Origin: Microvirga sp.
Lineage (GTDB): Bacteria > Pseudomonadota > Alphaproteobacteria > Rhizobiales > Beijerinckiaceae
Length of the DNA: 64,000 nucleotides
Reading direction: 5' to 3'
NCBI GenBank assembly: GCA_050789065.1
Contig: JBOZRS010000045.1
Coordinates: 73,875 to 137,874 of the forward strand
How positions within the stretch are numbered: the first letter of the stretch is position 1; the number at the start of each line of letters is the position of its first letter. The notes below the pieces were generated by a model. The model was not told the DNA's origin. It searched no databases and saw nothing but the letters and a program-made list of their open reading frames with translations. This document shows, one piece after another, positions 1 through 64,000 of this stretch. The position numbers and the translations under genes are program-made.

Positions 1-50
1 CTGTCGTCCTGGTCCTCGCCGCAGCAGTATTCCCCCTCGCGGGTCTCTGA
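1..50 (+). CDS. 3' end of an unidentified CDS entering from the left edge (hydrophobic C-terminus ...VVLVLAAAVFPLAGL*)
   Basis: Frame 3 is open from base 3 to TGA at 48-50, with mostly G/C third positions. Too short to identify. Confidence 0.3.
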   Translation, partial: VVLVLAAAVFPLAGL

Positions 51-82
51 GAGAAAAAGAAAAAGCAAGGCTTTCGCCTTGC
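51..82 (-). terminator. Rho-independent terminator-like hairpin oriented for the minus strand
   Basis: Stem GCAAGGC (65-71), loop TTTC, stem GCCTTGC (76-82). The A-run GAGAAAAAGAAAAA (51-64) on the + strand becomes a U-run directly after the hairpin on the - strand. Confidence 0.4.
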
Positions 83-423
83 CTGAACTGCCTTTTGGCA
101 ATTTTTGATCCCTGGCTTTCTTAGACCTGCACCTCTGACGGCGCTTGGGATCGTGTTCCTCCCGAAACTCGGACCGCAGCCTCTGACTTGGAAAGTCCAA
201 GACTTTAGTCTCTCGCTTATAATCGCCTTACCTATGGGTGTCATCTTTTTTAGGCGCCGCCTGATGCATTTTTCGGCATTTGTAGTATTGACCTTTCGTC
301 TAATACTGCGTGCCGCAGGCCCGGTGAGGCGATCACAGCTTGTCTTTTGCCCGGGGCCTGTGTTGTGTGCTTCGAACGAGTCGTTACCGGCTGTCCACTC
401 CTGACCGAGATTGAAGGCGTCCC

Positions 424-1752
424 ATGCGTTTAAGCCGTTACTTCCTGCCCATTCTCCGCGAGACGCCAAAAGAGGCGGAGATCGTCTCCCATCGCCTGAT
501 GCTGCGCGCCGGCATGATCCGCCAGGAAGCAGCGGGCATCTATGCTTGGCTACCCCTCGGCCTGCGGGTGCTCAACAAGGTCAATGCGATCATCCGCGAG
601 GAGCAGAATCGCTCGGGTGCCATCGAGCTCCTGATGCCAACCATCCAATCGGCGGATCTCTGGCGGGAGTCCGGGCGCTACGACGCTTACGGCAAGGAGA
701 TGCTGCGCATCCAGGATCGGCATGAGCGCGAGATGCTCTTCGGGCCGACGAACGAGGAGATGATCACGGAGATCTTCCGGGGCTATGTGCGCTCCTACAA
801 GGACCTGCCCCTGAACCTCTACCATATCCAGTGGAAGTTCCGCGACGAGGTTCGCCCGCGTTTCGGCGTGATGCGCTCGCGCGAGTTCCTCATGAAGGAC
901 GCCTATTCGTTCGACCTGGATCAGGCGGGAGCCGTTCATTCCTACAACAAGATGTTCGTGGCCTACCTGCGCACTTTCGCCCGGATGGGTCTCAAGGCGA
1001 TCCCCATGCGGGCCGATACGGGCCCCATCGGCGGAAACCTGAGCCACGAGTTCATCATTCTCGCCTCGACCGGCGAGAGCGAGGTCTTCTGCAACTCGGA
1101 TTACCTCGACTTCGATATCCCGGCGGCCGACACGGATTTCGACAACATCCCCGGCCTCCAGAGCACCGTCGACAAATGGACCTCGCTCTACGCCGCCACG
1201 TCGGAGATGCACGACGCCGCCGCTTTCGAGGCCGTCCCGAACGACAAGAAGATGTCCGCCCGGGGGATCGAGGTCGGACACATCTTCTATTTCGGCACGA
1301 AGTACTCCGCACCCATGGGCGCGAAGGTCATGGGGCCGGACGGACAGGAGCGGGACGTCCATATGGGCTCCTACGGCATCGGCCCGAGCCGCCTGATCGC
1401 CGCCATCATCGAGGCAAGCCATGACGAGAACGGCATCATCTGGCCGGAATCGGTCGCTCCGTTCGACGTCGCGCTGCTCAACCTCAAGACCGGCGACTCG
1501 GCGACCGACGCCGCCTGTGAGACGCTCTACCGCGAGCTGACCGCGGCGGGACGCGACGTGCTCTATGACGACCGCGACGAGCGCCCGGGCGGAAAGTTCG
1601 CCACGGCCGACCTCATCGGCGTTCCATGGCAGGTTCTGATCGGGCCGAAGGGGCTCGCCGAGGGCCGGGTCGAGCTGAAGCACCGCGCCACGGGCGAGCG
1701 TGAACTTCTGCCTCTCGGAGATGTGGTCGCGCGGCTGAGCGCGCATAAGTAA
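424..1752 (+). CDS. proS: Prolyl-tRNA synthetase (short alphaproteobacterial form)
   Basis: 442-aa ORF. The N-terminus [34 protein letters not shown] is the characteristic ProS start, with class II synthetase core and C-terminal anticodon-binding region. Confidence 0.95.
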
Positions 1753-1759
1753 GGCTGTC

Positions 1760-3034
1760 ATGGACAAGACAGCGCCCACCGGGACCAAGCCCTTTTCCCT
1801 CTTCGAGTGGATGCTCGCTGGGCGTTATCTGCGGACGCGCCGGCGGGAGGGGTTTGTCTCGGTGATTGCCGGCTTCTCGTTTCTCGGCATCATGCTCGGG
1901 GTCGCCACCCTGATCGTGGTGCTTTCGGTCATGAACGGGTTTCGCAAGGAACTGCTCGACAAGATCGTCGGTATCAACGGGCACATCTTTGTCGCGCCCA
2001 TCGAGTCGCCGCTGACCGACTATGCCGAAGTCTCGAAGCGGATTGCCGCCATTCCCGGCGTGAAACGGGCGATCCCACTGGTGGAGGGGCAGGCCTTCGG
2101 CTCGTCGCAATACAGCGGCAGCGGCGTACTGGTGCGCGGCATCCGAGGGGAGGATCTCCGGAAAATCGAGCACATCGCCGACAATATCCGCCAGGGCAGT
2201 CTGGACAACTTTGACGAGGGGGAGGGCGTCGTAATCGGGCGGCGTCTGGCTGAGGCCCTGTCCCTTCAGGCCGGCGACACATTCACGCTGATCACGCCCC
2301 GCGGCGCTGCGACCCCGTTTGGCACTGCGCCACGCATCAAAGGGTATCCGGTCAAGGCCGTCTTCGAAATCGGTATGTCGGAATTCGACTCGACCTTCGT
2401 GTTCATGCCGCTGACCGAGGCCCAGAGCTACTTCAACCGCCAGGGCGACGTGCAGCTCATCGAGGTCTACCTCGACAATGCGGACAAGGTGGACGAGGCC
2501 CGCGCCGCCATCGAGGCGGCGGCCGGACGACCGATCCTCATGACGGACTGGCGACAGCGCAACCGCACCTTCTTCGGCGCGCTGGAGGTCGAGCGGAACG
2601 TGATGTTCCTGATCCTTACGCTCATCGTCCTGGTTGCCGCGCTCAACATCATTTCCGGGCTCATCATGCTCGTGAAGGACAAGTCCGAAGACATCGCGAT
2701 CCTGCGCACCATGGGGGCGACGCGCGGGGCGATCATGCGCGTCTTTCTGATCACGGGCGCTTCGATCGGGATCGTCGGCACCATCGCGGGCTTCGTCCTC
2801 GGCCTGCTGCTGGCTCTCAATGTGGAGAGCATCCGCAACTTCATCTCGAAGCTGACGAATACCAATCTCTTCCCGGCGGAACTCTATTTCCTCAGCCGCC
2901 TTCCGGCGGACGTGAACCCGACCGAGGTGGTCACCATTTTGGTCATGGCGATGGTGCTCTCGTTGCTCGCGACCCTTTATCCCTCCTGGCGGGCCGCGAA
3001 GCTCGATCCGGTCGAGGCGTTGCGTTACGGATAA
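1760..3034 (+). CDS. Lipoprotein-releasing ABC transporter permease (LolC/LolE family, FtsX/MacB-type)
   Basis: 424-aa ORF. N-terminal TM, large periplasmic loop, three C-terminal TMs. Followed 4 nt later by lolD. Confidence 0.88.
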   Translation: MDKTAPTGTKPFSLFEWMLAGRYLRTRRREGFVSVIAGFSFLGIMLGVATLIVVLSVMNGFRKELLDKIVGINGHIFVAPIESPLTDYAEVSKRIAAIPGVKRAIPLVEGQAFGSSQYSGSGVLVRGIRGEDLRKIEHIADNIRQGSLDNFDEGEGVVIGRRLAEALSLQAGDTFTLITPRGAATPFGTAPRIKGYPVKAVFEIGMSEFDSTFVFMPLTEAQSYFNRQGDVQLIEVYLDNADKVDEARAAIEAAAGRPILMTDWRQRNRTFFGALEVERNVMFLILTLIVLVAALNIISGLIMLVKDKSEDIAILRTMGATRGAIMRVFLITGASIGIVGTIAGFVLGLLLALNVESIRNFISKLTNTNLFPAELYFLSRLPADVNPTEVVTILVMAMVLSLLATLYPSWRAAKLDPVEALRYG

Positions 3035-3037
3035 AGT

Positions 3038-3733
3038 ATGTCTCCAGGCCAGCCGCAACCCGCCCTTTACCTGTCAAAAGTCGAGCGTCGTTACCCTGAG
3101 GGAGACGGCTTTCTCGAAGTCTTACGCGGCGCGGATCTGGCGATCTGGCCCGGGGAGATCGTGGCGCTCATCGCCCCGTCGGGAACCGGAAAGTCCACGT
3201 TGCTCCATGTGGCGGGACTTCTCGAGAAGCCCGATGGCGGCGAGGTCTATGTCGGATCGAAACCGACCGCCGCCATGGGCGACCAGGAGCGCACGCGGAT
3301 CCGGCGCGAGGAACTGGGCTTCGTGTACCAGTTCCACCACCTCCTGCCCGAGTTCTCGGCTCTGGAGAACGTCGTCATTCCGCAGCTCATTCGCGGACTG
3401 CCCAGGGCCGAGGCCCGGGATCGCGCGACGCAGCTCCTGACCTTTCTCGGGTTGGGCAAGCGCCTCGATCACCGCCCTGGCGAGCTCTCAGGCGGCGAGC
3501 AGCAGCGCGTCGCCATCGCGCGCGCTGTCGCCAATGCGCCGCGCCTGCTTTTGGCAGACGAACCAACCGGCAATCTCGATCCCCAGACCGCCGATCGGGT
3601 CTTCCAGACCTTGGTGGCCATCGTCAGGGCATCCCGTCTCGCGGCGCTGATCGCGACCCACAATATGGATCTTGCGGCCCGCATGGATCGTCGCGTGACC
3701 ATCCGCGACGGGGCGGTCGTGCAACTGCCCTGA
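3038..3733 (+). CDS. lolD: Lipoprotein-releasing system ATP-binding protein
   Basis: Walker A GTGKST, signature LSGGEQQR, Walker B LLLADEP. Operon position after the Lol permease. Confidence 0.9.
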
Positions 3734-3936
3734 ACTTGTCCGGGAAGGGCTGCCGGGATGAGCCCACGCCTTCCGGGTCCTTGCCGCCGTCACTTGCCGA
3801 TCCTTCCGCAAAGACGGCGAGGCGCGCCTTCAGATTGGTGATCCCCTAACGAGCGCGGCCACAACGGCGACAGAGAGGTTCTTCCGCACCGTTAAGCCTT
3901 GGTTGACTCTGTCTTCAGGGAGGGTTCCACACAGGC

Positions 3937-3980
3937 TTTACACAGAACATCTAAGGAACAAAAATGAACATGTCAGGAAC
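3937..3980 (+). promoter_or_regulatory. Putative SOS-regulated promoter: TTTACA-N17-AAAAAT overlapped by two tandem LexA boxes (GAAC-N7-GAAC)
   Basis: GAAC at 3945, 3956, 3966 and 3977. Spacings are N7, N6, N7, giving box 1 at 3945-3959 and box 2 at 3966-3980. Candidate -35 TTTACA at 3937-3942 and -10 AAAAAT at 3960-3965. Confidence 0.6.
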
Positions 3981-3994
3981 ATGGAGATCCCAAG

Positions 3995-4096
3995 ATGCTT
4001 CGCACCATCATCGAGACCGCCGCTGAAATCACTTCCCTCGTCATGTTCGGGTCCGCCGTGGCAATCTGGGCCCTGGTTCTTTCTCCTGTCGCCTGA
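3995..4096 (+). CDS. Unannotated 33-aa hydrophobic peptide (MLRTIIETAAEITSLVMFGSAVAIWALVLSPVA)
   Basis: ATG at 3995 sits 8 nt after GGAG (3983-3986); TGA at 4094-4096. About 70% G/C at third codon positions, and one predicted TM helix. Below the size cut-off of the ORF track. Confidence 0.5.
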   Translation: MLRTIIETAAEITSLVMFGSAVAIWALVLSPVA

Positions 4097-4216
4097 TACC
4101 CGCAATATACACTCAATCACCGGGATTCACAGGAACGTAGTCCTCGCGGGTCCCGGTAACCGTCTCTTAGCGGAGAATCGTGGCAGTATGTGCGCCGTTT
4201 GTGAGTAAAGAGTTTC

Positions 4217-7200
4217 ATGGCGCACATTCTTCAAGACGTCGGTTTCGTGCATCTGCACGTTCACTCCTCGTACTCGCTGCTCGAGGGAGCGCTGAAGATC
4301 GCGCAATTGGCGAAGCTGGCTGCGGCCGACAAACAGCCGGCACTCGCGCTCACTGATACGAACAATCTTTTCGGCGCCCTCGAATTTTCCGAGAAGCTCG
4401 CCGGCTCGGGCATGCAGCCCATTGCCGGCGTGCAGCTCTCGGTGTGTTTCGAGGAGGCCGATCCGGTGGCGCGGGTCGTTCCGCTCCCTGCCAACATCGT
4501 CCTCCTCGCCCAGACCGAGGAAGGCTACCGTAATCTCATGCGGCTCGTGAGCCGCGCTTATTTCGACGTGCCGCTCGGCGAGAATCCCAGAGTCGCGGCC
4601 CCGGTTCTGCTCAACCATAGCGAAGGATTGATCGCGCTGACCGGCGGCTTCTCGGGGCCTCTCGACAGCGCTCTGCGGAACGGCGGTCGCCAGGATCTGG
4701 CACAGACAAGGCTCGACATCCTCAAGATCGCCTTCGGCCATCAGCTCTATGTCGAGATCCAGCGCCATGGGCTCGACGAGGAGCGCATGGTCGAGGGGGA
4801 ACTCCTCGCGCTCGCGGACCGCAACGGCCTGCCCATCGTGGCCACCAATGAGCCCTTCTTCTCGTCATCGAAGGATTACGAGGCGCATGATGCGCTTCTG
4901 GCCATTGCAGAGGGCCGAATCGTCTCGGACGAGAACCGCCGCCGCCTGTCCCCGCAGCACGAATTCAAGACACGCCAGCAGATGGTGGAGCTGTTCGCCG
5001 ATCTGCCGGACGCCCTGCAGGCAAGCGTCGAGATCGCCATGCGCTGCTCGGCCCGGGTGAGGACCCGAAAGCCGATTCTGCCGAATTTCGGCACCGGCCC
5101 CGATGCCTCTTCTCTGGACGAAGGCGAGGAACTGAAGCGCCAGGCGGAGGAAGGGCTGCTCAAGCGTCTGGCCGCACATGGTCCGGCACCCGGGCTGACC
5201 GAGCAGGATTATCACGATCGTCTCGCCTACGAGATCGGCATCATCCAGAAGATGAAGTTCCCGGGCTACTTCCTGATCGTGTCCGACTTCATCAAATGGG
5301 CGAAGGACCACAACATTCCGGTCGGCCCGGGCCGCGGATCGGGCGCGGGCTCGCTCGTGGCCTATGCGCTCACCATCACGGATCTCGATCCTCTGCGTTT
5401 TGCGCTGCTCTTCGAGCGCTTCCTCAACCCGGAACGCGTCTCGATGCCCGACTTCGATATCGACTTCTGCGTCGATAACCGTGAGCGCGTCATCGAATAC
5501 GTGCAGCAGCGCTATGGCGAGGAGCAGGTCGCGCAGATCATCACCTTCGGTACGCTCCTCGCCCGAGGCGTGATGCGCGACGTCGGCCGGGTGCTCGAAA
5601 TGCCTTACGGGCAGGTCGACAAGCTCACGAAACTCGTGCCGCAGAATCCGGCCAATCCGGTGACCCTGGCGCAGGCCATCGAAGGTGAACCGAGGCTTCA
5701 GGCCGCCATCGACGAGGAGCCCGTCGTCAAGCGCATGCTCGACATCGCGCAGAAGCTCGAGGGCCTCCACCGCCACGCCTCGACCCACGCGGCGGGCGTC
5801 GTGATCGGCGACCGCCCCCTGCAGGAACTGGTTCCGCTCTATCGAGATCCGAAAACCGGCATGCGGGTGACCCAGTTCAACATGAAATGGGTCGAGCAGG
5901 CCGGCCTCGTGAAGTTCGACTTCCTGGGTCTGAAGACGCTCACCGTGCTGCGCACGGCGGTCGATCTCATCAAGCGCAAGGGCATCGACATCGATCTCTC
6001 GGCGCTGCCGCTCGATGACCGCAAGACCTACGAGATGCTCCGGCGCGGCGAAACGGTCGGCGTGTTCCAGGTGGAATCGGTGGGCATGCGCAAAGCCCTC
6101 GTCGAAATGGAGACCGACCGCTTCGAGGACATCATCGCGCTCGTGGCCCTCTATCGCCCGGGTCCGATGGCCAACATCCCGGTGTACTGCGCCCGCAAGC
6201 TCGGCAAGGACGAGCATAATAAGAAGGACTGGTATCCTCACGAGAAACTGGAGCCCATCCTCCGCGAGACGTTCGGCATCATCGTCTACCAGGAGCAGGT
6301 GATGGAGGTGGCGAAAGTCCTCTCCGGCTACTCGCTCGGCGACGCCGACTTGCTGCGTCGCGCGATGGGCAAGAAGATCAAGGCCGAGATGGATGCCCAG
6401 CGCGAGCGTTTCGTCTCGGGCGCGGCCAAGGACGGCCTCGACCAAGCCAAGGCGAACGAGATCTTCGACCTCCTCGCCAAGTTCGCGGATTACGGCTTCA
6501 ACAAGAGCCACGCGGCCGCTTACGCCCTGGTCGCATTCCAGACCGCCTATCTGAAGGCCAATTACCCGGTCGAGTTCCTGGCCGCGTCCATGACGCTCGA
6601 CCTCGACAACACGGACAAACTCTCGGAATTTCGCCGCGAGGCGCAGCGGCTCGGCTTCAAGGTGATTCCGCCCTCGATCAACCGCTCGGGCGTCGTGTTC
6701 GACGTGGTCTATGACGAGGATGGGAAAGGTTCGATCCTTTATGCGCTCGCGGCCGTCAAGGGCGTCGGCCGGCAGGCCATCGAAAGCGTGATCGAGGCGA
6801 GGGGGGACACGCCCTTCAAGGATCTCGCCGACTTCGCCCGGCGCATCAATCCGCGCATGCTCAACAAGCGCACGCTCGAAAACCTGATCGCGGCGGGTGC
6901 CTTCGACGAGCTGGAGCCGGATCGGGCCAAGGCCTGCGCCTCGATCGACGCCATGATGAGCCTCGCGCAGCAGGCGTACGAGGCTGCCAATGGCGGCATG
7001 ATCGACATGTTCGGCGGCATGGCCTCGGCGGACGTGCAATTGCGGATCCCGGCGTACGATCCGTGGCCCGCCGCCGAGAAGCTTCAGCGGGAATACGACG
7101 CCGTCGGCTTCTTCCTGTCGGGACATCCCCTCGACGAGTATGGTGACCTGCTCAAGAAGCTTCGGGTCCAGACCTGGGTCGATTTCTGTCGCTCGGTGAA

Positions 7201-7690
7201 GGCCGGCAACTCGGTGGGCCGCGTCGCCGCGACCGTACTCGACCGCCAGGAGCGCCGCACCAAGACCGGCAATAAGATGGGCATTCTGACCCTCTCGGAT
7301 CAGACCGGGCAGTTCGAGGCGATCATCTTCTCGGAGGGGCTGCAGCGTCTCCGTGACGTTCTCGAGCCGGGTGCTGCCGTCGTGCTCATGCTGCAGGCCG
7401 GAATCGAAGGAGAAGAGGTGCGGGCGCGCATCGGCATGGCCGAGCCTCTGGATGAGGCCATCGCCAAGCACCAGAAGGGCATGCGGATATTCCTGCGCGA
7501 CGAGCGGCCTATCAGCAGCGTCTACGAGCGGCTGAGAGCGCGTGGCGAGGGAGAGGTCTCCCTCGTCCTCATCCTCGACGACGGCGACCGCGAAGTCGAG
7601 GTCAAGCTCCCGGGCAAGTACATGGCCACGCCCCAGATCGCCGGTGCGCTGCGCGCCGTGCCGGGGGTCGTGGACGTGCACATGAATTAG
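4217..7690 (+). CDS. dnaE: DNA polymerase III alpha subunit
   Basis: 1157-aa ORF. PHP-domain start FVHLHVHSSYSLLEGA, polymerase core, OB-fold C-terminus. Confidence 0.97.
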   Translation: MAHILQDVGFVHLHVHSSYSLLEGALKIAQLAKLAAADKQPALALTDTNNLFGALEFSEKLAGSGMQPIAGVQLSVCFEEADPVARVVPLPANIVLLAQTEEGYRNLMRLVSRAYFDVPLGENPRVAAPVLLNHSEGLIALTGGFSGPLDSALRNGGRQDLAQTRLDILKIAFGHQLYVEIQRHGLDEERMVEGELLALADRNGLPIVATNEPFFSSSKDYEAHDALLAIAEGRIVSDENRRRLSPQHEFKTRQQMVELFADLPDALQASVEIAMRCSARVRTRKPILPNFGTGPDASSLDEGEELKRQAEEGLLKRLAAHGPAPGLTEQDYHDRLAYEIGIIQKMKFPGYFLIVSDFIKWAKDHNIPVGPGRGSGAGSLVAYALTITDLDPLRFALLFERFLNPERVSMPDFDIDFCVDNRERVIEYVQQRYGEEQVAQIITFGTLLARGVMRDVGRVLEMPYGQVDKLTKLVPQNPANPVTLAQAIEGEPRLQAAIDEEPVVKRMLDIAQKLEGLHRHASTHAAGVVIGDRPLQELVPLYRDPKTGMRVTQFNMKWVEQAGLVKFDFLGLKTLTVLRTAVDLIKRKGIDIDLSALPLDDRKTYEMLRRGETVGVFQVESVGMRKALVEMETDRFEDIIALVALYRPGPMANIPVYCARKLGKDEHNKKDWYPHEKLEPILRETFGIIVYQEQVMEVAKVLSGYSLGDADLLRRAMGKKIKAEMDAQRERFVSGAAKDGLDQAKANEIFDLLAKFADYGFNKSHAAAYALVAFQTAYLKANYPVEFLAASMTLDLDNTDKLSEFRREAQRLGFKVIPPSINRSGVVFDVVYDEDGKGSILYALAAVKGVGRQAIESVIEARGDTPFKDLADFARRINPRMLNKRTLENLIAAGAFDELEPDRAKACASIDAMMSLAQQAYEAANGGMIDMFGGMASADVQLRIPAYDPWPAAEKLQREYDAVGFFLSGHPLDEYGDLLKKLRVQTWVDFCRSVKAGNSVGRVAATVLDRQERRTKTGNKMGILTLSDQTGQFEAIIFSEGLQRLRDVLEPGAAVVLMLQAGIEGEEVRARIGMAEPLDEAIAKHQKGMRIFLRDERPISSVYERLRARGEGEVSLVLILDDGDREVEVKLPGKYMATPQIAGALRAVPGVVDVHMN

Positions 7691-7692
7691 GG

Positions 7693-7707
7693 GGACCAGC
7701 TTGGTCC
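7693..7707 (+). terminator. Weak hairpin after dnaE (GGACCA-GCT-TGGTCC followed by TCTTCGGCTTTGG)
   Basis: 6-bp stem directly after the dnaE stop with a T-rich tail. Short stem, so tentative. Confidence 0.3.
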
Positions 7708-7725
7708 TCTTCGGCTTTGGAAAAT

Positions 7726-7800
7726 GGAATCCATAGCGCAGCGCGTGCGGCTGGATTCCCTTCCCCTGCGGTGACTGCGTCACCTCCGGCCGGGAATGAC
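7726..7800. repeat. Partial copy of an intergenic palindromic (REP/MITE-like) element
   Basis: Inverted repeat GGAATCCA...TGGATTCC, ending in CCGGGAATGAC, the same terminus as the full copies at 7817-7913 and 10434-10528. Confidence 0.6.
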
Positions 7801-7816
7801 AGTGGGAACGCACCAT

Positions 7817-7913
7817 GTCATCCCCGGCGGTCCGAAGGACCGGGAAGGGGATCCAAACACGCGCTGCCCTGTGGATTCCCGTCCCCTCCGCTGCGCGTCC
7901 TTCCGGGAGTGAC
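7817..7913. repeat. Full copy (about 97 bp) of an intergenic palindromic element
   Basis: Runs GTCATCCCCGGCGGTCCGAAGGACCGGGAAGGGGATCC...TGGATTCCC...CCGGGAGTGAC. Terminal and internal inverted repeats. Collinear with 10434-10528. Confidence 0.7.
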
Positions 7914-7921
7914 ACTGGTCG

Positions 7922-10042
7922 CTAACCGGCCCTGAGCAGCTTGATCGCGGAATCGCGCTCGAACAGGTAGAGCAGCACGCGCAGGGCCTGGCCTCGTTCT
8001 GTCACGAGGTCGGGGTCGCGGTCCACGATCAGGCGGGCATCGTCCCGCGCGGCTGCGAGCAGATCGCCATCCACTTCGAGACGGGCGAGCTTGAAGCCGG
8101 GAAGGCCTGACTGACGGGTGCCCAGAACCTCGCCTTCGCCGCGAAGACGAAGGTCCTCCTCCGCAATCCGGAATCCGTCCTCGGTCTGGCGCATCATCTC
8201 GAGGCGCGCCTGGGCAACCTGCCCGAGGGGGCCTTTGTAGACGAGAAGGCAGGTCGAGGAGCGCGAGCCGCGCCCGATACGCCCGCGCAACTGGTGCAGC
8301 TGGGCCAGGCCGAACCGTTCCGCGTGCTCGATCACCATGATGGTGGCATTGGGCACGTCCACGCCCACCTCAATCACGGTCGTGGAGACGAGGATCTTGG
8401 TCTCGCCGCGCGAGAACCGCTCCATGGCGGCGTCCTTGTCCTTGCCGGCCAGCTTGCCATGCACGAGACCGACCTGCTCGCCGAAGATTCCCTTCAACTG
8501 CTCGTAGCGCTCCTCGGCAGCGGCGAGATCGATGGTTTCGGATTCGCCCACGAGGGGGCAGACCCAGTAGATCTGGTCGCCATTGGCCATGGCCCGCCCG
8601 ATCCCGCCGATGACCTCGTCGAGGCGCTCGATGGAGATCAGCTTCGTCGCAATGGGCTTGCGGCCTGCGGGCTTCTCGCTCAGGACCGAGACGTCCATGT
8701 CGCCGAAATAGGTGAGCGCCAGGGTTCGCGGAATCGGCGTCGCCGTCATGACGAGAATATCGACCGCCTCGCCCTTGGACCCAAGCGCCAGACGCTGGTG
8801 GACGCCGAAACGGTGCTGCTCATCGACCACCGCGACCCCGAGATCATTGAAGGCGACGCCCTCCTGGAACAGCGCATGGGTCCCGACGGCGATCTGGATG
8901 CTGCCGTCCGCCAATCCTTCGAGGACCGTGCGGCGCGCAACGCCTTTCTCCCGTCCCGTCAGGAGTGCAATCGTCAAGCCTGCAGCCTCGGCCATGGGAG
9001 CGATGCGCTCGTAGTGCTGGCGGGCCAGGATCTCGGTCGGGGCCATCATGGCGGCCTGACGCCCTGCCTCGATGGCGCTCGCCATGGTGAGAAGCCCGAC
9101 CACGGTCTTGCCCGAGCCCACGTCACCCTGCAGGAGCCGCAGCATCTTCTTGTCGGACACGAGATCACGGCGGATGTCCTCGATGGCCAGAGCCTGCGAT
9201 GCCGTGAGCCCGAAGGGCAGGGCGCTCTTCAGTCGCTCGACCAGATGGCCGTCCCCTGCATTCACCCGGCCGGGCAGCCGCCGCATGCGGCTCCTGACCA
9301 GGGCCAGGGCGAGCTGGGAGGCCAACAGTTCATCATAGGCTAGGCGGCGTCGTGGCGCTGACTTCGCGAGAGCTTCCTCGGAGAGCTGCGCCGCATTGTC
9401 GGGCCTATGGAGGGTCGAGAGCGCCGTTCCGAAATCAGGCAGGGCATTGCGGCTTAGCCAAGCCGGATCCTGCCATTCGGGCAGATGCGGAACCCGTTCC
9501 AGGGCTGCGCCGATATAGCGGCCCACCATGCGCGACGAGAGGCCCTCTGTCAGCCCATAGACCGCCTCCACGGCCGGAAGGTTCTCGATCCCGCGTTCAT
9601 CGAGGATGCGGTCCGGGTGAACCATCTGGCGCGTCGCGTCCCACAGCTCGATCTTGCCCGAGACGTAGCGGCGCTCCCCGACAGGCAGGAGTTTTTCCAG
9701 GCGAGCCTTCTGCCCGTTGAAGAACACGAGCACGACATCCCCCGTCTCGTCCTCGACGAGGATGCGGTAGGGGGCGCGGCGGCCTGGAGGCGGGGGCCGG
9801 TGGGCCACGACCGTGACCGACAGCGTGACCGGCTCGCCGATGGGCGCATCGGCAATCGAGCCCTTCATCTCGCGGGACACGCCGCTGCTCGGCAGATGAA
9901 ACAGCAGATCCATGACGCGCGTGGGGCGTCCGGGCTCGCCGAGGAGCCGATCCAGGAGGGGCGCGATCTTGGGACCCACCCCTGGCAGCGTGGCAGCCGG
10001 CGCAAAAAGCGGGTCGAGAATGGAAGGACGCAATGACATCAA
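7922..10042 (-). CDS. recG: ATP-dependent DNA helicase RecG
   Basis: 706-aa ORF. Wedge domain plus SF2 helicase motifs GDVGSGKTVV and VVDEQHRFG. Confidence 0.95.
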   Translation of the reverse strand: MMSLRPSILDPLFAPAATLPGVGPKIAPLLDRLLGEPGRPTRVMDLLFHLPSSGVSREMKGSIADAPIGEPVTLSVTVVAHRPPPPGRRAPYRILVEDETGDVVLVFFNGQKARLEKLLPVGERRYVSGKIELWDATRQMVHPDRILDERGIENLPAVEAVYGLTEGLSSRMVGRYIGAALERVPHLPEWQDPAWLSRNALPDFGTALSTLHRPDNAAQLSEEALAKSAPRRRLAYDELLASQLALALVRSRMRRLPGRVNAGDGHLVERLKSALPFGLTASQALAIEDIRRDLVSDKKMLRLLQGDVGSGKTVVGLLTMASAIEAGRQAAMMAPTEILARQHYERIAPMAEAAGLTIALLTGREKGVARRTVLEGLADGSIQIAVGTHALFQEGVAFNDLGVAVVDEQHRFGVHQRLALGSKGEAVDILVMTATPIPRTLALTYFGDMDVSVLSEKPAGRKPIATKLISIERLDEVIGGIGRAMANGDQIYWVCPLVGESETIDLAAAEERYEQLKGIFGEQVGLVHGKLAGKDKDAAMERFSRGETKILVSTTVIEVGVDVPNATIMVIEHAERFGLAQLHQLRGRIGRGSRSSTCLLVYKGPLGQVAQARLEMMRQTEDGFRIAEEDLRLRGEGEVLGTRQSGLPGFKLARLEVDGDLLAAARDDARLIVDRDPDLVTERGQALRVLLYLFERDSAIKLLRAG

Positions 10043-10127
10043 ACGGGTAGCAACTCAGAGGGAGATGTTTATATAGCGGCCAAGCCGCCTCGAGGCGACG
10101 ACATCTTTGAACGAGCGGAGTCCCTTC

Positions 10128-10424
10128 ATGAGCGGAACCACACGCACCAGCGCCGGCCTCGATGTCCGCCGCCGGCAACTCCTCTTCCGGGCCTGGCATC
10201 GCGGCATGCGCGAGATGGACCTGATCATGGGCCGCTTCGCCGATGTGGAGATCGGCACTCTGTCCGAGGAGGATCTGACGGAGTTCGAGCGGCTGATCGA
10301 AGTGCCGGACCGGGATCTTCTGGGCTGGATCACCGGCGAAATCGAAACGCCTTCGAACTACGATACCGCGCTGTTCCGGCGCCTGAAGGGCTTCCATACC
10401 CACACGTCGCCGATCCACAGCTGA
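10128..10424 (+). CDS. sdhE: FAD assembly factor SdhE (succinate dehydrogenase assembly factor 2 family)
   Basis: Contains RRRQLLFRAWHRGMREMDLIMGRF, the SdhE/DUF339 core. Start moved to ATG 10128, which has GGAG 7 nt upstream. Sits between recG and mfd, as is usual in alphaproteobacteria. Confidence 0.8.
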   Translation: MSGTTRTSAGLDVRRRQLLFRAWHRGMREMDLIMGRFADVEIGTLSEEDLTEFERLIEVPDRDLLGWITGEIETPSNYDTALFRRLKGFHTHTSPIHS

Positions 10425-10433
10425 CGCCTTTTG

Positions 10434-10528
10434 TCATTCCCGGCGGTCCGCAGGTCGGGAAGGGGATCCGCACAGACCTGCTGCGGCTATGGATTCCCTC
10501 CTCCGCAACGCTCCGCCCGGGAATGACG
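10434..10528. repeat. Second full copy (about 95 bp) of the palindromic element seen at 7817-7913
   Basis: Runs GTCATTCCCGGCGGTCCGCAGGTCGGGAAGGGGATCC...TGGATTCCC...CCCGGGAATGAC. Terminal inverted repeat GTCATTCCCGG / CCGGGAATGAC. Confidence 0.7.
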
Positions 10529-10602
10529 CTTGAAAACCTTTGAATAATCCACGAACCGGGCCGAAAGGCCCGCGTTCTCCATTGATTGACCGACAATCCG
10601 CC

Positions 10603-13600
10603 ATGAAGCCTGCACTGATCCGCGCTCTCGATGCCCTGAAGAAGGGCCAAGGTCTGACGCTGTCCAGCGTTCCGGACGGCTTTGACGCGCTCGCCGTCGC
10701 CGATCTGGCGCGCGGCCTGTCCGGGCAGATCGAAGGTCCGGCGGTCCTCGTGCACGTCGCCCGCGACGGCCAGAGACAGCAGAATTTCGCCAACAGTCTC
10801 GGCTTCATCGCGCCGGAGATCGAAATCCTCACGTTTCCTGCATGGGACTGCCAGCCTTACGACCGGGTCTCGCCCAATGCGGCGATCACCGCGCAGCGCA
10901 TGACGACCCTGGCGCGGCTTGCCCGCTCGAAGACCTCCGAGGACAAGCCGCGTATCCTCTCGACCACCGTGAACGCCCTCGTCCAGCGGGTGCCCCCGAA
11001 GGCCCGTATCGCGGCCGAGACCTTTTCGGCCGCTCCCGGAAACGTGGTGGATACGAACCAGCTCATCAACTGGCTTGAGACCAACGGCTTCCTGCGGACC
11101 GGAACGGTGCGGGACACTGGAGAATACGCCGTGCGCGGCGGCATCATCGACCTGTATCCGGCGGGGCTGCCCAACCCGGTACGCCTCGACTTCTTCGGCG
11201 ATGCCCTGGAGTCGATCCGCTCCTTCGACCCGGAGACTCAGCGCACCGTCGGCACCCTGCGCGCGCTCGATCTCGTCCCCATGAGCGAGGTCCAGCTGAC
11301 CACCGAGAGCATCAGGCGGTTCCGCCAGTCATACGTGGCTGCCTTCGGGGCCCCGACCCGTGACGACCGGCTCTATGAAGCGATCAGCGAGGGACGGCGT
11401 TATCCGGGCCTGGAACATTGGCTGCCGCTCTTCCACGATCACCTCGATACGCTTCTCGACTATGTGCCCGGCATTCCCGTCGTCTTCGACGCGCTGGCCG
11501 ACGACGCGGCCGCCGAGCGCCTGTCGCAGGTTAAGGATTATTACGATGCGCGGCGTGAGGGGATGGGCCAGAACCAGCCCGGCGTCGCTCCCTATCGGCC
11601 TCTGCCGTCGGAGGCGCTTTATTTCAAGCCGGACGAGTGGGCCGAGCGCACCGCGGCCTTGCCGCTCGCGCGGTTGACACCCTTCGCGATTCCGGAATCG
11701 GAGGGGCGCCTCGTCATTGATTGCGGCGCGCGCCGGGGGCGCAACTTTATCGCAGAGCGGGCAGACGAGAACGCGAATGTCTTCGAGGCCGTCATTCGCC
11801 ACATCCGCGACCTGCAGGCCTCGAAGCACCGGGTGATCCTCGGCGCGTGGTCGGAGGGCTCGCGCGAACGCCTGTGCCACGTGCTGCAGGATCATGATCT
11901 TCGCCAGACCAAGCCGATTTCCCGGCTCTCGGAAGCCATGGCGTATCCCCGGAACGAGGTTCCGGTGGCGGTGTGGAGCCTTGAGTCAGGGTTCGAAACG
12001 GACGATATGGCGGTCATTAGCGAGCAGGACATCCTGGGCGACCGGCTTGTGCGCCAGAAGCGCAAGTCCAAGCGTCCGCAGGATTTTCTGACCGAGGTAG
12101 CGGCCCTCACGCCCGGGGATCTCGTGGTTCATGTGGATCACGGGATCGGCCGCTTCGAGGGGCTTAAGACCATCGAGGCGGCGGGCGCCCCACACGACTG
12201 TCTTGAGCTGCATTACGCCGGTGGCGACCGGCTCTTCCTGCCCGTCGAGAACATCGAACTCCTGACCCGTTACGGATCGGAGGAGACGGAAGTCCAGCTC
12301 GACAAGCTCGGCGGCGGAGCCTGGCAGGCGCGCAAGGCGCGCATGAAGCAGCGCATCCGCGAGATGGCCGGCGCGCTCATGAAGATCGCCGCCGCCCGTA
12401 TTCTCAAGGAAGCACCGCGCCTGACGCCCCCGGAAGGGCTCTACGACGAATTCGCCGCCCGCTTCCCCTATGACGAGACCGAGGACCAGCTGAACGCGAT
12501 CGAGGCGGTGCTGGACGACATGGCCTCAGGCCGTCCGATGGACCGGCTCGTCTGCGGCGATGTCGGCTTCGGCAAGACGGAGGTGGCGCTTCGCGCCGCT
12601 TTCGTGGCGGCCATGAGCGGGAAGCAGGTGGCTGTCGTGGTGCCGACCACCCTGCTGGCCCGTCAGCACTACAAGACCTTCTGCGAGCGCTTCCGTGGTC
12701 TTCCGCTCAACGTGGCGCAGGCCTCCCGATTCGTGCCCGCTGCCGAGATGAAGAGGGTCAAGGAGGGCCTTTCCGACGGGTCGGTGGATATCGTCATCGG
12801 CACCCACGCAGTCCTGGGCAAGTCGATCAAGTTCAAGGATCTCGGCCTTATCATCGTCGACGAGGAGCAGCATTTCGGCGTCACCCACAAGGAGCGCCTC
12901 AAGGAGCTGCGGGCCGAGGTTCACGTGTTGACTCTGTCAGCCACGCCGATTCCGCGCACTCTGCAACTGGCGCTGACCGGAGTGCGGGAGCTCTCACTCA
13001 TTACGACGCCGCCGGTGGACCGCCTTGCGGTGCGAACCTTCATCACCCCCTTCGATCCGCTCCTGATCCGCGAAGCTCTGCTTCGCGAGCGTTACAGGGG
13101 AGGGCAGGCCTTCTACGTGGTGCCGCGCCTCGACGATCTGGGCGAGGTGAAGGCCTTCCTCGACAAGGAAGTACCCGAGGCGAAGGTCGCGGTCGCGCAT
13201 GGTCAGATGGCCGCAGGCCAGCTCGAGGACGTGATGACGGCCTTCTACGAGGGCCAGTACGACATCCTCCTCTCCACCACCATCGTGGAGTCGGGCCTGG
13301 ATATTCCGACGGCCAACACGCTCATCGTCCACCGGGCCGACATGTTCGGTCTGGCCCAGCTCTACCAGCTGCGCGGCCGGGTCGGGCGTTCGAAGACCCG
13401 CGCCTACGCCCTGTTCACCGTGCCGGCCAACAAGCCGATGACGGTTCAGGCAGAGCGCCGCCTCAAGGTTCTGCAGACCCTCGATACTCTGGGCGCGGGC
13501 TTCCAGCTGGCTTCCCACGACCTCGACATCCGCGGCGCGGGCAACCTGCTGGGCGAGGAGCAGTCGGGCCACATCAAGGAGGTCGGTTACGAACTCTATC

Positions 13601-14124
13601 AGCAGATGCTGGAGGAGGCCGTGGCTCAGCTCAAAGCCGGCATCGAGGAGCCGGCGGAGGATCAGTGGTCGCCCACCATCGCGGTCGGAGCGCCGGTCAT
13701 GATCCCGGAGAGCTACATCTCCGATCTGCAGCTGCGATTGGGGCTGTATCGCCGCCTGTCGACCTTCGAGGCGGATGGCGAGATCGACGCTTTCCGGGCA
13801 GAACTCATCGATCGGTTCGGGCCAGTCCCCTCCGAGGTCGATCAGCTGCTGAGGATCATGGCAATCAAGGTTCTCTGCCGCAGGGCGAACGTGGAGAAGG
13901 TGGACGGCGGGCCAAAGGGCATCATCATCTCCTTCCGCGACAACGCCTTCGCCAATCCGACCGGTCTCATCTCCTATGTGTCCGAGCAGGCCTCTTTCGC
14001 CAAGGTTCGCCCCGACATGAAGATCGTGTTCGTCCGCGACGTGGAGACGCCTGACGAGCGCATCAAGGCCGCGACGTCCATCCTGCGCAATCTCGTGCGG
14101 ATCGCCGAGAAGAAGGCCGCATGA
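10603..14124 (+). CDS. mfd: Transcription-repair coupling factor
   Basis: Helicase motifs GDVGFGKTEVALRAAF and IVDEEQHFGV, plus UvrB-homology N-terminus and TRCF C-terminus. Start taken at MKPALIRAL; the longest ORF begins at 10540, inside the repeat element. Confidence 0.93.
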   Translation: MKPALIRALDALKKGQGLTLSSVPDGFDALAVADLARGLSGQIEGPAVLVHVARDGQRQQNFANSLGFIAPEIEILTFPAWDCQPYDRVSPNAAITAQRMTTLARLARSKTSEDKPRILSTTVNALVQRVPPKARIAAETFSAAPGNVVDTNQLINWLETNGFLRTGTVRDTGEYAVRGGIIDLYPAGLPNPVRLDFFGDALESIRSFDPETQRTVGTLRALDLVPMSEVQLTTESIRRFRQSYVAAFGAPTRDDRLYEAISEGRRYPGLEHWLPLFHDHLDTLLDYVPGIPVVFDALADDAAAERLSQVKDYYDARREGMGQNQPGVAPYRPLPSEALYFKPDEWAERTAALPLARLTPFAIPESEGRLVIDCGARRGRNFIAERADENANVFEAVIRHIRDLQASKHRVILGAWSEGSRERLCHVLQDHDLRQTKPISRLSEAMAYPRNEVPVAVWSLESGFETDDMAVISEQDILGDRLVRQKRKSKRPQDFLTEVAALTPGDLVVHVDHGIGRFEGLKTIEAAGAPHDCLELHYAGGDRLFLPVENIELLTRYGSEETEVQLDKLGGGAWQARKARMKQRIREMAGALMKIAAARILKEAPRLTPPEGLYDEFAARFPYDETEDQLNAIEAVLDDMASGRPMDRLVCGDVGFGKTEVALRAAFVAAMSGKQVAVVVPTTLLARQHYKTFCERFRGLPLNVAQASRFVPAAEMKRVKEGLSDGSVDIVIGTHAVLGKSIKFKDLGLIIVDEEQHFGVTHKERLKELRAEVHVLTLSATPIPRTLQLALTGVRELSLITTPPVDRLAVRTFITPFDPLLIREALLRERYRGGQAFYVVPRLDDLGEVKAFLDKEVPEAKVAVAHGQMAAGQLEDVMTAFYEGQYDILLSTTIVESGLDIPTANTLIVHRADMFGLAQLYQLRGRVGRSKTRAYALFTVPANKPMTVQAERRLKVLQTLDTLGAGFQLASHDLDIRGAGNLLGEEQSGHIKEVGYELYQQMLEEAVAQLKAGIEEPAEDQWSPTIAVGAPVMIPESYISDLQLRLGLYRRLSTFEADGEIDAFRAELIDRFGPVPSEVDQLLRIMAIKVLCRRANVEKVDGGPKGIIISFRDNAFANPTGLISYVSEQASFAKVRPDMKIVFVRDVETPDERIKAATSILRNLVRIAEKKAA

Positions 14125-14149
14125 ACCGCGAGCATCCGGGCCGGCCCTC

Positions 14150-15022
14150 ATGACGTCGCACGCCTGGGCTGTCGTCGAAGATGGAGCCTTGGTGGCGGCT
14201 CACGGCGCCACCAGGATCGTGCCGTGGTGGAGCTTCACGAAGACCATTCTGGCGGCTGCGGCCCTCGTCCTCGTTCGGGACGGCCTCGGGGCACTGGACG
14301 AACCGCTCACAGTCCGGCGCTACACCCTCCGGCACTTGCTCCAACACCGTTCTGGCCTGACGGATTATGGAGGGTATCCCGCCTATCACGAAGCAGTTGA
14401 ACGAGGCGATGATCCTTGGGCAGTGCCCGCTCTTCTCGAAACGGTCGAGGCGGACCGGCTCCGCTACGAGCCAGGCGAGGGGTGGGGATATTCCAATGTT
14501 GGTTATCTGTTCGTGAGACAGTGGATCGAGGCGCGGACCGGCGAGAGCCTTCATGCCGCCCTCGGCCGTCTCGTCCTGAAGCCGCTCGGCATTACCGTTG
14601 CCCATATCGCCCTTGAGCCTGTGGATCTCCAAGGTGTCGATATGGGCGGTGCCCAGGGCTATCACCCGGGCTGGGTCTATCATGGGCTGATAGTGGGGCC
14701 GGTTGCCGAGGCGGCACTACTCCTCGCCCGCCTCATGGCAGGGCACCTGCTGCCGGACGGACTCCTGAAGGAGATACTGAAATCTTACGCGTTGCCCGGC
14801 CCGGTTCCCGGCAGACCATGGGCGGCTCCCGGCTACGGGCTTGGCGTCATGGTCGGAGAGACGTCGGCTTCGGTTAAAGTCGCCGGGCATTCGGGCGGTG
14901 GGCCCGGCAGCACGATCGCGGTTTATCACGCCATGTCAGGAGGGCTCAGGCGCACGGCCGCTTCGTTTGTCGCGAGTGAGGACCTCGCCCACACTGAAGA
15001 AAAGACGCTCGAACTCTTGTGA
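14150..15022 (+). CDS. Serine hydrolase (beta-lactamase/transpeptidase-like family)
   Basis: 290-aa ORF with an S-x-x-K motif (WSFTKT) near the N-terminus. Confidence 0.7.
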   Translation: MTSHAWAVVEDGALVAAHGATRIVPWWSFTKTILAAAALVLVRDGLGALDEPLTVRRYTLRHLLQHRSGLTDYGGYPAYHEAVERGDDPWAVPALLETVEADRLRYEPGEGWGYSNVGYLFVRQWIEARTGESLHAALGRLVLKPLGITVAHIALEPVDLQGVDMGGAQGYHPGWVYHGLIVGPVAEAALLLARLMAGHLLPDGLLKEILKSYALPGPVPGRPWAAPGYGLGVMVGETSASVKVAGHSGGGPGSTIAVYHAMSGGLRRTAASFVASEDLAHTEEKTLELL

Positions 15023-15031
15023 GTCTCCAGC

Positions 15032-15376
15032 TCAGAGTTCGTGCGCGACGGCACGCTGGGCGTTCAGCTCGTTCTGCAACATTGTCACTGCGCCGTTCAC
15101 GCCACCGGTCACGATGACCGGGATGCGGCTGGAGGCCAGGGTTTTACGCAGACGGTTGGCGAGTTCCAGGAAGCGGCGGCGTTCGGACCAATCTGCTCGT
15201 ACGGGCATTTGAAGGACAACGGCGACAGGGCTCGGAATCAGAGCCAGAACATCATCCGCAGCTTCGAAAGGGGCAGTCACGCTCGCATAGCCCATGCCGG
15301 CCAACTCCGCCGAGAGGGCGCTATCGGGAGCGCGCTCGCCGTTGTCGACGACGAGAACCTTCTGCATTCCGTTCAT
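15032..15376 (-). CDS. Hypothetical protein with a degenerate receiver (CheY-like) pattern
   Basis: KVLVVDNGE ... VAVVLQMPV ... IPVIVTGG follows the beta1/beta3/beta4 spacing of a receiver domain. The phospho-acceptor position is Gln and the acidic pair is DN. Start inferred at the M21 codon. Confidence 0.45.
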   Translation of the reverse strand: MNGMQKVLVVDNGERAPDSALSAELAGMGYASVTAPFEAADDVLALIPSPVAVVLQMPVRADWSERRRFLELANRLRKTLASSRIPVIVTGGVNGAVTMLQNELNAQRAVAHEL

Positions 15377-15497
15377 GACAGGACCCTGCGGTAAAACGCG
15401 ACAGCTAAGAAGTGAGAGCACTGTGCTCAACGCCAAGCCGCCGCATTTGTTTCATGGGCTACATGAACGCAAGCTCAACAGTAAATGTGGCCATTTT

Positions 15498-17318
15498 TCA
15501 GGGACCTCGGTGCGGCTGCCGCCACCAAGTATCAATGTTCGCGCCGAACAGCGGAGTTCGGCCCGGTCTCCCGAGCGAGCTGTCGAAGGCAAGCCATTGG
15601 TCTTTTACGTAAAAGAGAGGCACCACATAGAAGCCTGACAGCAGGACACGGTCGAGCGCCCGAACGGCCGAAACGAAGTCTTCCCGGGTCTTTGCCTCCA
15701 GCAGGGCGTCGATCATGTGATCGATGGCGGGAGAGGCCGCGCCGGCATAGTTGAGAGACCCGCTCCTTTGGGCAGCGTCCGTTCCCCAACGGTTGCGCTG
15801 CTCATTGCCGGGGGAGGCCGAGGCAGGCCAGGAGCGCTGGACCATGTCGAAGTCGAACTGGGCCATGCGCCGCCAGTACTGCACGTCATCCACGAGCCGG
15901 ACGTTGGCCCTGATGCCGATCCGGGCAAGGGATTGGGAGTAGTTCAGGGCCAGCCGCTCCTGCTGACGCGAGTTGACCAGGATCTCGAAGGTGAACGGCT
16001 CGCCGGTCTCCTTCCGCCGGAGGACATTGTCGTCGAGGATCCACCCTGCCTGCCCGAGAAGGTCGAGGGCATGACGGGCCGTATCGCGATCCCGGCCTGA
16101 ACCGTCGGATTCTGGCGGGGTCCAGCGCCCCTCCAAAATATCCTGCCTGACGGCATCCGGAAACGGTCCGAGGAGCATCCGCTCGCGCGGGTCGGCCGCC
16201 CGTCCGGCGGAGGACAGGTCGGATCCGGCGAAATAGCTGTCGGAGCGTGTGAGCAGCCCGAAGAAGAGATTCCGGTTCGCCCAGTCGAAATCGAAAAGGT
16301 ATCCGAGTGCCTCCCGGACCCGGGCATCGCTGAAGAGAGGCCGACGGGTATTGAAGGCGAAGCCATTCATGCCCTTGGGCAAGCCGACCGGCAGCGTCTC
16401 GCGGACGACCCTGCCATTCCTGACCGAAGGAAAATCGTAGCCTGTCGCCCAGCGGCCAGGGTCGTCCTCGAACCTGAAGTCATAGAGGCCGGCCTTGAAG
16501 GCCTCGAACAGGCTGTTGGAATCGCGATAGAAATCGTAACGGATCTCCTCGAAATTATAGAGACCGCGTGTGATCGGCAGATTCTCGCCCCAATAATCCT
16601 TGCGGCGGTGCAGGACGATGCGCTCTCCGGGGCGGACCTCGGCGATGGTGTAGGGGCCGGAGCCGATGGGAGGAATAAGGGTGGTCCGGTCGAAAGTCTC
16701 CGGATTCGTGGCATGGGCCGGGAAAATCGGCATCGTCGCGATGATGAGGGGCAGTTCCCGATCATTGGAGCCCGACAGGTCGAACCGAATGCGATGGGGC
16801 GACATCACCTCGATCGCCTTAACCTGCCCGAAGCTCGAGCGGTGAAAGGGCTTTCCGTACTTTCTCAGCAGGTCGAAGGTGAAGCGTACATCCTCCGCCG
16901 TCAGCGGATGTCCGTCGGAAAAGCGGGCTCTGGGATCGAGGTTGAAGGCGACGAAGCTCCGGTCGTCCGGCATCTCTACCGAGCGGGCGATGAGGCCGTA
17001 GACCGTGAAGGGCTCGTCCTGAGACCGGATCATCAGGCTCTGGAGCACGTAACGCGGGACCGCATCCGGAGCGACGCCCAGCACAATCAGGGGATTGAGG
17101 CTGTCGAATGTGCCCTGGAGCGCGAGGGTGATTCGGCCTCCCTTCGGCGCGTCAGGATTGGCATAGGGCAGGTGGTCGAAGCCTGAACCGAGCGCAGGCT
17201 CGCCGTGCATGGCGATGCCATGCCGCAGCTCCTCCGCACTCGGTGCGGTGCAAAGCCCCAAGCCCTCCAGTACCAAGAAGGACAGGAGCAGAAAGGTTTT
17301 CGCCAGCCTGCGGCCCAT
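15498..17318 (-). CDS. ABC transporter substrate-binding protein, family 5 (peptide/YejA-like), orphan
   Basis: About 606 aa with a signal peptide (MGRRLAKTFLLLSFLVLEGLG) and family-5 SBP architecture. No adjacent permease or ATPase genes. Confidence 0.8.
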   Translation of the reverse strand: MGRRLAKTFLLLSFLVLEGLGLCTAPSAEELRHGIAMHGEPALGSGFDHLPYANPDAPKGGRITLALQGTFDSLNPLIVLGVAPDAVPRYVLQSLMIRSQDEPFTVYGLIARSVEMPDDRSFVAFNLDPRARFSDGHPLTAEDVRFTFDLLRKYGKPFHRSSFGQVKAIEVMSPHRIRFDLSGSNDRELPLIIATMPIFPAHATNPETFDRTTLIPPIGSGPYTIAEVRPGERIVLHRRKDYWGENLPITRGLYNFEEIRYDFYRDSNSLFEAFKAGLYDFRFEDDPGRWATGYDFPSVRNGRVVRETLPVGLPKGMNGFAFNTRRPLFSDARVREALGYLFDFDWANRNLFFGLLTRSDSYFAGSDLSSAGRAADPRERMLLGPFPDAVRQDILEGRWTPPESDGSGRDRDTARHALDLLGQAGWILDDNVLRRKETGEPFTFEILVNSRQQERLALNYSQSLARIGIRANVRLVDDVQYWRRMAQFDFDMVQRSWPASASPGNEQRNRWGTDAAQRSGSLNYAGAASPAIDHMIDALLEAKTREDFVSAVRALDRVLLSGFYVVPLFYVKDQWLAFDSSLGRPGRTPLFGANIDTWWRQPHRGP

Positions 17319-17539
17319 GACGCTCCCGGGACGAAACGGCCCGTTGCAGTGGGGGAACATTGTAAAGAAAGTTACTCCGAGTCACTGGAAACCTATTCCA
17401 TGAAAGGTTAAAGGAGCGCCATACGTCATGTCTTCGCCTCAATCGGCAAAGATTCACCGTCCCATCACAGGTCAAGAACACACCGAACTATATGGCCCGT
17501 CCAAAAGGCCGACCTTTCGACTGAAGAGGATCTAAAGAT

Positions 17540-18307
17540 ATGTCATTCGCGACACGCCTCGCGAGCCTGGGGGGTACCCGTGGTCTGGCGACCGCTCTGG
17601 CCCTTCTGGTGAGCGCGCCCGTTCTGGCTCAGAATGCTCCCGCCCAGAAGCCGGCGGCACCGGCCAAGCCCGCTGCTCCTGCGCAGGGCCAGCAGGCCCA
17701 GCCGCAGCAGCAGACGGGCCCGATGGTCGTCCAGGTGAAGGCCGAGCCTTCCCAGCCGGAATGGACCAAGGTCTGCGGCAAGGACCAGAACACCAACACC
17801 GAGATCTGCTACACCACCCGCGACTTCGTGACGGATCAGGGTCAGCCGGCCCTCGCCATGGCCGTCTACGACGTAAAGGGCCCGCAGCCCCAGAAGGTCG
17901 TCCGCTTCGTGATGCCGTTGGGCCTCCTGCTGCAGCCGGGCCTGCGTTTCGCCGTCGATCAGGGCCAGCCGACCCCCGGCCGCTATGTGATGTGCCTTCC
18001 GAACGGCTGCTTCGCCGAGGCTCAGGTGAAGGACGATTTCGTCGCCTCCCTCAAGAAGGGTGCGAACCTGAACGTCAGCGTCCAGAACCAGATGGGCCGC
18101 GAGCTCACCTTCGCCGTTCCGGCGGCAGGCTTCGGCAAGGCTTTCGACGGTCCTCCGATCGACCCGAAGGTTCTCGAGGAACAGCAGAAGAAGCTTCAGG
18201 AAGAGCTTCAGAAGAAGAGCGAGGAGATGCGCCAGAAGCTGCTCAACAGCGGTGCTGGTGCCGGCGGCGCTGCAGCCCCGAGCGCTCAGGCTGCTCCCAA
18301 GCCGTAA
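17540..18307 (+). CDS. Invasion-associated locus B (IalB) family protein
   Basis: Signal peptide, Pro/Ala/Gln-rich linker, paired Cys motifs (KVCGKD...EICYT, MCLPNGC) typical of IalB proteins, and a charged coiled C-terminus. Confidence 0.8.
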   Translation: MSFATRLASLGGTRGLATALALLVSAPVLAQNAPAQKPAAPAKPAAPAQGQQAQPQQQTGPMVVQVKAEPSQPEWTKVCGKDQNTNTEICYTTRDFVTDQGQPALAMAVYDVKGPQPQKVVRFVMPLGLLLQPGLRFAVDQGQPTPGRYVMCLPNGCFAEAQVKDDFVASLKKGANLNVSVQNQMGRELTFAVPAAGFGKAFDGPPIDPKVLEEQQKKLQEELQKKSEEMRQKLLNSGAGAGGAAAPSAQAAPKP

Positions 18308-18337
18308 GCTTCCGATCTTTTTCGGGCAAAAAGAAAT

Positions 18338-18370
18338 GCCGGGCTCCACAGGGCCCGGCGTTTTGGTTTC
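18338..18370. terminator. Bidirectional rho-independent terminator between ialB-like gene and hspQ
   Basis: Stem GCCGGGC (18338-18344) / GCCCGGC (18353-18359). GTTTTGGTTT follows on the + strand and ATTTCTTTTTG follows on the - strand. Confidence 0.7.
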
Positions 18371-18374
18371 GGCC

Positions 18375-18704
18375 TTAGTGAGCGAGGATCGGCTTGGCGC
18401 GGTAGGTGCCGTTCCGGTTGCGGACGAAGAGTTCCTCGATCATCGGGTTTCGCAGTGGTTCGTCCGAGTGGTCGGGAATAAGATTCTGTTCCGACACATA
18501 GGCAATATATTCGGATTCCGCGTTCTCGGCGAACAGGTGATAGAACGGCTGATCCTTGCGGGGCCGGACCTCTTCCGGGATGGACAGCCACCATTCCTCC
18601 GTGTTGTCGAACTCGGGATCGACATCGAAGATCAGGCCCCTGAAATCATAGTGGCGATGCCTCACCACCTGGCCGATCGCGAATTTTGCTGAACTCGCTT
18701 TCAT
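18375..18704 (-). CDS. hspQ: Heat shock protein HspQ (hemimethylated-DNA-binding, YccV-like)
   Basis: MKASSAKFAIGQVVRHRHYDFRGLIFDVDPEF... is the HspQ/YccV signature. Start at ATG 18704 with AAGGAG 9 nt upstream. Confidence 0.85.
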   Translation of the reverse strand: MKASSAKFAIGQVVRHRHYDFRGLIFDVDPEFDNTEEWWLSIPEEVRPRKDQPFYHLFAENAESEYIAYVSEQNLIPDHSDEPLRNPMIEELFVRNRNGTYRAKPILAH

Positions 18705-18715
18705 GGATCTTAACT

Positions 18716-18741
18716 CCTTGATCTTAATATAGAGATCAAGG
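18716..18741 (-). promoter_or_regulatory. Perfect 9-bp inverted repeat overlapping the hspQ Shine-Dalgarno sequence
   Basis: CCTTGATCT-N8-AGATCAAGG. On the hspQ mRNA strand the 3' arm ends in AAGG, the first four bases of the AAGGAG SD. Confidence 0.5.
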
Positions 18742-18948
18742 TGGCAAAGGACAAACGACGCTCTGGTCACATTGCGGAGAACGGACGGCAAGAGACCGGC
18801 GGACATAAATTTCCAGGCCTTCTGCCGCCGAGCATTGCATTTTTGGACTGCCAAGCCTTCTGAACCTGGGATTGCCGCAAGGTTGGAACCTTGCCAGAAG
18901 GGGCCCTCATTCGCTCTGTTCCTCTATCCGACTTCCCTGGAGCCCCCG

Positions 18949-19920
18949 ATGTCCGACCTGATCGGGCTTTTCAACCTGCTCGCCCCGTTCTTCGGACTGA
19001 TCGGTCTGGGCTTTTTCTGCGGCAGGGTGGTCAAGCAGCCGGAGGCCGGGCTGGCCTGGATGCAGTTCTTCCTCATCTATGTGGCGCTTCCCTGCCTGTT
19101 CTATCGTCTGATCGCCGACAAGCCGCTCGATCAGCTGGCGAACTGGCCGTTTATCGCCGGCACGACCCTCTCGACCTTCGGCGCCTTCCTGCTCTCGTTC
19201 GCGGCCGGCTGGCAGCATACCCGGAAACTGCCGCAATCAGTCATGCAGGGGGTCGCAGGATCCTATTCCAACATCGGCTATATGGGCCCGCCGCTCATTC
19301 TGGCCGCTATCGGCCAGGCGGCCAGCGCTCCGGTCGTCCTGATCTTCGTCTTCGACAATCTCCTGCTGTTCTCGCTGGTCCCCCTCCTGATGTCGTTCGC
19401 CGGCATGGACAAGCTCAGCCTTGGGGCAACGGTCCGGCGGATTGTCTGGAGAGTGGTCACGCATCCGTTCAATGTCGCGACGGTCATCGGAATTGCGGCG
19501 AGCTATCTGCATCTCGAATTGCCGCTGGCCGTGAACCAGATCGTTACTTGGTTGTCCGGAGCCGCCGCCCCATGTGCCCTGTTCATTCTGGGCGTAACGG
19601 TCGCCCTGCGGCCTCTCGGGCGCATTCCTGGCGAAGTGCCGGCTCTGGTCGCGATCAAGCTGGTCGTGCACCCGCTGCTCGTCTGGATCCTGCTCTCGGC
19701 GTTCGGCGATTTCGGTCAGACCTGGACCTATGCGGCTGTCATCATGGCGGCGCTCCCGCCAGCACTGAACATTTTCGTTATCTCGACCCAGTACAACGTG
19801 GGTGTCGAGCGGGCTTCCGCCTGCGTGCTGATTGGAACGCTCGCCTCGATGATCACCCTGACGGCGGTTCTCTATTTCACCACCAAGACGGGCGCTCTGC
19901 CTTACGATCTCTTCCCCTGA
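18949..19920 (+). CDS. AEC (auxin efflux carrier) family transporter
   Basis: About 323 aa, about 10 TM segments, N-terminus MSDLIGLFNLLAPFFGLIGLGFFCGR typical of the family. Start moved to ATG 18949. Confidence 0.8.
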   Translation: MSDLIGLFNLLAPFFGLIGLGFFCGRVVKQPEAGLAWMQFFLIYVALPCLFYRLIADKPLDQLANWPFIAGTTLSTFGAFLLSFAAGWQHTRKLPQSVMQGVAGSYSNIGYMGPPLILAAIGQAASAPVVLIFVFDNLLLFSLVPLLMSFAGMDKLSLGATVRRIVWRVVTHPFNVATVIGIAASYLHLELPLAVNQIVTWLSGAAAPCALFILGVTVALRPLGRIPGEVPALVAIKLVVHPLLVWILLSAFGDFGQTWTYAAVIMAALPPALNIFVISTQYNVGVERASACVLIGTLASMITLTAVLYFTTKTGALPYDLFP

Positions 19921-19925
19921 TCGAA

Positions 19926-21125
19926 TCAGGAGCCCTGCATCAGGCGCGGGGCGCCCACGTGGGGAAGCACGCCTTCCCGCATGACGATGCGGCGCAGCGG
20001 GCCGATGTTGCTGAGCGCCAGGAGACCCGCTCCCCTCAGGAAATCCGAGGGTATCAGTCCCGACAGCAGCGTCCGGTTGAGGCTGTCCACCGCCGTCGTG
20101 CGCAGCCGAACGTCCAGATCACGGCTGCGCTGGTACTGCCTCAGGGTCTCGTCCGCCCCCGGTTCACGACCGTTGTCGCCGGAATCGACCACGGCATCCC
20201 TGAGAGAGGCAACATCCCGGAAGCCGAGATTCAGGCCCTGCGCCCCGATCGGCGGGAAGACGTGCGCAGCCTCTCCGACGAGGGCGAGGCGCGGTGCGGA
20301 ATAGCGGTCGACGGACAGGCCGCTCATGGGCACGAGCCCGCGGGGGCCATCGATGCGCATGGCTCCGAGATGCGAGTGGGCCTGCCGCTCTATGGCTCGG
20401 GCCAGCGCCGCGTCATCGAGGGCCGCCAGCCGTTGCGCCTCCTCGGCATGCGTGACCCATACCAGGCTCGAACGCCTCCCGGGGAGCGGTACCAGGGTGA
20501 AGGGACCGTGGCGGGTATGGAACTCAGTCGACGTCTCCCGGTGATCCCGGTCGTGGGCCAGGATCGCCGTGACAGCCGATTGAGGGTAGGACCAGGTCCG
20601 AATGCCGATTCCCGCAATTTGCCGGAATTTCGAGTTCCGCCCGTCAGCCGCAACCACGAGGCTGGCCCGGATCTCCGTGCTATCGGCGAGCGTGATGATG
20701 GCAGCCGTTTCGTCCGCCTTGAAGCCGGTCGCCTGCTGGGGCAGGACCGTCAGGTTCTCGTATTCCCGAGCCGCCTCGGCCAGTTTCTCGACGAGGGTCA
20801 CGTTCTCGATGTTCCAGCCGAAGGCATCGAGTCCGATCTCCCGTGACGTAAAGGAAGCGGGCGGAGGCCGGAAGAGGCTGCCCGTATCGTCGATGATGCG
20901 CATCGTCTCGAGCGGCGCGGCCTCGGCTACGAGCCGTGGCCAGACGCCGAGCGCCTCCAGAAAACGGACGGAGCCATTGAGAAGAGCGACGGTCCGCCCG
21001 TCCCGACGGGTGTCGAGGTGCCCGATCAGCGCCGTCCTGTACCCGTCGCGCGCGAAAGCCAGGGCTGCGCTCAGACCCACGGCCCCTGCGCCGACCACGG
21101 CAATGTCATAGGTCCCTTCGCTCAC
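19926..21125 (-). CDS. UbiH/UbiF/VisC/COQ6-family FAD-dependent monooxygenase
   Basis: Rossmann motif YDIAVVGAGAVGLSAALAFA and family-typical length of about 400 aa. Start inferred at GTG 21125, preceded by GAGGAA; the longest ORF reaches 21197. Confidence 0.85.
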   Translation of the reverse strand: MSEGTYDIAVVGAGAVGLSAALAFARDGYRTALIGHLDTRRDGRTVALLNGSVRFLEALGVWPRLVAEAAPLETMRIIDDTGSLFRPPPASFTSREIGLDAFGWNIENVTLVEKLAEAAREYENLTVLPQQATGFKADETAAIITLADSTEIRASLVVAADGRNSKFRQIAGIGIRTWSYPQSAVTAILAHDRDHRETSTEFHTRHGPFTLVPLPGRRSSLVWVTHAEEAQRLAALDDAALARAIERQAHSHLGAMRIDGPRGLVPMSGLSVDRYSAPRLALVGEAAHVFPPIGAQGLNLGFRDVASLRDAVVDSGDNGREPGADETLRQYQRSRDLDVRLRTTAVDSLNRTLLSGLIPSDFLRGAGLLALSNIGPLRRIVMREGVLPHVGAPRLMQGS

Positions 21126-21327
21126 GGCTTCCTCTTCACTGGGCTGTGGACGGTTTGCGGACTCACAATAAACCATGCATTCACCATTGCCGACCAATGA
21201 GGCGCTTCCCTATGATCCTTCCACAAGGGAAGAACGATCCGGGCGGCGCTTGCACAGATTGGCGCGGGCTGTCATCCATGGGGCGCACTCATACCCGTCT
21301 TCAACCTTTAAGTCAGAGTCGCATTGC

Positions 21328-22875
21328 GTGAAGGCAGACGTTTCATCATCGGGGCCGCCCCTCGTCGAACTTAAAGGGATCAGCAAGCGCTACGGCGACC
21401 TTCTTGCCAACGATGCCATCGATCTGGCGATAGAGCCGGGGGAGATCCTTGCGCTCCTGGGCGAGAACGGCGCCGGGAAGTCGACGCTGGTCAAGATCCT
21501 CTACGGGGTCATCGAGCCGACCGCCGGGGAGATCCTCTGGGAGGGCGGCCCCGTATCGATCTCCTCGCCGGTCGAGGCGCGGGCGCTCGGCATCGGCATG
21601 GTCTTCCAGCATTTCTCGCTCTTCGACGAGCTGACCGTCGCCGAGAACATCGCTGTCGCGCTCTCCGATGAATGGACCCTGTCCATGGTTCGGAACCGCC
21701 TGGGGGACATCAGCCGGACCTATGGCCTCGGGCTCGACGCCGACAGAGCCGTCTGGACCCTGTCCGCAGGCGAGCGGCAGCGCATCGAGATCGTGCGGTG
21801 CCTTCTCCAGAACCCCCGGCTGCTCATTCTCGATGAGCCGACCTCGGTCCTGACGCCTCAAGAGGCCGAGCATCTCTTCGTCACCCTGGACAAGCTGGCG
21901 GCGGGAGGGTGCTCGATCCTCTACATCTCTCACAAGCTGGAGGAGGTTCGCCGCCTCTGCCGCCGCGCAACGATCCTGAGGGCAGGGCGGGTCGTGGCGA
22001 CGATCGATCCGCGCGAGCGCAGCGCACGGGAAATCGCGGCGTTGATGGTCGGCAACGAGGTCGGGGAAATCCGGTCCGATGCTCCCCATCAGCCGCAGGG
22101 AGAGGTTCTGAAGGTCGCGCATCTGTCCATGGCACCGGCAGGCCTGCACGGCCAGGCCCTTGAGGACATCGAGCTCGTGGCGCGGGCCGGCGAGATCGTC
22201 GGGATCGCGGGCGTAGCCGGCAACGGGCAGAGCGAACTCTTCGCCGCCTTGTCGGGAGAGCGCATCGCCGAGACGGCGGAGGCCATCACCATCGCCGGCC
22301 GAGCCTGCGGGACCATGGGCATCGATGCCCGCCGCCGGCTCGGGGCTGCGTTCGTTCCGGAGGAGCGTCTCGGGCATGCGGCGGCGCCGGGCCATCGCCT
22401 GAGCGAGAACACCCTGATCTCCCATGCGGCGGCCGAAGTGAGCCGGTCGGGCTTCATCGTGCTGAGCGCCGCCAAGCAGCTCGCCCGCTCGATCATCAAG
22501 AGCTTCGATGTCCGCACGCCGGAGAACGATCCTCAGGCCCGCAAGCTCTCCGGCGGCAATCTCCAGAAATTCGTGATCGGCCGCGAGATCATCCGGCGTC
22601 CCAAGCTTCTCATCGTCGACCAGCCGACCTGGGGCGTCGATGCGGGGGCGGCGCGTCTCATCCGGCAGGCGCTGGTCGATCTTGCCCGTGCGGGAAGCGC
22701 CGTCGTAGTCGTCAGTCAGGACTTGGATGAGTTGTTCGAGGTTGCGGACCGGATGGCCGTCATTCATCAGGGACGCATGAGCCCGCTGAAGCCTATCGGC
22801 GAGTGGACGAGAGAGGCCGTAGGCCTCGAAATGCTGGGCGTTGCGCATGCTCAAGGGGATGTTCATGCGATTTGA
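21328..22875 (+). CDS. ABC transporter ATP-binding protein with two NBDs (BMP/nucleoside-type importer)
   Basis: NBD1: GENGAGKST and LSAGERQR. NBD2: GVAGNGQSELF and LSGGNLQK. Start uncertain: GTG 21328 chosen because the longest ORF would overlap the divergent ubiH-like gene. Confidence 0.88.
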   Translation: MKADVSSSGPPLVELKGISKRYGDLLANDAIDLAIEPGEILALLGENGAGKSTLVKILYGVIEPTAGEILWEGGPVSISSPVEARALGIGMVFQHFSLFDELTVAENIAVALSDEWTLSMVRNRLGDISRTYGLGLDADRAVWTLSAGERQRIEIVRCLLQNPRLLILDEPTSVLTPQEAEHLFVTLDKLAAGGCSILYISHKLEEVRRLCRRATILRAGRVVATIDPRERSAREIAALMVGNEVGEIRSDAPHQPQGEVLKVAHLSMAPAGLHGQALEDIELVARAGEIVGIAGVAGNGQSELFAALSGERIAETAEAITIAGRACGTMGIDARRRLGAAFVPEERLGHAAAPGHRLSENTLISHAAAEVSRSGFIVLSAAKQLARSIIKSFDVRTPENDPQARKLSGGNLQKFVIGREIIRRPKLLIVDQPTWGVDAGAARLIRQALVDLARAGSAVVVVSQDLDELFEVADRMAVIHQGRMSPLKPIGEWTREAVGLEMLGVAHAQGDVHAI

Positions 22876-23941
22876 GTTGATGCCCCGCGCCACCGTATCG
22901 CCGGTCATGAGAGCTCTTGCACCGGTGGCAGCCTTCATCACGGCCTTCCTGATCGCAGGCGTCGTCATCTGGCTCATGGGGCGCTCCCCCATCGCGGCCT
23001 TCGACGTCTATGTCCTGCAGCCCTTGAGCGATCCCTGGGCGCTGCAGGAGCTCCTGGTGAAGGCGACGCCCCTGGCGCTCATCGCCGTCGGCCTATCCTA
23101 CTGCTTCCGGGCCAACCTTTGGAACATCGGGGCCGAAGGCCAATATGTGATGGGGGCCATCCTCGGCAGCTGGCTTGCGCTCAAGACCCACGGCACGGAT
23201 GCGGGCTTCTGGGTCCTTCCGGTTATGCTCCTGCTCGGGATCATCGGCGGGGCTCTTTACGGCCTGATCCCGGCCTTTCTGAAAATCCGCTTCGGTGTCA
23301 ACGAGATCCTGACCAGCCTGATGCTGGTCTATGTGGCGCAGCTCACCCTCGATTATCTCGTGCGGGGACCCTGGCGCGATCCCAAAGGCTTCAACTTTCC
23401 GCAATCCGTGACCTTCGATCCGGCCGCGACCCTTCCTCCCATCATGGAAGCAAGCCGTGTGCATTACGGAACGGTATTCGCTCTGATTGCCGTCCTGGTG
23501 ACCGCTGTCATCCTAGGTCGAACCCTTTTTGGCTATCGACTGAAGCTCACGGGCGATGCACCGCGCGCCGCGCGTTTCGCCGGTTTCAGCTCGAAGGCGA
23601 CCACGATGGCAGTCTTCGCCATTTCGGGCGGTTTGGCAGGATTGGCGGGCATTTCCGAGGTTTCGGGACAGATCGGACAGCTCCAGCCTTCGATCTCGCC
23701 CGGCTATGGCTTTACTGCGATCACCGTCGCGTTTCTCGGGCGCCTCAACCCGATCGGAATCCTTGTGGCGGCGCTCGTCGTCGCCCTCACATTCATCGGA
23801 GGCGAGAGCGCGCAGATCCTGCTGAAGCTGCCCCTCGATCTGACCCAGGCTTTCCAGGGCATTCTGCTCCTGTGCGTTCTCGCGGCCGACGCCCTGGTGA
23901 GCTACCGCGTACGTTTCGTGACCCGGGGAGGGGGCAAGTGA
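22865..23941 (+). CDS. ABC transporter permease (BMP/nucleoside-type)
   Basis: Polytopic membrane protein. Start at ATG 22865 with AAGGGGA 6 nt upstream, overlapping the ATPase stop. Confidence 0.85.
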   Translation: MRFELMPRATVSPVMRALAPVAAFITAFLIAGVVIWLMGRSPIAAFDVYVLQPLSDPWALQELLVKATPLALIAVGLSYCFRANLWNIGAEGQYVMGAILGSWLALKTHGTDAGFWVLPVMLLLGIIGGALYGLIPAFLKIRFGVNEILTSLMLVYVAQLTLDYLVRGPWRDPKGFNFPQSVTFDPAATLPPIMEASRVHYGTVFALIAVLVTAVILGRTLFGYRLKLTGDAPRAARFAGFSSKATTMAVFAISGGLAGLAGISEVSGQIGQLQPSISPGYGFTAITVAFLGRLNPIGILVAALVVALTFIGGESAQILLKLPLDLTQAFQGILLLCVLAADALVSYRVRFVTRGGGK

Positions 23942-24855
23942 GCACCTTCGAAGCCATCCTTCTGACGATCGTAACCGCCTCGACGCCGCTGCTGATCGCG
24001 GCGCTGGGCGAGCTTGTGACGGAGCGCTCGGGCGTTTTGAACCTCGGCGTCGAAGGCATGATGGCCATGGGCGCGGCCTGCAGCTTCGCCGCCGCCGTCA
24101 CCTTCGATTCCACTCTCATCGGAGTGGCCGCGGGCATCCTTGCGGGCGCCCTGATGTCCGCCCTGTTCGCTCTCGTAGTCCTGGGCTTCGCCGCCAATCA
24201 GGTGGGATCTGGCCTAGCCCTCACGATTTTCGGCTTGGGGCTGTCGGGTCTCATCGGAGCGCCTTTCGTGGGAGCGAGGCGTGATCCCATCGCTCCCATC
24301 CACATTCCGGGTCTCAGCGACCTGCCGGTAGTGGGCCGCCTCTTTTTTGAGCAGGATCTCTTCGTCTACGGATCCTTCGCCCTGACGATCCTCGTCGCCC
24401 TCTATCTCGTCCGCACGCGTTCAGGCCTGACCCTACGCTCAGTTGGTGAAAACCATGCCTCCGCGCATGCCCTCGGCCTGCCGGTCTGGCGCATTCGCTT
24501 CTGGGCGATTCTGTTCGGAGGGGCCTGCTCGGGCTTGGCAGGGGCTTATCTCGCCCTCGTCTACACCCGGTTCTGGTCGCCCGGAATGACGGCAGGGCGC
24601 GGCTGGATCGCGCTCGCGCTGGTCGTATTCGCGGCTTGGCGGCCAGGCTGGGTTCTGGTGGGAGCCTATATCTTCGGGGCGGCGACGGTGCTGCAGCTTC
24701 ATGCCCAGGCCGCCCAGTTCGGCGTCCCGTCCCAGCTGCTTTCCGCCGTTCCGTACTTGGCGACCATCGTGGCTCTGCTGCTCCTGTCCCTGCGTCATGG
24801 ACGGGCCATCGGGGCACCTGGATCGCTGGGCATGCCTTTCGTGCCTGACCGATAA
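23938..24855 (+). CDS. ABC transporter permease (BMP/nucleoside-type), second subunit
   Basis: GTG 23938 overlaps the stop of the preceding permease (GTGA). VSTFEAILLTIVTASTPLLIAALGELVTERSGVLNLGVEGMM is a typical start. The 5' part of ORF 23119..24855 is out-of-frame read-through of the upstream gene. Confidence 0.85.
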   Translation: MSTFEAILLTIVTASTPLLIAALGELVTERSGVLNLGVEGMMAMGAACSFAAAVTFDSTLIGVAAGILAGALMSALFALVVLGFAANQVGSGLALTIFGLGLSGLIGAPFVGARRDPIAPIHIPGLSDLPVVGRLFFEQDLFVYGSFALTILVALYLVRTRSGLTLRSVGENHASAHALGLPVWRIRFWAILFGGACSGLAGAYLALVYTRFWSPGMTAGRGWIALALVVFAAWRPGWVLVGAYIFGAATVLQLHAQAAQFGVPSQLLSAVPYLATIVALLLLSLRHGRAIGAPGSLGMPFVPDR

Positions 24856-24946
24856 GCAACCGGGTGTTATTCTAGGCACAGGAATTCTTGCCAGAATGCT
24901 TGAGACCTGTAAGGGATAGCTGAAATCCACACTCGAGGGAGCGACC

Positions 24947-26023
24947 ATGTTTTCACGGAATATCATCGGAGCTTTGGCCGGGGCTGCAGCCCTAGCTCTG
25001 TCGTCCGCCAGTGCCGACGCGCAGGAGAAGCTGAAGGTCGGATTCGTCTATGTCGGACCCGTTGGCGATTTCGGCTACAGCTATCAGCACGACCAGGGCC
25101 GCAAGGAGATGGAGAAGGCTCTCGGCGACAAGGTCGAGACCACGTTCATCGAGAATGTTCCGGAAGCGGATTCGGAGCGCGCCATCGAGCAGCTGGCTCG
25201 CACGGGCCATAAGCTGATCTTCACGACCTCGTTCGGCTTCATGGAGCCGACGCTCAAGGTGGCCAAGAAGTACCCGAACATCAAGTTCGAGCACGCCACA
25301 GGCTTCAAGCGGGCCCCCAACCTCGCGACCTATGCGGCGAAGTTCCACGAGGGCCGCTACATCACCGGTCAGATCGCCGCCAAGATGACGAAGTCCGGCA
25401 TCATCGGATATGTCGGTGCCTTCCCGATCCCGGAGGTCGTCGCGGGCATCAACTCGTACTTCCTCGGCGCGCAGTCGATCAATCCGAACATCAAGCTCAA
25501 GGTGGTGTGGGTGAACTCCTGGTTCGACCCGGCCAAGGAAGGCGATGCGGCGAAGGCCCTTCTGGACCAGGGCGTCGACGTTCTGGCGCAGCACACGGAC
25601 AGCCCGGCGCCGATCCAGGCGGCCGAGGCGCGGGGCCGCTACGGCTTCGGTCAGGCCTCCGACATGGAGCGCTTCGCCCCGAAGGCTCAGCTGACCGCCA
25701 TCATCGATCACTGGGGCGACTACTACATCCAGCGCACCAAGGCTGTCCTCGACGGCACCTGGAAGTCGGAAGACACCTGGGGCGGTCTGGCCGCCAAGAT
25801 GGTGGTCATGGCGCCCTACAAGAACATGCCGGACGACGTGAAGAAGATGGCCGAGGAGACCGAGGCCGGGATCAAGTCCGGTAAGGTCAACCCCTTCAAG
25901 TGCCCCATCGTGAAGCAGGATGGAAGCCAAGTGGAGTGCAAGGGCAACGGCGTCCTGTCCGACGAGCAGATCCTGGGCATGAACTTCTTCGTCAAGGGCA
26001 TCGACGACAAGCTGCCGCAATAA
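24947..26023 (+). CDS. BMP-family ABC transporter substrate-binding protein
   Basis: Signal peptide, then KVGFVYVGPVGDFGYSYQHDQG, typical of Med/PnrA/BMP lipoprotein-family binding proteins. Confidence 0.88.
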   Translation: MFSRNIIGALAGAAALALSSASADAQEKLKVGFVYVGPVGDFGYSYQHDQGRKEMEKALGDKVETTFIENVPEADSERAIEQLARTGHKLIFTTSFGFMEPTLKVAKKYPNIKFEHATGFKRAPNLATYAAKFHEGRYITGQIAAKMTKSGIIGYVGAFPIPEVVAGINSYFLGAQSINPNIKLKVVWVNSWFDPAKEGDAAKALLDQGVDVLAQHTDSPAPIQAAEARGRYGFGQASDMERFAPKAQLTAIIDHWGDYYIQRTKAVLDGTWKSEDTWGGLAAKMVVMAPYKNMPDDVKKMAEETEAGIKSGKVNPFKCPIVKQDGSQVECKGNGVLSDEQILGMNFFVKGIDDKLPQ

Positions 26024-26044
26024 GCGAGAGCCTGTGAGAATAAG

Positions 26045-26072
26045 GGCAGCCGAGCGATCGGCTGCCTTTTTT
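26045..26072 (+). terminator. Rho-independent terminator of the BMP ABC operon
   Basis: 9-bp stem GGCAGCCGA / TCGGCTGCC, loop GCGA, followed by TTTTTTGTTGGTT. Confidence 0.85.
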
Positions 26073-26121
26073 GTTGGTTGCGCTATTCTGGGGCCATCCA
26101 CATGGGCCGGGAGGGAATTCA

Positions 26122-26772
26122 ATGGCCGAAACGATGAAGCTGAAACCGGACGACAGGGACGTCCTCATCGTCGTGGACGTCCAGTACGATTTCCTTCCGG
26201 GTGGAGCACTCGCAGTCCCGGACGGCGATGCGGTCATCGAGCCGATCAATCGCCTTGCCAGGATCTTTCGGCATGTGGTGCTGACGCAGGACTGGCACAC
26301 GCCCGGACATGCCTCTTTCGCATCGACTCATTCGGGCAAGCGGCCATTCGAGATGACCGAACTGCTCTACGGCACCCAGGTGCTCTGGCCGGATCACTGC
26401 ATACAGGGCACCCCCGGCGCTGAGATTTCCCGAGACCTCCGTATTCCGCATGCCCAGCTCGTGATCCGGAAGGGCTACAATCCGGGGATCGACAGCTATT
26501 CAGGATTTATGGAGGCGGACCGGCAGACCTCCACGGGGCTCGCAGGCTACCTGAAGGAGCGCGGCTTCCGGCGCGCGTTCTGTGTGGGTCTCGCAACGGA
26601 TTTCTGCGTTGCCTGGACGGCGCTCGACGCGCAGGCGGCCGGGTTCGAGACCTACCTGATCGAGGATGCCTCGAGAGCGATCGACACCGATGGATCGCTC
26701 GCGCGGGCTCTGAAAGACCTGAGTGCTGCCGGTGTCCGGATTATCAGCAGCGCCCAGATCGAAGGCATGTGA
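26122..26772 (+). CDS. pncA: Nicotinamidase/pyrazinamidase
   Basis: Isochorismatase-fold start DVLIVVDVQYDFLPGGALAV and catalytic Cys context GLATDFCV. Start at ATG 26122, since the longer ORF start lies inside the upstream terminator. Confidence 0.88.
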   Translation: MAETMKLKPDDRDVLIVVDVQYDFLPGGALAVPDGDAVIEPINRLARIFRHVVLTQDWHTPGHASFASTHSGKRPFEMTELLYGTQVLWPDHCIQGTPGAEISRDLRIPHAQLVIRKGYNPGIDSYSGFMEADRQTSTGLAGYLKERGFRRAFCVGLATDFCVAWTALDAQAAGFETYLIEDASRAIDTDGSLARALKDLSAAGVRIISSAQIEGM

Positions 26773-26784
26773 GGGCAGTGATTC

Positions 26785-28101
26785 TCAAGCGACCGTGCCA
26801 TGAAGGTCGTACTCGTCCGAGCTCTCGATCTTCACGTTCACGATCTCGCCCAGCTTGAGCGCCTGCCGCGAGGCTATGTAGACCACGCCATCGATATCCG
26901 GTGCATCGTACTTCGTGCGACCGGTCGCGACGGTCGGTCCGGCCTCGTCGACGATCACGGGCAGCGTCTTGCCGACCTTGGCCTTGAGCAGCTTGGTGCT
27001 GACCTTCTGCTGGGTCTGCATGAACCGGTGCCAGCGCTCTTCCTTGACCTCTGGGGGGACCTGCTCGGCAATCTCATTGGCGGGCGCGCCCTGCACAGGC
27101 TCATACTGGAAGCATCCGACCCGCTCGAGCTTGGCCTCTTTCAGCCATTGGAGCAGGAAGTCCACATCCTCCTCCGTCTCACCCGGGAAGCCGACGATGA
27201 AGGTCGAGCGGATCGCCAGGTCCGGGCAGATTTCGCGCCATTTCCGGATACGCTCCAGGGTCTTTTCCTGGTTGCCCGGACGGCGCATGGCTTTCAGGAC
27301 GCTTGGCGAGGCATGCTGGAAGGGAATGTCCAGATAAGGCAGAATCTTGCCCTCCGCCATGAGCGGGATCACCTCGTCCACGTGCGGGTAGGGATAGACA
27401 TAGTGCATGCGGACCCACATTCCGAGTTCGCCCAGTTCGCGGGCAAGCTCGAAGAAGCGGGTGCGGACCTCCCGATCCTTCCAGAGGCTCGGCTGGTACT
27501 TGATGTCCAGGCCGTAGGCGCTGGTGTCCTGGGAAATGACGAGGAGTTCCTTGACGCCGGCTTTCGCCAGCTTCTCGGCCTCTCGCAGCACATCGCCGAT
27601 CGGGCGGCTGACGAGGTCTCCGCGCAGCTTCGGAATGATGCAGAAGGTGCAGCGATTGTTGCAGCCTTCGGAGATCTTCAGGTAGGCATAATGGCGGGGT
27701 GTCAGTTTCACGCCCTGGGGCGGCACGAGGTCGATGAAGGGGTCGTGGGCGGGCGGAACCGCCTGATGCACCGCCGAGACGACCGACTCGTAGGCTTGCG
27801 GACCAGTGATGGCCAGCACGTTGGGGAACTGGTCGCGGATCTGCTCGGGCTCGGCACCCATGCAGCCAGTTACGATCACCTTGCCGTTTTCAGCCATGGC
27901 CTCGCCGATGGCTTCGAGGGATTCGGCCTTGGCGCTATCGAGGAAGCCGCAGGTATTGACGATGACCACGTCGGCCCCGTCGTGCTGTTTCGTGAGCTCA
28001 TAACCTTGAGCGCGCAGCTGGGTGATGATGCGCTCGGAATCGACCAGGGCCTTCGGGCAGCCCAGGGACACGAACGAGACTTTGGGCGCGGGAGCATTCA
28101 T
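26785..28101 (-). CDS. rimO: Ribosomal protein S12 methylthiotransferase
   Basis: UPF0004 N-domain [16 protein letters not shown], radical-SAM [13 protein letters not shown]-terminus. Start at ATG 28101 (MNAPAPK). Confidence 0.93.
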
Positions 28102-28381
28102 CCGCCTAATCCAATCTTCAAACTGCACTGACATCCAGGGGCCCGCCTGAGGCCGCTCCGGCGCGGAACCATGACGGAGAGGCCGAAAAGCGAGACCAAC
28201 TCGCGATAAACGCCTCCTGCGTCGCTCCGCACCTCCAGCATGCGCTCCCAAAAGGACCGCGCGGCTGAGGCGTGGGGAGCGTTTACAGCACCCCAAAGGC
28301 CTTTACAACAGCACGCTTTATCGCAGCCTGCCCCACATGACGGGCTGGCTTGGGCGTTGAGCCGAGTGCGTCGCTGCCAAG

Positions 28382-29737
28382 CTAGACCGCGCGGGAGCGG
28401 CGTCGCGGAGCTGATTCTGCCATATGGGCTGTCGCGACGGCTTGATAGATGGCGAGGTGGGTCGTGTAGGCGTTCTCGTCGGCTTGCTGCCGGGAGCGGG
28501 ACAGTTCTGCCAGGGACGATCCCTCGGGAAGGGTTGCTCCATTCACGATTTCGGTGATGGCACGCGCCAAGGCACCTGCACTTCCGGCCGTGAACAGAAG
28601 ATCGACGCCTGGGCTCACCTTCTCCGCCATGCCCCCGATATCGGAGCAGAGCAGCGGCCGGCCAGCCATCCTGGCCTCCTGAATGACGATCGGTGAGTTC
28701 TCCCACCAGATCGACGGAACGACGATCCAGTCGGAGGCGGTCATCAGGTTGATCACATCCTGGTTCCGGTAGGCGCCCATCGGCCGGACGACATCGCCTG
28801 TCTTTGTGAGCAGGGTCTCCAATTTCTCCCCGAATTCACCCCCACGGTAATGCTTGTTCTCTCCATGGAGGCGGATTTCAATCCTGTCCTGGACGGGTTC
28901 AGGCAGCATCGTGGCGGCCTCGAGCAGGACGTCGACGCCCTTGTAGGGATTGATCTGGCCAAAAAAGGCGAAAACGATCCGCCTGTCGGGCATGGCTGCC
29001 GCTTGTGTCCTGCGCTGTCCGGCGCTGACGGGTGCCAAGACGACTTGCCGTTGGCTCTCGCTGAGAACGTCCTGATCCATGACATTCTCGATCACGGCGA
29101 TCTTCGTCGCAGGCAGGCCCCAGGCCACGTAACGCTTCTTGAGGAACTCGCTCGGCGATACGAAATCGTCCACATGACTCAGCAGCGATTGCAGGATCGT
29201 CTGCCGTACGAAGAACTTGCCTGCGCTCATCGACGGAATGCACAGAGAGCATTCCGCCGGGGAGGACGCGTAGCAGAGTCGCTTGTCGGTCTTGATCATC
29301 TGACCGTAATTGGCGCAGATCGCTGCATATTCGTGGAACGTGAAAACCACGCGAGCGCCCGCAGCCTTGAACAGCTCGAAGATCTCGATCCCCCAATAGA
29401 TGAAGTGGTGAATGTGAACCACATCAGGCCGAGTGGCTGCGACAAGCTCCTCGACAAGCTGTTTGAGCAGATCGTAGTTCAGACTCTGGAAGGTGAAGCC
29501 GTCCACGGGCGGCGGAGCGGCGAGGATCTCGTCGGGACGTCCCCGGAAACTGCCGAAGAAGGCGCTGTGCCCAATTGCCTCGTGCTCGGCCCGGGCCACG
29601 AAGACCGCATTCTCGATGCGCGAATCGTGCTTCAAACGCTGAAACAGGGAATAGGCTGCACGCTCGGCGCCGCCTGCGCCTAGATCGGGATGTCCGTGTG
29701 AAAGAACGAGCACACGCATGGAATAATCTGCTTTCAA
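28382..29737 (-). CDS. Glycosyltransferase, GT4 (GT-B fold) family
   Basis: MRVLVLSHGHPDLGAGGAERAAY N-domain, and a C-domain with the E-x7-E-like region (WWENSPIVIQEARMAGRP). The start could be the M7 codon at 29719. Confidence 0.8.
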   Translation of the reverse strand: MKADYSMRVLVLSHGHPDLGAGGAERAAYSLFQRLKHDSRIENAVFVARAEHEAIGHSAFFGSFRGRPDEILAAPPPVDGFTFQSLNYDLLKQLVEELVAATRPDVVHIHHFIYWGIEIFELFKAAGARVVFTFHEYAAICANYGQMIKTDKRLCYASSPAECSLCIPSMSAGKFFVRQTILQSLLSHVDDFVSPSEFLKKRYVAWGLPATKIAVIENVMDQDVLSESQRQVVLAPVSAGQRRTQAAAMPDRRIVFAFFGQINPYKGVDVLLEAATMLPEPVQDRIEIRLHGENKHYRGGEFGEKLETLLTKTGDVVRPMGAYRNQDVINLMTASDWIVVPSIWWENSPIVIQEARMAGRPLLCSDIGGMAEKVSPGVDLLFTAGSAGALARAITEIVNGATLPEGSSLAELSRSRQQADENAYTTHLAIYQAVATAHMAESAPRRRSRAV

Positions 29738-29767
29738 AAGATGACTGCGGCGAGATGTGTCGAGGAA

Positions 29768-31636
29768 CTAGGCTGGCGTGCGGCTGCCGACGCGGAACAC
29801 CCGCTTCGGCGGATCGAGATCCGTGGTCCAGCGCCTGTTAAACTCGGCGCAGTTCATGTAGGTCACCATGGCCCGGACATCCGTGTCTCCCATTCTTGGA
29901 ATCGACTGACGTTCCAGATGATAGAGGCCCGGATGCACATGAATCTCGATATCCGCTCCGGCGCGACGTGCCCTCAGGCACAGATCGGCATCTTCGAAAT
30001 CGCCTCGCTCGTAGGCGAGGTCGAAGCCGTCGAGCTCGGCATAGAATTCGGCCGAGAGCGCCAGAAGGGCCGCTGTTACGGCGGGCACTTTGCGGACCGT
30101 CTCTCCGCTGTAGAACCCGAAGGGCAGCCCCTTCATGGGGTGGTCGGCGACAAAGAGGCCGTTCATGAAAGACGAACGGCGAAATTCCATGCCGATATGC
30201 TGGATGGTGTTGTCTTCATAGAGAAGCGAAAAGCCGATCACTCCTTCGGGGCGCCCTGATCGCCGGCGCTCTCGGATGGCTTCCGCCGCAGCTTTCAACG
30301 GCTGCGCATCCATGACGAGAATGTCGGAATTCATGAGGAGAAGCACATCGCCTCGTGCAGCCGCCGCCCCGATGTTGTTGGCGCCTCCAAAGCCGTAATT
30401 GCCGAGATTTTGCAGGAGCTGCGTCGGGAGCCTGATGCCCTCGCTGCGCAAGGCAAGGCCGTTGTAGATCTCAGGCCATATCCGCGAGTCGTCCACGATA
30501 AGCACCAGCTCGAAACTGTCGTCCAACACGCGTTGGAGGTGATGGACGCAGTTGAGGAAGAAGGCGTCGCCGTAGAATGGGATGATGATCGATGTCAGAG
30601 GTCTCCCCTGGTGCGGAGCGGGACCAAAGGAGAACTTCTGCGCCGCCATAGCCCCTTTCGGGGTGGAGAGCGCAGGGCGGTAGAACGCGTCGATCCCGTC
30701 TGCATCCAGCGAGCGGATATCGCCAAAGGTGGAGCGGATGATGTCGAACGCGAGACGCTCGTCCTTTTGAACGGCCTTCTCCAGGGGGCCATGGAACGTC
30801 GTCCGAGATCCGTCCAGAGATGTCTCCACGAAGTAGAGATCTTGTCTTTCGCTGCCATCGGTGGGCATCACGAAAGTGAAGCCGTGCTCGTCCGAAGCCG
30901 AGGTCAGGGCGCCTAGATTGCTCAGATGGGCATGGACATCTCTTCGAGCGTGCCGCTCAAGGGCAGGGGAGAACAACCAGCTCCGCAGATCGCCGGTGAC
31001 GACGTGAACGGCGCGATCGGCCAGATTCGCCATCCAGCCCTTGACCACGAGCCCTGTCCCTGCCGAGACGAGGTGCTCGATCCAGAATTCGTCAGGGATC
31101 TTGAGCGGCTCGCAAGCAATGGACCCTTTCAGGATAGCCGCCTGTCGGTGCTGGCCTGCCCGGTCCAGGATTTGAGCGAGCACTCCCGCCTGGCCGGATG
31201 CCACAAGTTCCTGGATGTTCGGCGTTCCGACGCAAACGCGCTTTTGAACCTGCGGTCCTTTTGCGTCACGCAGCTCGACATCGATCAGCTGGCCTGCCTT
31301 CACGGTGGAGGCGGGTTTCTGCGGAATGAGAACCGCAAAGAGCCTGGTGGGCGCGCTCTCGGAATTCGAATGCTCGTACGTGGAGGCGGCTCTGCGTCCT
31401 CGTGACGGCGTAGAGGCACTGCCCTTGCGCCCCGGTTGGAGAGGGACCGCATTGTGAGCCTGCGGGGTGGCGAGCGATGCGCTCAGCCACTGACCGAAAG
31501 GCACGGTCAGGTGCACTTCGCCGCAATCCATGATGGCCGACATGTCGCCTGCCGAGTCTCCGGCAGGGCCGCGCACCATGAGCGCAGCAGCGTCGGAAAA
31601 CACAAGGATACTTTCAATATGCCAAGGTTCACTCAA
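29768..31636 (-). CDS. Glycosyltransferase family 2 (GT-A) with an unknown N-terminal region of about 330 aa
   Basis: C-terminal half carries TSIIIPFYGD...LVLIVDDS...YGFGGANNIGAAAARGDVLLLMNSDILV (DxD-type motif). TTG start at 31636 is preceded by GAGGA. I recognise nothing in the N-terminal half. Confidence 0.8.
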   Translation of the reverse strand: MSEPWHIESILVFSDAAALMVRGPAGDSAGDMSAIMDCGEVHLTVPFGQWLSASLATPQAHNAVPLQPGRKGSASTPSRGRRAASTYEHSNSESAPTRLFAVLIPQKPASTVKAGQLIDVELRDAKGPQVQKRVCVGTPNIQELVASGQAGVLAQILDRAGQHRQAAILKGSIACEPLKIPDEFWIEHLVSAGTGLVVKGWMANLADRAVHVVTGDLRSWLFSPALERHARRDVHAHLSNLGALTSASDEHGFTFVMPTDGSERQDLYFVETSLDGSRTTFHGPLEKAVQKDERLAFDIIRSTFGDIRSLDADGIDAFYRPALSTPKGAMAAQKFSFGPAPHQGRPLTSIIIPFYGDAFFLNCVHHLQRVLDDSFELVLIVDDSRIWPEIYNGLALRSEGIRLPTQLLQNLGNYGFGGANNIGAAAARGDVLLLMNSDILVMDAQPLKAAAEAIRERRRSGRPEGVIGFSLLYEDNTIQHIGMEFRRSSFMNGLFVADHPMKGLPFGFYSGETVRKVPAVTAALLALSAEFYAELDGFDLAYERGDFEDADLCLRARRAGADIEIHVHPGLYHLERQSIPRMGDTDVRAMVTYMNCAEFNRRWTTDLDPPKRVFRVGSRTPA

Positions 31637-31838
31637 GGGAATATCCTCGATCCGCAGGATATGATCCCAGGATCTGCAGCTATTAATCTTGCTGCTCCCT
31701 CTTCAACATTGAAGGCACTTGTCCGTCAAGTTTTTGTTATGTTATCAACGATCAAATAGTGGTTTAAAAGGAGAGGCACGAGGGCGCCGAGTGGCGGCCG
31801 GAACGTACGCGATGCCGGCTCCATGTATAGGTTCGAGG

Positions 31839-32699
31839 ATGGGCAAGATTGCGATACTGGTTCTGGGCAACCAGCAAGGAGCCACGATCAGGACATTCGC
31901 CCAGACATGCGGCGCTGAGCGTTTCAATTTTTACGTTCATCTCGATGCGAGGCGGGACCTGGAAGCATATTTCGGACCGGACCCAATGCCTTCGCATGTG
32001 CGGGCTATCGAGGAACGCTTTCCCATATATTGGGGCGGGTTCAACATGATCCGCGCGACAGAGGCATTGGCCTCACGCGCCTCCGCCGACCCGGACAATG
32101 AAGTCTTCGCTCTCGTCTCGGACGATTCCTTTCCCCTGCTTTCTCCTGATCGTTTGTACGATGCGATCATGACGGAGCCCCTCAGGATCGATACATGGCG
32201 AGCGCAGGATAATCAGAAGACAATTGATCGCTACGCCCACTTCTTCCATTTCGACAGCCTTCACGGCCATGCACGGCATCTTGAGCCCGAGCAGCGGTTC
32301 ATCCGCTTGCAGGACTTCCAAGTCTACGAGCGCCTGCCGCGACTGATGGAGCGTGGCAAGTACCCGATCACGCTTCACTCCGGGAGCCAGTGGTGGATCA
32401 TGCCGCGGCGGATCCTGAGCGAATGCCTGGCCCAGCTTTCCCAGAATCTTCATCTGCGGGAATCGTTCGAGTTCTCCGCGATTCCGGACGAACTTGCATT
32501 TCAGACGCTTGTCAGGGCGATCGTGCCTGCCGACGTGAAGGTGCCGCCGTCGGCCATGTGCTATGACTTCTCGAAAGCCCCGAAGCCGTTCGTCTATTCC
32601 AGTCTCGATGAACTCGATCCCAAGCTCACGACAGGAAAGCTCTTCATCAGGAAGGTCAAGCACGACACCGCTTTTCTGGAGGCGCTTCTGGCGCGGTAG
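31839..32699 (+). CDS. GT14 / Core-2-I-branching ('Branch' domain)-like glycosyltransferase
   Basis: Three family-like motifs in the right order: LVSDDSFPL, YWGGFNMIRATEAL, SGSQWWIMPRRIL. Start ambiguous (31719 TTG, 31812 or 31839 ATG). Confidence 0.6.
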   Translation: MGKIAILVLGNQQGATIRTFAQTCGAERFNFYVHLDARRDLEAYFGPDPMPSHVRAIEERFPIYWGGFNMIRATEALASRASADPDNEVFALVSDDSFPLLSPDRLYDAIMTEPLRIDTWRAQDNQKTIDRYAHFFHFDSLHGHARHLEPEQRFIRLQDFQVYERLPRLMERGKYPITLHSGSQWWIMPRRILSECLAQLSQNLHLRESFEFSAIPDELAFQTLVRAIVPADVKVPPSAMCYDFSKAPKPFVYSSLDELDPKLTTGKLFIRKVKHDTAFLEALLAR

Positions 32700-32705
32700 A
32701 GATTG

Positions 32706-33545
32706 ATGAAGACTGATCCCATCAAATTTCTCGAGAATAGATTCGGACGAAGCGCACGCTTTCGCTTCATGCCCAATGGCGGCAATCTCGGCGACAACCT
32801 GATTGCAGCAGCGACCATCCAACGTCTCGACCGAAGCGGACTTCGTTGGGAGTTCATGCGCGGGGGGAAGGAGACGGTTTCGAATGAGGATGTCCTCATT
32901 TACGGGGGAGGGGGCAGCCTCGTCGACCTTTATCGGGGAGGGATCGATTGCGTTCGCTTTCTCCAGAGCCTGGGGCGACCTGTCGTGGTCCTCCCGCAGA
33001 CGGTTCGCGGGCACCAGGACTTTTGGGAAGCATGTCTACCCCTCACTCTTTTCTGCAGAGATCAGGTCTCTTTCGATTATGCATCCCGTTACAAGCAGAT
33101 CGAGGTTCTGGCTGCCGATGATATGGCAACGCACCTTGATATGGACGATCCGCTCTTTCACCCGATCGTGACATATCACAAGCACATGACGGCTCGGGAT
33201 GAGATGGCCGGGCGCAGTCTGAATGCGTTCAGGAGAGACGGCGAATCGAGCGCCTCCGATCTGGCGGCAAAGGGCTCTGTCGATCTATCGGAATTGTCGT
33301 TTCCAAGGCTCAAGGACAAGACCGACATATATGCGTCCGCTGTTCTCTTCCTTATGTCAGCAGCAGGACATCGGCTCGTTCGCACCGACCGGCTGCATGT
33401 CAGTGTCGCGGCCAGTTTGGTGGGTGCCGAAGTCGAATTGTTCGACAACAACTACGGAAAGAACGGAGATGTGTTTCGTTTTACACTGAGAGATCGCTTT
33501 CCTAAGATCATTTATCATGGCTATAATTTTCGACAAACGTCGTGA
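32706..33545 (+). CDS. Polysaccharide pyruvyl transferase family protein
   Basis: N-terminal GGNLGDNLIAAAT (the GNxGD motif of CsaB/WcaK/ExoV-type enzymes) and central YGGGGSL. Starts 7 nt after the GT14-like stop. Confidence 0.6.
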   Translation: MKTDPIKFLENRFGRSARFRFMPNGGNLGDNLIAAATIQRLDRSGLRWEFMRGGKETVSNEDVLIYGGGGSLVDLYRGGIDCVRFLQSLGRPVVVLPQTVRGHQDFWEACLPLTLFCRDQVSFDYASRYKQIEVLAADDMATHLDMDDPLFHPIVTYHKHMTARDEMAGRSLNAFRRDGESSASDLAAKGSVDLSELSFPRLKDKTDIYASAVLFLMSAAGHRLVRTDRLHVSVAASLVGAEVELFDNNYGKNGDVFRFTLRDRFPKIIYHGYNFRQTS

Positions 33546-33560
33546 ATGATGCGCGGGCCT

Positions 33561-33660
33561 ATCTGATAAATAAATAACAGTATACTTAGATATAATACTT
33601 TAATTTATATGAGATAGGCATCTTTAAAGATGATTCTAAATTAATTTATATTACCCTTTT
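33561..33660 (+). promoter_or_regulatory. Extremely AT-rich promoter/operator region upstream of the RTX-T1SS operon
   Basis: 19 G+C in 100 nt by hand count. Perfect 14-bp palindrome CATCTTTAAAGATG (33619-33632) flanked about 20 bp each side by direct repeats TAATTTATAT (33601-33610, 33642-33651). TATAAT at 33591-33596. Confidence 0.6.
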
Positions 33661-33794
33661 GGGTTGCAAGCGGCTGTTGCTCCAGCGTCACAGGTTCGGG
33701 GATCGTTCAAACAGGGCTTGCAATTGTCGCAAGCAACGTGATAACAGATAAAAATAACCAAAACAGACCACGCAATGTGATAAAGGGGGCTTTA

Positions 33795-34796
33795 ATGGCT
33801 ACTGTGGCTGGTGCATTTTTCCAAGGTTCTGCCTCACCTGAGGCGAGCAGCTATCTCCTTGGCAATATCCCGGGCAGCTACCGGAATGCGACGCTCGTGA
33901 CCAATGATGCGAGCGCGAAGACCGGTTCGCAGACCGTGACGGGGACCAAGGGGTCGGACTACGTCATCCTCGGGGCGGGCGACAAGCTCGGAAAGCTCAA
34001 GGGCGTCGCGAAGGGCTATGACATTGTCCAGACGGAAGGCAGCATCAATATCGACAAGACGGGCTTCAAGGGCGTTCTCCTGACCGGAAGCGCGAATGCC
34101 AAGGTGATCGGAAGCACTGCCGCCGACAACATCGTTGGCAATAGCGGCAGCAATCTCGTCAAGGCTGGTGTTGGCAACGACGTGGTAGATGGCGGTGCGG
34201 GCAACGACACGATCTATGGTGACGTCGGTAACGATAAGCTGTTCGGCGGCGCTGGCGACGACAAGCTGTTCGGTGGGGTCGGCAACGACATTGTCGACGG
34301 CGGTGCGGGCAACGACACGATCTTCGGCGACGTGGGTCACGATATCCTGACGGGCGGCGCTGGCGACGACAAGCTGTTGGGCGGCGTCGGTAACGACAAG
34401 GCTGATGGTGGCGCCGGCAATGACTACCTGGACGGCATGGTCGGCAACGACCGCCTCTTCGGCGGCGAAGGTGATGACCGGCTCTTCGGCGGCGACGGTC
34501 GAGATACGCTCATCGGTGGCTCTGGAAGCGATTTCCTGAAGGGCGGCAAGGGCAGCGACAAGTTCTTCATCGAGAAGAGCGCGCCGGCTGACATCGATAC
34601 GATCGCCGACTTCAAGCCGAAGGAAGACCTGATCGACCTGTCCGGCACTGCAGCTCACACTTCGAAGATGGACGGCCTCCAGCTTCAGTCCGACGGCCAT
34701 GGCAACACCATTGTGACCGTCAAGGAAGATGGAACGCAGTTCAAGCTCCTGGGCTTCAATCCCAACGAGATCAAGAGCTCGTTCTTCCATTTCTGA
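33795..34796 (+). CDS. Secreted RTX (hemolysin-type Ca-binding nonapeptide repeat) protein, 333 aa
   Basis: About 14-17 consecutive GGxGxDxUx repeats (e.g. GGAGNDTIY, GGAGDDKLF), then the usual capping segment DTIADFKPKEDLIDLS. No N-terminal signal peptide. ATG 33795 has AAGGGGG 7 nt upstream. Confidence 0.9.
   Translation: MATVAGAFFQGSASPEASSYLLGNIPGSYRNATLVTNDASAKTGSQTVTGTKGSDYVILGAGDKLGKLKGVAKGYDIVQTEGSINIDKTGFKGVLLTGSANAKVIGSTAADNIVGNSGSNLVKAGVGNDVVDGGAGNDTIYGDVGNDKLFGGAGDDKLFGGVGNDIVDGGAGNDTIFGDVGHDILTGGAGDDKLLGGVGNDKADGGAGNDYLDGMVGNDRLFGGEGDDRLFGGDGRDTLIGGSGSDFLKGGKGSDKFFIEKSAPADIDTIADFKPKEDLIDLSGTAAHTSKMDGLQLQSDGHGNTIVTVKEDGTQFKLLGFNPNEIKSSFFHF
34188..34511 (+). repeat. Three tandem 108-bp (36-aa, four-nonapeptide) super-repeats inside the RTX gene
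   Basis: Units start at 34188, 34296 and 34404 (DGGAGNDTIYGDVGNDKLFGGAGDDKLFGGVGNDIV / DGGAGNDTIFGDVGHDILTGGAGDDKLLGGVGNDKA / DGGAGNDYLDGMVGNDRLFGGEGDDRLFGGDGRDTL). Confidence 0.8.
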
Positions 34797-34799
34797 ACA

Positions 34800-36836
34800 A
34801 TGTCTGACGGGACAAATAGCGGGTTGTCTTTCCGGTCTGAGGCCGGGGAGGCAACCCTTCTCTTTGTGATGCCGCACTCGGCCGATACGGCTTATGTCTG
34901 GTGTCCTGCGGCCAAGCTGCCGTCAATTGCCGCCATAGCGGCCAATGGGCAGCCTTGCGAGGTTCTCGCGCGAAGGAAGCTGATACAGCCCGGCAATACC
35001 CTCGAAATACTGCTTGTGAGGAGCCGTGAACTCCAGGACGGCGCTCTCTGCGAGTTGCATTTCGATAAGAACGAGCGCTCGCCACTCGCGACAGTGGCTC
35101 GTCTTGCCCGGTGGGACAGCCCCCACACGAGACGCGTCCTGCGCATTGTGGCCGATCGCTTCAACGTCGATCAAGATCCGCCTCGTACACTTGAGCGGTA
35201 CCTCGCCTTTATCAGCCTGTGGCAGATTCCAGGACGCGTTCAGGCTCTTCTGCCTGAAGGGGTCGTGTTCGAGGCCGAGATCGCTAGCGAAGGCAGTCTC
35301 AATGCCTACGTCATGACGATGCAGGGGGTGCGGCGAATAACATTGACCCCTCTTTCGGCAGGACCGGGCAGGCGATTGTTCTGGCTCCCAGGTTACCACC
35401 CTCAGCAGTTCTATCTCGAGGCGGATGCGGAATTGACCAGAGTCGTTCTGGACAATACCGGGAATCCATACCGGCCGGCATCGGAAAACGACCTCGGCCT
35501 CGTCGAATCTCTTCATGGCCTGAACGTCTGTTCTGAAGCCGCCACGGCCTGGGTCAGGAAGCTTTGCCCGCGTCAGGCCGAATTGCGCATCGACGACACG
35601 GCTTACCGCATTCTGGGTTCCGGCGATCTGCCATCCGGTCGCACCGTCATCTTCATCGAGGTGAGCGGGCGCGCCTATGCCCACGTGGAGTTCAGGCTTC
35701 ATTCTTTTGGAGTGGAAGAGTCCGCGCAGATCAACGTAACAGCCCGTGAAACGGACGGATCGCCGAACGATCGTCCTTGTACGCAGATCCTCGTCGAAGC
35801 TCCCGACATGAGGCAGACCGGCGCTTACCGGCTTAGCTGGGTTCACGACGGCGAGCCGCAATACCTTTGGGTCAGAGGGAGCGAGATCGCCGAGCGGCCG
35901 ATGCAAGCTCTGGTCAGGGATTTCGCGCCTCTCGCATTTCTCGATACCGATTTATTTGGCAACGTCTTTCACCCCATTGCGACGGCAAGTTCCCGTTCCG
36001 CCGAGGCGGCGCTCGTTCATAGGGAGGAGTTCGGAGGCAGGTCCCGAGACGCTTGCGCTGAACTCCTTATCCTAGCGGACGGTGATGTCGAGGCAGTGCA
36101 TAGGACGTTGATCGCTCTCTCGCTCTCGAGCCGTGAAACTGCGTTTGATGTGCACATTTGCTTTTTCGACAGGTCGTTGATTGCTCTTCTTACAAGCAAA
36201 GCAAAGCAATGGTCAGCGCTCTACGGATTGAGACTAACCGTTAACTGCTTTAACGCCTGGGTGCCGGAGTCTTTCTTAGTACGTTTCAATTTCGGCGCGC
36301 CACTTCCCCGTGTCATCTGCCGAGCAGGTTTCATTCCCTGTCGAGTTGATTGGCTTGAGTGCACCTTGAAAGATTTGGAACTGAGTTGCGGGATTCTGCT
36401 GGGGAGTGCATCGAGTAGGACGGACTCGCGCGCACGTGAAATCAGCCGTACCGCGCTGCGGAAATTAATTGGCGAAGTCGAATCCGGCACGAACTACGGC
36501 ATAACATCTGCTGCTCTGCTGCCACATCTTGGAAGTATTGATCCAGAAGTCCAATTCCACGGCTTCGAATCGTATGTTCTGGCCCTGGCGTTGTCTCTCT
36601 CCGAAGGTGAAAAAGTCCGAAGCTCACAGGGCCTCCGAATGTCGGATAGTGCCGGACGGCCTGAAACGGAAACATTCGAAGCCAGGCTGGATCGGTATAG
36701 CCTGCAGGAATTGTGCAGACGCTGGGCACCTGTGAAGGCAAGGCAGACGAAGGGTGCCAACCCGCTGTCGCCTGAGAAAGCCGCTTCCCGCAATCACACA
36801 CAAAGATTAGGCAATGAGCAACCCCATCTATCATGA
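34800..36836 (+). CDS. Hypothetical 678-aa cytoplasmic protein between the RTX substrate gene and the T1SS ABC gene
   Basis: Starts 4 nt after the RTX stop and overlaps the ABC gene by 23 nt. No signal peptide, TM or RTX repeats, and no family recognised. Residues around ELLILADGD...FDVHICFFD loosely resemble a GT-A beta-alpha-beta start, but no DxD motif. Confidence 0.65.
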   Translation: MSDGTNSGLSFRSEAGEATLLFVMPHSADTAYVWCPAAKLPSIAAIAANGQPCEVLARRKLIQPGNTLEILLVRSRELQDGALCELHFDKNERSPLATVARLARWDSPHTRRVLRIVADRFNVDQDPPRTLERYLAFISLWQIPGRVQALLPEGVVFEAEIASEGSLNAYVMTMQGVRRITLTPLSAGPGRRLFWLPGYHPQQFYLEADAELTRVVLDNTGNPYRPASENDLGLVESLHGLNVCSEAATAWVRKLCPRQAELRIDDTAYRILGSGDLPSGRTVIFIEVSGRAYAHVEFRLHSFGVEESAQINVTARETDGSPNDRPCTQILVEAPDMRQTGAYRLSWVHDGEPQYLWVRGSEIAERPMQALVRDFAPLAFLDTDLFGNVFHPIATASSRSAEAALVHREEFGGRSRDACAELLILADGDVEAVHRTLIALSLSSRETAFDVHICFFDRSLIALLTSKAKQWSALYGLRLTVNCFNAWVPESFLVRFNFGAPLPRVICRAGFIPCRVDWLECTLKDLELSCGILLGSASSRTDSRAREISRTALRKLIGEVESGTNYGITSAALLPHLGSIDPEVQFHGFESYVLALALSLSEGEKVRSSQGLRMSDSAGRPETETFEARLDRYSLQELCRRWAPVKARQTKGANPLSPEKAASRNHTQRLGNEQPHLS

Positions 36837-38523
36837 CGCCGACGTAAAGGCCGCGCTCGGAGCATGCAGGAAGCATTTTGCTTATGCGGTTGTCTTCGAT
36901 GCGTTTCTCAACGTTCTCATGCTGGCCTATCCGGTTTATCTCTACCAGATCTATGACCGCGTCATTCCGGGCAAGAGTTGGGAAACTCTCGTCGCTCTGC
37001 TGATTGGGCTGACGATCGCGGTCTCGGCAAAAGCTGTGTTTCAGTGGGTGAAGGGAACCCTCCTCGTGAGGGCATCCGCACGCATTGAGCGAAGGCTTGC
37101 AGACAGGCTGTTTCGGATCATCATCCGACGCTCAGCGGAAGGTGCAGGGGTGAGGGATGCGCAGCTCATGCGAGACCTCGACAGCTATCGGCAATTCGTG
37201 ACCGGAAAGGGTGCTCTTGCGGCGCTGGATCTACCGTGGGGCTTCCTGTTCCTGGGAGTGATCATGGTCGTCGACCCGCTGATCGGCACTGTTGCGACCA
37301 TCGCCATGATGATCTCCGGAGCCGCGACCATCGCCAATACGCTCGCAACCAAACGCGCCTTGGTCAGGGCGAATGTCATCGGCAACTCGTCCCAGCAATT
37401 CGGCGATTCAGCCGCCCGGGCGGCTGAGGCGGTCGTAGGCCTGGGCATGCTGAATGGAGTGGTCAGGCGCTGGCGCCGTGAGCGTGACAAGGCGATCCGA
37501 GAGCAATTCATCGCCAGCGGCCGAGGCGTTCTGTTCTCCTCATTCCTGAGCTCGGCGCGCATGTTGATGCAGGGGGCAATCCTCGCCATCGGCGCGGTCC
37601 AGGTCATCAATAATCACATCCCGGTCGGAGCCGTCTTTGCCTCGATCATGGTGTTCCAGTATGCCATGAAGCCCATCGATCAACTCGTGGCGGCGTGGGA
37701 CGAATATCCCCCCGTCAGAGAGGCGATGCGGCGGATCGATGCTGCCCTGTCCCGCGCCGCCGAACCGGCGATCAATCTCCACCTGCCTAAGCCTGCCGGT
37801 ACGATCACGTGTCAGGACTTGGTCTATGTTCCGCCTGGTTCCGACAGGGCCGTGTTGAGGCGCATCAGTTTCACCTTGCAGGCCGGAGAAACACTGGGCC
37901 TTCTGGGGTTGAACGGTTCGGGCAAGACCACGCTGGCGCGGATTCTCACCGGCAGTCTTCGGCCGACAAGCGGTTCCGTTCGGGTCGACGGGGCCGAAAT
38001 CGACCAATGGGACAACGATCAGTTCTGTTCATTCATCGGGTACCTGCCGCAGAACGTGAGTCTTCTGCCGGGCACTGTTGCTGACAATATCGGGCGGTTC
38101 GGCCGCTTCTCCGATGAGGACATCGTCGAAGCTGCCAGGAAGGCGCGGGTCCATGATCTGATCCTGCGTATGCCGAAAGGATACGAAACGCCGCTTGACG
38201 ACATGAATTTCTCAGGCGGGCAGCGGCAGCTGATCGCACTGGCCCGAGCCATTGTGGGCCAACCCTCCTTTGTGGTTTTGGACGAACCCAATTCCAACCT
38301 GGACGGTCCCGGCGAGGAGGCCCTGATCGCGTGCGTTCAAGCGCTCAAGCATGACGGCTGTACGGTCATCCTGATCACGCACCGGCCGAATCTCGTTCAT
38401 CATCTCGATCACGCTGCCGTTCTGCGTGACGGATCGATCTCAAACTACGGCACGACATCGGAGATCTTCCAGCAACTGGGTCGCCCGACCGTGGTCAAGA
38501 ACACAGGCAACGCCCATGCATAG
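36814..38523 (+). CDS. Type I secretion system ABC permease/ATPase (PrtD/AprD/HasD type, no C39 or CLD domain)
   Basis: 569 aa. N-terminal 6-TM domain, Walker A GLNGSGKTT, signature FSGGQRQ, Walker B FVVLDEPNSNLD, H-loop ITHR. Confidence 0.9.
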   Translation: MSNPIYHDADVKAALGACRKHFAYAVVFDAFLNVLMLAYPVYLYQIYDRVIPGKSWETLVALLIGLTIAVSAKAVFQWVKGTLLVRASARIERRLADRLFRIIIRRSAEGAGVRDAQLMRDLDSYRQFVTGKGALAALDLPWGFLFLGVIMVVDPLIGTVATIAMMISGAATIANTLATKRALVRANVIGNSSQQFGDSAARAAEAVVGLGMLNGVVRRWRRERDKAIREQFIASGRGVLFSSFLSSARMLMQGAILAIGAVQVINNHIPVGAVFASIMVFQYAMKPIDQLVAAWDEYPPVREAMRRIDAALSRAAEPAINLHLPKPAGTITCQDLVYVPPGSDRAVLRRISFTLQAGETLGLLGLNGSGKTTLARILTGSLRPTSGSVRVDGAEIDQWDNDQFCSFIGYLPQNVSLLPGTVADNIGRFGRFSDEDIVEAARKARVHDLILRMPKGYETPLDDMNFSGGQRQLIALARAIVGQPSFVVLDEPNSNLDGPGEEALIACVQALKHDGCTVILITHRPNLVHHLDHAAVLRDGSISNYGTTSEIFQQLGRPTVVKNTGNAHA

Positions 38524-39847
38524 CCACTCACAATCCGCCGTTGCCGTCGAACCTGCTCAGCCGTTCCCGGACACCGCTTCCGGACCAATCATCGTAGGCG
38601 GCCTTACTGCCATTGCGCTTTTGCTTAGCGTGACGGGTTGGTCGTCCGTCATGTCGGTGTCGAGCGCAGCCATAACAACGGGGCGGGTGACCGTCGAAGG
38701 GAACCGCAAGGCCGTTCAGCATCGGGATGGAGGCCCTGTCGGTGCCGTTTTCGTGCGCGAAGGGCAACTTGTACAGCATGGCCAGAAACTCGTTCAGCTT
38801 GAACTACCTGATGTGAAAGCCGAAGTCGAAGTCCTGAAGCATGGCAGTGATGCCGCTCTGTTCAGAGCCGCGCGACTGCAGGCTGAGCGGGCGGATTCCA
38901 GCACGTTTGAATTCCCACTTCCGTTCGTCGGCCGCTCTCAGGATCCGCAGCTTCAAATGCTGTTCCAACAGGAGAAGGCACTGCTCGAGGCGCGCCGTGC
39001 AGCCTATCTCGGACAGGTCAGCCTCCTCAATCAGCAAATTGGGGGCAGCAGCCGTCAGATTGCGGCCCTCGAAGGGCGTCTGAAAGCTGCACAGACGCAG
39101 CTCGACAGCATTGAGGACGAGTTGAACTCCCTTCGCCCTCTGCAGGAGAAGGGCCTGATCGCCCGCCCCAGAACCTTGTCGCTTGAGCGGGCAGCCGCAT
39201 CCCTCCGAGGCGATATTGAAGCGGTTCTCGGACTGAGCGCCGCGGAACATGACAAGATCCGTGCTGCCGAGATTCAAATTGGGCAGCTGACAAAAGAGCG
39301 GGTGGAACTCATCGCACGGGAGAGTGCCGACAATGACGCAAGGCTCGCAGAAATCGAGCCGCGTTTGGTTTCTGCCGAACGGCGCCTGGCGAGTAGTGTC
39401 ATTTTGGCTCCCGAAGCCGGATACGTCTATGGCCTGACGGTGTTCGGACCAGGCGCCACCCTCGTTCCCGGCCAAACGGCGCTGGAGATCGTTCCGGTCA
39501 ACGATCAGATGGTGGTCTCGATCGACATTGAGCCGACGGACGTGAAGCGCGTTCATCCGGGGCAGATTGCGAGCATCAATCTGCTTCCTTACCGCCAGCG
39601 TTATCAGAAGGCGATCACGGGAACGCTCGAGAAGGTGTCTGCGGATCTTTTCGAGGACAAAGCAACAGGGAAGGCCTATTACAAGGGGACGGTCCGTGTG
39701 AGCTCGAACGACCTGAAAGCTGCCGGAGCGGAGCTGACTCCCGGCATGCCGGCGCAGGTGACCGTCGAGACCGGAAAGCGCACCATCCTCGCGTATTTCC
39801 TCGATCCGATCCTCAAGATCTACGATTTCGCTCTAAAGGAACAATAG
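38516..39847 (+). CDS. Type I secretion membrane fusion protein (HlyD family)
   Basis: ATG 38516 overlaps the ABC stop. One N-terminal TM (IIVGGLTAIALLLSVTGW), a long coiled-coil, barrel domains, and C-terminal RTILAYFLDPILK. Confidence 0.9.
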   Translation: MHSHSQSAVAVEPAQPFPDTASGPIIVGGLTAIALLLSVTGWSSVMSVSSAAITTGRVTVEGNRKAVQHRDGGPVGAVFVREGQLVQHGQKLVQLELPDVKAEVEVLKHGSDAALFRAARLQAERADSSTFEFPLPFVGRSQDPQLQMLFQQEKALLEARRAAYLGQVSLLNQQIGGSSRQIAALEGRLKAAQTQLDSIEDELNSLRPLQEKGLIARPRTLSLERAAASLRGDIEAVLGLSAAEHDKIRAAEIQIGQLTKERVELIARESADNDARLAEIEPRLVSAERRLASSVILAPEAGYVYGLTVFGPGATLVPGQTALEIVPVNDQMVVSIDIEPTDVKRVHPGQIASINLLPYRQRYQKAITGTLEKVSADLFEDKATGKAYYKGTVRVSSNDLKAAGAELTPGMPAQVTVETGKRTILAYFLDPILKIYDFALKEQ

Positions 39848-39855
39848 GGGGCATC

Positions 39856-40119
39856 ATGTCGACACCACGAACAGCACAAGCAGGCGAGGTGGCCTCGGGC
39901 AGGCCGGTCAACCTGGAAGGGGACAGCCCGGAGCTCGTTGCATTCGCACTGCTTCGCTATCTTGCCCAGCTTGAGCAGGGCCAGGCAGGCATTTCGTTCG
40001 ACAGAGAATGGCTTCTCGATGCGTATACGGATTGCCTGCAGGCCGTGAAAGGTCAGCGGGGGGGCGGAAGCCGGGCGGGGAAAGCCACCTCGACGAACAT
40101 CGCGAAAGGGCGGAGCTAG
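39856..40119 (+). CDS. Hypothetical 87-aa protein, last gene of the T1SS operon
   Basis: ATG lies 9 nt after the MFP stop with TAGGGGG 5 nt upstream. Predicted helical core (PELVAFALLRYLAQLEQ...WLLDAYTDCLQAV) and a basic Gly-rich tail. No family recognised. Confidence 0.55.
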   Translation: MSTPRTAQAGEVASGRPVNLEGDSPELVAFALLRYLAQLEQGQAGISFDREWLLDAYTDCLQAVKGQRGGGSRAGKATSTNIAKGRS

Positions 40120-40128
40120 AGCCTCGGC

Positions 40129-40152
40129 CCCAAAAGTGGACCCACTTTTGGG
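40129..40152. repeat. Perfect 11-bp inverted repeat CCCAAAAGTGG / CCACTTTTGGG
   Basis: Seen directly, 10 nt after the stop of the 87-aa ORF. No T-run follows. Confidence 0.6.
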
Positions 40153-40181
40153 ATCAGCTCCGATGCTCCTTCTCCGGGCTG

Positions 40182-40251
40182 GCGCATCGTTCGGGGCGGA
40201 AAACCGGATCCACTTTTCGCTGACGCGGACCTCCGGTTCCGAACGATGCGC
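40182..40251. repeat. 70-bp palindromic element with 13-bp terminal inverted repeat (GCGCATCGTTCGG / CCGAACGATGCGC)
   Basis: Seen directly. The loop contains a second CCACTTTT motif (ATCCACTTTTCGC). Confidence 0.6.
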
Positions 40252-40332
40252 TAAGTGGCTGGGCACAAAGCGACGGATGATTCCGTATAATGTGCAAGCC
40301 TCCGTCGGTGACATGACGGGTTTCATGCGCAA

Positions 40333-40362
40333 GGGACGCTTATCGGCGTCCCTTTTGCATTT
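40333..40362 (+). terminator. Rho-independent terminator, probable end of the T1SS operon transcript
   Basis: Stem GGGACGC / GCGTCCC, loop TTATCG, followed by TTTTGCATTT. Abuts the stop of the convergent GT4 gene. Confidence 0.65.
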
Positions 40363-41590
40363 AAGGAAGAAGCTCTCGCAGCAGATCCTCATAGGCCGGG
40401 AGAGATACCGTTTTGAAGTCGAACTGCTCGGTTGCCGTTGTGCGGGCACCGGCAGAGATCCGCTCGCGCAATCCGCGATCGTCGATGAGTTCGACGATCC
40501 TGTCGGCGAGCTCCCTTGCGCCGAAGAAATCGGTCAGGAGCCCGTTCTGCCCATCCCGGATGATCTCCTCGACGGGCGGCGTTGCAGAACCGACAATGGC
40601 GCAGCCGCAGGCCATGGCATCGAGAAGAGACCATGACAGGACGAACGGATAAGTCAGATAGACATGCACCGTTGAGAGACGGAACAGGTTGAGCAGGTCG
40701 CCATAGGGAAGCGTTCCAAGGAAGTGCAGGCGCTCGGGATCGACGGCATTTCCGACCTCCGCAAGAAGCGCCTCCTTCCAGGTCCCCCCCTTGGGCGGAT
40801 TGCGCCCGTAGCTTGCAGGCTCTTTACCGACGACGACTACCTGGACCTCTGGGTGCATTTTCTGCAGATGCGGGACAGCGCGCATGAAAGTGTGAAAACC
40901 CCGGTACGGCTCCAGCGATCGCGCCACATAGGTCACGACGGGTTGTCCAGTATGGAGCGTCAGCCCGGACGGCATCGTGATGGGCGAAGCAGCACCGGGA
41001 GACGCCACAGAGGTATCGATCCCCTCGTGAATAATGCGGATCCGTCGAGACAAGGCTCCAGGAAAGGTTTCAGCCTGCCACCGTGTCGACGAGACCAGCG
41101 CGTCCGACAGCGCGGCCGCTTGCAGCGTCGGGAGATTGCGCAGGGAAACATAGTCCAGATCGGCGGGTGACGCGGGAAACTCGGGATCGAACTCCAGTTC
41201 GCTTCCGCTGTTGCGGTAACCATATTCCATATGAGAGACGATCTTCGTGTCCGGAAACACGTCCCTGAGGAAGATCGCTTCTCCCCATCCGGGATGAACG
41301 AAGCAGATGTCGGGCGTGAAGCCTCGCTGCTTCAATTCAACGAGCCGCCAACGCGCCAGGTCACCGCGTCGTACCTGCTCCGAGAAGAACGTCAGAGGCG
41401 GAAAGAGATCTGCATTGCGGTCGGGCCCGGAACTGTAGCCCACATATTCCACCGGGCCGGGATCGAATCCGAAAGGCGATTTTTGCCCCAGCGCCACCAC
41501 TCGAAATTCTTCCCGACGGCCAAGCTCGCGAGACAGGAGCTTGTATTGCCCGGGAAAATTCTGGTGGATGAACAGGACGTTGATGGTCAT
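40361..41590 (-). CDS. Glycosyltransferase, GT4 (GT-B fold) family
   Basis: Start MTINVLFIHQNFPGQYKLL (ATG 41590). C-domain with HFLGTLPYGDL...VHVYLTYPFVLSWSLLDAMACGCAIVGS, typical of group-1 glycosyltransferases. Confidence 0.8.
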   Translation of the reverse strand: MTINVLFIHQNFPGQYKLLSRELGRREEFRVVALGQKSPFGFDPGPVEYVGYSSGPDRNADLFPPLTFFSEQVRRGDLARWRLVELKQRGFTPDICFVHPGWGEAIFLRDVFPDTKIVSHMEYGYRNSGSELEFDPEFPASPADLDYVSLRNLPTLQAAALSDALVSSTRWQAETFPGALSRRIRIIHEGIDTSVASPGAASPITMPSGLTLHTGQPVVTYVARSLEPYRGFHTFMRAVPHLQKMHPEVQVVVVGKEPASYGRNPPKGGTWKEALLAEVGNAVDPERLHFLGTLPYGDLLNLFRLSTVHVYLTYPFVLSWSLLDAMACGCAIVGSATPPVEEIIRDGQNGLLTDFFGARELADRIVELIDDRGLRERISAGARTTATEQFDFKTVSLPAYEDLLRELLP

Positions 41591-41661
41591 TTGCGCTCCA
41601 GTGGCGGGTGCTCCACATGTATCCGCCACCGGTTTTGTAAATCAAGGATATAACAGGTCAA

Positions 41662-42225
41662 TCAGCTCCGGCCGAGCATGTAGAATTCCTCGTTCGGTCG
41701 CATATTGGTGACATTGGCAAGGCGGTTCGACATGGCGAAGAAAGCCGCAATCGCGGCGATGTCCCAGACGTCCTCGTCATTGAAGCCATGCGACTTCAAG
41801 GCCTCGATATCGGCATCGCCCACGGCATAGGCTTTGAGAGCCACCTTCAGGGCGAAATCCAGCATCGCCTTCTGCCGGTCGGTGATGTCGGCCTTGCGGT
41901 AGTTGATGGCTACTTGGTCGGCGATCAGCGGGTTCTTGGCGCGGATCCGCAGGATCGCCCCATGCGCAATGACGCAATATTGGCATTGGTTCGCCCCGCT
42001 CGTGGCGACCACGATCATCTCGCGTTCGGCCTTCGTCAGATTTCCGGGCTTTTCCATCAGGGCGTCGTGATAGGCGAAGAACGCCCGGAACTCGTCGGGC
42101 CGATGGGCAAGCACCAGAAAAACGTTCGGCACGAAGCCGGACTTTTCCTGCACCGCCAGAATGCGGCTCCGGATATCATCCGGCAGGTTAGCGATGTCGG
42201 GAACGGGAAAGCGGCTGATGGGCAT
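41662..42225 (-). CDS. Peroxidase-related enzyme, carboxymuconolactone decarboxylase (AhpD-like) family
   Basis: MPISRFPVPDIANLPDDIRSRILAVQEKSGFVPNVF and a CxxC-type motif (CQYCVIAH). Start at ATG 42225. Confidence 0.8.
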   Translation of the reverse strand: MPISRFPVPDIANLPDDIRSRILAVQEKSGFVPNVFLVLAHRPDEFRAFFAYHDALMEKPGNLTKAEREMIVVATSGANQCQYCVIAHGAILRIRAKNPLIADQVAINYRKADITDRQKAMLDFALKVALKAYAVGDADIEALKSHGFNDEDVWDIAAIAAFFAMSNRLANVTNMRPNEEFYMLGRS

Positions 42226-42353
42226 CTGGTTCACAGCGATATCTCCGCAAGCGGTCATGACGAATGGGCCTCCCGGCCGGGGCGGCCCTGCCAGACTTAG
42301 GATAAGCGGCTTGGATCCGCTAAGAAACGTGTTTTACACTGGCTCAAAGGAGA

Positions 42354-43160
42354 TTGCCGATGAGCCTGCAGAACGCCGTTTCCGATGAGACCGTCCTCCT
42401 CCGTGAGGACCGTGACGGGGTAGTCACCCTGACTCTGAACCGGCCCGCCCAATTCAACGCTTTGTCGGAAGAAATGCTGGCCGCGCTGCAATCGGCTTTG
42501 GATTCCATCTCCGCCGACGAGAACGTTCGCTGCGTCGTCATCGCCGGAGCCGGGAAGGCCTTCTGCGCGGGGCACGACCTCAAGCAGATGCGCGCCAATC
42601 CGCGCCAGGAATACTATGAGGGTTTGTTCGCGCGGTGCAGTCGGGTCATGCAAAGCATCGTCAACCTTCCGGTACCGGTCATCGCGCGGGTGCATGGCAT
42701 GGCGACGGCGGCGGGCTGCCAACTCGTGGCGACCTGTGACCTCGCTGTCGCGGCCGAGAGCGCCACCTTCGCGGTCTCCGGCATCAATGTCGGTCTCTTC
42801 TGCTCCACGCCCGCCGTGGCGCTCTCCCGCAATATCTCTCCCAGGCGCGCCTTCGACATGCTGGTGACGGGGCGCTTCATCCCGGCCGCGGAGGCCCTTT
42901 CGTATGGGCTTATCAGCCGAATGGCACCGGATGGGGAACTCGATGCGGCTGTCGCAGCGCTCACCGGCGAGATCTGCTCCAAGAGCCCGGTCGCAATCCG
43001 GACCGGAAAGGCCATGTTCAGCCACCAGCGCTCCATGGGCCTGGAGGAGGCCTATGCCTATGCTGGCGGTGTCATGGCTTGCAACATGATGGCCGAAGAC
43101 GCCGCCGAAGGTATCGACGCCTTCATTGCGAAGCGCAAACCGGTCTGGAAAGGGCGCTGA
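42354..43160 (+). CDS. Enoyl-CoA hydratase/isomerase family protein
   Basis: Crotonase-fold pattern VVTLTLNRPAQFNALS...VVIAGAGKAFCAGHDLK. Confidence 0.88.
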   Translation: MPMSLQNAVSDETVLLREDRDGVVTLTLNRPAQFNALSEEMLAALQSALDSISADENVRCVVIAGAGKAFCAGHDLKQMRANPRQEYYEGLFARCSRVMQSIVNLPVPVIARVHGMATAAGCQLVATCDLAVAAESATFAVSGINVGLFCSTPAVALSRNISPRRAFDMLVTGRFIPAAEALSYGLISRMAPDGELDAAVAALTGEICSKSPVAIRTGKAMFSHQRSMGLEEAYAYAGGVMACNMMAEDAAEGIDAFIAKRKPVWKGR

Positions 43161-43177
43161 GGAGCAGGACCGATCGG

Positions 43178-44836
43178 TCACCGCTGACTGCGCGCCATCT
43201 CCCGCAGCCGGAACTTCTGAATCTTGCCGGTAGACGTCTTCGGAATCTCGGCGAACATGATGGTGCGAGGACACTTGAATGATGCGAGATGCTGCCGGCA
43301 CCACGCGATCAGATCCTCCGCAGACGCTTCCGCGTCCGGCTTGAGTTCCACGAACGCACAAGGGGTTTCGCCCCATTTCTCGTCCGGCATCGCCACGACA
43401 GCGGCCGCCTGAACGGCCGGATGCTTGTAGAGTGCATCCTCAACCTCGATGGAGGAGATGTTCTCGCCGCCGGAGATGATGATGTCCTTTGAGCGGTCCT
43501 TGAGCTGGATGTACCCGTCCGGGTATTTCACGCCAAGGTCGCCGGAGTGGAACCATCCGCCCGCGAAGGCCTTCGCGGTAGCGGTCGGGTTCTTGAGATA
43601 GCCCTTCATCACCACATTGCCACGGAACATGACTTCACCGAGGGTCGTGCCATCGGCCGGGACGGGCTGCATTGTTTCAGGGTTGAGGACGTCCAGCGCT
43701 TCGAGCACGGGATAACGCACGCCCTGCCGAGCCTTACGGGCGGCGTATTCGGCGGGCGGCAGGTCGTCCCACTCCTGATGCCATTCGTTGACCACGGCCG
43801 GGCCATAGACCTCCGTCAGCCCATACAGGTGAGTGACATCGAAGCCCGCGGCCTTCATGGCCGAGAGAACGGCCTCAGGCGGAGGGGCGGCCGCCGTGAA
43901 GAACCGGACCATGCGGGGCAGGGGGCGCTTTTCGGCGGCTGGCGCATTGAGGAGCGTCGACATGACGATGGGAGCGCCGCACAGGTGGGTCACCCCATGG
44001 TCGGCGATGGCATCGTACATGGGCTTTGCCCGCACGGCGCGCAGGCAGACATGGGTGCCCGCGACGATCGACAGCGACCAGGGAAAACACCAGCCGTTGC
44101 AGTGGAACATGGGAAGGGTCCACAGATAAACCGGGTGCTGGCTCATGCCTCCGGTGATGATGTTGCCCATGGCCAGCAGGTGGGCGCCGCGATGGTGGTA
44201 TACGACACCCTTGGGATCCCCCGTCGTGCCGGAGGTGTAGTTCAACGTAATGGCATCCCACTCGTCGCCGGGCAGGCTCCAGGCAAAGTCCGGATCGCCC
44301 CCGGCCAGGAAGGTTTCATATTCGATTTCGCCCAGGCGTTCCCCCGCGCCTGTGAATTCCGAGTCGTCATAATCGATCACGAGCGGCTTCACCGCCACCT
44401 GCTCCAAAGCCGCCTTCACGACGGGAGAGTACTCGCGATCCGTAATCAGCACCTTCGCGCCGCTATGCTCGAGGGAGAAGGCAATGATCGGTGCGTCGAG
44501 ACGGGTATTGAGAGTGTTCAGCACCGCACCCGCCATTGGCACGCCGTAGTGGCACTCCAGCATGGCGGGCGTGTTGGGCAGCATCACCGAGACCGTATCT
44601 CCACGCCCGATTCCTCGCTGGGCCAAGGCAGAGGCCAGACGACGGGAGCGGGCGTAGAAATCGCGATAATTGCGCCGCAGGGCGCCATGGATGATCGCGA
44701 TCCGATCCGGATGGATGCTGGCTGCGCGTTCCAGGAAGGTGAGGGGCGTCAGCGGCTGAAAATTCGCTGGGTTCTTGTCGAGGTCCGTGTCGTAGATGGT
44801 CAGGGGCACAGCGGTTTCTCCCGTTTCCGCAGCCAA
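43178..44836 (-). CDS. Acyl-CoA synthetase (AMP-dependent synthetase/ligase)
   Basis: AMP-binding motif YTSGTTGDPKGV and C-terminal SGKIQK. Start uncertain: TTG 44836, or GTG 44809 preceded by GGGAGA. Confidence 0.9.
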   Translation of the reverse strand: MAAETGETAVPLTIYDTDLDKNPANFQPLTPLTFLERAASIHPDRIAIIHGALRRNYRDFYARSRRLASALAQRGIGRGDTVSVMLPNTPAMLECHYGVPMAGAVLNTLNTRLDAPIIAFSLEHSGAKVLITDREYSPVVKAALEQVAVKPLVIDYDDSEFTGAGERLGEIEYETFLAGGDPDFAWSLPGDEWDAITLNYTSGTTGDPKGVVYHHRGAHLLAMGNIITGGMSQHPVYLWTLPMFHCNGWCFPWSLSIVAGTHVCLRAVRAKPMYDAIADHGVTHLCGAPIVMSTLLNAPAAEKRPLPRMVRFFTAAAPPPEAVLSAMKAAGFDVTHLYGLTEVYGPAVVNEWHQEWDDLPPAEYAARKARQGVRYPVLEALDVLNPETMQPVPADGTTLGEVMFRGNVVMKGYLKNPTATAKAFAGGWFHSGDLGVKYPDGYIQLKDRSKDIIISGGENISSIEVEDALYKHPAVQAAAVVAMPDEKWGETPCAFVELKPDAEASAEDLIAWCRQHLASFKCPRTIMFAEIPKTSTGKIQKFRLREMARSQR

Positions 44837-45150
44837 TTATGCTCCAAAACCCATGGGGCTGACTATGCTGCAAAGAGACAGTCCGGAGCCCGTACAAGCA
44901 AACTTGACAAGATATTGTTTTTAGAGCCTGCCGACGTCGGAAGGAAATGGCAGCGGGCGGGACTTGTATTGTCCCCTGGGTGGGGCGCAACCACTGGCGA
45001 GCAGGCTGTTTTTAGCGTGGCTGTGCGTTGCCAAGCCCCGGCACCGCCGAATCCAGGAAATGTTGCGCCGGGTGAGCGATTGCGTTCTCATGAAATCGCT
45101 GCGCCTTCTCATAGGCGTTGTCAAGAATTTGAACTTTCTAGGGAGCCGCC

Positions 45151-46152
45151 ATGTCTTTTCATTTCACGCCCACGCGCCGGAGCGTAATCGGCCTCGCTCT
45201 TGGTGCCGCCGCAAGCCTGATGTCCGGAGGGGTGACAGCCCAGCAAGCCTCCTACCCGTCCCGGCCGGTACGCATCATCGTGCCGTTCCCGGCCGGGGGC
45301 ACTACTGACATCTTCGCCCGGCTGGTGGCGGACAAGCTATCTCAGTCCCTGGGGCAGCAATTCATCATCGATAATCGCGGCGGCGCAGGGGGCAATATCG
45401 GCACGGATGCAGTCGCCAAGGCCGACCCGGACGGTTACACCCTGGTGATGGGGACCGTTGGAACCCATGCCATCAATGCGAGCCTCTACACGAAGATGCC
45501 GTACGACCCGGTCAAGGATTTTACGCCAGTGGCCTATGTAGCGGGTGTCCCCAACATCATGGTGGTCAGCCCGAAGAAGGTGAAGGCGACCACTGTTCAG
45601 GAGTTCATCGCCGAGGCGAAAGCAACGCCCGGCAAGCTGAACATGGCGTCGTCCGGTAACGGCACTTCCATTCACCTCTCGGGCGAGTTGTTCAAGCAGA
45701 TGACAGGGGTGGATATGCCCCATGTGCCATACCGGGGCAGTGGGCCGGCCGTGAACGATCTCATTGCTGGTCAGGTCGATGTGATGTTCGACAACCTTCC
45801 ATCGTCCATCGAGCAGGTCCGGGCCGGTAATCTGCGGGCGCTCGCCGTCACATCCGCAAACCGCTCACCTGCTATTCCGGACAAGCCGACGCTCGCGGAG
45901 TCAGGGCTCCCGGGCTTCGAGGCGACAAGCTGGTTCGCGCTCTTTGCCCCAAAGTATACATCCCCTGAGATCGTTGCGAAGTTGAACCAGGCGGTCCGCA
46001 AGGCACTCGGGTCTCAGGAGCTGCAAAAGCGTTTTGCGGACCTTGGCGGCACTACGATCCTGATGAGCCCCGATGAACTCCTGGACTATGTCAAGGCCGA
46101 ACGAGAGAAATGGGCGAAGGTCGTGAAGGCTTCCGGCGCCAAAGTCGATTAA
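45151..46152 (+). CDS. Tripartite tricarboxylate transporter substrate-binding protein (Bug/TctC family)
   Basis: Signal peptide, then [26 protein letters not shown], the Bug-family hallmark. Confidence 0.9.
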
Positions 46153-46345
46153 TGCTAAAGCCCGGAGAGTGAGCCCGGCCTGACCTTCGGAGCCACCTTT
46201 CTTCGGCGGACCGGAGTGATCGCCTTTGCGCCCGCTCCATGGGCCACACGCCGTTGCTGGCTTCGTTTGAGAGGACTTGAATGCCTGGCAAAGCCCCGAG
46301 CGATTGGCGCTTCAGCCAAATGTCTCACTTTGCCCTGGCACACCC

Positions 46346-47200
46346 TCAACGTTCATTCTCCGGGTAGTCCGCGCCACGGCTCGTCTCGGCCCAGGCCTCG
46401 ACCTCGGCAAGGGTCTCCTTCAGCTTGTTGCTGATTCCTTCGAGCGCAACGGATCCCAGGACCAGGTGCATGGGCGGATTTTCTGCCTGAACAGCCGTAA
46501 TGATGGCTTCGGCAGCCCGGACCGGGTCCCCGGGCTGCTTGCCGCTGTAGCCGGCGGTCGTTTCGAGCCGGGCGCCGACCGTGCTTTGGTAATCGCTTAT
46601 GGTCGGGGGTCTCTGCTGCAGGGAGCGGCCGGCCCAATCGGTGCGAAATGGCCCCGGCTCCACCCACATGACCTTGATGCCAAGCGGAGCGACTTCCTTG
46701 GATAGGGCGTCGGACAGTCCCTCGACCGCATGTTTGGTGGCCGCATAATAGCCCGAGCCTGCGAAGCCGATAAAACCAGCCTGCGACGACAGATTGACGA
46801 TGAAGCCCCGCCGCCGCGCCCGCATGCCTGGCAACACAGCCCGCGTCATGGCCGCAAGACCGAACACGTTGGTTTCGAACTGGGCTCGGATTTCGGAATC
46901 GACTCCCTCCTCGATGGAGGACTGATAGCCGTACCCCGCGTTGTTCACGAGCACGTCGATGGCCCCGAAGCGATCCTCGGCCTGCTGCACGGCAGCCCTG
47001 ATCTGATCGCTGCGGGTCACATCGAGGGGCAGGGCAAGCGCACGGTCTTCGTGTCCGGAGACGAGATCTTGTACACGGGCCACATCGCGGGCCGTCACGA
47101 CGGCGCGCCAGCCCCGGCGAAGCACCAGTTGAGCAAGCTCGCGGCCGAAGCCTGTGGAGCAGCCCGTGATGAACCAGACCGGATTTGCACTCAATGCCAT
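46346..47200 (-). CDS. Short-chain dehydrogenase/reductase (SDR) family oxidoreductase
   Basis: VWFITGCSTGFGRELA (TGxxxGxG), NNAG, YxxxK (YYATKHA). Start at ATG 47200. Confidence 0.88.
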   Translation of the reverse strand: MALSANPVWFITGCSTGFGRELAQLVLRRGWRAVVTARDVARVQDLVSGHEDRALALPLDVTRSDQIRAAVQQAEDRFGAIDVLVNNAGYGYQSSIEEGVDSEIRAQFETNVFGLAAMTRAVLPGMRARRRGFIVNLSSQAGFIGFAGSGYYAATKHAVEGLSDALSKEVAPLGIKVMWVEPGPFRTDWAGRSLQQRPPTISDYQSTVGARLETTAGYSGKQPGDPVRAAEAIITAVQAENPPMHLVLGSVALEGISNKLKETLAEVEAWAETSRGADYPENER

Positions 47201-47234
47201 CTCGCGACTCCTTTTCGTATTCTGTCGGTATGTG

Positions 47235-48185
47235 TCAGTCCTGAACTCGAAGGATGATCTTTCCTGTGCCGTGGCCCGAATCCAGCCGCTCATGAGCCTT
47301 GGCCACCTCCTCGAGCGGCAGGACCGCATCGACGATGACCCTTGCCTGACCGCGCTCGAACAGCGGTGTCATCTCGCAGAGGCGCTTGCCTTCCCGTGTC
47401 AGGAATGTGCCGAATAGCGTCTGGTTCTTGGTATACAGAGAACTCAGGTCGCCACTCGGGGGCAGAATGGTAGCGATCCGGCCGAAGGGGCGTGTCACCA
47501 GGGTGCTCATCGATACGTTGCCGCCGGCCGTGTCGAAAGAGGCATCGACCCCCTGTCCGGCGGTCTCTCGCAGGATCTGGTCGGCTGCATTGGGATTCCG
47601 GTAGTCGACGGCGATATCCGCGCCGAGGTCCTTGAGAACCGCTTGGTTGGCTTGGCTTGCCGTTGCAATGACACGCGCGCCAGCGACCTTGGCGAACTGG
47701 ATTGCAAACGAGCCGACGCCACCTGCTCCACCATGGATGAGGATCGTCTCGCCTGGCCTGACAGCGAGGCGCCGCACGACAGCTTCCCAGGCTGTTCCCC
47801 CGGCAAGTGGGATTCCGGCCGCCTCGATGTGGGTGAGAACCTTCGGCTTACGGGCAACGATCCGCGCAGACGCGATCGTGTATTCCGCATAGCTCCCGAG
47901 CGGGTTGCCAAAGATCTCCGGCGTATAGAACACCTCGTCTCCCACTTGGAATTCGGTTACTCCCGGCCCTACTGCCTCGATGACGCCGGACACGTCATAG
48001 CCGAGCACGGCCGGGAAGGGGATCTGCGCCCACGTGCCGGCTTGGCGGATCTTCGCATCGACAGGGTTGGTTCCCGAGGCGACGACACGCACGAGCACCT
48101 CGCCTGGGCCGGGTTCTGGACGTTCGATGTCCAGGCATTCGAACACGTCCGGGCCGCCGAACCTCGTGATCACCATCGCGCGCAT
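47235..48185 (-). CDS. NADPH:quinone oxidoreductase / zinc-type alcohol dehydrogenase family protein
   Basis: MRAMVITRFGGPDVFECLDIERPEPGPGEVLVRVVASGTNPVD plus the GGAGGVG nucleotide motif. Confidence 0.88.
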   Translation of the reverse strand: MRAMVITRFGGPDVFECLDIERPEPGPGEVLVRVVASGTNPVDAKIRQAGTWAQIPFPAVLGYDVSGVIEAVGPGVTEFQVGDEVFYTPEIFGNPLGSYAEYTIASARIVARKPKVLTHIEAAGIPLAGGTAWEAVVRRLAVRPGETILIHGGAGGVGSFAIQFAKVAGARVIATASQANQAVLKDLGADIAVDYRNPNAADQILRETAGQGVDASFDTAGGNVSMSTLVTRPFGRIATILPPSGDLSSLYTKNQTLFGTFLTREGKRLCEMTPLFERGQARVIVDAVLPLEEVAKAHERLDSGHGTGKIILRVQD

Positions 48186-48391
48186 GCTGTTCACTCCGCT
48201 GAATGCGTGCATGTGGGGCAATGGGGCGACGGTTCAAGAATCCTCCCGGTCTCATGTGCGGTCCAGCTTCAAGAACCAACTTCGGTCCCGAACGTTGATC
48301 TGTCTCAGGTATTTCCGCCGTGCCATGAAAATGGCCCCAATTCGAACCTGGGTACTGGTACGGTTGTTTGCTCCGAGGCGAGGCCCCGACC

Positions 48392-49837
48392 ATGGACGAG
48401 AATACCCAATCACCGGAGCGCGATCAGTCGCACGCACGCGAGCCGTCGAACCAACCCGGAGACAGGCCTCGTCTGGCCACGACAGACCCGTCCACCGGAG
48501 AGCCTGGACGAACCTATGAGGGACTAACCCGAGACGAGGCCGTTGCAATCGTCGGGATGGCCCGGAAGGCGTTCGAGGATTGGCGCCGCACATCCTTCGC
48601 GCACCGCGCTCAGCTCATGAAAAGGGCGGCGGAGGTTCTCCGGAACCGAAAAGATGAGCTTGCCGAGATCATGACAAGCGAAATGGGAAAGACCCGCAAG
48701 GAGGGGCTGGCGGAGATCGAGAAATGCGCCTTCAACTGCGATCACTTCGCCGAGAATGCAGAACGTTATCTCGCCCGCGAGCCGGTTGATCTTGGAGGCC
48801 CCAAGACGTTCGTCACCTACAATCCGCTCGGGGTCGTGCTCGCGGTCATGCCTTGGAACTTCCCATTCTGGCAGGTCTTCCGCTTCGCAGCGCCGGCCTT
48901 GATGGCTGGCAATGCGGCGGTGCTGAAGCATGCCAGCAATGTACCCGGCTGTGCGCTCGCCATCGAGAGTATCTTCCGCGAGGCCGGCTTTCCGGATAAT
49001 CTCTTTCGCACTCTCCTGATCCCTAGCCAGGATGTCCGACCCTTGATCGAGGACCCTGCCATCGCAGCGGTCACCTTGACAGGCAGTGTCGCGGCAGGCC
49101 GCCAGGTCGCCAGCGCCGCCGGCGGCGTGCTCAAGAAGAGCGTGCTCGAGCTTGGCGGATCGGATGCCTATCTCATCCTGGAGGATGCCGATATTGCCAA
49201 AGCTGCTCAGGTTTGCGCCTCGGCACGAATGGTCAATGCAGGACAGAGCTGCATCGCAGGAAAACGCTTCATCGTCGTCTCTGCCGTGCGCGAAGCGTTC
49301 GAACAGGCTTTCGTCGAGGCGATGCGCGGTTATGCGATGGGCGATCCACGAGACGAGGCGACCAAACTTGGCCCCTTGCAGAGCGTTCAGGCGCGGGATG
49401 AAATCCACAAACAGGTCGAGGAAAGCATCGCGAAGGGTGCGCGCCTTATCCTGGGCGGCGTTGTGCCCGATCGACCCGGCGCTTGGTATCCGGCCACGGT
49501 GCTCGCTGGCGTGCGGTCTGGAATGCCGGCATATGACGAAGAGGTATTCGGGCCAGTGGCCGCTATCATCGAGGCGACGGACGAGAGCGAGGCCGTCCGC
49601 ATCGCCAACGCTTCTCCCTTCGGGCTCGGCTCTGGCGTGCTCACGCGCGATCTGACCCAAGGTGAGCGGATTGCTGCCGAAGAGCTTGAGGCGGGAATGA
49701 GCTTCGTCAATGCGAACGTCCGCTCGGACCCTCGCATGCCTTTCGGCGGGATCAAGGAATCCGGCTATGGTCGCGAGTGCTCATACTTCGGCATTCGCGA
49801 GTTCACGAACATCAAGACCGTGCTTGTCGAGGGTTAA
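48392..49837 (+). CDS. NAD(P)-dependent aldehyde dehydrogenase (succinate-semialdehyde dehydrogenase-like)
   Basis: ALDH motifs FPFWQV, ELGGSDA and the catalytic Cys context NAGQSCIAGKR. Has an N-terminal low-complexity extension of about 30 aa. Confidence 0.88.
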   Translation: MDENTQSPERDQSHAREPSNQPGDRPRLATTDPSTGEPGRTYEGLTRDEAVAIVGMARKAFEDWRRTSFAHRAQLMKRAAEVLRNRKDELAEIMTSEMGKTRKEGLAEIEKCAFNCDHFAENAERYLAREPVDLGGPKTFVTYNPLGVVLAVMPWNFPFWQVFRFAAPALMAGNAAVLKHASNVPGCALAIESIFREAGFPDNLFRTLLIPSQDVRPLIEDPAIAAVTLTGSVAAGRQVASAAGGVLKKSVLELGGSDAYLILEDADIAKAAQVCASARMVNAGQSCIAGKRFIVVSAVREAFEQAFVEAMRGYAMGDPRDEATKLGPLQSVQARDEIHKQVEESIAKGARLILGGVVPDRPGAWYPATVLAGVRSGMPAYDEEVFGPVAAIIEATDESEAVRIANASPFGLGSGVLTRDLTQGERIAAEELEAGMSFVNANVRSDPRMPFGGIKESGYGRECSYFGIREFTNIKTVLVEG

Positions 49838-49997
49838 TCTTCATTCTGCCAAACAGCGGTTTCGGAGCACCTGGCCATTACGGGGCAAAGGAGCATGCGA
49901 AGCATGCCGACCTCGCGGTGCCTGCCGCAAAGCCACCATGTCCCGACTTGCAGGTTGGACAAGGAACGGCCTGTATCCACAAACTAGGGTTTAATGC

Positions 49998-50576
49998 CTA
50001 AGGCTGCCTGCGGCCTTCAGTCTGGAGACGGGCAGCGGAACCACCGGCCATGATTCCGGTCGTGAGCGGGTCGAAGCTGGTCAGGCGACCAAAGCCTGCT
50101 TCCGCGCCGTATCCGGTTCCCAGCCCCGTTCCAATTGGATCGACCCCGGTGATGTCAATCCTGGTGTTGCTGATCCCCTCCGCCGAGACGAGATTGAACA
50201 GAGTGCTGGCGTTCCTCGGCGACAGCCGTACGCATCCATGCGAAGCCGGGGATCCCAGGCGCCCGACGGCCTGACTGCCGTGGATGGCGTGTCCCGCATC
50301 CGTGAAGAAGATGGAATGAGGCATCGGCGCATCATCCCACTCCTTGGAGTAGTGTTCCTTCATCATGCGGGATGGAGTGAATGCGCCAGTAGGCGTGGAG
50401 TAGTCCGCCATGCCGGTCGACACGGGCCAAGAATAACGCTCCTGGCCGTCAACCGTGACCGTCATGCGCTGCGTCGTCTTGTTGACCACAATTGATACCT
50501 CGGCCCCCATGGCGGGAAGCACCAAGCCGACGGCTCCAAGGAGCACAACCACAGAAGAGATCCATCGTTGCATCAT
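49998..50576 (-). CDS. L,D-transpeptidase (YkuD) family protein
   Basis: Signal peptide and catalytic motif HGSQAVGRLGSPASHGCVRLS. Confidence 0.88.
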   Translation of the reverse strand: MMQRWISSVVVLLGAVGLVLPAMGAEVSIVVNKTTQRMTVTVDGQERYSWPVSTGMADYSTPTGAFTPSRMMKEHYSKEWDDAPMPHSIFFTDAGHAIHGSQAVGRLGSPASHGCVRLSPRNASTLFNLVSAEGISNTRIDITGVDPIGTGLGTGYGAEAGFGRLTSFDPLTTGIMAGGSAARLQTEGRRQP

Positions 50577-50859
50577 CCATCCTCCGCTTGCAGTCCAATC
50601 CGATCGGGGGGCTACAAACATGACTTCTGGCAACGGCTAAGGTTCCATGGTCAATCCGGTTCATGGCACCCCATCTTGCGGCATAACAAGGATAGCAGTC
50701 GAGCGGCTGCTTACCCTGTGCCGCGGATGTGCGCGGCGACACACCACCGGCATTTCAACCGGGGTTCGGAGCCCTGCAGACGGTTCAGGGCGCTTCCATC
50801 TCCAAAGCCTGAAGCGTAGAAATCTCCCGGGGGCGTCCTGTCAGGAAGGGGAAGTCACC

Positions 50860-52605
50860 ATGTTGCCTGGCATCCCGGTTCGATCGATCCGTCACGAGAC
50901 TTCCGCGTTCGGGGCCATTATTGCTGGCATCTGTTGTCTTGTCGGAACGGGGTGGGCACAGGATTCTCAGCCCCGCACCGAAGTTGCTCCGTTCCATCAC
51001 GGCCTCCATGCGGCACCCGCCGGAACAGCAACCGCCTATGACGAGGCGCCGCCGCCTCTCTTCCCCGACCTTGGGCGGCACAGTTGGACCATTTCCACCC
51101 AAATTCCGGAGGCACAGGCTTTCTTTGACCAAGGCCTGAGACTGGCATACGGGTTCAATCATGCGGAGACACGTCGCGCGTTCCGGCGGGCACAGCGCCT
51201 GGACTCATCCTGCGCCATGTGCTTCTGGGGCGAGGCCTTCGTTCTTGGCCCCAACATCAATGCGCCCATGGATCCTTCCGCCAATGCGCCGGCACTTGCG
51301 GCAATCGGTCGGGCGCAGGATCTGGCGCACAGGGCGAGCAGCAAGGAGCAAGCTTTGATTGCCGCTCTGTCAAAGCGCTATTCGAACGATCCTTCAGTGC
51401 CGCGGGCAACGCTCGACAAGGCCTGGGCGGATGCGCTTGGCGACGTCTCGAGACAGTTCCTGAACGATATGGAGATTGCCGTCCTTCATGCCGAAGCGAT
51501 GATGAACACTCAGCCTTGGGATTACTGGACCGATGGTGGCAAGCAGCCGAAGGGCTATACCCCCGAGATCGTGGCCGAGCTTGAACGCGCTATGGCCCAG
51601 AACCCCGATCACCCAGGCGCCATTCATTTCTACATCCACGTGGTTGAATCTTCCGACCGGCCAGAACGGGCTGAAGCCGGAGCGGATAGGCTGGCCGCAT
51701 TGATACCAGGCGCCGGGCACATCGTGCATATGCCTAGCCACATCTATTATCGCGTTGGCCGTTATCTGGACGCGCTTACAGCCAACAAGGCTGCCGTGGC
51801 CGCGGACGAGGTCTATATCGCGGCAGTGCAACCAACGAGCTCATATCCGCTCGCATATTATCCGCACAACCTTCACTTCCTGGTCGCCGCCGCGCAGATG
51901 GCGGGTGATCGCCAGACAGCCATCGAGGCGGCAGAAAAGCTCCAGGGCGCCGTATCGGCCGAGGCCGCCCACGCAGTTCCCATGGTGCAACCGGATATGG
52001 CGGCGCCTTACTGGGCACAGGCTGTCTTCGGCACACCGGAAACGGTGCTCGCCCTCACGATTCCCGACAATGCGCCGACTTACGTCAAGACGATGTGGCG
52101 CTATGCGCGCGGTAGCGCTCTTGCGACACAGAACCGTTTTGACGAAGCGGTTGCCGAGATGGTGGCGATCAAGGCTCTCGAGGGGCAGGAGGACCTCGCG
52201 CGAGCCGCCAGCGCCGGAATTCCCGGGCCGGAGGTGCTCAAGATCGCCGTTGAGATACTGACGGGACGGATTGCTCAGGCCCAAGGCGATTCATCTGCCG
52301 CCATCGCAGCGTTCGAGCGTGCCTCAGCGCTGCAGGACGGTCTTGCCTACATGGAGCCGCCATATTGGTACTATCCGGTGCGACAGTCGCTCGGAGCGGC
52401 GTTTCTGGCCGCAGGACGAGCCGATGAGGCCGTGGAGGCTTTCCGTGCGGCCTTGAAGCGAGCGCCCAATAACGGATGGGCACTGTATGGCTTGATGGAA
52501 GCCGCCAAGGCTCGCGGCGATTTGGCTGCCGCTCAGGATGCGGAGGCTCGCCTGACCAAGGTATGGATCGGCGACAGGAGCCTGCTCGATCTGAAGCGTC
52601 TCTGA
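50860..52605 (+). CDS. Periplasmic tetratricopeptide-repeat protein
   Basis: ATG 50860 preceded by GGAAGGGGA. Signal peptide, then repeated TPR-like helices through to the C-terminus. Confidence 0.7.
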   Translation: MLPGIPVRSIRHETSAFGAIIAGICCLVGTGWAQDSQPRTEVAPFHHGLHAAPAGTATAYDEAPPPLFPDLGRHSWTISTQIPEAQAFFDQGLRLAYGFNHAETRRAFRRAQRLDSSCAMCFWGEAFVLGPNINAPMDPSANAPALAAIGRAQDLAHRASSKEQALIAALSKRYSNDPSVPRATLDKAWADALGDVSRQFLNDMEIAVLHAEAMMNTQPWDYWTDGGKQPKGYTPEIVAELERAMAQNPDHPGAIHFYIHVVESSDRPERAEAGADRLAALIPGAGHIVHMPSHIYYRVGRYLDALTANKAAVAADEVYIAAVQPTSSYPLAYYPHNLHFLVAAAQMAGDRQTAIEAAEKLQGAVSAEAAHAVPMVQPDMAAPYWAQAVFGTPETVLALTIPDNAPTYVKTMWRYARGSALATQNRFDEAVAEMVAIKALEGQEDLARAASAGIPGPEVLKIAVEILTGRIAQAQGDSSAAIAAFERASALQDGLAYMEPPYWYYPVRQSLGAAFLAAGRADEAVEAFRAALKRAPNNGWALYGLMEAAKARGDLAAAQDAEARLTKVWIGDRSLLDLKRL

Positions 52606-52655
52606 CAGGCGTCGATGGAATCCGCCGAGACCTGGGGCGATCGGCCTATTCGTGA

Positions 52656-53777
52656 TTATTGGGTGCTGAGATTGTCAACGTTGTAAACCGGGATCGGGCG
52701 ACTTAGCCCCTTGAGCTGAATATCGCCTATTGGTTGCAGATTGGTGTCATCGGCCACCATTGAGGCGATGCGCTGGGTAACGAGGATCTGACTCTCCCGG
52801 GCCTCGGCGCAGAGGCGCGCCGCAACATTCGTCACAGTGCCGATTGCGGCATAATCGAACCGGCCCTCGAAACCGATCCGACCCAGAGTGGCGTAGCCTT
52901 GGGCAATCCCAAAACCGATCCCGATGGAATATCCGCGAAGCTCCCAGTCTCGAACCAGAGAGAGGAAACGAGATCGCATCGCGATAGCCAGCATCACGGC
53001 GCGGGTTGCGGGATCCGAGCATGGGAGGGGATCATTGAAGATGATCATCATGCCGTCTCCCATGAAGCGCTCGAGGGTGCCTTCAGCCTCATGCACAAGA
53101 GGGCCGAGGGCCGCGTGATAGGCATTGATCAGATCCAGAACTTCTTCCGGCTCAGCGACCTCCGCAAAACTGGTGAAACCACGCAGATCGCAGAACAGGG
53201 CGACGATCTCGCGGCGATGGCGCTCGAGGATTTCTGCCTCGCCCCCTTCCGAGATGATGACGTCCGCCAGTTGCGGAGGCAGGAACCGCCGCAACTCCCG
53301 CGCCCGTCCGAGTTCCAGAACCTGCCGCTCGACACGGCTTTCCAGTTCTTTGTTCATGGCGGCCAGTTCGGCCGCCTGCTGCTGGACGATGTCATAGAGG
53401 GACTTGATCCGGAGCAGTGAACGGACTCGGGCTACCAGAGTGGCTTGGTCGAATGGCTTCGTGATGTAGTCGTCCCCTCCGGCGTCGAGACCCGCAACCA
53501 CATCCTCGGTGCTGGACCTCGCAGTCAGGAGAAGTATCGGGATTGTCCGCAGGTCTCCATCGGCCTTGATCCTTCGTGTCACCTCGATCCCATCGATTCC
53601 CGGCATCATCACGTCGAGAAGGATCAGGTCTGGGTGCAGTTGATGGGCCTGTTCGATCGCCTTCCTGCCATTATGGGCAGTCGCGACATCGTATCCCTGG
53701 GCTTTCAGGCGCATCGCGACGATGTCGATGTTCTCCGCGATATCGTCGACAACCAGGATGAGAGGGCGTTCACGCAT
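52656..53777 (-). CDS. Response regulator with class III adenylate/guanylate cyclase output domain
   Basis: Receiver LILVVDDIAEN...LILLDVMMPGIDG, a coiled linker, then the cyclase core VALFCDLRGFTSFAE...GDGMMIIFN...VTNVAARL. Confidence 0.88.
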   Translation of the reverse strand: MRERPLILVVDDIAENIDIVAMRLKAQGYDVATAHNGRKAIEQAHQLHPDLILLDVMMPGIDGIEVTRRIKADGDLRTIPILLLTARSSTEDVVAGLDAGGDDYITKPFDQATLVARVRSLLRIKSLYDIVQQQAAELAAMNKELESRVERQVLELGRARELRRFLPPQLADVIISEGGEAEILERHRREIVALFCDLRGFTSFAEVAEPEEVLDLINAYHAALGPLVHEAEGTLERFMGDGMMIIFNDPLPCSDPATRAVMLAIAMRSRFLSLVRDWELRGYSIGIGFGIAQGYATLGRIGFEGRFDYAAIGTVTNVAARLCAEARESQILVTQRIASMVADDTNLQPIGDIQLKGLSRPIPVYNVDNLSTQ

Positions 53778-53791
53778 CGGGGTTCTACCGG

Positions 53792-54160
53792 TTAGCCCAG
53801 AAACCCGCGAACGGTCGCAAGCAGCTGGCGAGGGCTGAAGGGTTTGGCGATGTATCCATTGCATCCGGCAGACCGCGCCTCCTCCTCGTCTCCAGACAGG
53901 GCATAGGAGGTCACGGCAATGATTGGGATATGACGCAGTGCCGGGTCGGACCGAATCCGGCGGGCGGCCTCATATCCATCGAGGAGGGGCAACTGGATGT
54001 CCATCATGATGAGGTCGGGCCTCATTTCCGCTGCCGATGCAACTGCGGCCAAACCATCGTGGGCCTCCACGACGTCGAACCCCGCGCTCGTGAGAAGGTC
54101 GCGCATGATCCGCCTGTTGTCTTCGGTATCCTCGACGATCAGGACCCGTTTCATGGTCAT
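53792..54160 (-). CDS. Single-domain response regulator (CheY-like)
   Basis: RVLIVEDTEDN...LIMMDIQLPLLDG...IIAVTSYA...KPF. Its ATG overlaps the kinase stop (ATGA). Confidence 0.9.
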   Translation of the reverse strand: MTMKRVLIVEDTEDNRRIMRDLLTSAGFDVVEAHDGLAAVASAAEMRPDLIMMDIQLPLLDGYEAARRIRSDPALRHIPIIAVTSYALSGDEEEARSAGCNGYIAKPFSPRQLLATVRGFLG

Positions 54161-57100
54161 GCCATCTCCCTGCCGGCACCACGCCACTTCAGAGGGAGGT
54201 TTATCGTGAAGGTCGAGCCGGAACCGACCTTGGACTGCACGCTGATCGATCCGCCGTGCATCTCGACAATCCGCTTCGAAATTGCGAGGCCGAGACCCGT
54301 CCCGCCCTGGCCGGGAATGTTCGCGTTGCTGCCCTGCTGAAAGACGTCGAAGATCTTCTCCTGATCCTCTGGTGAAATCCCGATCCCGGTGTCTGTCAGT
54401 GTGATCCGCAGAGATCCAGTGTCGGCATGAGCCACAATTTCGATCCAGCCTTTCTCCGTAAACTTGATGGCATTGCCGATCAGGTTAAGAAGGACCTGCA
54501 TCAGTCGCCTTTCGTCGCCATAGGCCAGCGGCAGTCCCTCGGGTGCGGTCGAACGCAGGTCCAGGCCCTTGATCCTTGCCAGCGGCTCCATGGCCGCGAT
54601 CGCCATATGGATCAACCCTGAAACCGAGTAGGGCTCCTGCCTGATCGCAAGCTCTCCGGCTTCTATTTTGGAGAGGTCAAGGACATCGTTGATGAGGGCC
54701 AGAAGGTGACGGCCATTCGCTTGTATGCGTTCCAGAATGCCGTGCGCCTTATCCGGCAAAGAACCATAAAGACCGTCCATGAGAAGCTCAGTGTAGCCTA
54801 GGACCGCGTTCAACGGCGTTCGCACCTCGTGGCTCATGTTGGCGAGGAACTGGGATTTGGCCCGACTCGCTTCCTCAGCGTGCCGCTTCGCCTCGCGGAG
54901 CGCCTCGTCGCGAGCGTGGCGTTCCGTAATGTCGCGGACGACGCAGATCAGCCCGCCATCCTGAATCATGGTGAGCGAGACATCGTGTGGGAAGGTGCTG
55001 CCATCACGCTTTAGCCCTATGGCTTCCCCACTCCAGCGACCCTCTCGAAACAGCTTCGGCAAGCCCGTCGTTGCAAGACGCTCTTGCTCTTCATCCGTGT
55101 AGAATTGCCGCCAACTTTTCCCTTTCAGTTCGATCAGATCGTCATACCCGAATATCTTCAGATGAGCGGCGTTAAGGTACTCGTAGGTCGCCTCAGGGGT
55201 CAGGATGGCCATGCCGTCCATCGCAGCTTCCATGGCTGCGAGGTGGCGGCGAAGAACCTCCTCGATTCGTTTGAGTTCGGTGATATCGAAGTAGGTGAGC
55301 ATGCGGCCCCCATCGGGAAGCGCGATGCACCGGTATTGTATGATTCGACCGTTGCGCAGGCGCAACTCTCTCGCAGCATCACCCTGGCGTATTTCGGCGA
55401 GCCGCTGCTCCCTGTAGGCCACCCATCCGTCTTCCGGGACGTCATAGACCCCGTTGGCGCGGCTCTGTTCCATGTCCTCGTCGAGATCGCGCAGTCGAGT
55501 GTAGAATTCGGCCGGCATATTCCACAGCTCGCGATAGGCGCGGTTGGCAAGCCGGATGCGGAGACTTGGATCGAGAAACAATACGCCATACTGAATGGTT
55601 TCCAGAACGGCATTGAGGTCCCGAAGCGCTGCCTCGGTCTCCTTTTTGGCGATCTTGAGTTGCTGTTCCCGCCGCTTCAGTTCCGAGATATCATTAAAGG
55701 CGGATAGGAGAGCCGGAACACCTTCATAATCGGCGACGGCGGCATTGATCAGAGCCCAGAACTGATGCCCGTCGGGACGTTGCATCAGCACTTCAACATC
55801 GCTGATGCGACCTTCTTGCGCCAGGGTTTCGACGATGCGACGCCTGTCCTCCGATCTCGCATAGTAGTTGGGCGCAAGGGTTCCCTGCATTTTCTCCGGC
55901 GGAAGTCCTGTGACTTCCGCCGTGCGGGCGTTGGCATAGAGGACCATCCCATCGGAGAGGCGTGTGACGGCAAGCGGGAAGGGGGCCAGTTCAAGGAGCC
56001 GGCGTTGGCGCTGTTCTGCGGCTGCAATGGCTTCGAGGGCTCGTTTCTGCTCGGTTACGTCCAGGAAGGTGAGCATGCGCCCGCCATCGCTGAGCGGCAC
56101 ACAATGGTAGCGGAGGATGCGGCCGCGCGGACTCGTGACCTCCATAGGATCTTCGTCGCATTGCTTCACCCTCTCGATATCGTTCTCCACCATCGCATCA
56201 TGGCAGGCAGATTCAGGACCGCTGGCGTTGCGAATATGCGAAATGATATCTCGGACTGGTGTCCCCGGCACCACCATAACATCGGGTAGTGCCCACATAT
56301 CCTTGTATGCCTGGTTGGCGAGGCGGATCTTAAACTCGGAATCCAAGAAGAGAATGCCGTAGTCGATGGTATCCAGAAGGGCGTTGAGCTCCCTGTGATG
56401 GCTCAGCTCCCGTTCGGCTCGTTCGCGTTCGGATAGCTCGTGAGCCAGCTGCCTGTTGAGCTCGACCAGACTGGCGCTCCTCTCCTTGAGCGCTGTCTCA
56501 CGAGCGTCGACCTGACGAGCCATGGCCGTGAAAGCAGCTGCCAGCTCCCCGAGTTCGTCGTCGCGATGGAGGTCAAGCTGGGTGCCGAACTGCCCTTCCG
56601 CGACGGAGCCCGTCGCCTGGACGAGCTGGCGCAAAGGCATGGCAATCTGGGTCTTGAGGGCGGAACTGAGAATGAAAAGTTCAATCAGCAGAGCCAAGGC
56701 TCCCATGATGAGAACGATCCTTGCCGCCTCCCACGCGCTGGTGGCCGTAAGCGAGAGCGGGAACACAGTCGCCAGAACCCAGCCTGGGCCACTCAGTTTC
56801 GTGAGGGCGAGAATCTCGTCATAGGGATTGTTGCGGATGACGATCTGATCGGATTTCTGCTCAAGCGCAAGCTGATGGATCTGCGCGATATGGGGATCGC
56901 CTGTTTCGACGATCGGCAGAGAGCCGCTGCGCGCCTGAATGGCGTCCATGAAGCGTGGATGGGCAATCAACTCTCCCTTGTCGGAGAAGAGGAGGTTATA
57001 GGTGCCCTTCAGATCCTCGCCGAGCGCACGCCCGAGCAGATCGTGCATGAGGATGTCTTGGCCGACCCGTATCTGCAGGCTGCCGTTGACTGTCGCAGGA

Positions 57101-57819
57101 CGGACGGTGGAGACCAGCCAGTCGTTGATGCCGTAGTCATAATAGAGTTCAGACCACCGTTCCTTCTCGACCGCGACAGGGGCGCCGGCTCCTGCGACAA
57201 CGACCGTATCCCTGTTGTCCGAAAGCAGATTCAACTTCCCGGCAATCTCCCAATCGTTTGCCCGCAATCCCCATGGCTGCCCAGGCCAGAACATGACGAC
57301 TGCCCCTTCCGGCGTCACCACATAGAGATTGGAAAACTGGCTGGCCCAAGCGGGTCCGAATTGCCTGATCAGGTCGAAGGCCACGACAAGACGGCGCTTC
57401 AGATCCCGCTCCGGTACGACGTGTTTCCCGATGAAGCCGGTGACGCCGTAGGTCCTGAAGACCGCTTCGGTGAGCCTCGTCGTGCCATCTGGACGGGCCT
57501 CGAAAAGGGTCGAGAAGCGCTGTTCCGCCTCACGCGGGTCTGCGTTTCGGATCTCCCTGAGATAAGCGTCGGAGAACGTTCTGAGATTTCCACTCGCCAG
57601 ATCGAAGATCGCGCTCTCACGGATCCGCCGCTGCTCGACGTAACGTTCCAGAATCTGGAATGCCTGTCTCTCGAAGCCGCTTCGCACATGCCAGTAGCTG
57701 AGGATCGTCGCGGCAGCGACGACGAGACTTATCCTTATGGCAATCCTGCGAAGCGTCAGCCGGGTAATCGACCGACCCGTCCTGGCCCGCAAGGCTGGCC
57801 TGGAGGAAGGGGACGTCAT
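54157..57819 (-). CDS. Sensor histidine kinase: periplasmic sensor domain, HAMP, four PAS domains, HisKA, HATPase
   Basis: 1220 aa with two TM segments around a sensor region of about 330 aa. H-box SHEVRTPLNAV, N/G boxes, no C-terminal receiver. PAS1 and PAS3 are near-duplicates. Confidence 0.9.
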   Translation of the reverse strand: MTSPSSRPALRARTGRSITRLTLRRIAIRISLVVAAATILSYWHVRSGFERQAFQILERYVEQRRIRESAIFDLASGNLRTFSDAYLREIRNADPREAEQRFSTLFEARPDGTTRLTEAVFRTYGVTGFIGKHVVPERDLKRRLVVAFDLIRQFGPAWASQFSNLYVVTPEGAVVMFWPGQPWGLRANDWEIAGKLNLLSDNRDTVVVAGAGAPVAVEKERWSELYYDYGINDWLVSTVRPATVNGSLQIRVGQDILMHDLLGRALGEDLKGTYNLLFSDKGELIAHPRFMDAIQARSGSLPIVETGDPHIAQIHQLALEQKSDQIVIRNNPYDEILALTKLSGPGWVLATVFPLSLTATSAWEAARIVLIMGALALLIELFILSSALKTQIAMPLRQLVQATGSVAEGQFGTQLDLHRDDELGELAAAFTAMARQVDARETALKERSASLVELNRQLAHELSERERAERELSHHRELNALLDTIDYGILFLDSEFKIRLANQAYKDMWALPDVMVVPGTPVRDIISHIRNASGPESACHDAMVENDIERVKQCDEDPMEVTSPRGRILRYHCVPLSDGGRMLTFLDVTEQKRALEAIAAAEQRQRRLLELAPFPLAVTRLSDGMVLYANARTAEVTGLPPEKMQGTLAPNYYARSEDRRRIVETLAQEGRISDVEVLMQRPDGHQFWALINAAVADYEGVPALLSAFNDISELKRREQQLKIAKKETEAALRDLNAVLETIQYGVLFLDPSLRIRLANRAYRELWNMPAEFYTRLRDLDEDMEQSRANGVYDVPEDGWVAYREQRLAEIRQGDAARELRLRNGRIIQYRCIALPDGGRMLTYFDITELKRIEEVLRRHLAAMEAAMDGMAILTPEATYEYLNAAHLKIFGYDDLIELKGKSWRQFYTDEEQERLATTGLPKLFREGRWSGEAIGLKRDGSTFPHDVSLTMIQDGGLICVVRDITERHARDEALREAKRHAEEASRAKSQFLANMSHEVRTPLNAVLGYTELLMDGLYGSLPDKAHGILERIQANGRHLLALINDVLDLSKIEAGELAIRQEPYSVSGLIHMAIAAMEPLARIKGLDLRSTAPEGLPLAYGDERRLMQVLLNLIGNAIKFTEKGWIEIVAHADTGSLRITLTDTGIGISPEDQEKIFDVFQQGSNANIPGQGGTGLGLAISKRIVEMHGGSISVQSKVGSGSTFTINLPLKWRGAGREMA

Positions 57820-58907
57820 GGCACTGGCCTTGCCAGGGAGGGAGCCTCCGTGATCCCGAGCTGCCTGGCAATCCGAGCGTTGAAGAAGAGCTCTCCATCT
57901 CGGTTGTAGGTGAGTGGAATCGTGCTTGGATCAACCCCGTCGAGAATGCGCAGGGCCGCCTGGGCGGTCCAGCGCCCCTGTTCCTCGGGGCGTTTCGCGA
58001 CCGCGATCAGGCTGAATGGCGTCAACCATTCGAAGTCGGTTCCGCTTGGGATTTCACTGCGCTCTTCCGCGAGGCGCCGCGCCTCGGTCGGGTTCCAGTC
58101 AGCGATCGCTCCGACTCCGAGGATAAGGAGCATGTCGACTTCCTTCTGGGCCTGCAGAAACGCCTCTTTCCAAGCCTTCTGCGTGCTCACGAAATAAGTC
58201 TTTTCATAGGTGATGCCGAAGAGGCGCTCGTGAAAGGCAAGTTCCTTTCGTTTGACATCCGTGTCTTCCGCGAGGAAACCGAGGCGTTGGCCGCGTGCAT
58301 ATCGGCGAAGAAGACGAAGAATCTGCGGGATCGGCGAAACTTCGATCATGCCTGTCGTGTTGCGATAGGGCAGGCCATAGACCGATGCGTCCCAGTTCAG
58401 ACCGCAGAACACAACCGGCGTCATTGCGTCTCGGAAATAGGGCATCAACAGGTATTGTGCGGCTGGATCATCGCTCACCGTCACCACATCCGGTCTGAAA
58501 TCGTCGATTTCATGAAGGGCGTTGAGCGCTGACGAACGAACTTCGTCTTCGGACGGATGCCTCTTCGCATCCAGGTGAATGACGCGCAGTTCGACGTTCT
58601 TGCCCGTAAGGGTATCGCGGAGAGCCGCAACGATGCGGTCATTCCACTCATTGCCCTGATGGTAGGAGTCGACGTGGAGGATCCTCCGCGTGCCGTCGGT
58701 CGCATTGGCGGCCACAGCGAGAGCCATGATGGCGAGGGCAACGGAAAGGAGCCGATCTACGATTGTCGCAAAATCGAAGAATGGCCGCGAGCGCACTTCG
58801 CCAGTCAGCTTTCGGGATGCGTGCGGGTTCCCACTCCGGCCACGTAGTAGCGGCAGGACAACCGAAGACAGAACATATACGAAACGTTCCAACATGGCAT
58901 TGACCAC
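57816..58907 (-). CDS. Periplasmic ABC-type substrate-binding-like protein (ABC_sub_bind-like), first gene of the sensor operon
   Basis: Signal/anchor LLSVALAIMALAVAANA, then RILHVDSYHQGNEWNDRI, typical of this family. Stop overlaps the kinase ATG. GTG start is uncertain. Confidence 0.65.
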   Translation of the reverse strand: MVNAMLERFVYVLSSVVLPLLRGRSGNPHASRKLTGEVRSRPFFDFATIVDRLLSVALAIMALAVAANATDGTRRILHVDSYHQGNEWNDRIVAALRDTLTGKNVELRVIHLDAKRHPSEDEVRSSALNALHEIDDFRPDVVTVSDDPAAQYLLMPYFRDAMTPVVFCGLNWDASVYGLPYRNTTGMIEVSPIPQILRLLRRYARGQRLGFLAEDTDVKRKELAFHERLFGITYEKTYFVSTQKAWKEAFLQAQKEVDMLLILGVGAIADWNPTEARRLAEERSEIPSGTDFEWLTPFSLIAVAKRPEEQGRWTAQAALRILDGVDPSTIPLTYNRDGELFFNARIARQLGITEAPSLARPVP

Positions 58908-59193
58908 TCACACGAACGTTCGGCTGTCTCTTGCGGGGATCTCGATTTATCTGATCGGCTTACAGGCTCTCCGCTCCAGGCGGGTGATTGTATGTGTTCG
59001 CGCTTCATCCCTCAACCCTGCGGCATCCTGCAAACTTCATGCAAAGCCCAAGGTCGGGCGCAGCGACCGGAAGATCCCCATCCCGGAAGTGCTGAAAATA
59101 GATCATCGTACCAAATTATCATATATACATGCCCGAAAAGGAAAGGGAGGGTGCTATCAGAGGCGAGGGGAGGGCCGAAGCGAAATAGGAAAG

Positions 59194-59212
59194 CCATCCG
59201 GTTTCCGGCTGG
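59194..59212 (-). terminator. Terminator-like hairpin after the PfkB-family kinase gene
   Basis: On the minus strand: CCAgCCGG-AAA-CCGGaTGG followed by CTTTCCTATTTCG, 11 nt after the stop codon. The stem has one mismatch. Confidence 0.4.
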
Positions 59213-59222
59213 TGGGTGTTCC

Positions 59223-60170
59223 CTAAATGTTGGGGGCAGCGGTGAGGAGGATCCGGCTTCGCGCCAGAACCTCCGACAAGCTGGGAGAGCCTAGCCGCCC
59301 TCCGAAATGCTCGCATTTCATCGCAGCTGCAACATTGGCCATGAGGGCTGATCGCGTCAGATCCCAGCCGCTGGCGATTCCGTAGACATAAGCCCCATGC
59401 CAGACATCACCGGCATTCAAGGTATCGACAGCGCGGACGGGCAATGTCGGAAATTCATAAATGGTGCCCTCCGACGCCTGACGCTGCCATATCAGAGCCC
59501 CGGCAGCGCCAAGGGTGACACCGACGACGTCCGCCTCAATGTTCCTTGCTATCTCCAGCAATGCCTCGCGGGGCGTTCCACTCGTCGCGAGGGAGAGCAG
59601 CGCAGGTTCCGAAAAGAGAACATGATCCGCGAGGGCGATCATCTCGCGGAGCGCAGCGGGTGGAGCAATGTCCGCGTCCAAAATGGTCGGCACACCATGA
59701 CGGCGTGCCTCCATCAGGACGGCCTTTGCGCCTTCGATCCATCGCATGTCGACCAGAACTGCGCTGGCTTCCGCGACTTCTCGAAGAGGCAGCCAGCTCG
59801 GATCCGCGTCGAGGGAGGGATCGGTGTAGGGCACAACGAGCCTCTCGCCGTCGCGATCAACGAGAATCGTAGAGAATGCCGTGCGAGCGCCTTGAATCCG
59901 GCGAATATGGGCGATTCCGACAGCCTCGCGCGACAGATCGAGCAGGAAGCTGTTCCCGGTGGGATCATCCCCAATCCGGGCCCAGAGTTCGACCCGACCA
60001 CCGAGCCGTGCGATCGTAATGGCAGCGGCCGTTGCCATACCTGATGCCGCCTGAACTGCCATCTCCGGCAGCACCTTGGTGCCACGTCCAGGGATTTCAT
60101 CCACCTTGAAGATGGTATCCCAGAAAGCGCATCCGAGGCAGATCACGGGCTTGTCGTTCATCAAGGCCAT
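59223..60170 (-). CDS. PfkB-family carbohydrate kinase
   Basis: Ribokinase-like fold with C-terminal motif DTLNAGDVWHGAY. Start ambiguous (60185 TTG, 60170 or 60161 ATG). Confidence 0.85.
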   Translation of the reverse strand: MALMNDKPVICLGCAFWDTIFKVDEIPGRGTKVLPEMAVQAASGMATAAAITIARLGGRVELWARIGDDPTGNSFLLDLSREAVGIAHIRRIQGARTAFSTILVDRDGERLVVPYTDPSLDADPSWLPLREVAEASAVLVDMRWIEGAKAVLMEARRHGVPTILDADIAPPAALREMIALADHVLFSEPALLSLATSGTPREALLEIARNIEADVVGVTLGAAGALIWQRQASEGTIYEFPTLPVRAVDTLNAGDVWHGAYVYGIASGWDLTRSALMANVAAAMKCEHFGGRLGSPSLSEVLARSRILLTAAPNI

Positions 60171-60204
60171 CCGGGTGTGTTTCAAGCCGCTGTCGTGCCG
60201 ATGA

Positions 60205-60879
60205 TCATTCGAGCCTGAGAGCCCTGGAGCGAGCGTTCATGATGTGCGACACGGCGGCGTCCACGGCGGCAGTCACGTCGCGCCGCTTCATGGCCGAGAT
60301 GATGGCAAGATGCTCGCGCATCACCGGGATCACCAGATCCTCGTCAAGGCTTGTTTCGTTCTGGCGAATAAGGCGAACCTTGATCCAGTTCACCCGATAA
60401 GCCTTTGAGATGATGTCGTTGTTGAGTTCGTCCACGATCGTCTCGTGAAACCTCCGATCAATGTGCTGCGCTTCGGCGACAAGCCCGTCCGTCACGCCAC
60501 CCTGGGCCGACGCGACAATCGACTGATGCGCGGCTTCGATCTGATCGATCATGACGTCACTGGCCGCATGGGTGAAGGACGCGACCGCCTCGCGCTCAAG
60601 GATAATCCGGAACTGAAAGGCGTTGCGGATCAAGCCGATATCGAGCGGCAGGATCTGCAACCCGCGTTGCGGAACCGTGACGATGAGCCCTTCGGCCTCG
60701 AGTCGTGGGATCAGTTCCCGGATGGCCCCGAGCGGCTGACCCGTGAGGGCCATGAGCTCGCGCTGGGTGACGAACTGGCCAGGCTTGATTTCGCTCCGCA
60801 GCAGTTGCTCCGTGAAGGCGTCATAGGCTCGCTCGCGGAGTTTGAGTTCGGAACGGTGCGCCTGTCGGCCTGGGTTCAT
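60205..60879 (-). CDS. GntR-family transcriptional regulator (FadR/FCD-type C-terminal domain)
   Basis: wHTH region GQFVTQRELMALTGQPLGAIRELIPRLEAEGLI. ATG overlaps the stop of the upstream gene (ATGA). Confidence 0.88.
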   Translation of the reverse strand: MNPGRQAHRSELKLRERAYDAFTEQLLRSEIKPGQFVTQRELMALTGQPLGAIRELIPRLEAEGLIVTVPQRGLQILPLDIGLIRNAFQFRIILEREAVASFTHAASDVMIDQIEAAHQSIVASAQGGVTDGLVAEAQHIDRRFHETIVDELNNDIISKAYRVNWIKVRLIRQNETSLDEDLVIPVMREHLAIISAMKRRDVTAAVDAAVSHIMNARSRALRLE

Positions 60880-61781
60880 ATGGTTGACCTGAACTTCAGC
60901 CCAAACGGCAACTTCAGCCCAAACGGCTCGAGCAATGCAACGGCGCGGGCGATGCTCTGCTGATCCAATGTGGGAAGAGGCGGCCGCGCGGCTGCCCAGA
61001 CGGGATCCCGGAGGACATGCGCCACGAGTGCCTTCACCATCGGAACCACGGGGTGGTTGGTGATCTCCTGAACGAGTTCGACGACGCGAGGGTCGTCGCG
61101 TCCGTTCTCGGCCAAGGCGATGACGGCCTCCGGCAGGATATTCGCCATGCCGCAGATCGAGCCTGCGGCCCCAGCCGCACAGGCACGGCCGAGATACGTT
61201 TCGTCGCCGACCAGGATATCAAGATCGGGGAAGGCCTTGATCAGCGCGAAGGTCGCCTCGGCATTGCAGGCGCTGTCCTTCACCCCTCTGATGACACCGG
61301 GATAGCGCTCGACGAGACGGCCGATGACCGTGTGGGACAGGGGAACGCCGGTCATGCCAGGGATGTGATAGAGGATTACGTCCCTGAGATTGCTGCCGAC
61401 CGCGTCGAACACCGCGGAATACCAGTCGAATACAGCATCGTCGGGAGCCGGTCGGAAATAGAAGGGCGGCGCCAGAAGGACCGCATGAGCGCCACGTCCC
61501 AACGCTTGTCTCGTGCTGTAGGCTGCCTCCTCCAGCGAGCAGGCAATGACGCCCTCCACCAGTTGGCCAGGTGAAATGCCAAGACCGATGAGTTCCTCGG
61601 CAGCGCGCTCGCGCTCGGTGACGCCGACGGAGGGGCCTTCGCCCGTCGTTCCAAAAATCGTGGCCGTGCGACACCCTCGAGCAAGGCAATCCTTCGTGTG
61701 GCCAGCCAGACGTTGAACGTCCACTTTGCCCTCCGAGAAGGGTGTCACGAGCGCGGGACTGATGCCGAAGCTGAGCGCCAA
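60876..61781 (-). CDS. Dihydrodipicolinate synthase/N-acetylneuraminate lyase-family aldolase
   Basis: GTTGEGPS motif and a Schiff-base Lys context (GVKDS). Located with GntR, a sugar kinase and a sugar ABC importer rather than lysine-pathway genes. Confidence 0.85.
   Translation of the reverse strand: MALSFGISPALVTPFSEGKVDVQRLAGHTKDCLARGCRTATIFGTTGEGPSVGVTERERAAEELIGLGISPGQLVEGVIACSLEEAAYSTRQALGRGAHAVLLAPPFYFRPAPDDAVFDWYSAVFDAVGSNLRDVILYHIPGMTGVPLSHTVIGRLVERYPGVIRGVKDSACNAEATFALIKAFPDLDILVGDETYLGRACAAGAAGSICGMANILPEAVIALAENGRDDPRVVELVQEITNHPVVPMVKALVAHVLRDPVWAAARPPLPTLDQQSIARAVALLEPFGLKLPFGLKFRSTI
60892..60927. repeat. Perfect 2 x 18-bp tandem duplication (AACTTCAGCCCAAACGGC) at the 3' end of the aldolase gene
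   Basis: Units at 60892-60909 and 60910-60927. Encodes the duplicated C-terminal PFGLKL/PFGLKF. Confidence 0.85.
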
Positions 61782-61920
61782 GGGAGCCTCCAGTAACAGG
61801 CTGGACCGAGCCAGATAAACTGGCGTGTTGACACTAACATGTTACATGGTGCTTAATCTCTTGCAAGCAAAGAAAAGAGCCCGAAGAGGCCATCACGTTG
61901 GAGCAGGGAGGAAGCTGACA

Positions 61921-63255
61921 ATGGCCGAAACACTAGGCTCACTCACACGTCGCACGTTTCTTGCAAGCACCGCAGCCGCAGTCGCATACGGCGTTGGAGG
62001 TACTGCGCCTGCCTTTGCGCAGGTGAACTGGAAAAAGTACGCCGGCGCCAAGATTGGCGTGAATCTCGTCAAGAGTCCGCGCGGAGACGTCCTGCAGCAA
62101 TACGAGAAGGAGTTCACCGATCTCACGGGAATTCAGGTCTCATCCGAGCAGACGCCGGAACAGCAGCAGCGGCAGAAAGCAGTGATCGAGCTGAATTCCG
62201 GAAGCCCGAGCTTCGACGTCATTCACATCAGCTATCACGTTCAGAAGCGTCAGTTCGAAAAGGCCAATTGGCTGGCGGATCTCAGCGCGTTCATGAAGAA
62301 TCCGGAGCTGACCGATCCCAGTCTCACCGAAAGCGACTTCTCTCAGGCCGGCTTGCTTTATGCCAAGAACCCGCAGGGTCAGATGCTGTCGCTTCCGTTC
62401 TCCGTCGATTATTGGATGGTGTACTGGAACAAGGATCTCTTCGCGAAGAAGGGGCTTTCCTATCCGCAGACGTTCGACGAGATGGTGAAGACGGCAGAAG
62501 CCCTGACCGATCCGAAGGCAGGGATTTACGGCTTTGTCGCCCGTGGGCTGAAAAATGCCAACGTTCCCGTCTGGACGAGTTTCCTGCTCGGCTACGGCGT
62601 CGATCCGGTCGATGCCAACGGAAATCTGATGACCGACTCGCCGGAGGCCATCGAGGCTGCACGGCTCTATCAGCGCCTTCTCACCAAATCCGCCCCGCAA
62701 GGCGTTGCCGGATTCAACTGGTCAGAGTGCCAGTCGGCCTTTCTGCAGGGAAAGGTCGGCATGTGGCTGGATGGTGTCGGTTTCGCGCCTCCGCTGGAGG
62801 ATCCGGAAAAATCGCGCGTCGTCGGGAAGGTCGGCTACGGCGTCATGCCTCGCGGTCCGAAGGCACAGGCCTCGGCAACCTTCGGCGATGGCATCGGCGT
62901 AACCGCTGCCAGCAAGAACAAGGAGGCTGCCTATCTCTATTGCCAGTGGGCGATCTCCAAGCTGATGGGGGCGCGGCTGCTGCAGGCCGGAGGCGGCGTT
63001 CCGTTCCGCCCGTCCATCCTGAACGACCCAGAGGTCCGCAAGGGCGTAAAGATGCCGCCGGAATGGATCGACGCCGTGGTCGAATCGGGCAAGATCAGCA
63101 AGCTGGGTCTTCCGGTCGTTCAGCCGGTGACCGAGTTCCGCGATATCATCGGTATCGGGTTGACCAATCTGCTGGGAGGCGAGGATCCGGCCGCCGAGAT
63201 GAAGAAAGCGACAGAGCAATTCAAGCCGATCCTCGAGCGCAGCGAGAAGGCTTGA
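61921..63255 (+). CDS. Carbohydrate ABC transporter substrate-binding protein (family 1)
   Basis: ATG 61921 preceded by GGGAGGA. Tat-like signal TRRTFLASTAAAVAYG. Family-1 SBP length and pattern. Confidence 0.88.
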   Translation: MAETLGSLTRRTFLASTAAAVAYGVGGTAPAFAQVNWKKYAGAKIGVNLVKSPRGDVLQQYEKEFTDLTGIQVSSEQTPEQQQRQKAVIELNSGSPSFDVIHISYHVQKRQFEKANWLADLSAFMKNPELTDPSLTESDFSQAGLLYAKNPQGQMLSLPFSVDYWMVYWNKDLFAKKGLSYPQTFDEMVKTAEALTDPKAGIYGFVARGLKNANVPVWTSFLLGYGVDPVDANGNLMTDSPEAIEAARLYQRLLTKSAPQGVAGFNWSECQSAFLQGKVGMWLDGVGFAPPLEDPEKSRVVGKVGYGVMPRGPKAQASATFGDGIGVTAASKNKEAAYLYCQWAISKLMGARLLQAGGGVPFRPSILNDPEVRKGVKMPPEWIDAVVESGKISKLGLPVVQPVTEFRDIIGIGLTNLLGGEDPAAEMKKATEQFKPILERSEKA

Positions 63256-63297
63256 TGATCTCCTGCATCGGTCCGGCCAGCAAGGTGGAGCCCGTCG

Positions 63298-64000
63298 ATG
63301 GCCACCATTGTTGAACGGCACCCCGTGGATGCGATTGAGGCAGCGCCCGCCGAGGGCGCTCGCCCGCGCAGCTCATACTGGCCATTCGTCGTTCCCGCCG
63401 TCGCCGTGGTGGGCTCGGTCATCGTCTTTCCGTGGGTCTTCACGGTCTGGATGAGCTTGCATGAATGGACGGTCGGAGGAGCGCGTCGCTTCGCCGGACT
63501 GTCCAATTACGCGCGTCTCGTGTCCGATGAGCGTTTCCTGACCTCCGTCGGGCACACCCTTGTCTATACCTTCCTGGCTGTTGTCCTGCCTTTGATCTTC
63601 GGAACACTGGCCGCCTTGATTTTCAATTCCCGCCTGCCGTTCCGGGGGATCCTGCGCGGGATATTCGTCATGCCTATGATGGCCACGCCCGTCGCTGTCG
63701 CGCTGGTGTGGACGATGATGTTTCATCCCCAATTGGGTGTGCTGAACTATCTTCTGTCGCTGGTCGGTATCGGTCCTTCCGCCTGGGTCTTCAATCCCTC
63801 GACCGTGATCCCCTCGCTCGTGCTCGTCGAAACCTGGCAGTGGACGCCCCTCGTCATGCTGATCGTGCTTGGAGGCCTCGCGGCCATTCCATCCGAGCCT
63901 TATGAGAGCGCTGCCATCGACGGGGCCAATCCGATCCAGCGATTCCGCTACATCACCCTGCCCATGATCGCGCCGTTTCTCATGGTGGCCGTAATCATCC
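63298..64000 (+). CDS. Carbohydrate ABC transporter permease (MalF/UgpA-like), truncated by the window end
   Basis: Open from ATG 63298 to the window edge, and absent from the ORF track because it has no stop. Contains the EAA-type loop SEPYESAAIDGANPIQRFRYITLP. Confidence 0.85.
   Translation, partial: MATIVERHPVDAIEAAPAEGARPRSSYWPFVVPAVAVVGSVIVFPWVFTVWMSLHEWTVGGARRFAGLSNYARLVSDERFLTSVGHTLVYTFLAVVLPLIFGTLAALIFNSRLPFRGILRGIFVMPMMATPVAVALVWTMMFHPQLGVLNYLLSLVGIGPSAWVFNPSTVIPSLVLVETWQWTPLVMLIVLGGLAAIPSEPYESAAIDGANPIQRFRYITLPMIAPFLMVAVII

Follow-up and report, generated by a model that had tools for sequence, protein, structure and literature searches.

What is encoded by the short open reading frame that stands between two tandem LexA-like sites and dnaE in Microvirga sp. 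(order Hyphomicrobiales), and which of the two genes would such sites serve? The locus lies in the 64 kb stretch of DNA analyzed here (hereafter, the window), from which lexA is absent. SOS-induced division inhibitors are typically clade-specific, and homology among them is difficult to detect. A preliminary description of the locus had assigned positions to the sites, the promoter and the reading frames; every one was checked against the sequence, and all were correct. The features are collected in Table 1.

Table 1. Features of the Microvirga locus upstream of and including dnaE, in window coordinates.
Feature	Position	Strand	Basis or remark
Upstream element TTAA-N7-TTGACTC, with GANTC at 3905-3909	3892..3909	+	Microvirga conservation
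-35 hexamer TTTACA	3937..3942	+	promoter-like site; invariant in 51/51 Microvirga sequences
GAAC tetramers	3945, 3956, 3966, 3977	+	sequence read
LexA box 1 (predicted), GAACATCTAAGGAAC; other strand, GTTCCTTAGATGTTC	3945-3959	+	matrix, 18.4 bits; conservation
-10 hexamer AAAAAT, between boxes 1 and 2	3960..3965	+	17 nt after the -35 hexamer
LexA box 2 (predicted), GAACATGTCAGGAAC; other strand, GTTCCTGACATGTTC	3966-3980	+	matrix, 19.5 bits; conservation
Shine-Dalgarno sequence GGAG, 8 nt before the ATG	3983..3986	+	sequence read; kept in 49/51 Microvirga sequences
33-codon ORF, MLRTIIETAAEITSLVMFGSAVAIWALVLSPVA, SidA-like single-helix membrane peptide (predicted)	3995..4096	+	conservation, selection, AlphaFold2
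Peptide-dnaE spacer	4097..4216	+	4097-4169 variable, 4170-4216 conserved (conservation profile)
dnaE, replicative DNA polymerase III alpha subunit, 1157 aa	4217..7690	+	Pfam domains

The four GAAC tetramers had been read as a pair of LexA operators, and this reading stands: judged by sequence, both sites fit the alphaproteobacterial operator. They share with the operators of Rhodobacter, Rhizobium and Caulobacter the GTTC direct repeat with a 7-nt spacer, and both carry the extended ...ATGTTC half that is found in most Caulobacter boxes. Compared with the alphaproteobacterial operator in general, what is particular to this locus is the tandem arrangement at a fixed 21-nt register. Scores were obtained with a matrix built from 32 ChIP-supported boxes, whose source is Caulobacter and not Microvirga; the training boxes themselves score from 14.0 to 24.4 bits (median 19.0). 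When both strands of the window were scanned, box 2 was the best match and box 1 the second best, both within the training range; the third-best match had 15.1 bits, and the mean maximum in shuffled windows was 14.8 bits. Lesser matches were seen at 39245, 31730, 58871 and 59218. Their scores (11-15 bits) fall in the range of chance, and they lie in or beside transport, sugar-kinase and glycosyltransferase genes.

Within 3600-4400, TTTACA-17-AAAAAT is the sole promoter-like site detected, and none was found on the opposite strand of that interval. The conserved promoter under the boxes is predicted to be of the sigma-70 type. Box 1 had been described as filling the spacer between the -35 and -10 hexamers, and box 2 as covering the expected start site; their position was confirmed and the layout is conserved, the transcription start itself being a predicted one. 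Boxes so placed would let a bound repressor block RNA polymerase. Among 51 distinct Microvirga upstream sequences, the GAAC tetramers of both boxes are conserved or nearly so, and the distance from the start of box 1 to that of box 2 is 21 nt in every Microvirga locus listed with both exact boxes. At the -10 hexamer, positions 2 (A) and 6 (T) are each kept in all but one of the Microvirga sequences listed, and the others vary. The upstream element shows a similar mixture: most of the 51 sequences keep TTAA and TTGAC(TC), the position of its GANTC is conserved as well, and the intervening spacer varies.

Conservation in relatives had been proposed as a check on the preliminary description, and both the boxes and the ORF turned out to be conserved upstream of dnaE in dozens of species. 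The peptide is present in 70 of 79 related loci. All 70 are dnaE loci and have a LexA match of at least 13 bits within 900 nt upstream of dnaE, mostly a little way ahead of the peptide ORF; in 69 the peptide gene adjoins dnaE on the same strand. Four loci that lack the peptide have no LexA box before dnaE. In M. solisilvae the whole cassette is inverted and points away from dnaE, and it is still intact; we therefore regard the cassette as an autonomous unit. The upstream element travels with the inverted cassette and hence belongs to it; it is possibly a cell-cycle input.

The downstream gene was identified as dnaE by its Pfam domains (PHP, DNA_pol3_alpha, finger, HHH_6 and OB), and its 90%-identity cluster contains proteins from Microvirga species named DNA polymerase III subunit alpha. 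Between the stop codon of the peptide ORF and the ATG of dnaE there are 120 nt. The conserved part of this spacer reads AGAATCGTGGCA.TATG..., with a GANTC at 4175, and is probably the control and translation-initiation region of dnaE itself. Its GGAATCG.GCAG core (GGAATCGGGCAG in M. solisilvae) is kept before dnaE in M. solisilvae despite the inversion of the cassette. No terminator-like site was found in the spacer after the peptide ORF. An attenuator or terminator in the spacer was also considered and dropped: folding of 4094-4220 gave no significant structure (z-score -0.45), and the spacers of 14 species yielded no common structure, with 0 consensus pairs. A search of Rfam over 3000-5000 gave no match at E<=1.

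The 33-codon ORF is a real and conserved gene, as the preliminary description had suggested. Its frame is uninterrupted in 55 of 55 distinct Microvirga copies, and all other frames have stops in some of them. The pN/pS ratio is 0.31 in frame, as opposed to 1.19 and 2.40 out of frame, which indicates purifying selection on the peptide; entropy is 1.02 at third codon positions versus 0.45 and 0.23 at the other two. The G/C-rich third positions noticed earlier were borne out by count (24/33). AlphaFold2 models the peptide as one helix spanning residues 2-29 (pLDDT 94.9), in keeping with the single helix proposed before, and the hydrophobic stretch, read from the sequence, comprises residues 12-33. 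Two earlier statements have to be corrected. One is that the ORF was unannotated: the exact peptide is already recorded as a 'hypothetical protein' in NCBI and JGI. The other is that it could be an uncharacterised effector, which overstates its novelty because the peptide is the positional counterpart of a characterised protein, SidA. Neither the peptide nor any of four relatives had a Pfam or NCBIfam match, even when the threshold was relaxed to E<=10.

SidA of Caulobacter crescentus is a 29-aa inner-membrane division inhibitor that acts on FtsW/FtsN. It prevents constriction through this binding, its action is relieved by ftsW or ftsI alleles, and a contact at TM7 is predicted for it. Its gene (ccna_02004) lies directly upstream of dnaE (ccna_02003), and both belong to the SOS regulon. 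The sidA promoter has two LexA boxes, at 49 and 15 nt from the coding sequence, and sidA and dnaE are listed as one transcription unit of 3557 bp. Treatment with mitomycin C for 40 min gave log2 fold changes of 3.42 for sidA and 1.18 (about 2.3-fold) for dnaE; in a lexA sidA deletion strain, dnaE was up 1.45. The comparison with SidA made in the preliminary description is thus more than an analogy, as sidA also stands directly before dnaE behind two LexA boxes.

To obtain the SidA sequence, we searched metagenomes for the two published sidA boxes, written in the GAAC orientation. The recovered locus has GAAC boxes on the coding strand, a GGAGG, a 29-aa peptide that NCBI labels 'cell division inhibitor SidA', and dnaE 25 nt further on. 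Among the matches listed, only Caulobacter or Caulobacteraceae proteins bear the NCBI name SidA. The Microvirga and Caulobacter units have in common two boxes that read GAAC...GAAC on the coding strand, a Shine-Dalgarno sequence after them, and dnaE downstream on the same strand. From the end of the proximal box to the start codon there are 14 nt in Microvirga and 15 nt in Caulobacter. Both peptides are single helices of 29-33 aa with an M-[ILV]-R start, E7, a central S and an F. There are also differences: the start-to-start spacing of the boxes (21 nt in Microvirga, 34 nt in Caulobacter) and the distance to dnaE (120 versus 25 nt) are not the same, and the Microvirga peptide is 4 residues longer than SidA and has a conserved FGSAVAIWAL core that is different in SidA.

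Relatedness at the sequence level is harder to judge. Direct comparison of the Microvirga peptide with SidA by BLASTP yielded no alignment, and a SidA HMM gave the peptide -0.8 bits. With hhalign, a profile of Bradyrhizobium-type peptides aligned with SidA at P=1.1e-4 (25 ungapped columns, 36% identity), and a profile of the diverse family at P=6e-4; column-shuffled controls matched these scores in 1 of 400 and 2 of 400 cases, respectively. One Bradyrhizobium-type peptide reached 11.2 bits against the SidA HMM, a score attained by 0 of 3000 shuffles. Furthermore, the Microvirga peptide, the Bradyrhizobium type, a Phreatobacter peptide (MIRSFIEDAAALVALGLFTGMLTVWAQALNG) and SidA form a graded series with the common pattern M-x-R...E..A.L.S...F...M....AQ. 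When the SidA HMM was run on 10,955 six-frame segments from 80 loci, the syntenic peptides scored 5.5-6 bits (E 5-8), no better than noise. Because this screen failed to separate the syntenic peptides from noise, we do not claim sequence-proven homology to SidA. The similarity appears to be weak and confined to profile-to-profile comparison and, since short hydrophobic helices converge easily, the case for homology rests largely on position and regulation. Literature searches turned up no publication that connects SidA to Rhizobiales, Bradyrhizobium or Sinorhizobium in this way.

A search with a profile of the peptide family, made from an alignment padded in frame to 41 columns, retrieved 1967 proteins at E<=1 and about 550 clusters (50% identity) at E<=1e-3. 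By sequence, the Microvirga peptide is a member of this large unnamed family of 28-36 aa peptides, which includes hypothetical proteins of Bradyrhizobium and sORF25 of S. meliloti. The Microvirga profile retrieves Bradyrhizobium-type peptides with E-values of about 1e-11, and family members occur on several hundred Bradyrhizobium-associated contigs; S14, F18 and W25 are among the residues conserved across families. Proteins of 50-170 aa that bear the motif were not counted as fusions and are probably miscalled. Such calls likely arise from in-frame upstream starts, or from the seeming loss of a stop or a frameshift artefact that appends an unrelated tail.

The S. meliloti member, sORF25, is a 28-aa product detected by Ribo-seq in the 5'-UTR of dnaE1, for which its discoverers proposed a uORF role; their paper has 0 mentions of SOS or LexA and draws no link with SidA. 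Searched with the Bradyrhizobium-type HMM, the sORF25 sequence (MADFVRDLAAFASMSLFIVSISVIALGL) obtains 12.4 bits, a value reached by 3 of 3000 shuffles. Both sORF25 and the 32-aa hypothetical proteins of Bradyrhizobium are likewise placed before dnaE, and their descriptions go no further than a possible uORF in the one case and hypothetical proteins in the other. In Bradyrhizobium-type loci, one box is GAAC-oriented and the other GTTC-oriented, whereas both Microvirga boxes are GAAC-oriented.

Several other explanations deserve consideration. That the tetramers and the ORF might be accidents of an AT-richer intergenic region is suggested by the frequency of a single GAAC-N7-GAAC, which is not rare in the window (3 occurrences versus 1.8 expected). 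The full 36-nt pattern of four tetramers is, however, unique there (with up to 3 mismatches, 3 matches versus 0.43 expected), and both sites outscore every other matrix match in the window. Conservation of the boxes, the promoter and the ORF across dozens of species refutes a chance origin, whose probability we regard as negligible. A quite unlikely alternative is that the LexA promoter mainly serves to raise dnaE after damage and that the small ORF is a uORF or leader whose translation tunes dnaE. Adjacency on the same strand in nearly all loci, the lack of a terminator after the ORF, the uORF role put forward for sORF25, and SOS induction of Caulobacter dnaE in one listed transcription unit with sidA would all agree with it. 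Yet a leader that acts by translation only does not need to keep its amino acids, and here they are under purifying selection, with S14, F18 and W25 conserved. The 120-nt spacer offers neither an attenuator nor a conserved structure, the inverted cassette of M. solisilvae has remained intact though it faces away from dnaE, dnaE lacks LexA boxes in the four loci without the peptide, and SidA itself works as a protein.

If the peptide is the functional product, one may ask whether it has to be of the SidA type. The preliminary description had also pointed to TisB, and a TisB/DinQ-type toxin would damage the membrane, lower the proton-motive force and bring about dormancy without any divisome target. 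Size and hydrophobicity like those of TisB, the predicted LexA control and the single helix of the AlphaFold2 model are compatible with such a toxin; indeed, E. coli TisB/IstR-1 and DinQ/AgrB are LexA-controlled type I systems in which LexA sites precede the gene of a small hydrophobic peptide (about 30 aa). Their operators are, however, of another type, and no sequence relation to the Microvirga peptide was found. Consensus-level tests found no signal of an antisense or divergent small RNA nor of a long structured leader at the Microvirga locus: a promoter-like site on the opposite strand, a conserved structure and an Rfam match are all missing, and the predicted leader has just about 23 nt. 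The comparison with TisB is therefore a poor one. Locus, box placement and size fit sidA-dnaE instead, and the weak profile similarity points to SidA. Moreover, the presence of the family on several hundred Bradyrhizobium-associated contigs and at dnaE in all 70 loci suggests a vertically inherited housekeeping locus, not an addiction module, and we deem a toxin very unlikely. Convergence is a different matter. The peptide could be a genuine SOS-induced membrane peptide that is unrelated to SidA, has arrived at the same position independently and plays another role in the membrane; the lack of any direct match of the Microvirga peptide to SidA, the non-significant outcome of the unbiased HMM screen, and the variation of box spacing and orientation by clade are all in its favor. 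Nevertheless, for a gene that in two orders encodes a 29-33 aa helix and stands behind LexA boxes before dnaE, descent is a more parsimonious explanation than independent origin, the peptides form a graded series from Microvirga through the Bradyrhizobium type and Phreatobacter to SidA, and the profile match beats 399 of 400 composition-matched controls. We consider convergence unlikely.

Hence, the locus is probably, though by no means certainly, the form that the sidA-dnaE SOS unit of Caulobacter takes in Microvirga. This view rests directly on the following observations: the sites fit the LexA matrix, promoter, boxes and ORF are conserved, the peptide is under purifying selection and is modeled as a helix, and the architecture is that of the Caulobacter locus. 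Since the layout is that of the Caulobacter SidA locus, the peptide is most likely the counterpart of a known system: by analogy, a small membrane peptide under predicted SOS control that would act as a SidA-type division inhibitor. We infer LexA binding, induction by damage, membrane insertion, a target in division and read-through. A tentative model is as follows. In undamaged cells, the sigma-70-type promoter would be occluded by two LexA dimers bound to direct-repeat operators 21 bp (about two helical turns) apart, one of them inside the promoter spacer and one across the start site. Upon DNA damage, active RecA would trigger self-cleavage of LexA and the promoter would open, giving a short-leader mRNA and, from it, a 33-residue single-pass peptide of the inner membrane. 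As proposed by analogy with SidA, the peptide would bind the late divisome (FtsW/FtsN) and delay cytokinesis until repair is done. Because no terminator follows the peptide ORF, some transcripts probably continue into dnaE, with a modest rise in the polymerase III alpha subunit. Read-through, raised as a possibility in the preliminary description, is plausible in view of the Caulobacter transcription unit and the increase of its dnaE mRNA. In addition, dnaE would be expressed on its own, independently of LexA.

A broader proposal is that SidA represents a single branch within an ancient alphaproteobacterial family of 28-36 aa peptides, whose place behind LexA boxes and ahead of dnaE would predate the split between Caulobacterales and Hyphomicrobiales; in our judgment, the arguments for and against this view are evenly balanced. 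The logic proposed for the Microvirga peptide is shared by YneA, ChiZ, SosA, DivS and DidA, damage-induced small membrane proteins that block late division, several of which act on FtsW; they are, in contrast, larger, often with extracytoplasmic domains such as LysM, and their sequences, regulators and operators are unrelated to those of the Microvirga peptide.

No new kind of mechanism is revealed. The locus is a concrete candidate for the missing inhibitor in a large group of soil and symbiotic bacteria (among them Microvirga, Bradyrhizobium, Sinorhizobium and relatives), and it suggests a possible role both for a translated sORF so far read as a dnaE leader and for 30-aa ORFs, hundreds in number, now labelled 'hypothetical'. 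It also illustrates that such genes can be recovered by position and regulation where sequence search fails. If the family is indeed ancient, SidA would not be specific to Caulobacter, and an unrecognised SOS division checkpoint targeting FtsW/FtsN would exist in Microvirga, Bradyrhizobium, Xanthobacteraceae, Phreatobacter and, through sORF25, Sinorhizobium. The linkage to dnaE could then be functional, with a block of division co-induced with extra replicative polymerase.

The two predicted LexA sites, the promoter and the 33-codon ORF lie a short distance upstream of dnaE, and every coordinate in the preliminary description proved correct when checked on the window sequence.

Features of the peptide–dnaE locus
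Feature	Position (nt)	Detail
Promoter	TTTACA 3937-3942; AAAAAT 3960-3965	17 nt between
Box 1, GAACATCTAAGGAAC	3945-3959	GAAC tetramers at 3945, 3956
Box 2, GAACATGTCAGGAAC	3966-3980	GAAC tetramers at 3966, 3977
GGAG	3983-3986	then 8 nt, then ATG at 3995
33-codon ORF	end 4096	
1157-aa ORF	start 4217	DNA polymerase III alpha by Pfam

The promoter is conserved and of the sigma-70 type, with box 1 filling its spacer. Box 2, two helical turns further on, begins at the first base past the -10 and overlies the expected start site; the ORF, itself conserved, follows a short leader that has a conserved SD. This promoter is the only promoter-like site between 3600 and 4400. The genes upstream of dnaE are proS, lolC/E and lolD (Pfam). 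Public databases contain DnaE and LolD, both in clusters of Microvirga proteins (Methylobacteriaceae, Hyphomicrobiales), and the peptide as well. The peptide, previously described as unannotated, is thus already on record as a 'hypothetical protein', but it is indeed uncharacterised. DNA replication and repair genes abound around dnaE, which is followed by recG (7922-10042, minus strand) and mfd, encoding the transcription-repair coupling factor (10540-14124, plus strand). A weak four-tetramer match with 3 mismatches (10521-10556) lies over the first candidate start codon of the mfd ORF (TTG, 10540).

Single GAAC-N7-GAAC sites are not unusual in the 64 kb (3 observed, 1.8 expected); the four-tetramer pattern is unique in the window. 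The sites were scored with a LexA position weight matrix built from 32 boxes under ChIP peaks of Caulobacter, and therefore Caulobacter-derived rather than Microvirga-derived. At motif level, the prediction of two adjacent LexA sites of the alphaproteobacterial type was borne out: they rank first and second in the entire window, both strands included, with 19.5 and 18.4 bits. The training boxes have a median of 19.0 bits (range 14.0-24.4), the third-ranked match in the window reaches 15.1 bits, and the maximum in shuffled windows averages 14.8. Both sites carry the extended ...ATGTTC half on the other strand, as do most Caulobacter boxes.

Conservation was examined in 80 loci, from Microvirga and from Hyphomicrobiales further removed, that were retrieved by searching genomes with the N-terminus of DnaE. 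Most Microvirga loci have both exact boxes, around 270 and 249 nt before dnaE, and the box starts are exactly 21 nt apart wherever both are listed. When 51 distinct Microvirga upstream sequences were aligned, the -35 TTTACA was invariant; the GAAC tetramers, -10 positions 2 and 6 and the GGAG were kept or nearly so, while the flanks drifted. The ORF is likewise conserved in relatives: it is uninterrupted in 55 of 55 distinct 33-codon copies, and the five other frames are each broken in some. Its third positions are the most variable (entropy 1.02 vs 0.45 and 0.23), and in-frame pN/pS is 0.31, compared with 1.19 and 2.40 for the two alternative frames of the sense strand. With the family alignment as input, AlphaFold2 predicts a single unbroken helix over residues 2-29 (pLDDT 94.9). 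Altogether, these observations indicate that the ORF is a genuine gene and encodes a hydrophobic peptide of one helix.

Boxes and peptide mostly occur together. Upstream sequence was sufficient in 79 loci. The peptide is encoded in 70 of them, and every one of these 70 has a LexA match scoring 13 bits or more in the region before dnaE, in most cases shortly before the ORF. Four loci, Methylorubrum included (L052, L054, L066, L074), have neither a detectable peptide nor a box. In the remaining five, a box is present and no peptide was detected by HMM. Four of these are Salinarimonas (L055, L059, L061, L062), with one strong GTTC-oriented box 150-390 nt before dnaE; a box-only Rhodoplanes locus contains a divergent 42-aa hydrophobic ORF. 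The lack of the peptide in Salinarimonas and in the box-less loci could reflect lineage-specific loss, or a peptide too diverged for detection.

In Microvirga solisilvae (L036), peptide and dnaE have been uncoupled naturally. There the entire cassette (a TTAA-N7-TTGACTC element, promoter, boxes and ORF) is inverted but intact, about -230 to -420 from dnaE, faces away from it and converges on lolD. From this inversion and the association of box and peptide we conclude that LexA control tracks the peptide, not dnaE, and that dnaE must be expressed independently as well. The operator layout is remodelled, and the peptide retained, in L067-L080 (Xanthobacteraceae, Rhodoplanes, Bradyrhizobiaceae and Phreatobacter). 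These loci have their two LexA boxes in opposite orientation 250-700 nt before dnaE, GAAC-N7-GAAC being followed by GTTC-N7-GTTC starting 16-19 nt on (reversed and 31 nt apart in Phreatobacter), and a peptide gene that can lie 180-550 nt from dnaE.

In the stretch that separates the ORF from dnaE, neither a terminator-like site nor a conserved RNA structure was found. Its end next to the dnaE start, 4170-4216, is a strongly conserved block (AGAATCGTGGCA.TATG(C/T)G.GCC...GAGTA.AG), and its GGAATCG.GCAG core is kept before dnaE in the inverted locus. No consensus promoter was detected in the block, which is probably dnaE's own LexA-independent promoter or leader. Some 30 nt before the -35 of the peptide promoter, the bipartite TTAA-N7-TTGACTC element (3892-3909) resembles a CtrA-type TTAA-N7-TTAAC box and includes a GANTC site. 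It is kept in most Microvirga and moves with the inverted cassette; in L005, L011, L013, L020 and L043, CGATTCACC replaces its GTTGACTC half, the TTAAG half being kept in L013. GANTC, the CcrM-type methylation site, occurs at 3905, 4124 and 4175 (-312, -93 and -42 from the dnaE ATG), positions fixed in almost all Microvirga loci. In the window as a whole, GANTC is rarer than expected (158 vs 224). The pattern suggests that the cell cycle or methylation feeds into the peptide promoter and the dnaE control region.

The kind of system is known, Caulobacter having a documented sidA-dnaE unit with two boxes. According to the supplements of a study of that organism's SOS regulon (PLoS Biology, 2025), sidA is ccna_02004 and dnaE ccna_02003, hence adjacent. 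Both are in the regulon list, and the sidA transcription unit spans 3557 bp. The sidA promoter boxes, GTTCACAAGATGTTC and TTTCTTGTTTTGTTC, lie 49 and 15 nt from the CDS. After 40 min in mitomycin C, log2FC is 3.42 for sidA and 1.18 for dnaE, and dnaE shows 1.45 in a lexA sidA deletion strain (same supplements). To obtain the SidA sequence, metagenome contigs were scanned for both published boxes in GAAC orientation, which yielded 12 loci. The resulting Caulobacter locus (L082) reads GAACATCTTGTGAAC, 19 nt, GAACAAAACAAGAAA, 15 nt with GGAGG, ATG and a 29-aa peptide, then dnaE 25 nt after the peptide stop; many Caulobacter genomes name this peptide 'cell division inhibitor SidA' (NCBI). Given this order, the comparison with SidA holds for the two-box peptide–dnaE layout, including box orientation and the distance from proximal box to start codon. 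Between the two published boxes, GAACGAAAAGGGAAT (2656-2670 of L082) is GAAC-N7-GAAT, one base from a third box.

A family profile made from the Microvirga peptide and the syntenic peptides of other loci matched 1967 proteins at E<=1 in a set of 5.8 billion. The matches listed are mostly of 30-36 aa, lack a Pfam domain and are 'hypothetical' if named. An exhaustive search of 50%-identity representatives gave 550 clusters at E<=1e-3. A second large subfamily (consensus MLRTFVEEAAALTSIVLFVGMVAVWAQVIPQL) includes Bradyrhizobium proteins and also occurs in Xanthobacteraceae and Rhodoplanes loci. The Phreatobacter peptide is MIRSFIEDAAALVALGLFTGMLTVWAQALNG. In S. meliloti, sORF25 (MADFVRDLAAFASMSLFIVSISVIALGL) is translated in the dnaE1 5'-UTR according to a ribosome profiling study, whose authors propose a uORF role and do not mention SOS. 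The score of sORF25 with the Bradyrhizobium-type HMM, 12.4 bits, was reached by 3 of 3000 shuffles. Many family-matching database 'proteins' of 50-170 aa (P0249-P0387) appear artefactual, either through an in-frame upstream start or through a lost stop codon with an unrelated low-complexity tail, and show how poorly such tiny genes are called.

Sequence evidence for homology to SidA is weak. BLASTP of the peptide against SidA returned nothing, and the Microvirga peptide scored -0.8 bits with the SidA HMM. Across all 10,955 six-frame segments of 80 loci, that HMM gave syntenic peptides 5.5-6 bits (E 5-8), within noise. Profile-profile comparison yielded P=6e-4 when the diverse family profile was used, and P=1.1e-4 with that of the Bradyrhizobium type (25 ungapped columns, 36% identity); column shuffles that preserved composition and conservation matched these scores in 2/400 and 1/400 cases. 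A Bradyrhizobium-type peptide reached 11.2 bits with the SidA HMM, as did 0 of 3000 shuffles. All three groups can be aligned jointly with one gap of one residue; an S and an F column are then invariant, and M1, R3 and A26 nearly so. Peptide and SidA may have converged on the same position without homology; however, we regard common descent as the likelier account, with considerable room for doubt, because, besides the sequence evidence, the two agree in position, regulation, size and predicted fold.

Other explanations fit less well. A chance origin of sites and ORF is ruled out by conservation. That the ORF is purely a uORF of dnaE is unlikely, since its amino-acid sequence is under purifying selection, an attenuator is absent and the inverted cassette is still intact. 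It is also unlikely that the peptide is a TisB-like toxin: neither an antisense RNA signal nor a structured leader was found, and the locus is fixed and apparently vertically inherited.

The original SidA paper reportedly described SidA relatives in close Caulobacter relatives only. In the literature searched, we found no statement of this cassette across Hyphomicrobiales, nor one placing sORF25 or the Bradyrhizobium 32-aa hypothetical proteins with it. In the mechanism that we propose, two LexA dimers would close the promoter and RecA-stimulated LexA cleavage would open it. Part of the transcripts would run on into dnaE, in line with the Caulobacter data. By analogy with SidA, the peptide would then insert into the inner membrane and may hold the late divisome (FtsW/FtsN) inactive.

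What the first reader, a model, noticed from the sequence alone, without database searches (positions are those of the whole stretch)
28382..41590. Lower-GC island joining an RTX/type I secretion operon to five glycan-modifying enzymes, with no glycan export or priming genes
Eleven genes lie between two core-type genes, rimO and a CMD-family peroxidase-like gene. Their composition departs from the flanks: hand counts give about 47-50% G+C at 31921-31980 and 36181-36300, against about 62% in mfd.

Content:
- GT4 and an extended GT2, transcribed leftward
- a GT14/Branch-like enzyme and a pyruvyl transferase, transcribed rightward
- a tightly coupled operon of a 333-aa RTX protein, a 678-aa orphan, a PrtD-type ABC, a HlyD-type MFP and an 87-aa orphan
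- a convergent second GT4

A polysaccharide locus would normally need a priming transferase, Wzx/Wzy or an ABC-2 exporter, Wza/Wzc and nucleotide-sugar genes. None of these is in the window. The only exporter in the island is the T1SS.

This suggests the glycosyltransferases act on one of two things:
- the RTX protein itself. As far as I know, cytoplasmic glycosylation of a T1SS substrate would be unusual.
- a pre-existing surface glycan that anchors or receives the RTX protein, as with the S-layer RsaA and O-antigen in Caulobacter, or PrsDE and the EPS glycanases in Rhizobium.

I do not recognise this exact gene combination as a described system.
Basis: partly seen in the sequence, partly recalled or inferred. 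Interest (0 to 1): 0.85.

Follow-up and report, generated by a model that had tools for sequence, protein, structure and literature searches.

The report
Secretion-coupled exopolysaccharide gene island, galactoglucan type
This accessory gene block in a Microvirga soil bacterium is a distant relative of the Sinorhizobium galactoglucan (EPS II) locus, where making a sugar polymer needs a small calcium-binding secreted protein and its type I secretion pump; the 678-residue "orphan" is a degenerate glycosyltransferase-like protein always found between that protein's gene and the pump's.

Summary
Ten genes, not eleven, lie between rimO and a CMD-family gene, and every family call holds. G+C is only modestly lower: 58.6% against 63.5% upstream and 60.8% downstream.

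The claim that this is not a described system does not hold. Seven of the ten genes have homologues in the Sinorhizobium exp/wg (EPS II) cluster:
- RTX to ExpE1
- PrtD-type ABC to ExpD1
- HlyD-type adaptor to ExpD2
- extended GT2 to ExpE2
- first GT4 to ExpE7/E4
- second GT4 (PF12000) to ExpC
- the 678-aa orphan to ExpE6 (remote; hhalign 94.6%)

The exp cluster also carries pyruvyl transferases and lacks Wzx/Wzy. There, ExpE1 and its secretion system are needed for polymer production by a mechanism still unresolved.

New here is a conserved cassette: RTX, orphan, ABC, adaptor, small conserved protein. It appeared in 10 of 10 sampled contexts, next to varying sets of soluble glycosyltransferases and with no conventional exporter found in the flanks examined.

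Best reading: a secretion-coupled exopolysaccharide locus, a new variant of a known but poorly understood kind. RTX glycosylation is not excluded but has no positive support. Interest is moderate.

The parts
28382..29737 (-). GT4 glycosyltransferase (GT4a), soluble; homologue of ExpE7/ExpE4. The start codon is uncertain: the public gene call is 445 aa, ending at 29719.
   Evidence: Pfam Glycos_transf_1 E 5e-21 and Glyco_transf_4 E 3e-15. 38% identity to ExpE7 and 37% to ExpE4. 59-63% identity to sister Microvirga-type loci. No transmembrane segment.
29768..31636 (-). 622-aa extended GT2 (GT2x). An N-terminal domain of about 340 aa with no family hit (not modelled) is followed by a GT2 domain (aa 343-608) that has N-S-D at the DxD position. 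ExpE2-like.
   Evidence: Pfam GT2 E 2.5e-8. 33% identity to the ExpE2 GT2 domain. Collinear but weak hhalign match to the ExpE6 family: E 3.5e-4 over 400 columns. 49-55% identity to sister loci.
31719..32699 (+). Branch/GT14-like glycosyltransferase (the public call starts at 31791). Found only in this version of the locus; low G+C (56.8%).
   Evidence: Pfam Branch, 56 bits. Absent from sister loci. Only 22-27% identical relatives in the plasmid collection. G+C.
32703..33545 (+). Small (280-aa) polysaccharide pyruvyl transferase. Found only in this version of the locus; lowest G+C in the island (54.1%).
   Evidence: Pfam PF04230, 37 bits against a cut-off of 25. No BLAST match to ExpA4/A5 or to the 395-aa pyruvyl transferase of the VF16 locus. 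Best plasmid relatives are 32% identical.
33546..33794 (.). AT-rich intergenic region (37.8% G+C) upstream of the RTX operon; presumed promoter or regulatory region.
   Evidence: Composition and sequence. Only loose conservation of AT-rich words with sister loci. No Rfam family.
33795..34796 (+). 333-aa RTX calcium-binding protein. It has a conserved N-terminal domain of about 110 aa, nonapeptide repeats, and a C-terminal secretion region ending in FFHF. ExpE1/WgeA-like over the repeat and C-terminal part.
   Evidence: HemolysinCabind E 4e-48. 37% identity to ExpE1. Alignment of 7 orthologues shows the N-domain is shared within the cassette family but absent from ExpE1. A Shine-Dalgarno sequence lies just upstream of the ATG at 33795.
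34800..36836 (+). Orf678. A soluble protein with three beta-sandwich domains (about aa 20-102, 141-218, 260-359) followed by a GT-A (GT2)-like domain (about aa 400-620). R-A-G replaces DxD. Remote homologue of ExpE6/WgeF.
   Evidence: No Pfam hit in any of 35 family members. 58 cluster representatives among 1.84 billion proteins. AlphaFold2 model pLDDT 86, pTM 0.80. Foldseek returns only Ig-like hits. hhalign to the ExpE6 family: 94.6%, E 7e-8 over 262 columns. ExpE6 family to ExpE2: 97.6%, E 3e-12. Family HMM hits the ExpE6 region and the ExpE2 GT2 domain.
36814..38523 (+). PrtD-type type I secretion ABC permease/ATPase, with no N-terminal C39-like domain.
   Evidence: TIGR01842, 543 bits against a cut-off of 510. 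66-69% identity to sister loci and 35% to ExpD1. 35-41% identity to many generic PrtD-type ABCs.
38516..39847 (+). [quoted passage not shown]
   Evidence: TIGR01843, 317 bits against a cut-off of 209. 27% identity to ExpD2 and 64-68% to sister loci. One N-terminal transmembrane segment.
39856..40119 (+). Orf87, a small soluble protein with a highly conserved core (VNLxGDSPELVAFALLRYLAQLEQ...FDREWLLDAY). Function unknown. Part of the cassette.
   Evidence: No Pfam hit. 64-73% identity to Microvirga-type orthologues. Still 53% identical in the distant locus L009, where the Orf678 homologue is only about 24% identical. An 82-aa gene sits at the same position in L016.
40361..41629 (-). Convergent GT4 with a PF12000 N-terminal domain (GT4b); ExpC-like. 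It is the glycosyltransferase most consistently attached to the cassette.
   Evidence: PF12000 E 4.5e-42. 37% identity to the GT4 next to expG in L003. 63-68% identity to sister loci and 46% in L007. Same position in L002, L004, L006, L007, L008, L010 and L012.

Best explanation
The island is an accessory exopolysaccharide locus of the galactoglucan (EPS II, exp/wg) type, carried by a Microvirga species.

**Proposed mechanism**
1. Four soluble glycosyltransferases (two GT4, one extended GT2, one GT14-like) and a pyruvyl transferase assemble a pyruvylated heteropolysaccharide at the cytoplasmic face. They draw on housekeeping nucleotide sugars and phosphoenolpyruvate.
2. The operon RTX - Orf678 - ABC - adaptor - Orf87 supplies the dedicated output stage.
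3. The small RTX protein is secreted through the PrtD-type ABC, the HlyD adaptor and a TolC encoded elsewhere.
4. As with ExpE1/ExpD1/ExpD2 in Sinorhizobium, polymer production depends on that secretion.
5. Orf678 is a cytoplasmic, probably non-catalytic GT2-like protein with three beta-sandwich domains. I infer that it couples the glycan-building enzymes, or the finished glycan, to the ABC transporter.

**Shown here**
- The gene families.
- Homology of seven genes to the exp cluster.
- Conservation of the cassette.
- No transmembrane segment predicted in any island protein except the ABC and the adaptor, and no conventional exporter found in the window or in the flanks examined.
- The accessory status of the block.

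**Inferred**
- That the product is a free exopolysaccharide.
- That the RTX protein and the secretion system are required for it.
- The role of Orf678.
- Whether the ABC/adaptor/TolC channel carries the glycan itself.
For: **Family calls:**

**Homology to the S. medicae exp cluster (L003):**
- GT4a to ExpE7 (38%) and ExpE4 (37%).
- GT2x to ExpE2 (33%).
- RTX to ExpE1 (37%).
- ABC to ExpD1 (35%).
- Adaptor to ExpD2 (27%).
- GT4b to ExpC (37%).
- Orf678 family to ExpE6 family: hhalign 94.6%, E 7e-8, 262 collinear columns.
- ExpE6 is itself a paralogue of ExpE2 (97.6%).
- Both clusters carry PS_pyruv_trans genes.
- Sister Microvirga loci also carry rmlA/B/C (plus rfbD in VF16), as does exp.

**Literature:**
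- EPS II is pyruvylated.
- expD1/expD2 mutants make no EPS II.
- ExpE1 is a secreted calcium-binding protein required for EPS II synthesis or secretion, and it depends on TolC.
- The exp cluster is not a Wzx/Wzy pathway.

**Conservation:**
- The 8-gene core is present in L002, L004, L010 and L012, and in part in L006.
- The RTX - Orf678-family - ABC order holds in 10 of 10 sampled contexts. These include members only about 20% identical to Orf678.
- Their neighbouring glycan genes differ: PF12000 GT4, Capsule_synth/RgpF, GT-D, GT99, GT61, a GT2-GT4 fusion and sulfotransferases.
- A divergent ExpE6-family locus again carries ABC, adaptor, small ORFs, GT2, GT4 and a pyruvyl transferase.

**Topology and context:**
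- Only the ABC and the adaptor are membrane proteins.
- No conventional exporter was found in the window or in the examined parts of sister-locus flanks.
Against: - Identities to exp proteins are low (27-38%).
- The ABC is no closer to ExpD1 than to many generic PrtD-type exporters at 35-41% identity. The secretion-system homology is therefore family-level only.
- The Orf678-ExpE6 link rests on profile comparison, covers only about 40% of the protein, and is below 95% probability.
- The GT-A assignment of Orf678 is indirect. It goes by way of ExpE6 and ExpE2. The direct comparison with ExpE2 gave 35% probability, and the fold search returned only Ig-like hits.
- The window lacks rml genes, ExpG, ExpA1-A6, ExpE3, ExpE5 and ExpE8. 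It adds a GT14-like enzyme, a conserved RTX N-domain and Orf87, none of which are in exp.
- Only 64 kb of the genome was visible. A priming transferase, flippase, polymerase or exporter could be encoded elsewhere.
- No experimental data exist for any Microvirga locus.
- The role of ExpE1 in the model system is itself unknown.
Confidence: 0.6

Rival explanations
1. Matrix-protein model. The glycosyltransferases make an exopolysaccharide that is primed, flipped or exported by machinery encoded elsewhere in the genome. The RTX protein is an extracellular calcium-dependent matrix or lectin protein that binds or processes that polymer outside the cell. Precedents are CabA (cabABC beside the brp locus) in Vibrio vulnificus and the PrsDE substrates RapA2/RapD/PlyA/PlyB in Rhizobium leguminosarum. 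In this model the secretion system carries protein only.
For: - CabA is a secreted RTX matrix protein whose CabB/CabC secretion genes lie next to an EPS locus.
- RapD is a PrsDE-secreted calcium-binding protein that binds EPS and influences polymer length.
- The window's ABC resembles generic protein exporters as much as it resembles ExpD1.
- The RTX protein has a conserved non-repeat N-domain that could bind glycan.
- The rest of the genome was not visible.
Against: - The brp locus carries its own priming enzyme, flippase, Wzc and Wza. Here none was found in the window or in the examined flanks of about eight related loci.
- A cytoplasmic GT2-like protein is wedged between the RTX and ABC genes in 10 of 10 contexts. 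That is hard to explain for a purely extracellular partner.
- In the homologous exp system, secretion mutants make no EPS II at all, rather than making a mis-assembled matrix.
Confidence: 0.2
2. Glycoprotein model. The soluble glycosyltransferases and the pyruvyl transferase modify the RTX protein itself in the cytoplasm. Orf678 presents the substrate, and the glycosylated protein leaves through the type I system. In the extreme form, the RTX protein is the covalent primer of the polysaccharide.
For: - All enzymes are soluble and no lipid-carrier priming transferase is present.
- Orf678 is translationally coupled to the RTX gene.
- The RTX N-domain co-varies with the cassette.
- The requirement of ExpE1 for EPS II is unexplained. 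A primer role would account for it and for the missing priming and export genes.
Against: - A full-text search found no report of a glycosylated type I secretion RTX substrate.
- EPS II is described as a free high- and low-molecular-weight polysaccharide.
- ExpE1 lacks the N-domain.
- Distant loci carry enzymes typical of polymer synthesis: a GT2-GT4 fusion, Capsule_synth/RgpF, GT99 and sulfotransferases.
- Type I substrates are thought to travel unfolded through a narrow channel (established knowledge), so a bulky glycan on the polypeptide would be unusual.
Confidence: 0.1
3. Chance juxtaposition or an S-layer-type system. Either the RTX/type I operon and the glycosyltransferases are functionally independent neighbours in a variable region, or the RTX protein is a surface-layer protein anchored to a glycan, as RsaA is to O-antigen.
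For: - The rimO flank is a variable hot spot that collects polysaccharide genes.
- Branch and the small pyruvyl transferase are recent additions with different composition.
Against: - The linkage persists across loci as distant as about 20% identity in Orf678, and across chromosome and plasmid locations.
- The RTX protein is only 333 aa and mostly repeats. That is far smaller than known type I-secreted S-layer proteins (own knowledge).
Confidence: 0.05

Closest known systems
Sinorhizobium meliloti/medicae galactoglucan (EPS II) exp / wg cluster: ExpE1/WgeA, ExpD1/WgdA, ExpD2/WgdB, ExpC, ExpE2, ExpE4, ExpE6, ExpE7, ExpA4/A5
   Same: - A PrtD-type ABC, a HlyD adaptor and a small RTX-like secreted protein are embedded among soluble GT4 and extended GT2 enzymes, a degenerate GT2-like protein (ExpE6 / Orf678) and pyruvyl transferases.
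- There is no Wzx/Wzy, Wza/Wzc or priming transferase.
- Seven genes are homologous.
- Sister Microvirga loci also carry dTDP-sugar (rml) genes, as exp does.
   Different: - Identities are only 27-38%.
- Gene order differs. Here it is RTX - Orf678 - ABC - adaptor - Orf87 in one operon. In exp it is expD1 - expD2, then expE1 - E2 ... E6.
- The RTX protein has an extra conserved N-domain of about 110 aa.
- Orf87, Branch/GT14 and a short pyruvyl transferase have no exp counterpart.
- There is no ExpG (MarR), ExpA1-A3, ExpA6, ExpE3, ExpE5 or ExpE8, and no rml genes in this window.
- The host is Methylobacteriaceae, not Rhizobiaceae.
Vibrio vulnificus cabABC operon beside the brp exopolysaccharide locus
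   Same: An RTX calcium-binding protein and its dedicated ABC and adaptor are encoded next to, and co-regulated with, polysaccharide genes.
   Different: - brp is a complete Wzx/Wzy-type locus with a priming enzyme, flippase, Wzc and Wza.
- There is no GT2-like gene between the RTX and ABC genes.
- CabA is a structural matrix protein and is not reported as required for polymer synthesis.
Rhizobium leguminosarum PrsDE type I system with Rap lectins and PlyA/PlyB glycanases (and S. meliloti PrsDE-ExsH)
   Same: A PrtD-type secretion system exports calcium-binding proteins that bind or trim an acidic, pyruvylated exopolysaccharide.
   Different: - The substrates carry cadherin-like or glycanase domains that are absent here.
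- The EPS is made by a separate Wzx/Wzy pss/exo pathway.
- Loss of secretion alters polymer length, not polymer production.
ABC-transporter-dependent capsule and O-antigen pathways (KpsMT-KpsED; Wzm/Wzt)
   Same: - The polymer is completed in the cytoplasm by soluble or peripheral glycosyltransferases and then handed to an ABC exporter with a periplasmic adaptor.
- Distant cassette loci carry Capsule_synth (KpsC/S-like), RgpF and GT99 enzymes typical of these pathways.
   Different: - The ABC here is a fused PrtD-type half-transporter (TIGR01842), not an ABC-2 Wzm/KpsM plus a separate ATPase.
- An RTX protein is part of the operon.
- No KpsD/Wza-type outer-membrane component is present.

Membership tests
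Type I secretion system (PrtD/AprD subtype) | ABC permease/ATPase of the PrtD subfamily, without a C39 or C39-like N-terminal domain | tested here: met
   TIGR01842, 542.6 bits against a curated cut-off of 510.15. The match is full length (569 aa) with no N-terminal extension.
Type I secretion system (PrtD/AprD subtype) | HlyD-family periplasmic adaptor encoded next to the ABC gene | tested here: met
   TIGR01843, 317.4 bits against a cut-off of 208.65. The gene overlaps the ABC gene by 8 nt.
Type I secretion system (PrtD/AprD subtype) | Substrate with GGxGxD nonapeptide repeats and an uncleaved C-terminal signal, encoded in the operon | tested here: met
   HemolysinCabind E 4e-48 in 7 stretches. 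The conserved C-terminus ends in FFHF and is shared by 6 orthologues. Actual secretion was not tested.
Type I secretion system (PrtD/AprD subtype) | TolC-type outer-membrane factor | tested here: not met
   No OEP/TolC family hit came up in any ORF scanned across the window. It is expected elsewhere in the genome, as in Sinorhizobium. The rest of the genome could not be tested.
EPS II (galactoglucan) exp/wg-type polysaccharide locus | ExpE1/WgeA-like small RTX protein together with ExpD1/ExpD2-like exporter genes inside the glycan cluster | tested here: met
   37%, 35% and 27% identity to the L003 genes. However, the ABC is equally similar to generic PrtD-type exporters.
EPS II (galactoglucan) exp/wg-type polysaccharide locus | ExpC-like GT4 (PF12000), ExpE2-like extended GT2 and ExpE4/E7-like GT4 | tested here: met
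   E-values of 3e-81, 2e-36 and 7e-91 respectively. PF12000 E 4.5e-42.
EPS II (galactoglucan) exp/wg-type polysaccharide locus | ExpE6/WgeF-like protein | tested here: met
   Remote match only. hhalign of the Orf678 family against the ExpE6 family: 94.6%, E 7e-8, 262 columns. The family HMM hits the ExpE6 region at E 1.7e-7. No pairwise BLAST hit.
EPS II (galactoglucan) exp/wg-type polysaccharide locus | Pyruvyl transferases (ExpA4/ExpA5) | tested here: inconclusive
   Same Pfam family, PF04230. The window's enzyme is a short 280-aa form with no BLAST match to ExpA4/A5.
EPS II (galactoglucan) exp/wg-type polysaccharide locus | dTDP-glucose/rhamnose genes (ExpA7-A10) and the MarR regulator ExpG in the cluster | tested here: not met
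   Absent from the window. rmlA/B/C/D are present in sister loci L002, L004 and L006.
EPS II (galactoglucan) exp/wg-type polysaccharide locus | Absence of Wzx/Wzy, Wza/Wzc and a priming phosphoglycosyl transferase | tested here: met
   None found in the window. The exp cluster is described as non-Wzx/Wzy.
EPS II (galactoglucan) exp/wg-type polysaccharide locus | Product is a secreted polysaccharide whose production requires the RTX protein and its exporter | not testable with these tools
   Needs genetics and chemistry. Known only for Sinorhizobium.
Glycosyltransferase family 2 (GT-A fold, DxD) - applied to Orf678 | GT-A fold domain | tested here: inconclusive
   - The secondary-structure order in the AlphaFold2 model (aa 405-620) fits an alternating beta/alpha domain.
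- Homology is indirect, through ExpE6 to ExpE2.
- The direct comparison with ExpE2 gave only 35% probability.
- No Pfam GT2 hit.
- The fold search was swamped by Ig-like hits.
Glycosyltransferase family 2 (GT-A fold, DxD) - applied to Orf678 | DxD (or xSD) metal-binding motif after beta-4 | tested here: not met
   - The aligned position is R508-A509-G510. All three residues are invariant among the five closest relatives, and only G510 is invariant across the 35-member family.
- ExpE6 has A-G-S or S-A-S at this position.
- ExpE2 and GT2x have N-S-D.

The most novel reading that the evidence does not exclude
The cassette RTX - Orf678 - PrtD-type ABC - HlyD adaptor - Orf87 is a modular, general polysaccharide output machine, distinct from the Wzx/Wzy, ABC-2 and synthase routes. 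A glycan finished in the cytoplasm leaves through the ABC/adaptor/TolC channel.

In this reading the RTX protein is an obligatory co-substrate. It either gates assembly of the channel or acts as the covalent primer or carrier of the chain. The pseudo-glycosyltransferase Orf678/ExpE6 hands the glycan to the transporter.

This would explain three things:
- why ExpE1 is essential for EPS II;
- why these loci lack priming and export genes;
- why the cassette travels with interchangeable glycosyltransferase sets.
Probability: 0.2. Interest if true: 0.85.

Novelty: new variant of a known kind. Interest (0 to 1): 0.5.

Why it matters
How galactoglucan is polymerised and exported has been open since the exp cluster was sequenced in 1997, and so has the reason it needs a secreted calcium-binding protein. 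A 2026 paper still says only that ExpE1 is 'critical for synthesis or secretion'.

This window and its relatives make the question approachable by comparison:
- The arrangement is not a Sinorhizobium oddity. It is a recurring cassette in Methylobacteriaceae genomes and in unassigned metagenome contigs.
- The cassette has a minimal conserved core: the RTX protein, a GT2-like pseudo-enzyme related to ExpE6, the ABC, the adaptor and a small conserved protein.
- It sits beside varying sets of soluble glycosyltransferases.

That core is a short list of genes to delete and of protein pairs to test for interaction. The work also assigns a fold and relatives to an uncharacterised family of about 58 cluster representatives (Orf678). 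If the secretion channel turns out to carry the glycan, this would be an additional general route of bacterial polysaccharide export.

Tried and rejected
- **First structure prediction of Orf678.** With a 4-sequence alignment the model was unusable (pLDDT 51). It was redone with 35 sequences.
- **Foldseek of the good model against the PDB.** It returned only antibody and Ig-like hits at low TM-score, and said nothing about the C-terminal domain.
- **Sequence profile of the Orf678 family against PDB chains.** Nothing below E 0.3.
- **Pfam and NCBIfam on Orf678 and Orf87, and Pfam on 35 family members.** No hits.
- **hhalign of the Orf678 family against GT2x.** No match.
- **The search for related loci with the 35-sequence alignment.** It failed because the alignment is too divergent. 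With 5 sequences it found only three Microvirga genomes, and not the window's own genome.
- **Exact look-up of M. antarctica P0004.** Not on record.
- **Cluster look-up.** The organism was inferred from rimO homologues instead.
- **Becker et al. 1997 (PMC178839).** Not held.
- **Alignment of the regions upstream of the RTX gene.** Only loose AT-rich similarity.
- **Rfam scan of the island.** Empty.
- **Test for a specific affinity of the ABC to ExpD1.** Negative: generic PrtD-type exporters are equally or more similar, and the best outside hit (Ensifer plasmid, 41%) has no glycan genes nearby.
- **Idea that the block was inserted between adjacent rimO and CMD genes.** Rejected on synteny.
- **S-layer reading.** Rejected as unlikely on protein size.

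Full report
**1. What is there**

Between rimO (26785-28134, minus strand; TIGR01125, 575 bits) and a CMD-family gene (41662-42258, minus strand) I find ten genes, not eleven.
- GT4
- a 622-aa protein whose C-terminal 270 aa are a GT2 domain
- a Branch/GT14-like enzyme
- a short PS_pyruv_trans enzyme
- a 333-aa RTX protein
- a 678-aa protein with no family hit
- a PrtD-type ABC (TIGR01842, above its cut-off)
- a HlyD adaptor (TIGR01843, above its cut-off)
- an 87-aa protein with no hit
- a convergent GT4 with the PF12000 N-domain

The five genes from the RTX gene to Orf87 are separated by a 3-nt gap, a 23-nt overlap, an 8-nt overlap and an 8-nt gap. A simple hydropathy scan finds transmembrane segments only in the ABC and the adaptor.

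The other ORFs I scanned across the 64 kb are housekeeping or catabolic, for example proS, lolCD, dnaE, recG, mfd, ABC importers and a PAS kinase. None hit a priming transferase, flippase, polymerase, Wza/Wzc, ABC-2, nucleotide-sugar enzyme or TolC family.

**2. Composition and island status**

| Region | G+C | Mean GC3 |
|---|---|---|
| Island | 58.6% | 0.686 |
| Upstream flank | 63.5% | 0.804 (P = 9e-5) |
| Downstream flank | 60.8% | 0.726 (P = 0.07) |

The dip is real but small. It is deepest in the Branch gene (56.8%), the pyruvyl transferase gene (54.1%) and the 250-nt spacer before the RTX gene (37.8%).

rimO homologues place the window in the genus Microvirga, at 92-95% identity to many named species. 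In three other Microvirga genomes the isochorismatase/Bmp/ABC side of rimO is syntenic with the window. The other side is different each time:
- a MacB-type efflux operon (L013)
- a different set of polysaccharide genes in M. splendida (L014)
- a Wzc-like gene with IS110 transposases on the VF16 chromosome (L015)

None has the CMD gene there. In VF16 the homologous cluster sits on a 551-kb plasmid. The block is therefore accessory and lies at a variable hot spot. It is not a simple insertion between two otherwise adjacent core genes.

**3. The orphan and the cassette**

The 678-aa protein is rare. A word-indexed search of 5.8 billion proteins found three relatives. An exhaustive profile search of 1.84 billion cluster representatives found 58. 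None of 35 full-length members hits any Pfam family.

I looked at ten distinct genomic contexts, down to members about 20% identical. They are the window, L002, L004, L006, L007, L009, L010, L012, L016 and L017.
- In all ten the gene lies directly after an RTX gene and directly before a PrtD-type ABC gene.
- The adaptor gene follows wherever the contig reaches.
- A small conserved ORF (Orf87 family) usually comes next.
- The C-termini of the RTX proteins are alike, ending FFHF, FFIF or WFHF.
- They share an N-terminal domain of about 110 aa.

The glycan genes next to the cassette vary. The PF12000 GT4 is the most constant. Others are Capsule_synth/RgpF, GT-D-like, GT99, GT61, a GT2-GT4 fusion, sulfotransferases and a 2-epimerase.

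Within Microvirga-type loci an 8-gene core is conserved at 59-73% identity: GT2x, GT4a, RTX, Orf678, ABC, adaptor, Orf87 and GT4b. Three of these sit lower: GT2x at 49-55%, the RTX protein at 47-62%, and Orf678, the lowest, at 30-35%.

The window differs from its sisters in three ways:
- Branch and the short pyruvyl transferase take the place of a small ORF plus rmlC, rmlB and rmlA.
- The GT2x-GT4a pair is inverted.
- The window has no rml genes at all.

**4. What Orf678 is**

With the 35-sequence alignment, AlphaFold2 gives a confident model (pLDDT 86, pTM 0.80). It shows three beta-sandwich domains, each followed by helices, and then an alternating beta/alpha domain from about residue 405.

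Foldseek against the PDB returns only immunoglobulin-like hits. That confirms the tandem beta-sandwiches but hides anything about the last domain.

Evidence for a GT2-like domain comes from sequence profiles:
- The family HMM hits two places in the S. medicae exp cluster: the unannotated ExpE6 region (E 1.7e-7) and the GT2 domain of ExpE2 (E 4e-5).
- Profile-profile comparison of the Orf678 family with an ExpE6 family alignment of 26 sequences gives 94.6% probability, E 7e-8, over 262 collinear columns. These cover the last beta-sandwich and the first half of the alpha/beta domain.
- The ExpE6 family matches ExpE2 over 403 columns, including its Pfam-recognised GT2 domain (97.6%, E 3e-12).
- It also matches the window's GT2x collinearly but weakly (E 3.5e-4).

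I therefore read Orf678, ExpE6, ExpE2 and GT2x as sharing an architecture of beta-sandwich domain(s) followed by a GT-A domain.

At the DxD position the four proteins differ:

| Protein | Residues at the DxD position |
|---|---|
| GT2x, ExpE2 | N-S-D |
| ExpE6 | A-G-S or S-A-S |
| Orf678 | R-A-G |

The R-A-G triplet is invariant among the five closest Orf678 relatives. Only the glycine is invariant across the 35-member family.

Orf678 is thus probably a non-catalytic GT2 relative. This step is inferred. The direct Orf678-ExpE2 comparison is weak (35% probability).

**5. The known relative**

The GT2 domain of GT2x led to the pSymB-type plasmid of S. medicae. The annotated neighbourhood there is the exp/wg galactoglucan cluster:
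- rfbDBCA
- a glycoside hydrolase
- two pyruvyl transferases
- a large glycosyltransferase
- a DUF6212 protein
- a GT4 (ExpC)
- a MarR regulator (ExpG)
- a type I secretion ABC and adaptor (ExpD1/D2)
- a calcium-binding protein (ExpE1)
- a 749-aa GT2 (ExpE2)
- a methyltransferase
- a GT4, and further genes

Pairwise matches from the window:

| Window gene | exp gene | Identity |
|---|---|---|
| GT4a | ExpE7 / ExpE4 | 38% / 37% |
| GT2x | ExpE2 | 33% |
| RTX | ExpE1 | 37% |
| ABC | ExpD1 | 35% |
| Adaptor | ExpD2 | 27% |
| GT4b | ExpC | 37% |

With Orf678-ExpE6 added, seven of the ten genes have a counterpart. The eighth, the pyruvyl transferase, belongs to the same Pfam family as ExpA4/A5. A more distant ExpE6-family locus shows the same mixture of ABC, adaptor, small ORFs, a 736-aa GT2, GT4s and a pyruvyl transferase.

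The literature says the following:
- EPS II is a disaccharide polymer of acetylated glucose and pyruvylated galactose.
- ExpE1 is a secreted calcium-binding protein.
- ExpD1/ExpD2, and TolC, are needed for its secretion.
- The cluster is not a Wzx/Wzy pathway.
- In 2026 ExpE1 is still described only as critical for EPS II synthesis or secretion.

**6. Caveats on the relationship**

- The ABC is 35-41% identical to many generic PrtD-type exporters, and ExpD1 is not closer than the rest.
- The best outside hit, on an Ensifer plasmid, has no glycan genes nearby. The secretion-system homology is therefore at family level only.
- The specific link rests on the four glycosyltransferase-type proteins (GT4a, GT2x, GT4b and Orf678) and on the shared overall logic.
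- The window lacks many exp genes and adds its own (section 3).
- I therefore call it a new variant, not a member of the galactoglucan locus proper. Its product is unlikely to be galactoglucan itself.

**7. How it most likely works**

All the enzymes are soluble. The only membrane proteins are the ABC and the adaptor. No other exporter turned up in the window or in the examined flanks of related loci. In the homologous model system the polymer also depends on the RTX protein and its exporter.

The best-supported reading is a secretion-coupled exopolysaccharide pathway (confidence 0.6). A pyruvylated glycan is built at the cytoplasmic face, and its production or release needs the RTX/ABC/adaptor/TolC module. 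Orf678 acts as a cytoplasmic coupling factor.

Whether the channel carries the glycan itself is not settled. Distant cassette loci hold KpsC/S-like, RgpF and GT99 enzymes, which are typical of ABC-transporter-dependent glycans. That makes this reading attractive. I give this stronger, more novel version about 0.2.

Rivals:
- An extracellular matrix or lectin role for the RTX protein, with export encoded elsewhere. Precedents are CabA and RapD. Confidence 0.2.
- Glycosylation of the RTX protein. No precedent was found. Confidence 0.1.
- Unrelated neighbours, or an S-layer-type system. Confidence 0.05.

**8. Verdict**

It needs correction on the gene count, the size of the G+C dip and the synteny.
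The linkage is real, and the absence of conventional export genes is real as far as the visible sequence goes.
- The system does have a described relative, and the two specific proposals are not the most likely ones.
- It is a new variant of a known but mechanistically unresolved kind.
- Interest is moderate (0.5). What lifts it above routine is the newly delineated cassette and the assignment of the orphan to an ExpE6/GT2-related family.

Noticed in passing
window 33546-33794: A 250-nt spacer of 37.8% G+C lies in a roughly 62% G+C genome, directly upstream of the RTX operon. Only loose AT-rich words are shared with sister loci (for example TAGAAATAAT and TGATGAATCTG in VF16 and L004). It could be a promoter bound by a silencer or regulator such as MucR/Ros.
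   Followed up: partly
L013, L014, L015 (rimO neighbourhoods of three other Microvirga genomes): The side of rimO where the island sits differs in every genome. In two of them it holds other polysaccharide genes: GT4, C5-epimerase, deacetylase and acetyltransferase in one; a Wzc-like kinase with IS110 transposases in the other. It looks like a hot spot for surface-glycan gene exchange.
   Followed up: partly
L003 23650-27228 (S. medicae ml29 plasmid pMl3): ExpE6 and ExpE7 read as one uninterrupted 1192-aa ORF in this strain. The ExpE6 part has no entry in the distributed gene table. In S. meliloti the ExpE6 homologue is a separate 738-aa protein (P0185).
   Followed up: partly
window 34800-36836 versus L002, L004, L006, L010, L012: Orf678 is only 30-35% identical between Microvirga-type loci, whereas most of its neighbours are 59-73% identical (the RTX protein and GT2x are intermediate). 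Orf87 stays 53% identical even in a locus where the Orf678 homologue is about 24% identical. Evolutionary rates within one operon are very uneven.
   Followed up: no
L012 16911-18335; L002 3434-4771: M. antarctica has a serralysin-like RTX metalloprotease gene right after the cluster, which may be a second substrate. On the VF16 plasmid, a CDS annotated 'flagellin' near the cluster contains RTX-like repeats.
   Followed up: no
L010 664-1659: M. arvi has a KpsF/KdsD-like gene (SIS + CBS; arabinose-5-phosphate isomerase type) just upstream of its copy of the cluster. Together with the Capsule_synth and GT99 genes in L007 and L008, this hints at Kdo chemistry in some versions.
   Followed up: no
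window 31719-33545: The Branch/GT14-like gene and the 280-aa pyruvyl transferase gene are absent from all sister loci. They have the lowest G+C in the island. Their relatives in the plasmid collection are only 22-32% identical (the pyruvyl transferase's best matches are on Klebsiella and Citrobacter plasmids). They look like a later two-gene replacement of the rml genes.
   Followed up: partly
window 42297-43376 (-) versus 42354-43160 (+): A 359-aa ORF on the minus strand has no family hit and overlaps an enoyl-CoA hydratase gene on the plus strand (E 7.5e-53). The plus-strand gene is the real one.
   Followed up: yes

Follow-up and report, generated by a model that had tools for sequence, protein, structure and literature searches.

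What does a 678-aa protein of no recognizable family do when its gene is wedged between that of an RTX protein and that of the ABC component of a T1SS? The question is raised by a 64-kb window (the whole stretch of DNA that was analyzed) from Microvirga sp., in which the following genes were found.

28382..29737, minus strand: GT4 glycosyltransferase, ExpE7/ExpE4-like (40% and 37% identity)
29768..31636, minus strand: extended GT2 of 622 aa, homologue of ExpE2/WgeB (hhalign, invariant N-S-D)
31719-32699, plus strand: GT14 "Branch"-like gene, variable part of the cluster
32703-33545, plus strand: polysaccharide pyruvyl transferase gene, variable part of the cluster
33795..34796, plus strand: ExpE1-like small RTX calcium-binding protein, 333 aa (PF00353, orthologues, identity to ExpE1)
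34800..36836, plus strand: the 678-aa protein, a putative pseudo-glycosyltransferase (ORF, translation, family, AF2 model, hhalign)
36814..38523, plus strand: PrtD-type T1SS ABC permease/ATPase, ExpD1-like (TIGR01842, 543 bits; 36% identity to ExpD1)
38516..39847, plus strand: HlyD-family T1SS membrane-fusion protein (MFP), ExpD2-like (TIGR01843; 28% to ExpD2)
39856..40119, plus strand: conserved 87-aa protein, the fifth gene of the module described below (58 to 71% identity across loci)
40361..41629, minus strand: GT4 glycosyltransferase with a PF12000 N-domain, WgcA-like (37% to the GT4 beside the MarR regulator in the exp cluster)

The ORF begins with the ATG at 34800, three bases (aca) after the TGA of the RTX gene (34794-34796), and its 3' end is overlapped for 23 nt by the ABC gene, which starts with the ATG at 36814 and whose N-terminus from that codon is kept in relatives; extent and junctions are those given in the preliminary description. 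The gene had also been called the lowest-GC coding stretch, yet the pyruvyl transferase (0.541) and GT14-like (0.568) genes both lie below its GC content of 0.573. Pfam and NCBIfam searches with the protein produced no match, and phmmer and profile searches of PDB sequences returned noise only (E ≥ 0.3). As had been read from the translation, hydropathy and motif counts revealed no N-terminal signal peptide, no TM segment (maximal 19-residue Kyte-Doolittle hydropathy of 1.18, versus 2.16 in the ABC protein), and no RTX motif. The protein has 14 Cys residues and a pI of 6.2. Its relatives contain 6 to 15 Cys and often end in Arg-rich tails of unconserved length and sequence, whereas the RTX protein (PF00353, E = 4e-48; 11 GGxGxD-like motifs; pI 4.5) has no Cys at all. 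With these Cys contents and tails, and without TM segments or RTX repeats, the 678-aa protein looks cytoplasmic, while the RTX protein is the presumed T1SS cargo; the latter ends in SSFFHF, and its orthologues have a variable N-terminus and share a conserved SSFF[HQ]F end.

The locus had been viewed against classical RTX operons, although no similarity of the 678-aa protein to the HlyC/CyaC acyltransferases had been noticed. That lack of similarity is real. Like HlyC and CyaC, the protein appears to be a cytoplasmic accessory factor encoded beside an RTX substrate gene, but those acyltransferases have ~170 aa, whereas the 678-aa protein is about four times larger and is predicted to combine a GT-A fold with Ig-like domains (see below). 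Size, fold, and the absence of Pfam or NCBIfam matches rule out an HlyC-like activator. The operon type, on the other hand, was misjudged. In a tblastn search of the exp region of Sinorhizobium meliloti pSymB, the ABC, MFP, RTX, GT2, and both GT4 genes of the window all had homologues in the exp cluster, and ExpD1-, ExpD2-, ExpE1-, ExpE2-, ExpE4/E7-, and WgcA-like genes thus lie together in the window. The RTX protein is 36% identical to ExpE1; it is a small, ExpE1/NodO-like calcium-binding protein, whereas the cargo of classical RTX operons is a pore-forming toxin. Judging from this gene content, the locus is no toxin operon with a slot for an HlyC-like gene; it is related to the exopolysaccharide (galactoglucan, exp/wg) cluster of S. 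meliloti, of which it is a compact and pared-down version.

In S. meliloti, ExpE1 is secreted by ExpD1/D2, and EPS II production needs both this T1SS and ExpE1 (PMC1403797). A review goes no further than to call wgdA and wgdB "potentially engaged" in polymerization (PMC3233446), and neither of these papers gives a mechanism by which EPS II would depend on secretion genes and an RTX protein. The exp cluster has 22 genes, including those for a MarR regulator and a DUF6212 protein, and its T1SS genes come first, followed by expE1 and expE2. The compact module of the window differs in gene order, places the gene of the 678-aa protein between cargo and transporter genes, and adds the 87-aa protein. 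Relatives of this small protein form 75 clusters, all "hypothetical," with Microvirga as the only named source; it has no Pfam match and no counterpart in exp-type loci, the small hypothetical ORF that follows the MFP gene in Azospirillum being unrelated.

The 678-aa protein is not a strict orphan, as had been supposed. An exhaustive profile search identified a family of 58 representatives at 50% clustering, mostly of 600 to 705 aa, to which a word-indexed profile search with a 35-sequence alignment added no further members. Among 72,556 plasmids, the sole tblastn match was Microvirga pMVF16-4. An orthologous small RTX gene lies directly upstream of the homologue in all 13 independent loci, with a gap between RTX stop and start codon of −23 to +83 nt, and genes for a PrtD-type ABC protein and an HlyD-family MFP come next in every contig that extends far enough (the shortest contig stops inside the gene after the ABC gene). 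The placement between RTX and prtD-like genes expected from the window is therefore general; the adjacency is direct in 12 of the 13 loci, and a regulator gene separates the homologue from the ABC gene in one. The module has the order ExpE1-like RTX, putative pseudo-glycosyltransferase, PrtD-type ABC, HlyD-family MFP, and 87-aa protein; with these go genes for an ExpE2-like GT2 and for two GT4 enzymes, as well as a variable set for sugar-nucleotide synthesis or sugar modification; Microvirga relatives have rmlC/B/A where the window has the GT14-like and pyruvyl transferase genes (31719..33545). Glycosyltransferase (GT) genes were found in every locus examined. No ExpE2-type GT2 was seen within 8 kb in one locus (L010), so a partnership with this paralogue is not universally obligate in our data. 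The module is sometimes plasmid-borne or flanked by IS elements, as are the eight genes of locus L014. Thus, the 678-aa protein is a real, conserved, and fixed part of a compact gene module of sugar enzymes and a T1SS. With 30 to 35% identity across loci, compared with 64 to 69% for ABC and MFP and 50 to 68% for the GTs, it is by this measure diverging faster than its neighbors. It is not a decaying relic, the ORF being intact in 58 clusters and the fold being predicted with confidence.

AF2 run with only four sequences gave an unusable model (pLDDT 51). The model on which we rely (pLDDT 86, pTM 0.80) consists of three Ig-like β-sandwiches with a short helical linker after each, an α/β domain, and a disordered C-terminal tail. 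The features are as follows, all on the plus strand.

34857..35105: β-sandwich 1, aa 20-102 (AF2 secondary structure, Ig-like Foldseek matches)
35220..35453: β-sandwich 2, aa 141-218 (AF2 model, Ig-like Foldseek matches)
35577..35882: β-sandwich 3, aa 260-361 (AF2 model; inside the ExpE6-homologous region)
36012..36734: GT-A-fold domain, aa 405-645 (Foldseek; hhalign versus ExpE2 and ExpE6)
36321..36329: R508-A509-G510, the position equivalent to DxD (family alignment; anchoring to ExpE2 and PDB 5hea)

Foldseek against BFVD returned many GT2/GT-A matches (probability 1.00, 230 to 310 aligned columns, target TM-scores up to 0.59). The search against PDB was dominated by antibody Fabs, which show the Ig-like domains and mask the GT-A domain. 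The best-conserved region is the first sandwich with the helical hairpin behind it (aa 103-140), at 41% and 56% identity, respectively, within the close group. The N-terminal half of the GT-A domain (β1 to β4) is also among the better-conserved regions; divergence within the protein is greatest in the C-terminal half of this domain.

Many surface proteins carry Ig-like domains in tandem, and the 678-aa protein might accordingly be a second, extracellular T1SS cargo that binds glycans; the missing signal peptide and the disordered tail would fit. We regard this as very improbable. Fourteen Cys (6 to 15 in the family) are out of keeping with a Cys-free RTX cargo, RTX repeats are lacking, and the Arg-rich tails vary in both length and sequence, in contrast to the conserved SSFF[HQ]F end of the RTX proteins.

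The last third of the protein had been described as GT-A-like without a DxD motif, and the AF2 model, Foldseek, and the family alignment all agree. We anchored the DxD position through the alignment with the "NSD" of ExpE2 and, by way of the extended GT2, to GalT1 (PDB 5hea). The sequence there is D-S-D in GalT1, N-S-D in the extended GT2 and ExpE2, and R-A-G in the 678-aa protein. At the end of β4, DxD is absent from 35 of 35 aligned family members, all of which have x-[A/S]-G-x-[V/I]-P instead, with G510 invariant; no member has an acidic residue at the R508-A509-G510 position. The "YED" motif ("ED"-type catalytic base) of the extended GT2, ExpE2, and ExpE6 has no counterpart in the family alignment either, where all that the C-terminal half retains is a T-[FL]-E-G strand and the near-invariant D631. 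The family profile had no sequence match in PDB. In the model, then, the protein is composed of three Ig-like domains and a GT-A fold that has lost its metal-binding motif, from which we infer a loss of catalysis.

Since metal-independent GT-A enzymes exist, the loss of DxD does not prove that activity is lost. The protein could be a noncanonical enzyme of this kind, with Arg508 or other basic residues in place of the metal; it would act in the cytoplasm, ahead of export, either by priming or modifying the RTX protein or by initiating the glycan. Its gene always adjoins the RTX gene, and the module encodes three to five GTs without any phosphoglycosyl transferase for initiation, any flippase, or any polymerase. 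Moreover, the best-conserved motif of the GT-A domain (D-x-E-A-L-H-R-T) lies at the nucleotide-binding position β1/α1, and an Arg often precedes A-G. That Arg is not conserved in distant members, however; no acidic residue is kept family-wide at the end of β2, at the DxD position, or in the region of the catalytic base; conservation in the protein is lowest in the acceptor-side half of the domain; and none of the 35 members reaches a Pfam GT model even at E ≤ 0.1. An active enzyme seems unlikely to us.

The preliminary description had also seen the protein running collinear with the neighboring extended GT2. BLASTP found no match between the two, and direct hhalign of the two families was not significant (probability 1.1%), although it paired exactly the segments that had been pointed out. 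The kinship emerges transitively, through ExpE2 and ExpE6/WgeF. The extended GT2 matches ExpE2 at 99.8% (E = 2e-29) and ExpE6 at 98.1%. The family of the 678-aa protein matches the ExpE6 family at 95.5% (E = 1.4e-8, 207 columns); residues 268-529 align with ExpE6 313-592 at 94.5% over 258 columns with a score of 70.7, whereas 40 shuffled controls scored at most 21.9 (probability ≤ 0.4%) and a reversed alignment scored 20.2. Likewise, an ExpE6 HMM matched the homologue in L022 (E = 7e-11), and the match to ExpE2 over β1 to β4 (62%, E = 7.5e-5) agrees with a HMMER cross-match between the family profile and ExpE2. Significant homology to ExpE6 is limited to residues ~268-535, and the remainder is compatible: global and permissive alignments reached 94 to 97% over ~620 to 640 columns with a score no higher than that of this core. 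These profile comparisons establish an evolutionary tie between the 678-aa protein and the neighboring GT2 through ExpE6/WgeF. By the same chain of profiles, the locus is akin to the Sinorhizobium exp (EPS II) cluster, though more compact, and is not a toxin operon.

ExpE6/WgeF (S. meliloti, with orthologues in Azospirillum, Chelatococcus, and Phyllobacterium) is somewhat longer than the family members (720 to 760 versus 600 to 705 aa) and likewise belongs to no Pfam family. The profile homology covers the third β-sandwich, the linker, and the N-terminal half of the GT-A domain. In ExpE6, too, DxD is lost (S-A-S or S-P-S, versus R-A-G), a "V/L-P-x-x-x-x-W" motif after this position is common to both, and the gene is clustered with a T1SS, an RTX protein, an ExpE2-type GT2, and GT4 enzymes. 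ExpE6 differs in lacking BLAST-level similarity (tblastn of the 678-aa protein against the pSymB exp region gave no match), in retaining the "YED" and "KG-DL-LRL" motifs of the C-terminal GT-A half that are absent from the family, and in being encoded four genes downstream of expE1 instead of between cargo and ABC genes. The six putative GTs listed in PMC3233446 do not include ExpE6/WgeF, and a literature search on WgeF/ExpE6 found nothing functional. ExpE2, whose gene directly follows expE1 in S. meliloti, and the extended GT2 share with the 678-aa protein an N-terminal β-rich extension followed by a GT-A domain. Both pass PF00535 and keep N-S-D, "YED," and "FEDADLCLR," all of which the 678-aa protein lacks; by these motifs the extended GT2 is the catalytically intact paralogue lineage. 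The pseudo-glycosyltransferase would then descend from the ExpE2/WgeB-type extended GT2 lineage via the DxD-less ExpE6/WgeF branch. The earlier suggestion of a catalytically dead paralogue is largely right as regards the GT-A fold, the loss of DxD, and this indirect kinship with GT2; a scaffold role is something that we, too, only infer.

The position of the gene would also suit a dedicated chaperone or targeting adaptor that keeps the RTX cargo unfolded and delivers it to the PrtD-type ABC protein, the GT-A fold being a leftover without a role in sugar chemistry. The tight translational coupling to cargo and transporter genes, the direct adjacency in nearly all loci, and the cytoplasmic features of the protein are in favor, and its fast evolution resembles that of the variable RTX N-terminus; this ABC protein (569 aa) has no extra domain and lacks a substrate-binding N-domain. 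However, exp-type clusters secrete ExpE1 via ExpD1/D2 with the ExpE6 gene several genes away from the cargo gene, so that adjacency is not needed in the sister system. In addition, GT genes always accompany the family, and the relative conservation of the N-terminal GT-A half would be unexpected for a functionless relic. We therefore consider a mere secretion chaperone improbable.

Coexpression with substrate and transporter, which had been deduced from the gene junctions, is supported by these junctions, but its simple form has to be qualified because of a conserved terminator-like hairpin in the first 20 codons.

34821-34857, plus strand: terminator-like hairpin with a 17-bp stem, followed by a T-rich tail to 34867 (within codons 8-23 of the 678-aa ORF)

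The hairpin itself occupies codons 8-20 (ΔG of −36.9 kcal/mol, z of −3.7). It folds at the same position in loci L002, L006, L007, L009, L022, and L023, and 7 of its 17 pairs show compensatory changes in an alignment that includes L008. An Rfam scan of the window gave no matches. Met24, just after the hairpin, was rejected as an alternative start, given that homologues have Ile there and that the first β-strand would be truncated. The hairpin is likely an attenuator after the RTX gene, and the dosage of the pseudo-glycosyltransferase appears to be set by this element together with translational coupling to the RTX gene. Such an arrangement would let the RTX transcript outnumber that of the pseudo-glycosyltransferase and the transporter.

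Taken together, we give about an even chance to the reading that the 678-aa protein is a pseudo-glycosyltransferase from the ExpE2/ExpE6 lineage, fixed in an exp-related module, that serves as a noncatalytic adaptor of glycan assembly at a dosage tuned by the hairpin. It would have given up sugar transfer and would belong to the machinery of glycan assembly as a subunit or adaptor. A nucleotide-sugar, the nascent glycan, or the active paralogue may be bound by the degenerate GT-A pocket, by the β-sandwiches, or by both, and the protein would thereby tie the building of the glycan to the RTX protein and to the T1SS. A conceptual parallel is GtfB (Gtf2) of streptococcal serine-rich-repeat adhesin glycosylation, a noncatalytic GT paralogue that partners the active GtfA: in both cases an inactive GT paralogue, kept beside an export system, would serve to bind the substrate or to activate its partner. 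The fold of GtfB is GT-B, and the protein works with the accessory Sec system in Gram-positive bacteria; homology between it and the 678-aa protein is not to be expected. It is tempting to go further and to see the pseudo-glycosyltransferase as the physical coupler of a previously unrecognized export route for a polysaccharide or glycoconjugate, in which a minimal set of soluble GTs would make the glycan without Wzx/Wzy, Wzm/Wzt, or a synthase and the T1SS with its RTX protein would serve for export or assembly. The ABC transporter would then receive the glycan, alone or in complex with the RTX protein, from the pseudo-glycosyltransferase, and the IS-flanked eight-gene module of L014 would be a self-contained mobile cassette for "T1SS-dependent glycan secretion." We hold this extension to be quite unlikely.

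A previously unclassified orphan family is now linked to the ExpE6/WgeF-type pseudo-glycosyltransferases. The smaller exp-like system keeps a T1SS, an RTX protein, one ExpE2-type GT2, two GT4 enzymes, the 87-aa protein, and a DxD-less GT-A paralogue, a composition which points to pseudo-glycosyltransferases of this type as core parts of the machinery and not as incidental genes. A compact module of 8 to 10 genes is thus available for reconstitution. For the biology of T1SSs, the family provides a candidate class of conserved cytoplasmic accessory proteins besides the acyltransferases and adds a conserved putative attenuator that is embedded in a coding sequence.

In the window, the gene cluster that contains the orphan lies between a MiaB-like methylthiotransferase gene and a CMD-family gene. 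It comprises, in order, a GT4 glycosyltransferase gene (GT4a, reverse strand), an ExpE2-like extended GT2 gene (GT2ext, reverse strand), a GT14-like gene, a pyruvyl transferase gene, the genes for the RTX protein, the orphan pseudo-glycosyltransferase, the ABC transporter, the MFP, and an 87-aa protein, and a second GT4 gene (GT4b, reverse strand). The features are as follows.

28382-41629: extent of the cluster
34794-34796: TGA stop codon of the upstream RTX gene, 3 bases before the orphan ATG
34800-36836, forward strand: orphan ORF, ATG start, 678 aa
34821-34867, forward strand: terminator-like hairpin in orphan codons 8-23, right after the RTX stop
36814: start of the ABC gene, 23 nt ahead of the orphan stop
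39856-40119, forward strand: ORF for the 87-aa protein, immediately 3' of the MFP gene

The position of the ORF and both of its junctions are as the preliminary description gave them. No obvious Shine-Dalgarno sequence precedes the orphan ATG, and the ABC N terminus that results from the 36814 start is kept in relatives. The upstream gene, the only RTX ORF in the window, encodes an RTX calcium-binding protein (PF00353, E 4e-48) with 11 GGxGxD-like motifs, and the downstream genes encode a PrtD-type ABC protein (TIGR01842, 543 bits) followed by an HlyD MFP (TIGR01843). The orphan itself has no Pfam or NCBIfam match and, as had been noted earlier, no TM-like segment or RTX motif. It is not the lowest-GC coding stretch that it was taken for, as its GC content (0.573), though low, is above those of the pyruvyl transferase (0.541) and GT14-like (0.568) genes. 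GC3 is 0.61 to 0.76 in the cluster, mostly below that of the left-flank genes (0.74 to 0.87).

The preliminary description set the locus against classical RTX operons, in which the tightly linked gene encodes an HlyC-type acyltransferase. The cluster proteins match those of the exp/wg galactoglucan (EPS II) cluster of Sinorhizobium meliloti: ABC with ExpD1 (36% identity), MFP with ExpD2 (28%), RTX with ExpE1 (36%), GT4a with ExpE7 and ExpE4 (40% and 37%), GT4b with a GT4 beside a MarR regulator (37%), and GT2ext with ExpE2 (33% over the GT2 domain). The locus is thus a compact version related to the exp/wg cluster and not a toxin operon with a place for an HlyC-type gene. In S. meliloti, ExpD1/D2 export ExpE1 and are needed for EPS II (PMC1403797). 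Microvirga relatives have rmlC/B/A where the window has the GT14 and pyruvyl transferase pair, and one locus (L012) has sulfotransferases there, indicating that the sugar chemistry is variable while the core is constant. Just upstream of the GT2ext orthologue, the plasmid of Microvirga sp. VF16 carries genes for a flagellin and for a second pyruvyl transferase (L016, 2434-3771, reverse strand).

A word-indexed search of 5.8 billion clusters returned only 3 orphan relatives (30 to 35% identity), and a profile search run exhaustively over 1.84 billion representatives returned 58, mostly of 600 to 705 aa, with 24 at E <= 1e-30. Microvirga (Methylobacteriaceae) is their sole named source and includes the 550-kb plasmid pMVF16-4, whose homologue NCBI labels "hypothetical." We compared 13 independent loci: the window, L002, L006 to L009 (L008 being the pMVF16-4 locus, with L016 as its annotated version), L010, L012 to L015, and L022 and L023. 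The orphan members of L010 and L012 to L015 are at just 15 to 20% identity, and L022 and L023 were found independently, via the 87-aa protein. An orthologous small RTX gene, whose product has a common N-terminal motif and an SSFF[HQ]F C-terminal end, lies directly upstream of the orphan homologue in all 13 loci. In 12 of the 13 the ABC gene comes next (in L013, a GerE regulator gene and the small ORF precede it), and the MFP gene comes after the ABC gene wherever the contig reaches far enough, the short L015 contig stopping inside it. Gaps range from -23 to +83 nt between RTX stop and orphan start and from -23 to +55 nt between orphan stop and ABC start. By these neighbors and short gaps, the homologues keep to the T1SS/RTX setting throughout the surveyed loci, and the case that the preliminary description named as a refutation, homologues outside this setting, did not arise. 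RTX proteins with 7 to 11 GGxGxD motifs are encoded at L002 8877-10001, L006 3268-4575, L022 2712-3896, and L023 804-1877; the precomputed Pfam table is blank for these four, where "-" does not mean that the domain is absent. Among loci, identity is 30 to 35% for the orphan, 48 to 60% for RTX, 50 to 68% for the glycosyltransferases, and 64 to 69% for ABC and MFP; the orphan diverges much faster than any of the others.

AlphaFold2 (AF2) modeling of the orphan reached a pLDDT of 51 with 4 sequences, and of 86 (pTM 0.80) with 35 family members. The model has three beta-sandwiches (residues 20-102, 141-218, and 260-361) with short helices after each one, then an alpha/beta domain (residues 405-645) and a disordered C-terminal tail. 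Foldseek matches in the PDB were mostly antibody Fabs, which points to Ig-like sandwiches, while those in BFVD were Ig-domain proteins and a long series of GT-A/GT2 glycosyltransferases (probability 1.00, 230 to 310 aligned columns, target TM-scores up to 0.59). Consistently with the earlier suggestion, the last third of the orphan is thus a GT-A fold. The lack of a DxD motif was also borne out. We anchored its position by aligning GT2ext "LMNSDI" with "FVDSDD" of the solved GT2 GalT1 (PDB 5hea), and ExpE2 "NSDVVPSAPGW" with orphan "RAGxVPxxxxW." There, at the end of beta4, the orphan has R508-A509-G510-F-I-P513; all 35 aligned members show the pattern x-[A/S]-G-x-[V/I]-P with an invariant G510, none has an acidic residue at the R-A-G position, and the acidic residue that closes beta2 is not conserved among them either. 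Within the protein, conservation is lowest in the C-terminal (acceptor-side) half, which lacks the "YED" motif kept by the paralogues. The orphan has a GT-A fold that lacks the metal-binding motif. A rival reading, that it is a non-canonical active glycosyltransferase, is favored by a D-x-E-A-L-H-R-T motif kept by the family at the nucleotide-binding beta1/alpha1 position and by the Arg that often precedes A-G.

The orphan had been proposed to be a catalytically dead paralogue, collinear with the neighboring 622-aa GT2. BLASTP found no match between the two, and hhalign of their families gave a single match (orphan 364-526, GT2 292-454) with a probability of just 1.1%, although the aligned segments are exactly those named in that proposal. 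The proposal proved largely right on structure and ancestry. The GT2ext catalytic domain matches 70 Sinorhizobium pSymB-type replicons, at the 749-aa gene right after the RTX gene expE1 (expE2/wgeB) in the exp/wg galactoglucan cluster. At the ExpE6/WgeF position lies a family of unannotated, "hypothetical" proteins of 720 to 760 aa from Sinorhizobium, Azospirillum, Chelatococcus, and Phyllobacterium; no Pfam family covers ExpE6 or the orphan, and WgeF is not one of the six putative glycosyltransferases named for the exp/wg cluster (PMC3233446). By hhalign, the GT2ext family matches ExpE2 (99.8%, E 2e-29), the ExpE6-like family matches the GT2ext family (98.1%, E 9e-14), and the orphan family matches the ExpE6-like family (95.5%, E 1.4e-8) and ExpE2 (62%, E 7.5e-5). 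With "-M first," the orphan-ExpE6 match covers orphan residues 268-529 and scores 70.7; none of 40 shuffles exceeded 21.9, and a reversed alignment scored 20.2. HMMER cross-matches between ExpE6 and ExpE2 reach 1e-30 to 1e-48, and the ExpE6 HMM directly detects one orphan member (E 7e-11). ExpE6 itself belongs to the ExpE2/GT2ext lineage as a paralogue that lacks the DxD. From these comparisons, descent of the orphan from active GT2s (ExpE2/GT2ext) through ExpE6 has good support across the third sandwich, the linker, and the N-terminal half of the GT-A domain; the remaining regions are compatible with it. In S. meliloti ml56, the ExpE6/WgeF frame is broken (a 542-aa ORF at L018 21674-23900 versus 742 aa in strain 2011, L017 21675-23903) and the PLSDB gene table does not list the gene, which is possibly a pseudogene in this strain.

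Co-expression of the orphan with substrate and transporter, as claimed before, is qualified by the terminator-like hairpin, which has a 17-bp stem with 10 G-C pairs, a T-rich tail, and a predicted dG of -36.9 kcal/mol (z = -3.7). When folded singly, L002, L006, L007, L009, L022, and L023 each form a hairpin at the same position; the stem recurs for L008 in the alignment, and L010 forms a long hairpin that lacks a U-tract. The position is kept in at least 7 related loci with differing stem sequences, and a six-sequence alignment has compensatory double changes at 7 of the 17 stem pairs. The stem encodes disordered N-terminal residues of the orphan, and the U-tract doubles as codons for the conserved Leu-Phe-Val of its first beta-strand. 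An attenuator exists between hlyA and hlyB, and the hairpin resembles that element. Its probable role is that of an attenuator setting the RTX:T1SS expression ratio, which suggests an excess of RTX transcript over that of the pseudo-glycosyltransferase and transporter.

In most loci the 87-aa ORF comes after the MFP gene; with 58 to 71% identity, it is better conserved than the orphan. The 87-aa family comprises 75 clusters, every one "hypothetical," and Microvirga is the only source named; the protein has no Pfam match, and exp-type clusters showed no counterpart. It probably belongs to the module as a fifth component. PF12000-type GT4 and further glycosyltransferase genes lie near the module. 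In L014 (1-18013), eight codirectional genes (RTX, pseudo-glycosyltransferase, ABC, MFP, small ORF, GT4, GT2, GT4) are flanked by transposase genes, and the module looks mobile. A TolC-like OEP gene lies near this eight-gene module, and in Microvirga sp. VF16 the module is carried on the 550-kb plasmid pMVF16-4. Two Microvirga-type loci (L016 23997-24257, L022 16862-17266) have small PilZ-domain genes a few kilobases downstream of the module, a hint of c-di-GMP control; none was seen beside the cluster of the window. Serralysin-like RTX metalloprotease genes (Peptidase_M10_C plus HemolysinCabind) near the module in L022 (1-1314) and L023 (12633-14381) indicate that the T1SS may export additional cargoes at these two loci.

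The orphan has 14 Cys residues (6 to 15 in its family) versus none in the RTX cargo, and the C-terminal tail is often Arg-rich in the family; with the lack of a TM segment, these features point to a cytoplasmic protein. That it is a second T1SS cargo is unlikely; a pure secretion chaperone is a further rival reading. The orphan is strictly linked to RTX and T1SS genes, and it also travels with glycosyltransferase genes. We favor a noncatalytic subunit or adaptor, descended from an active GT2 lineage, through which glycan assembly would be coupled to the T1SS and the RTX protein. The exp-type, T1SS-linked polysaccharide system is already known, and the locus is a variant of it; new here is a formerly unclassified pseudo-glycosyltransferase family, fixed between the cargo and transporter genes. 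With so compact a module, the dependence of galactoglucan-type EPS synthesis on a T1SS, so far unexplained, becomes accessible to experiment.
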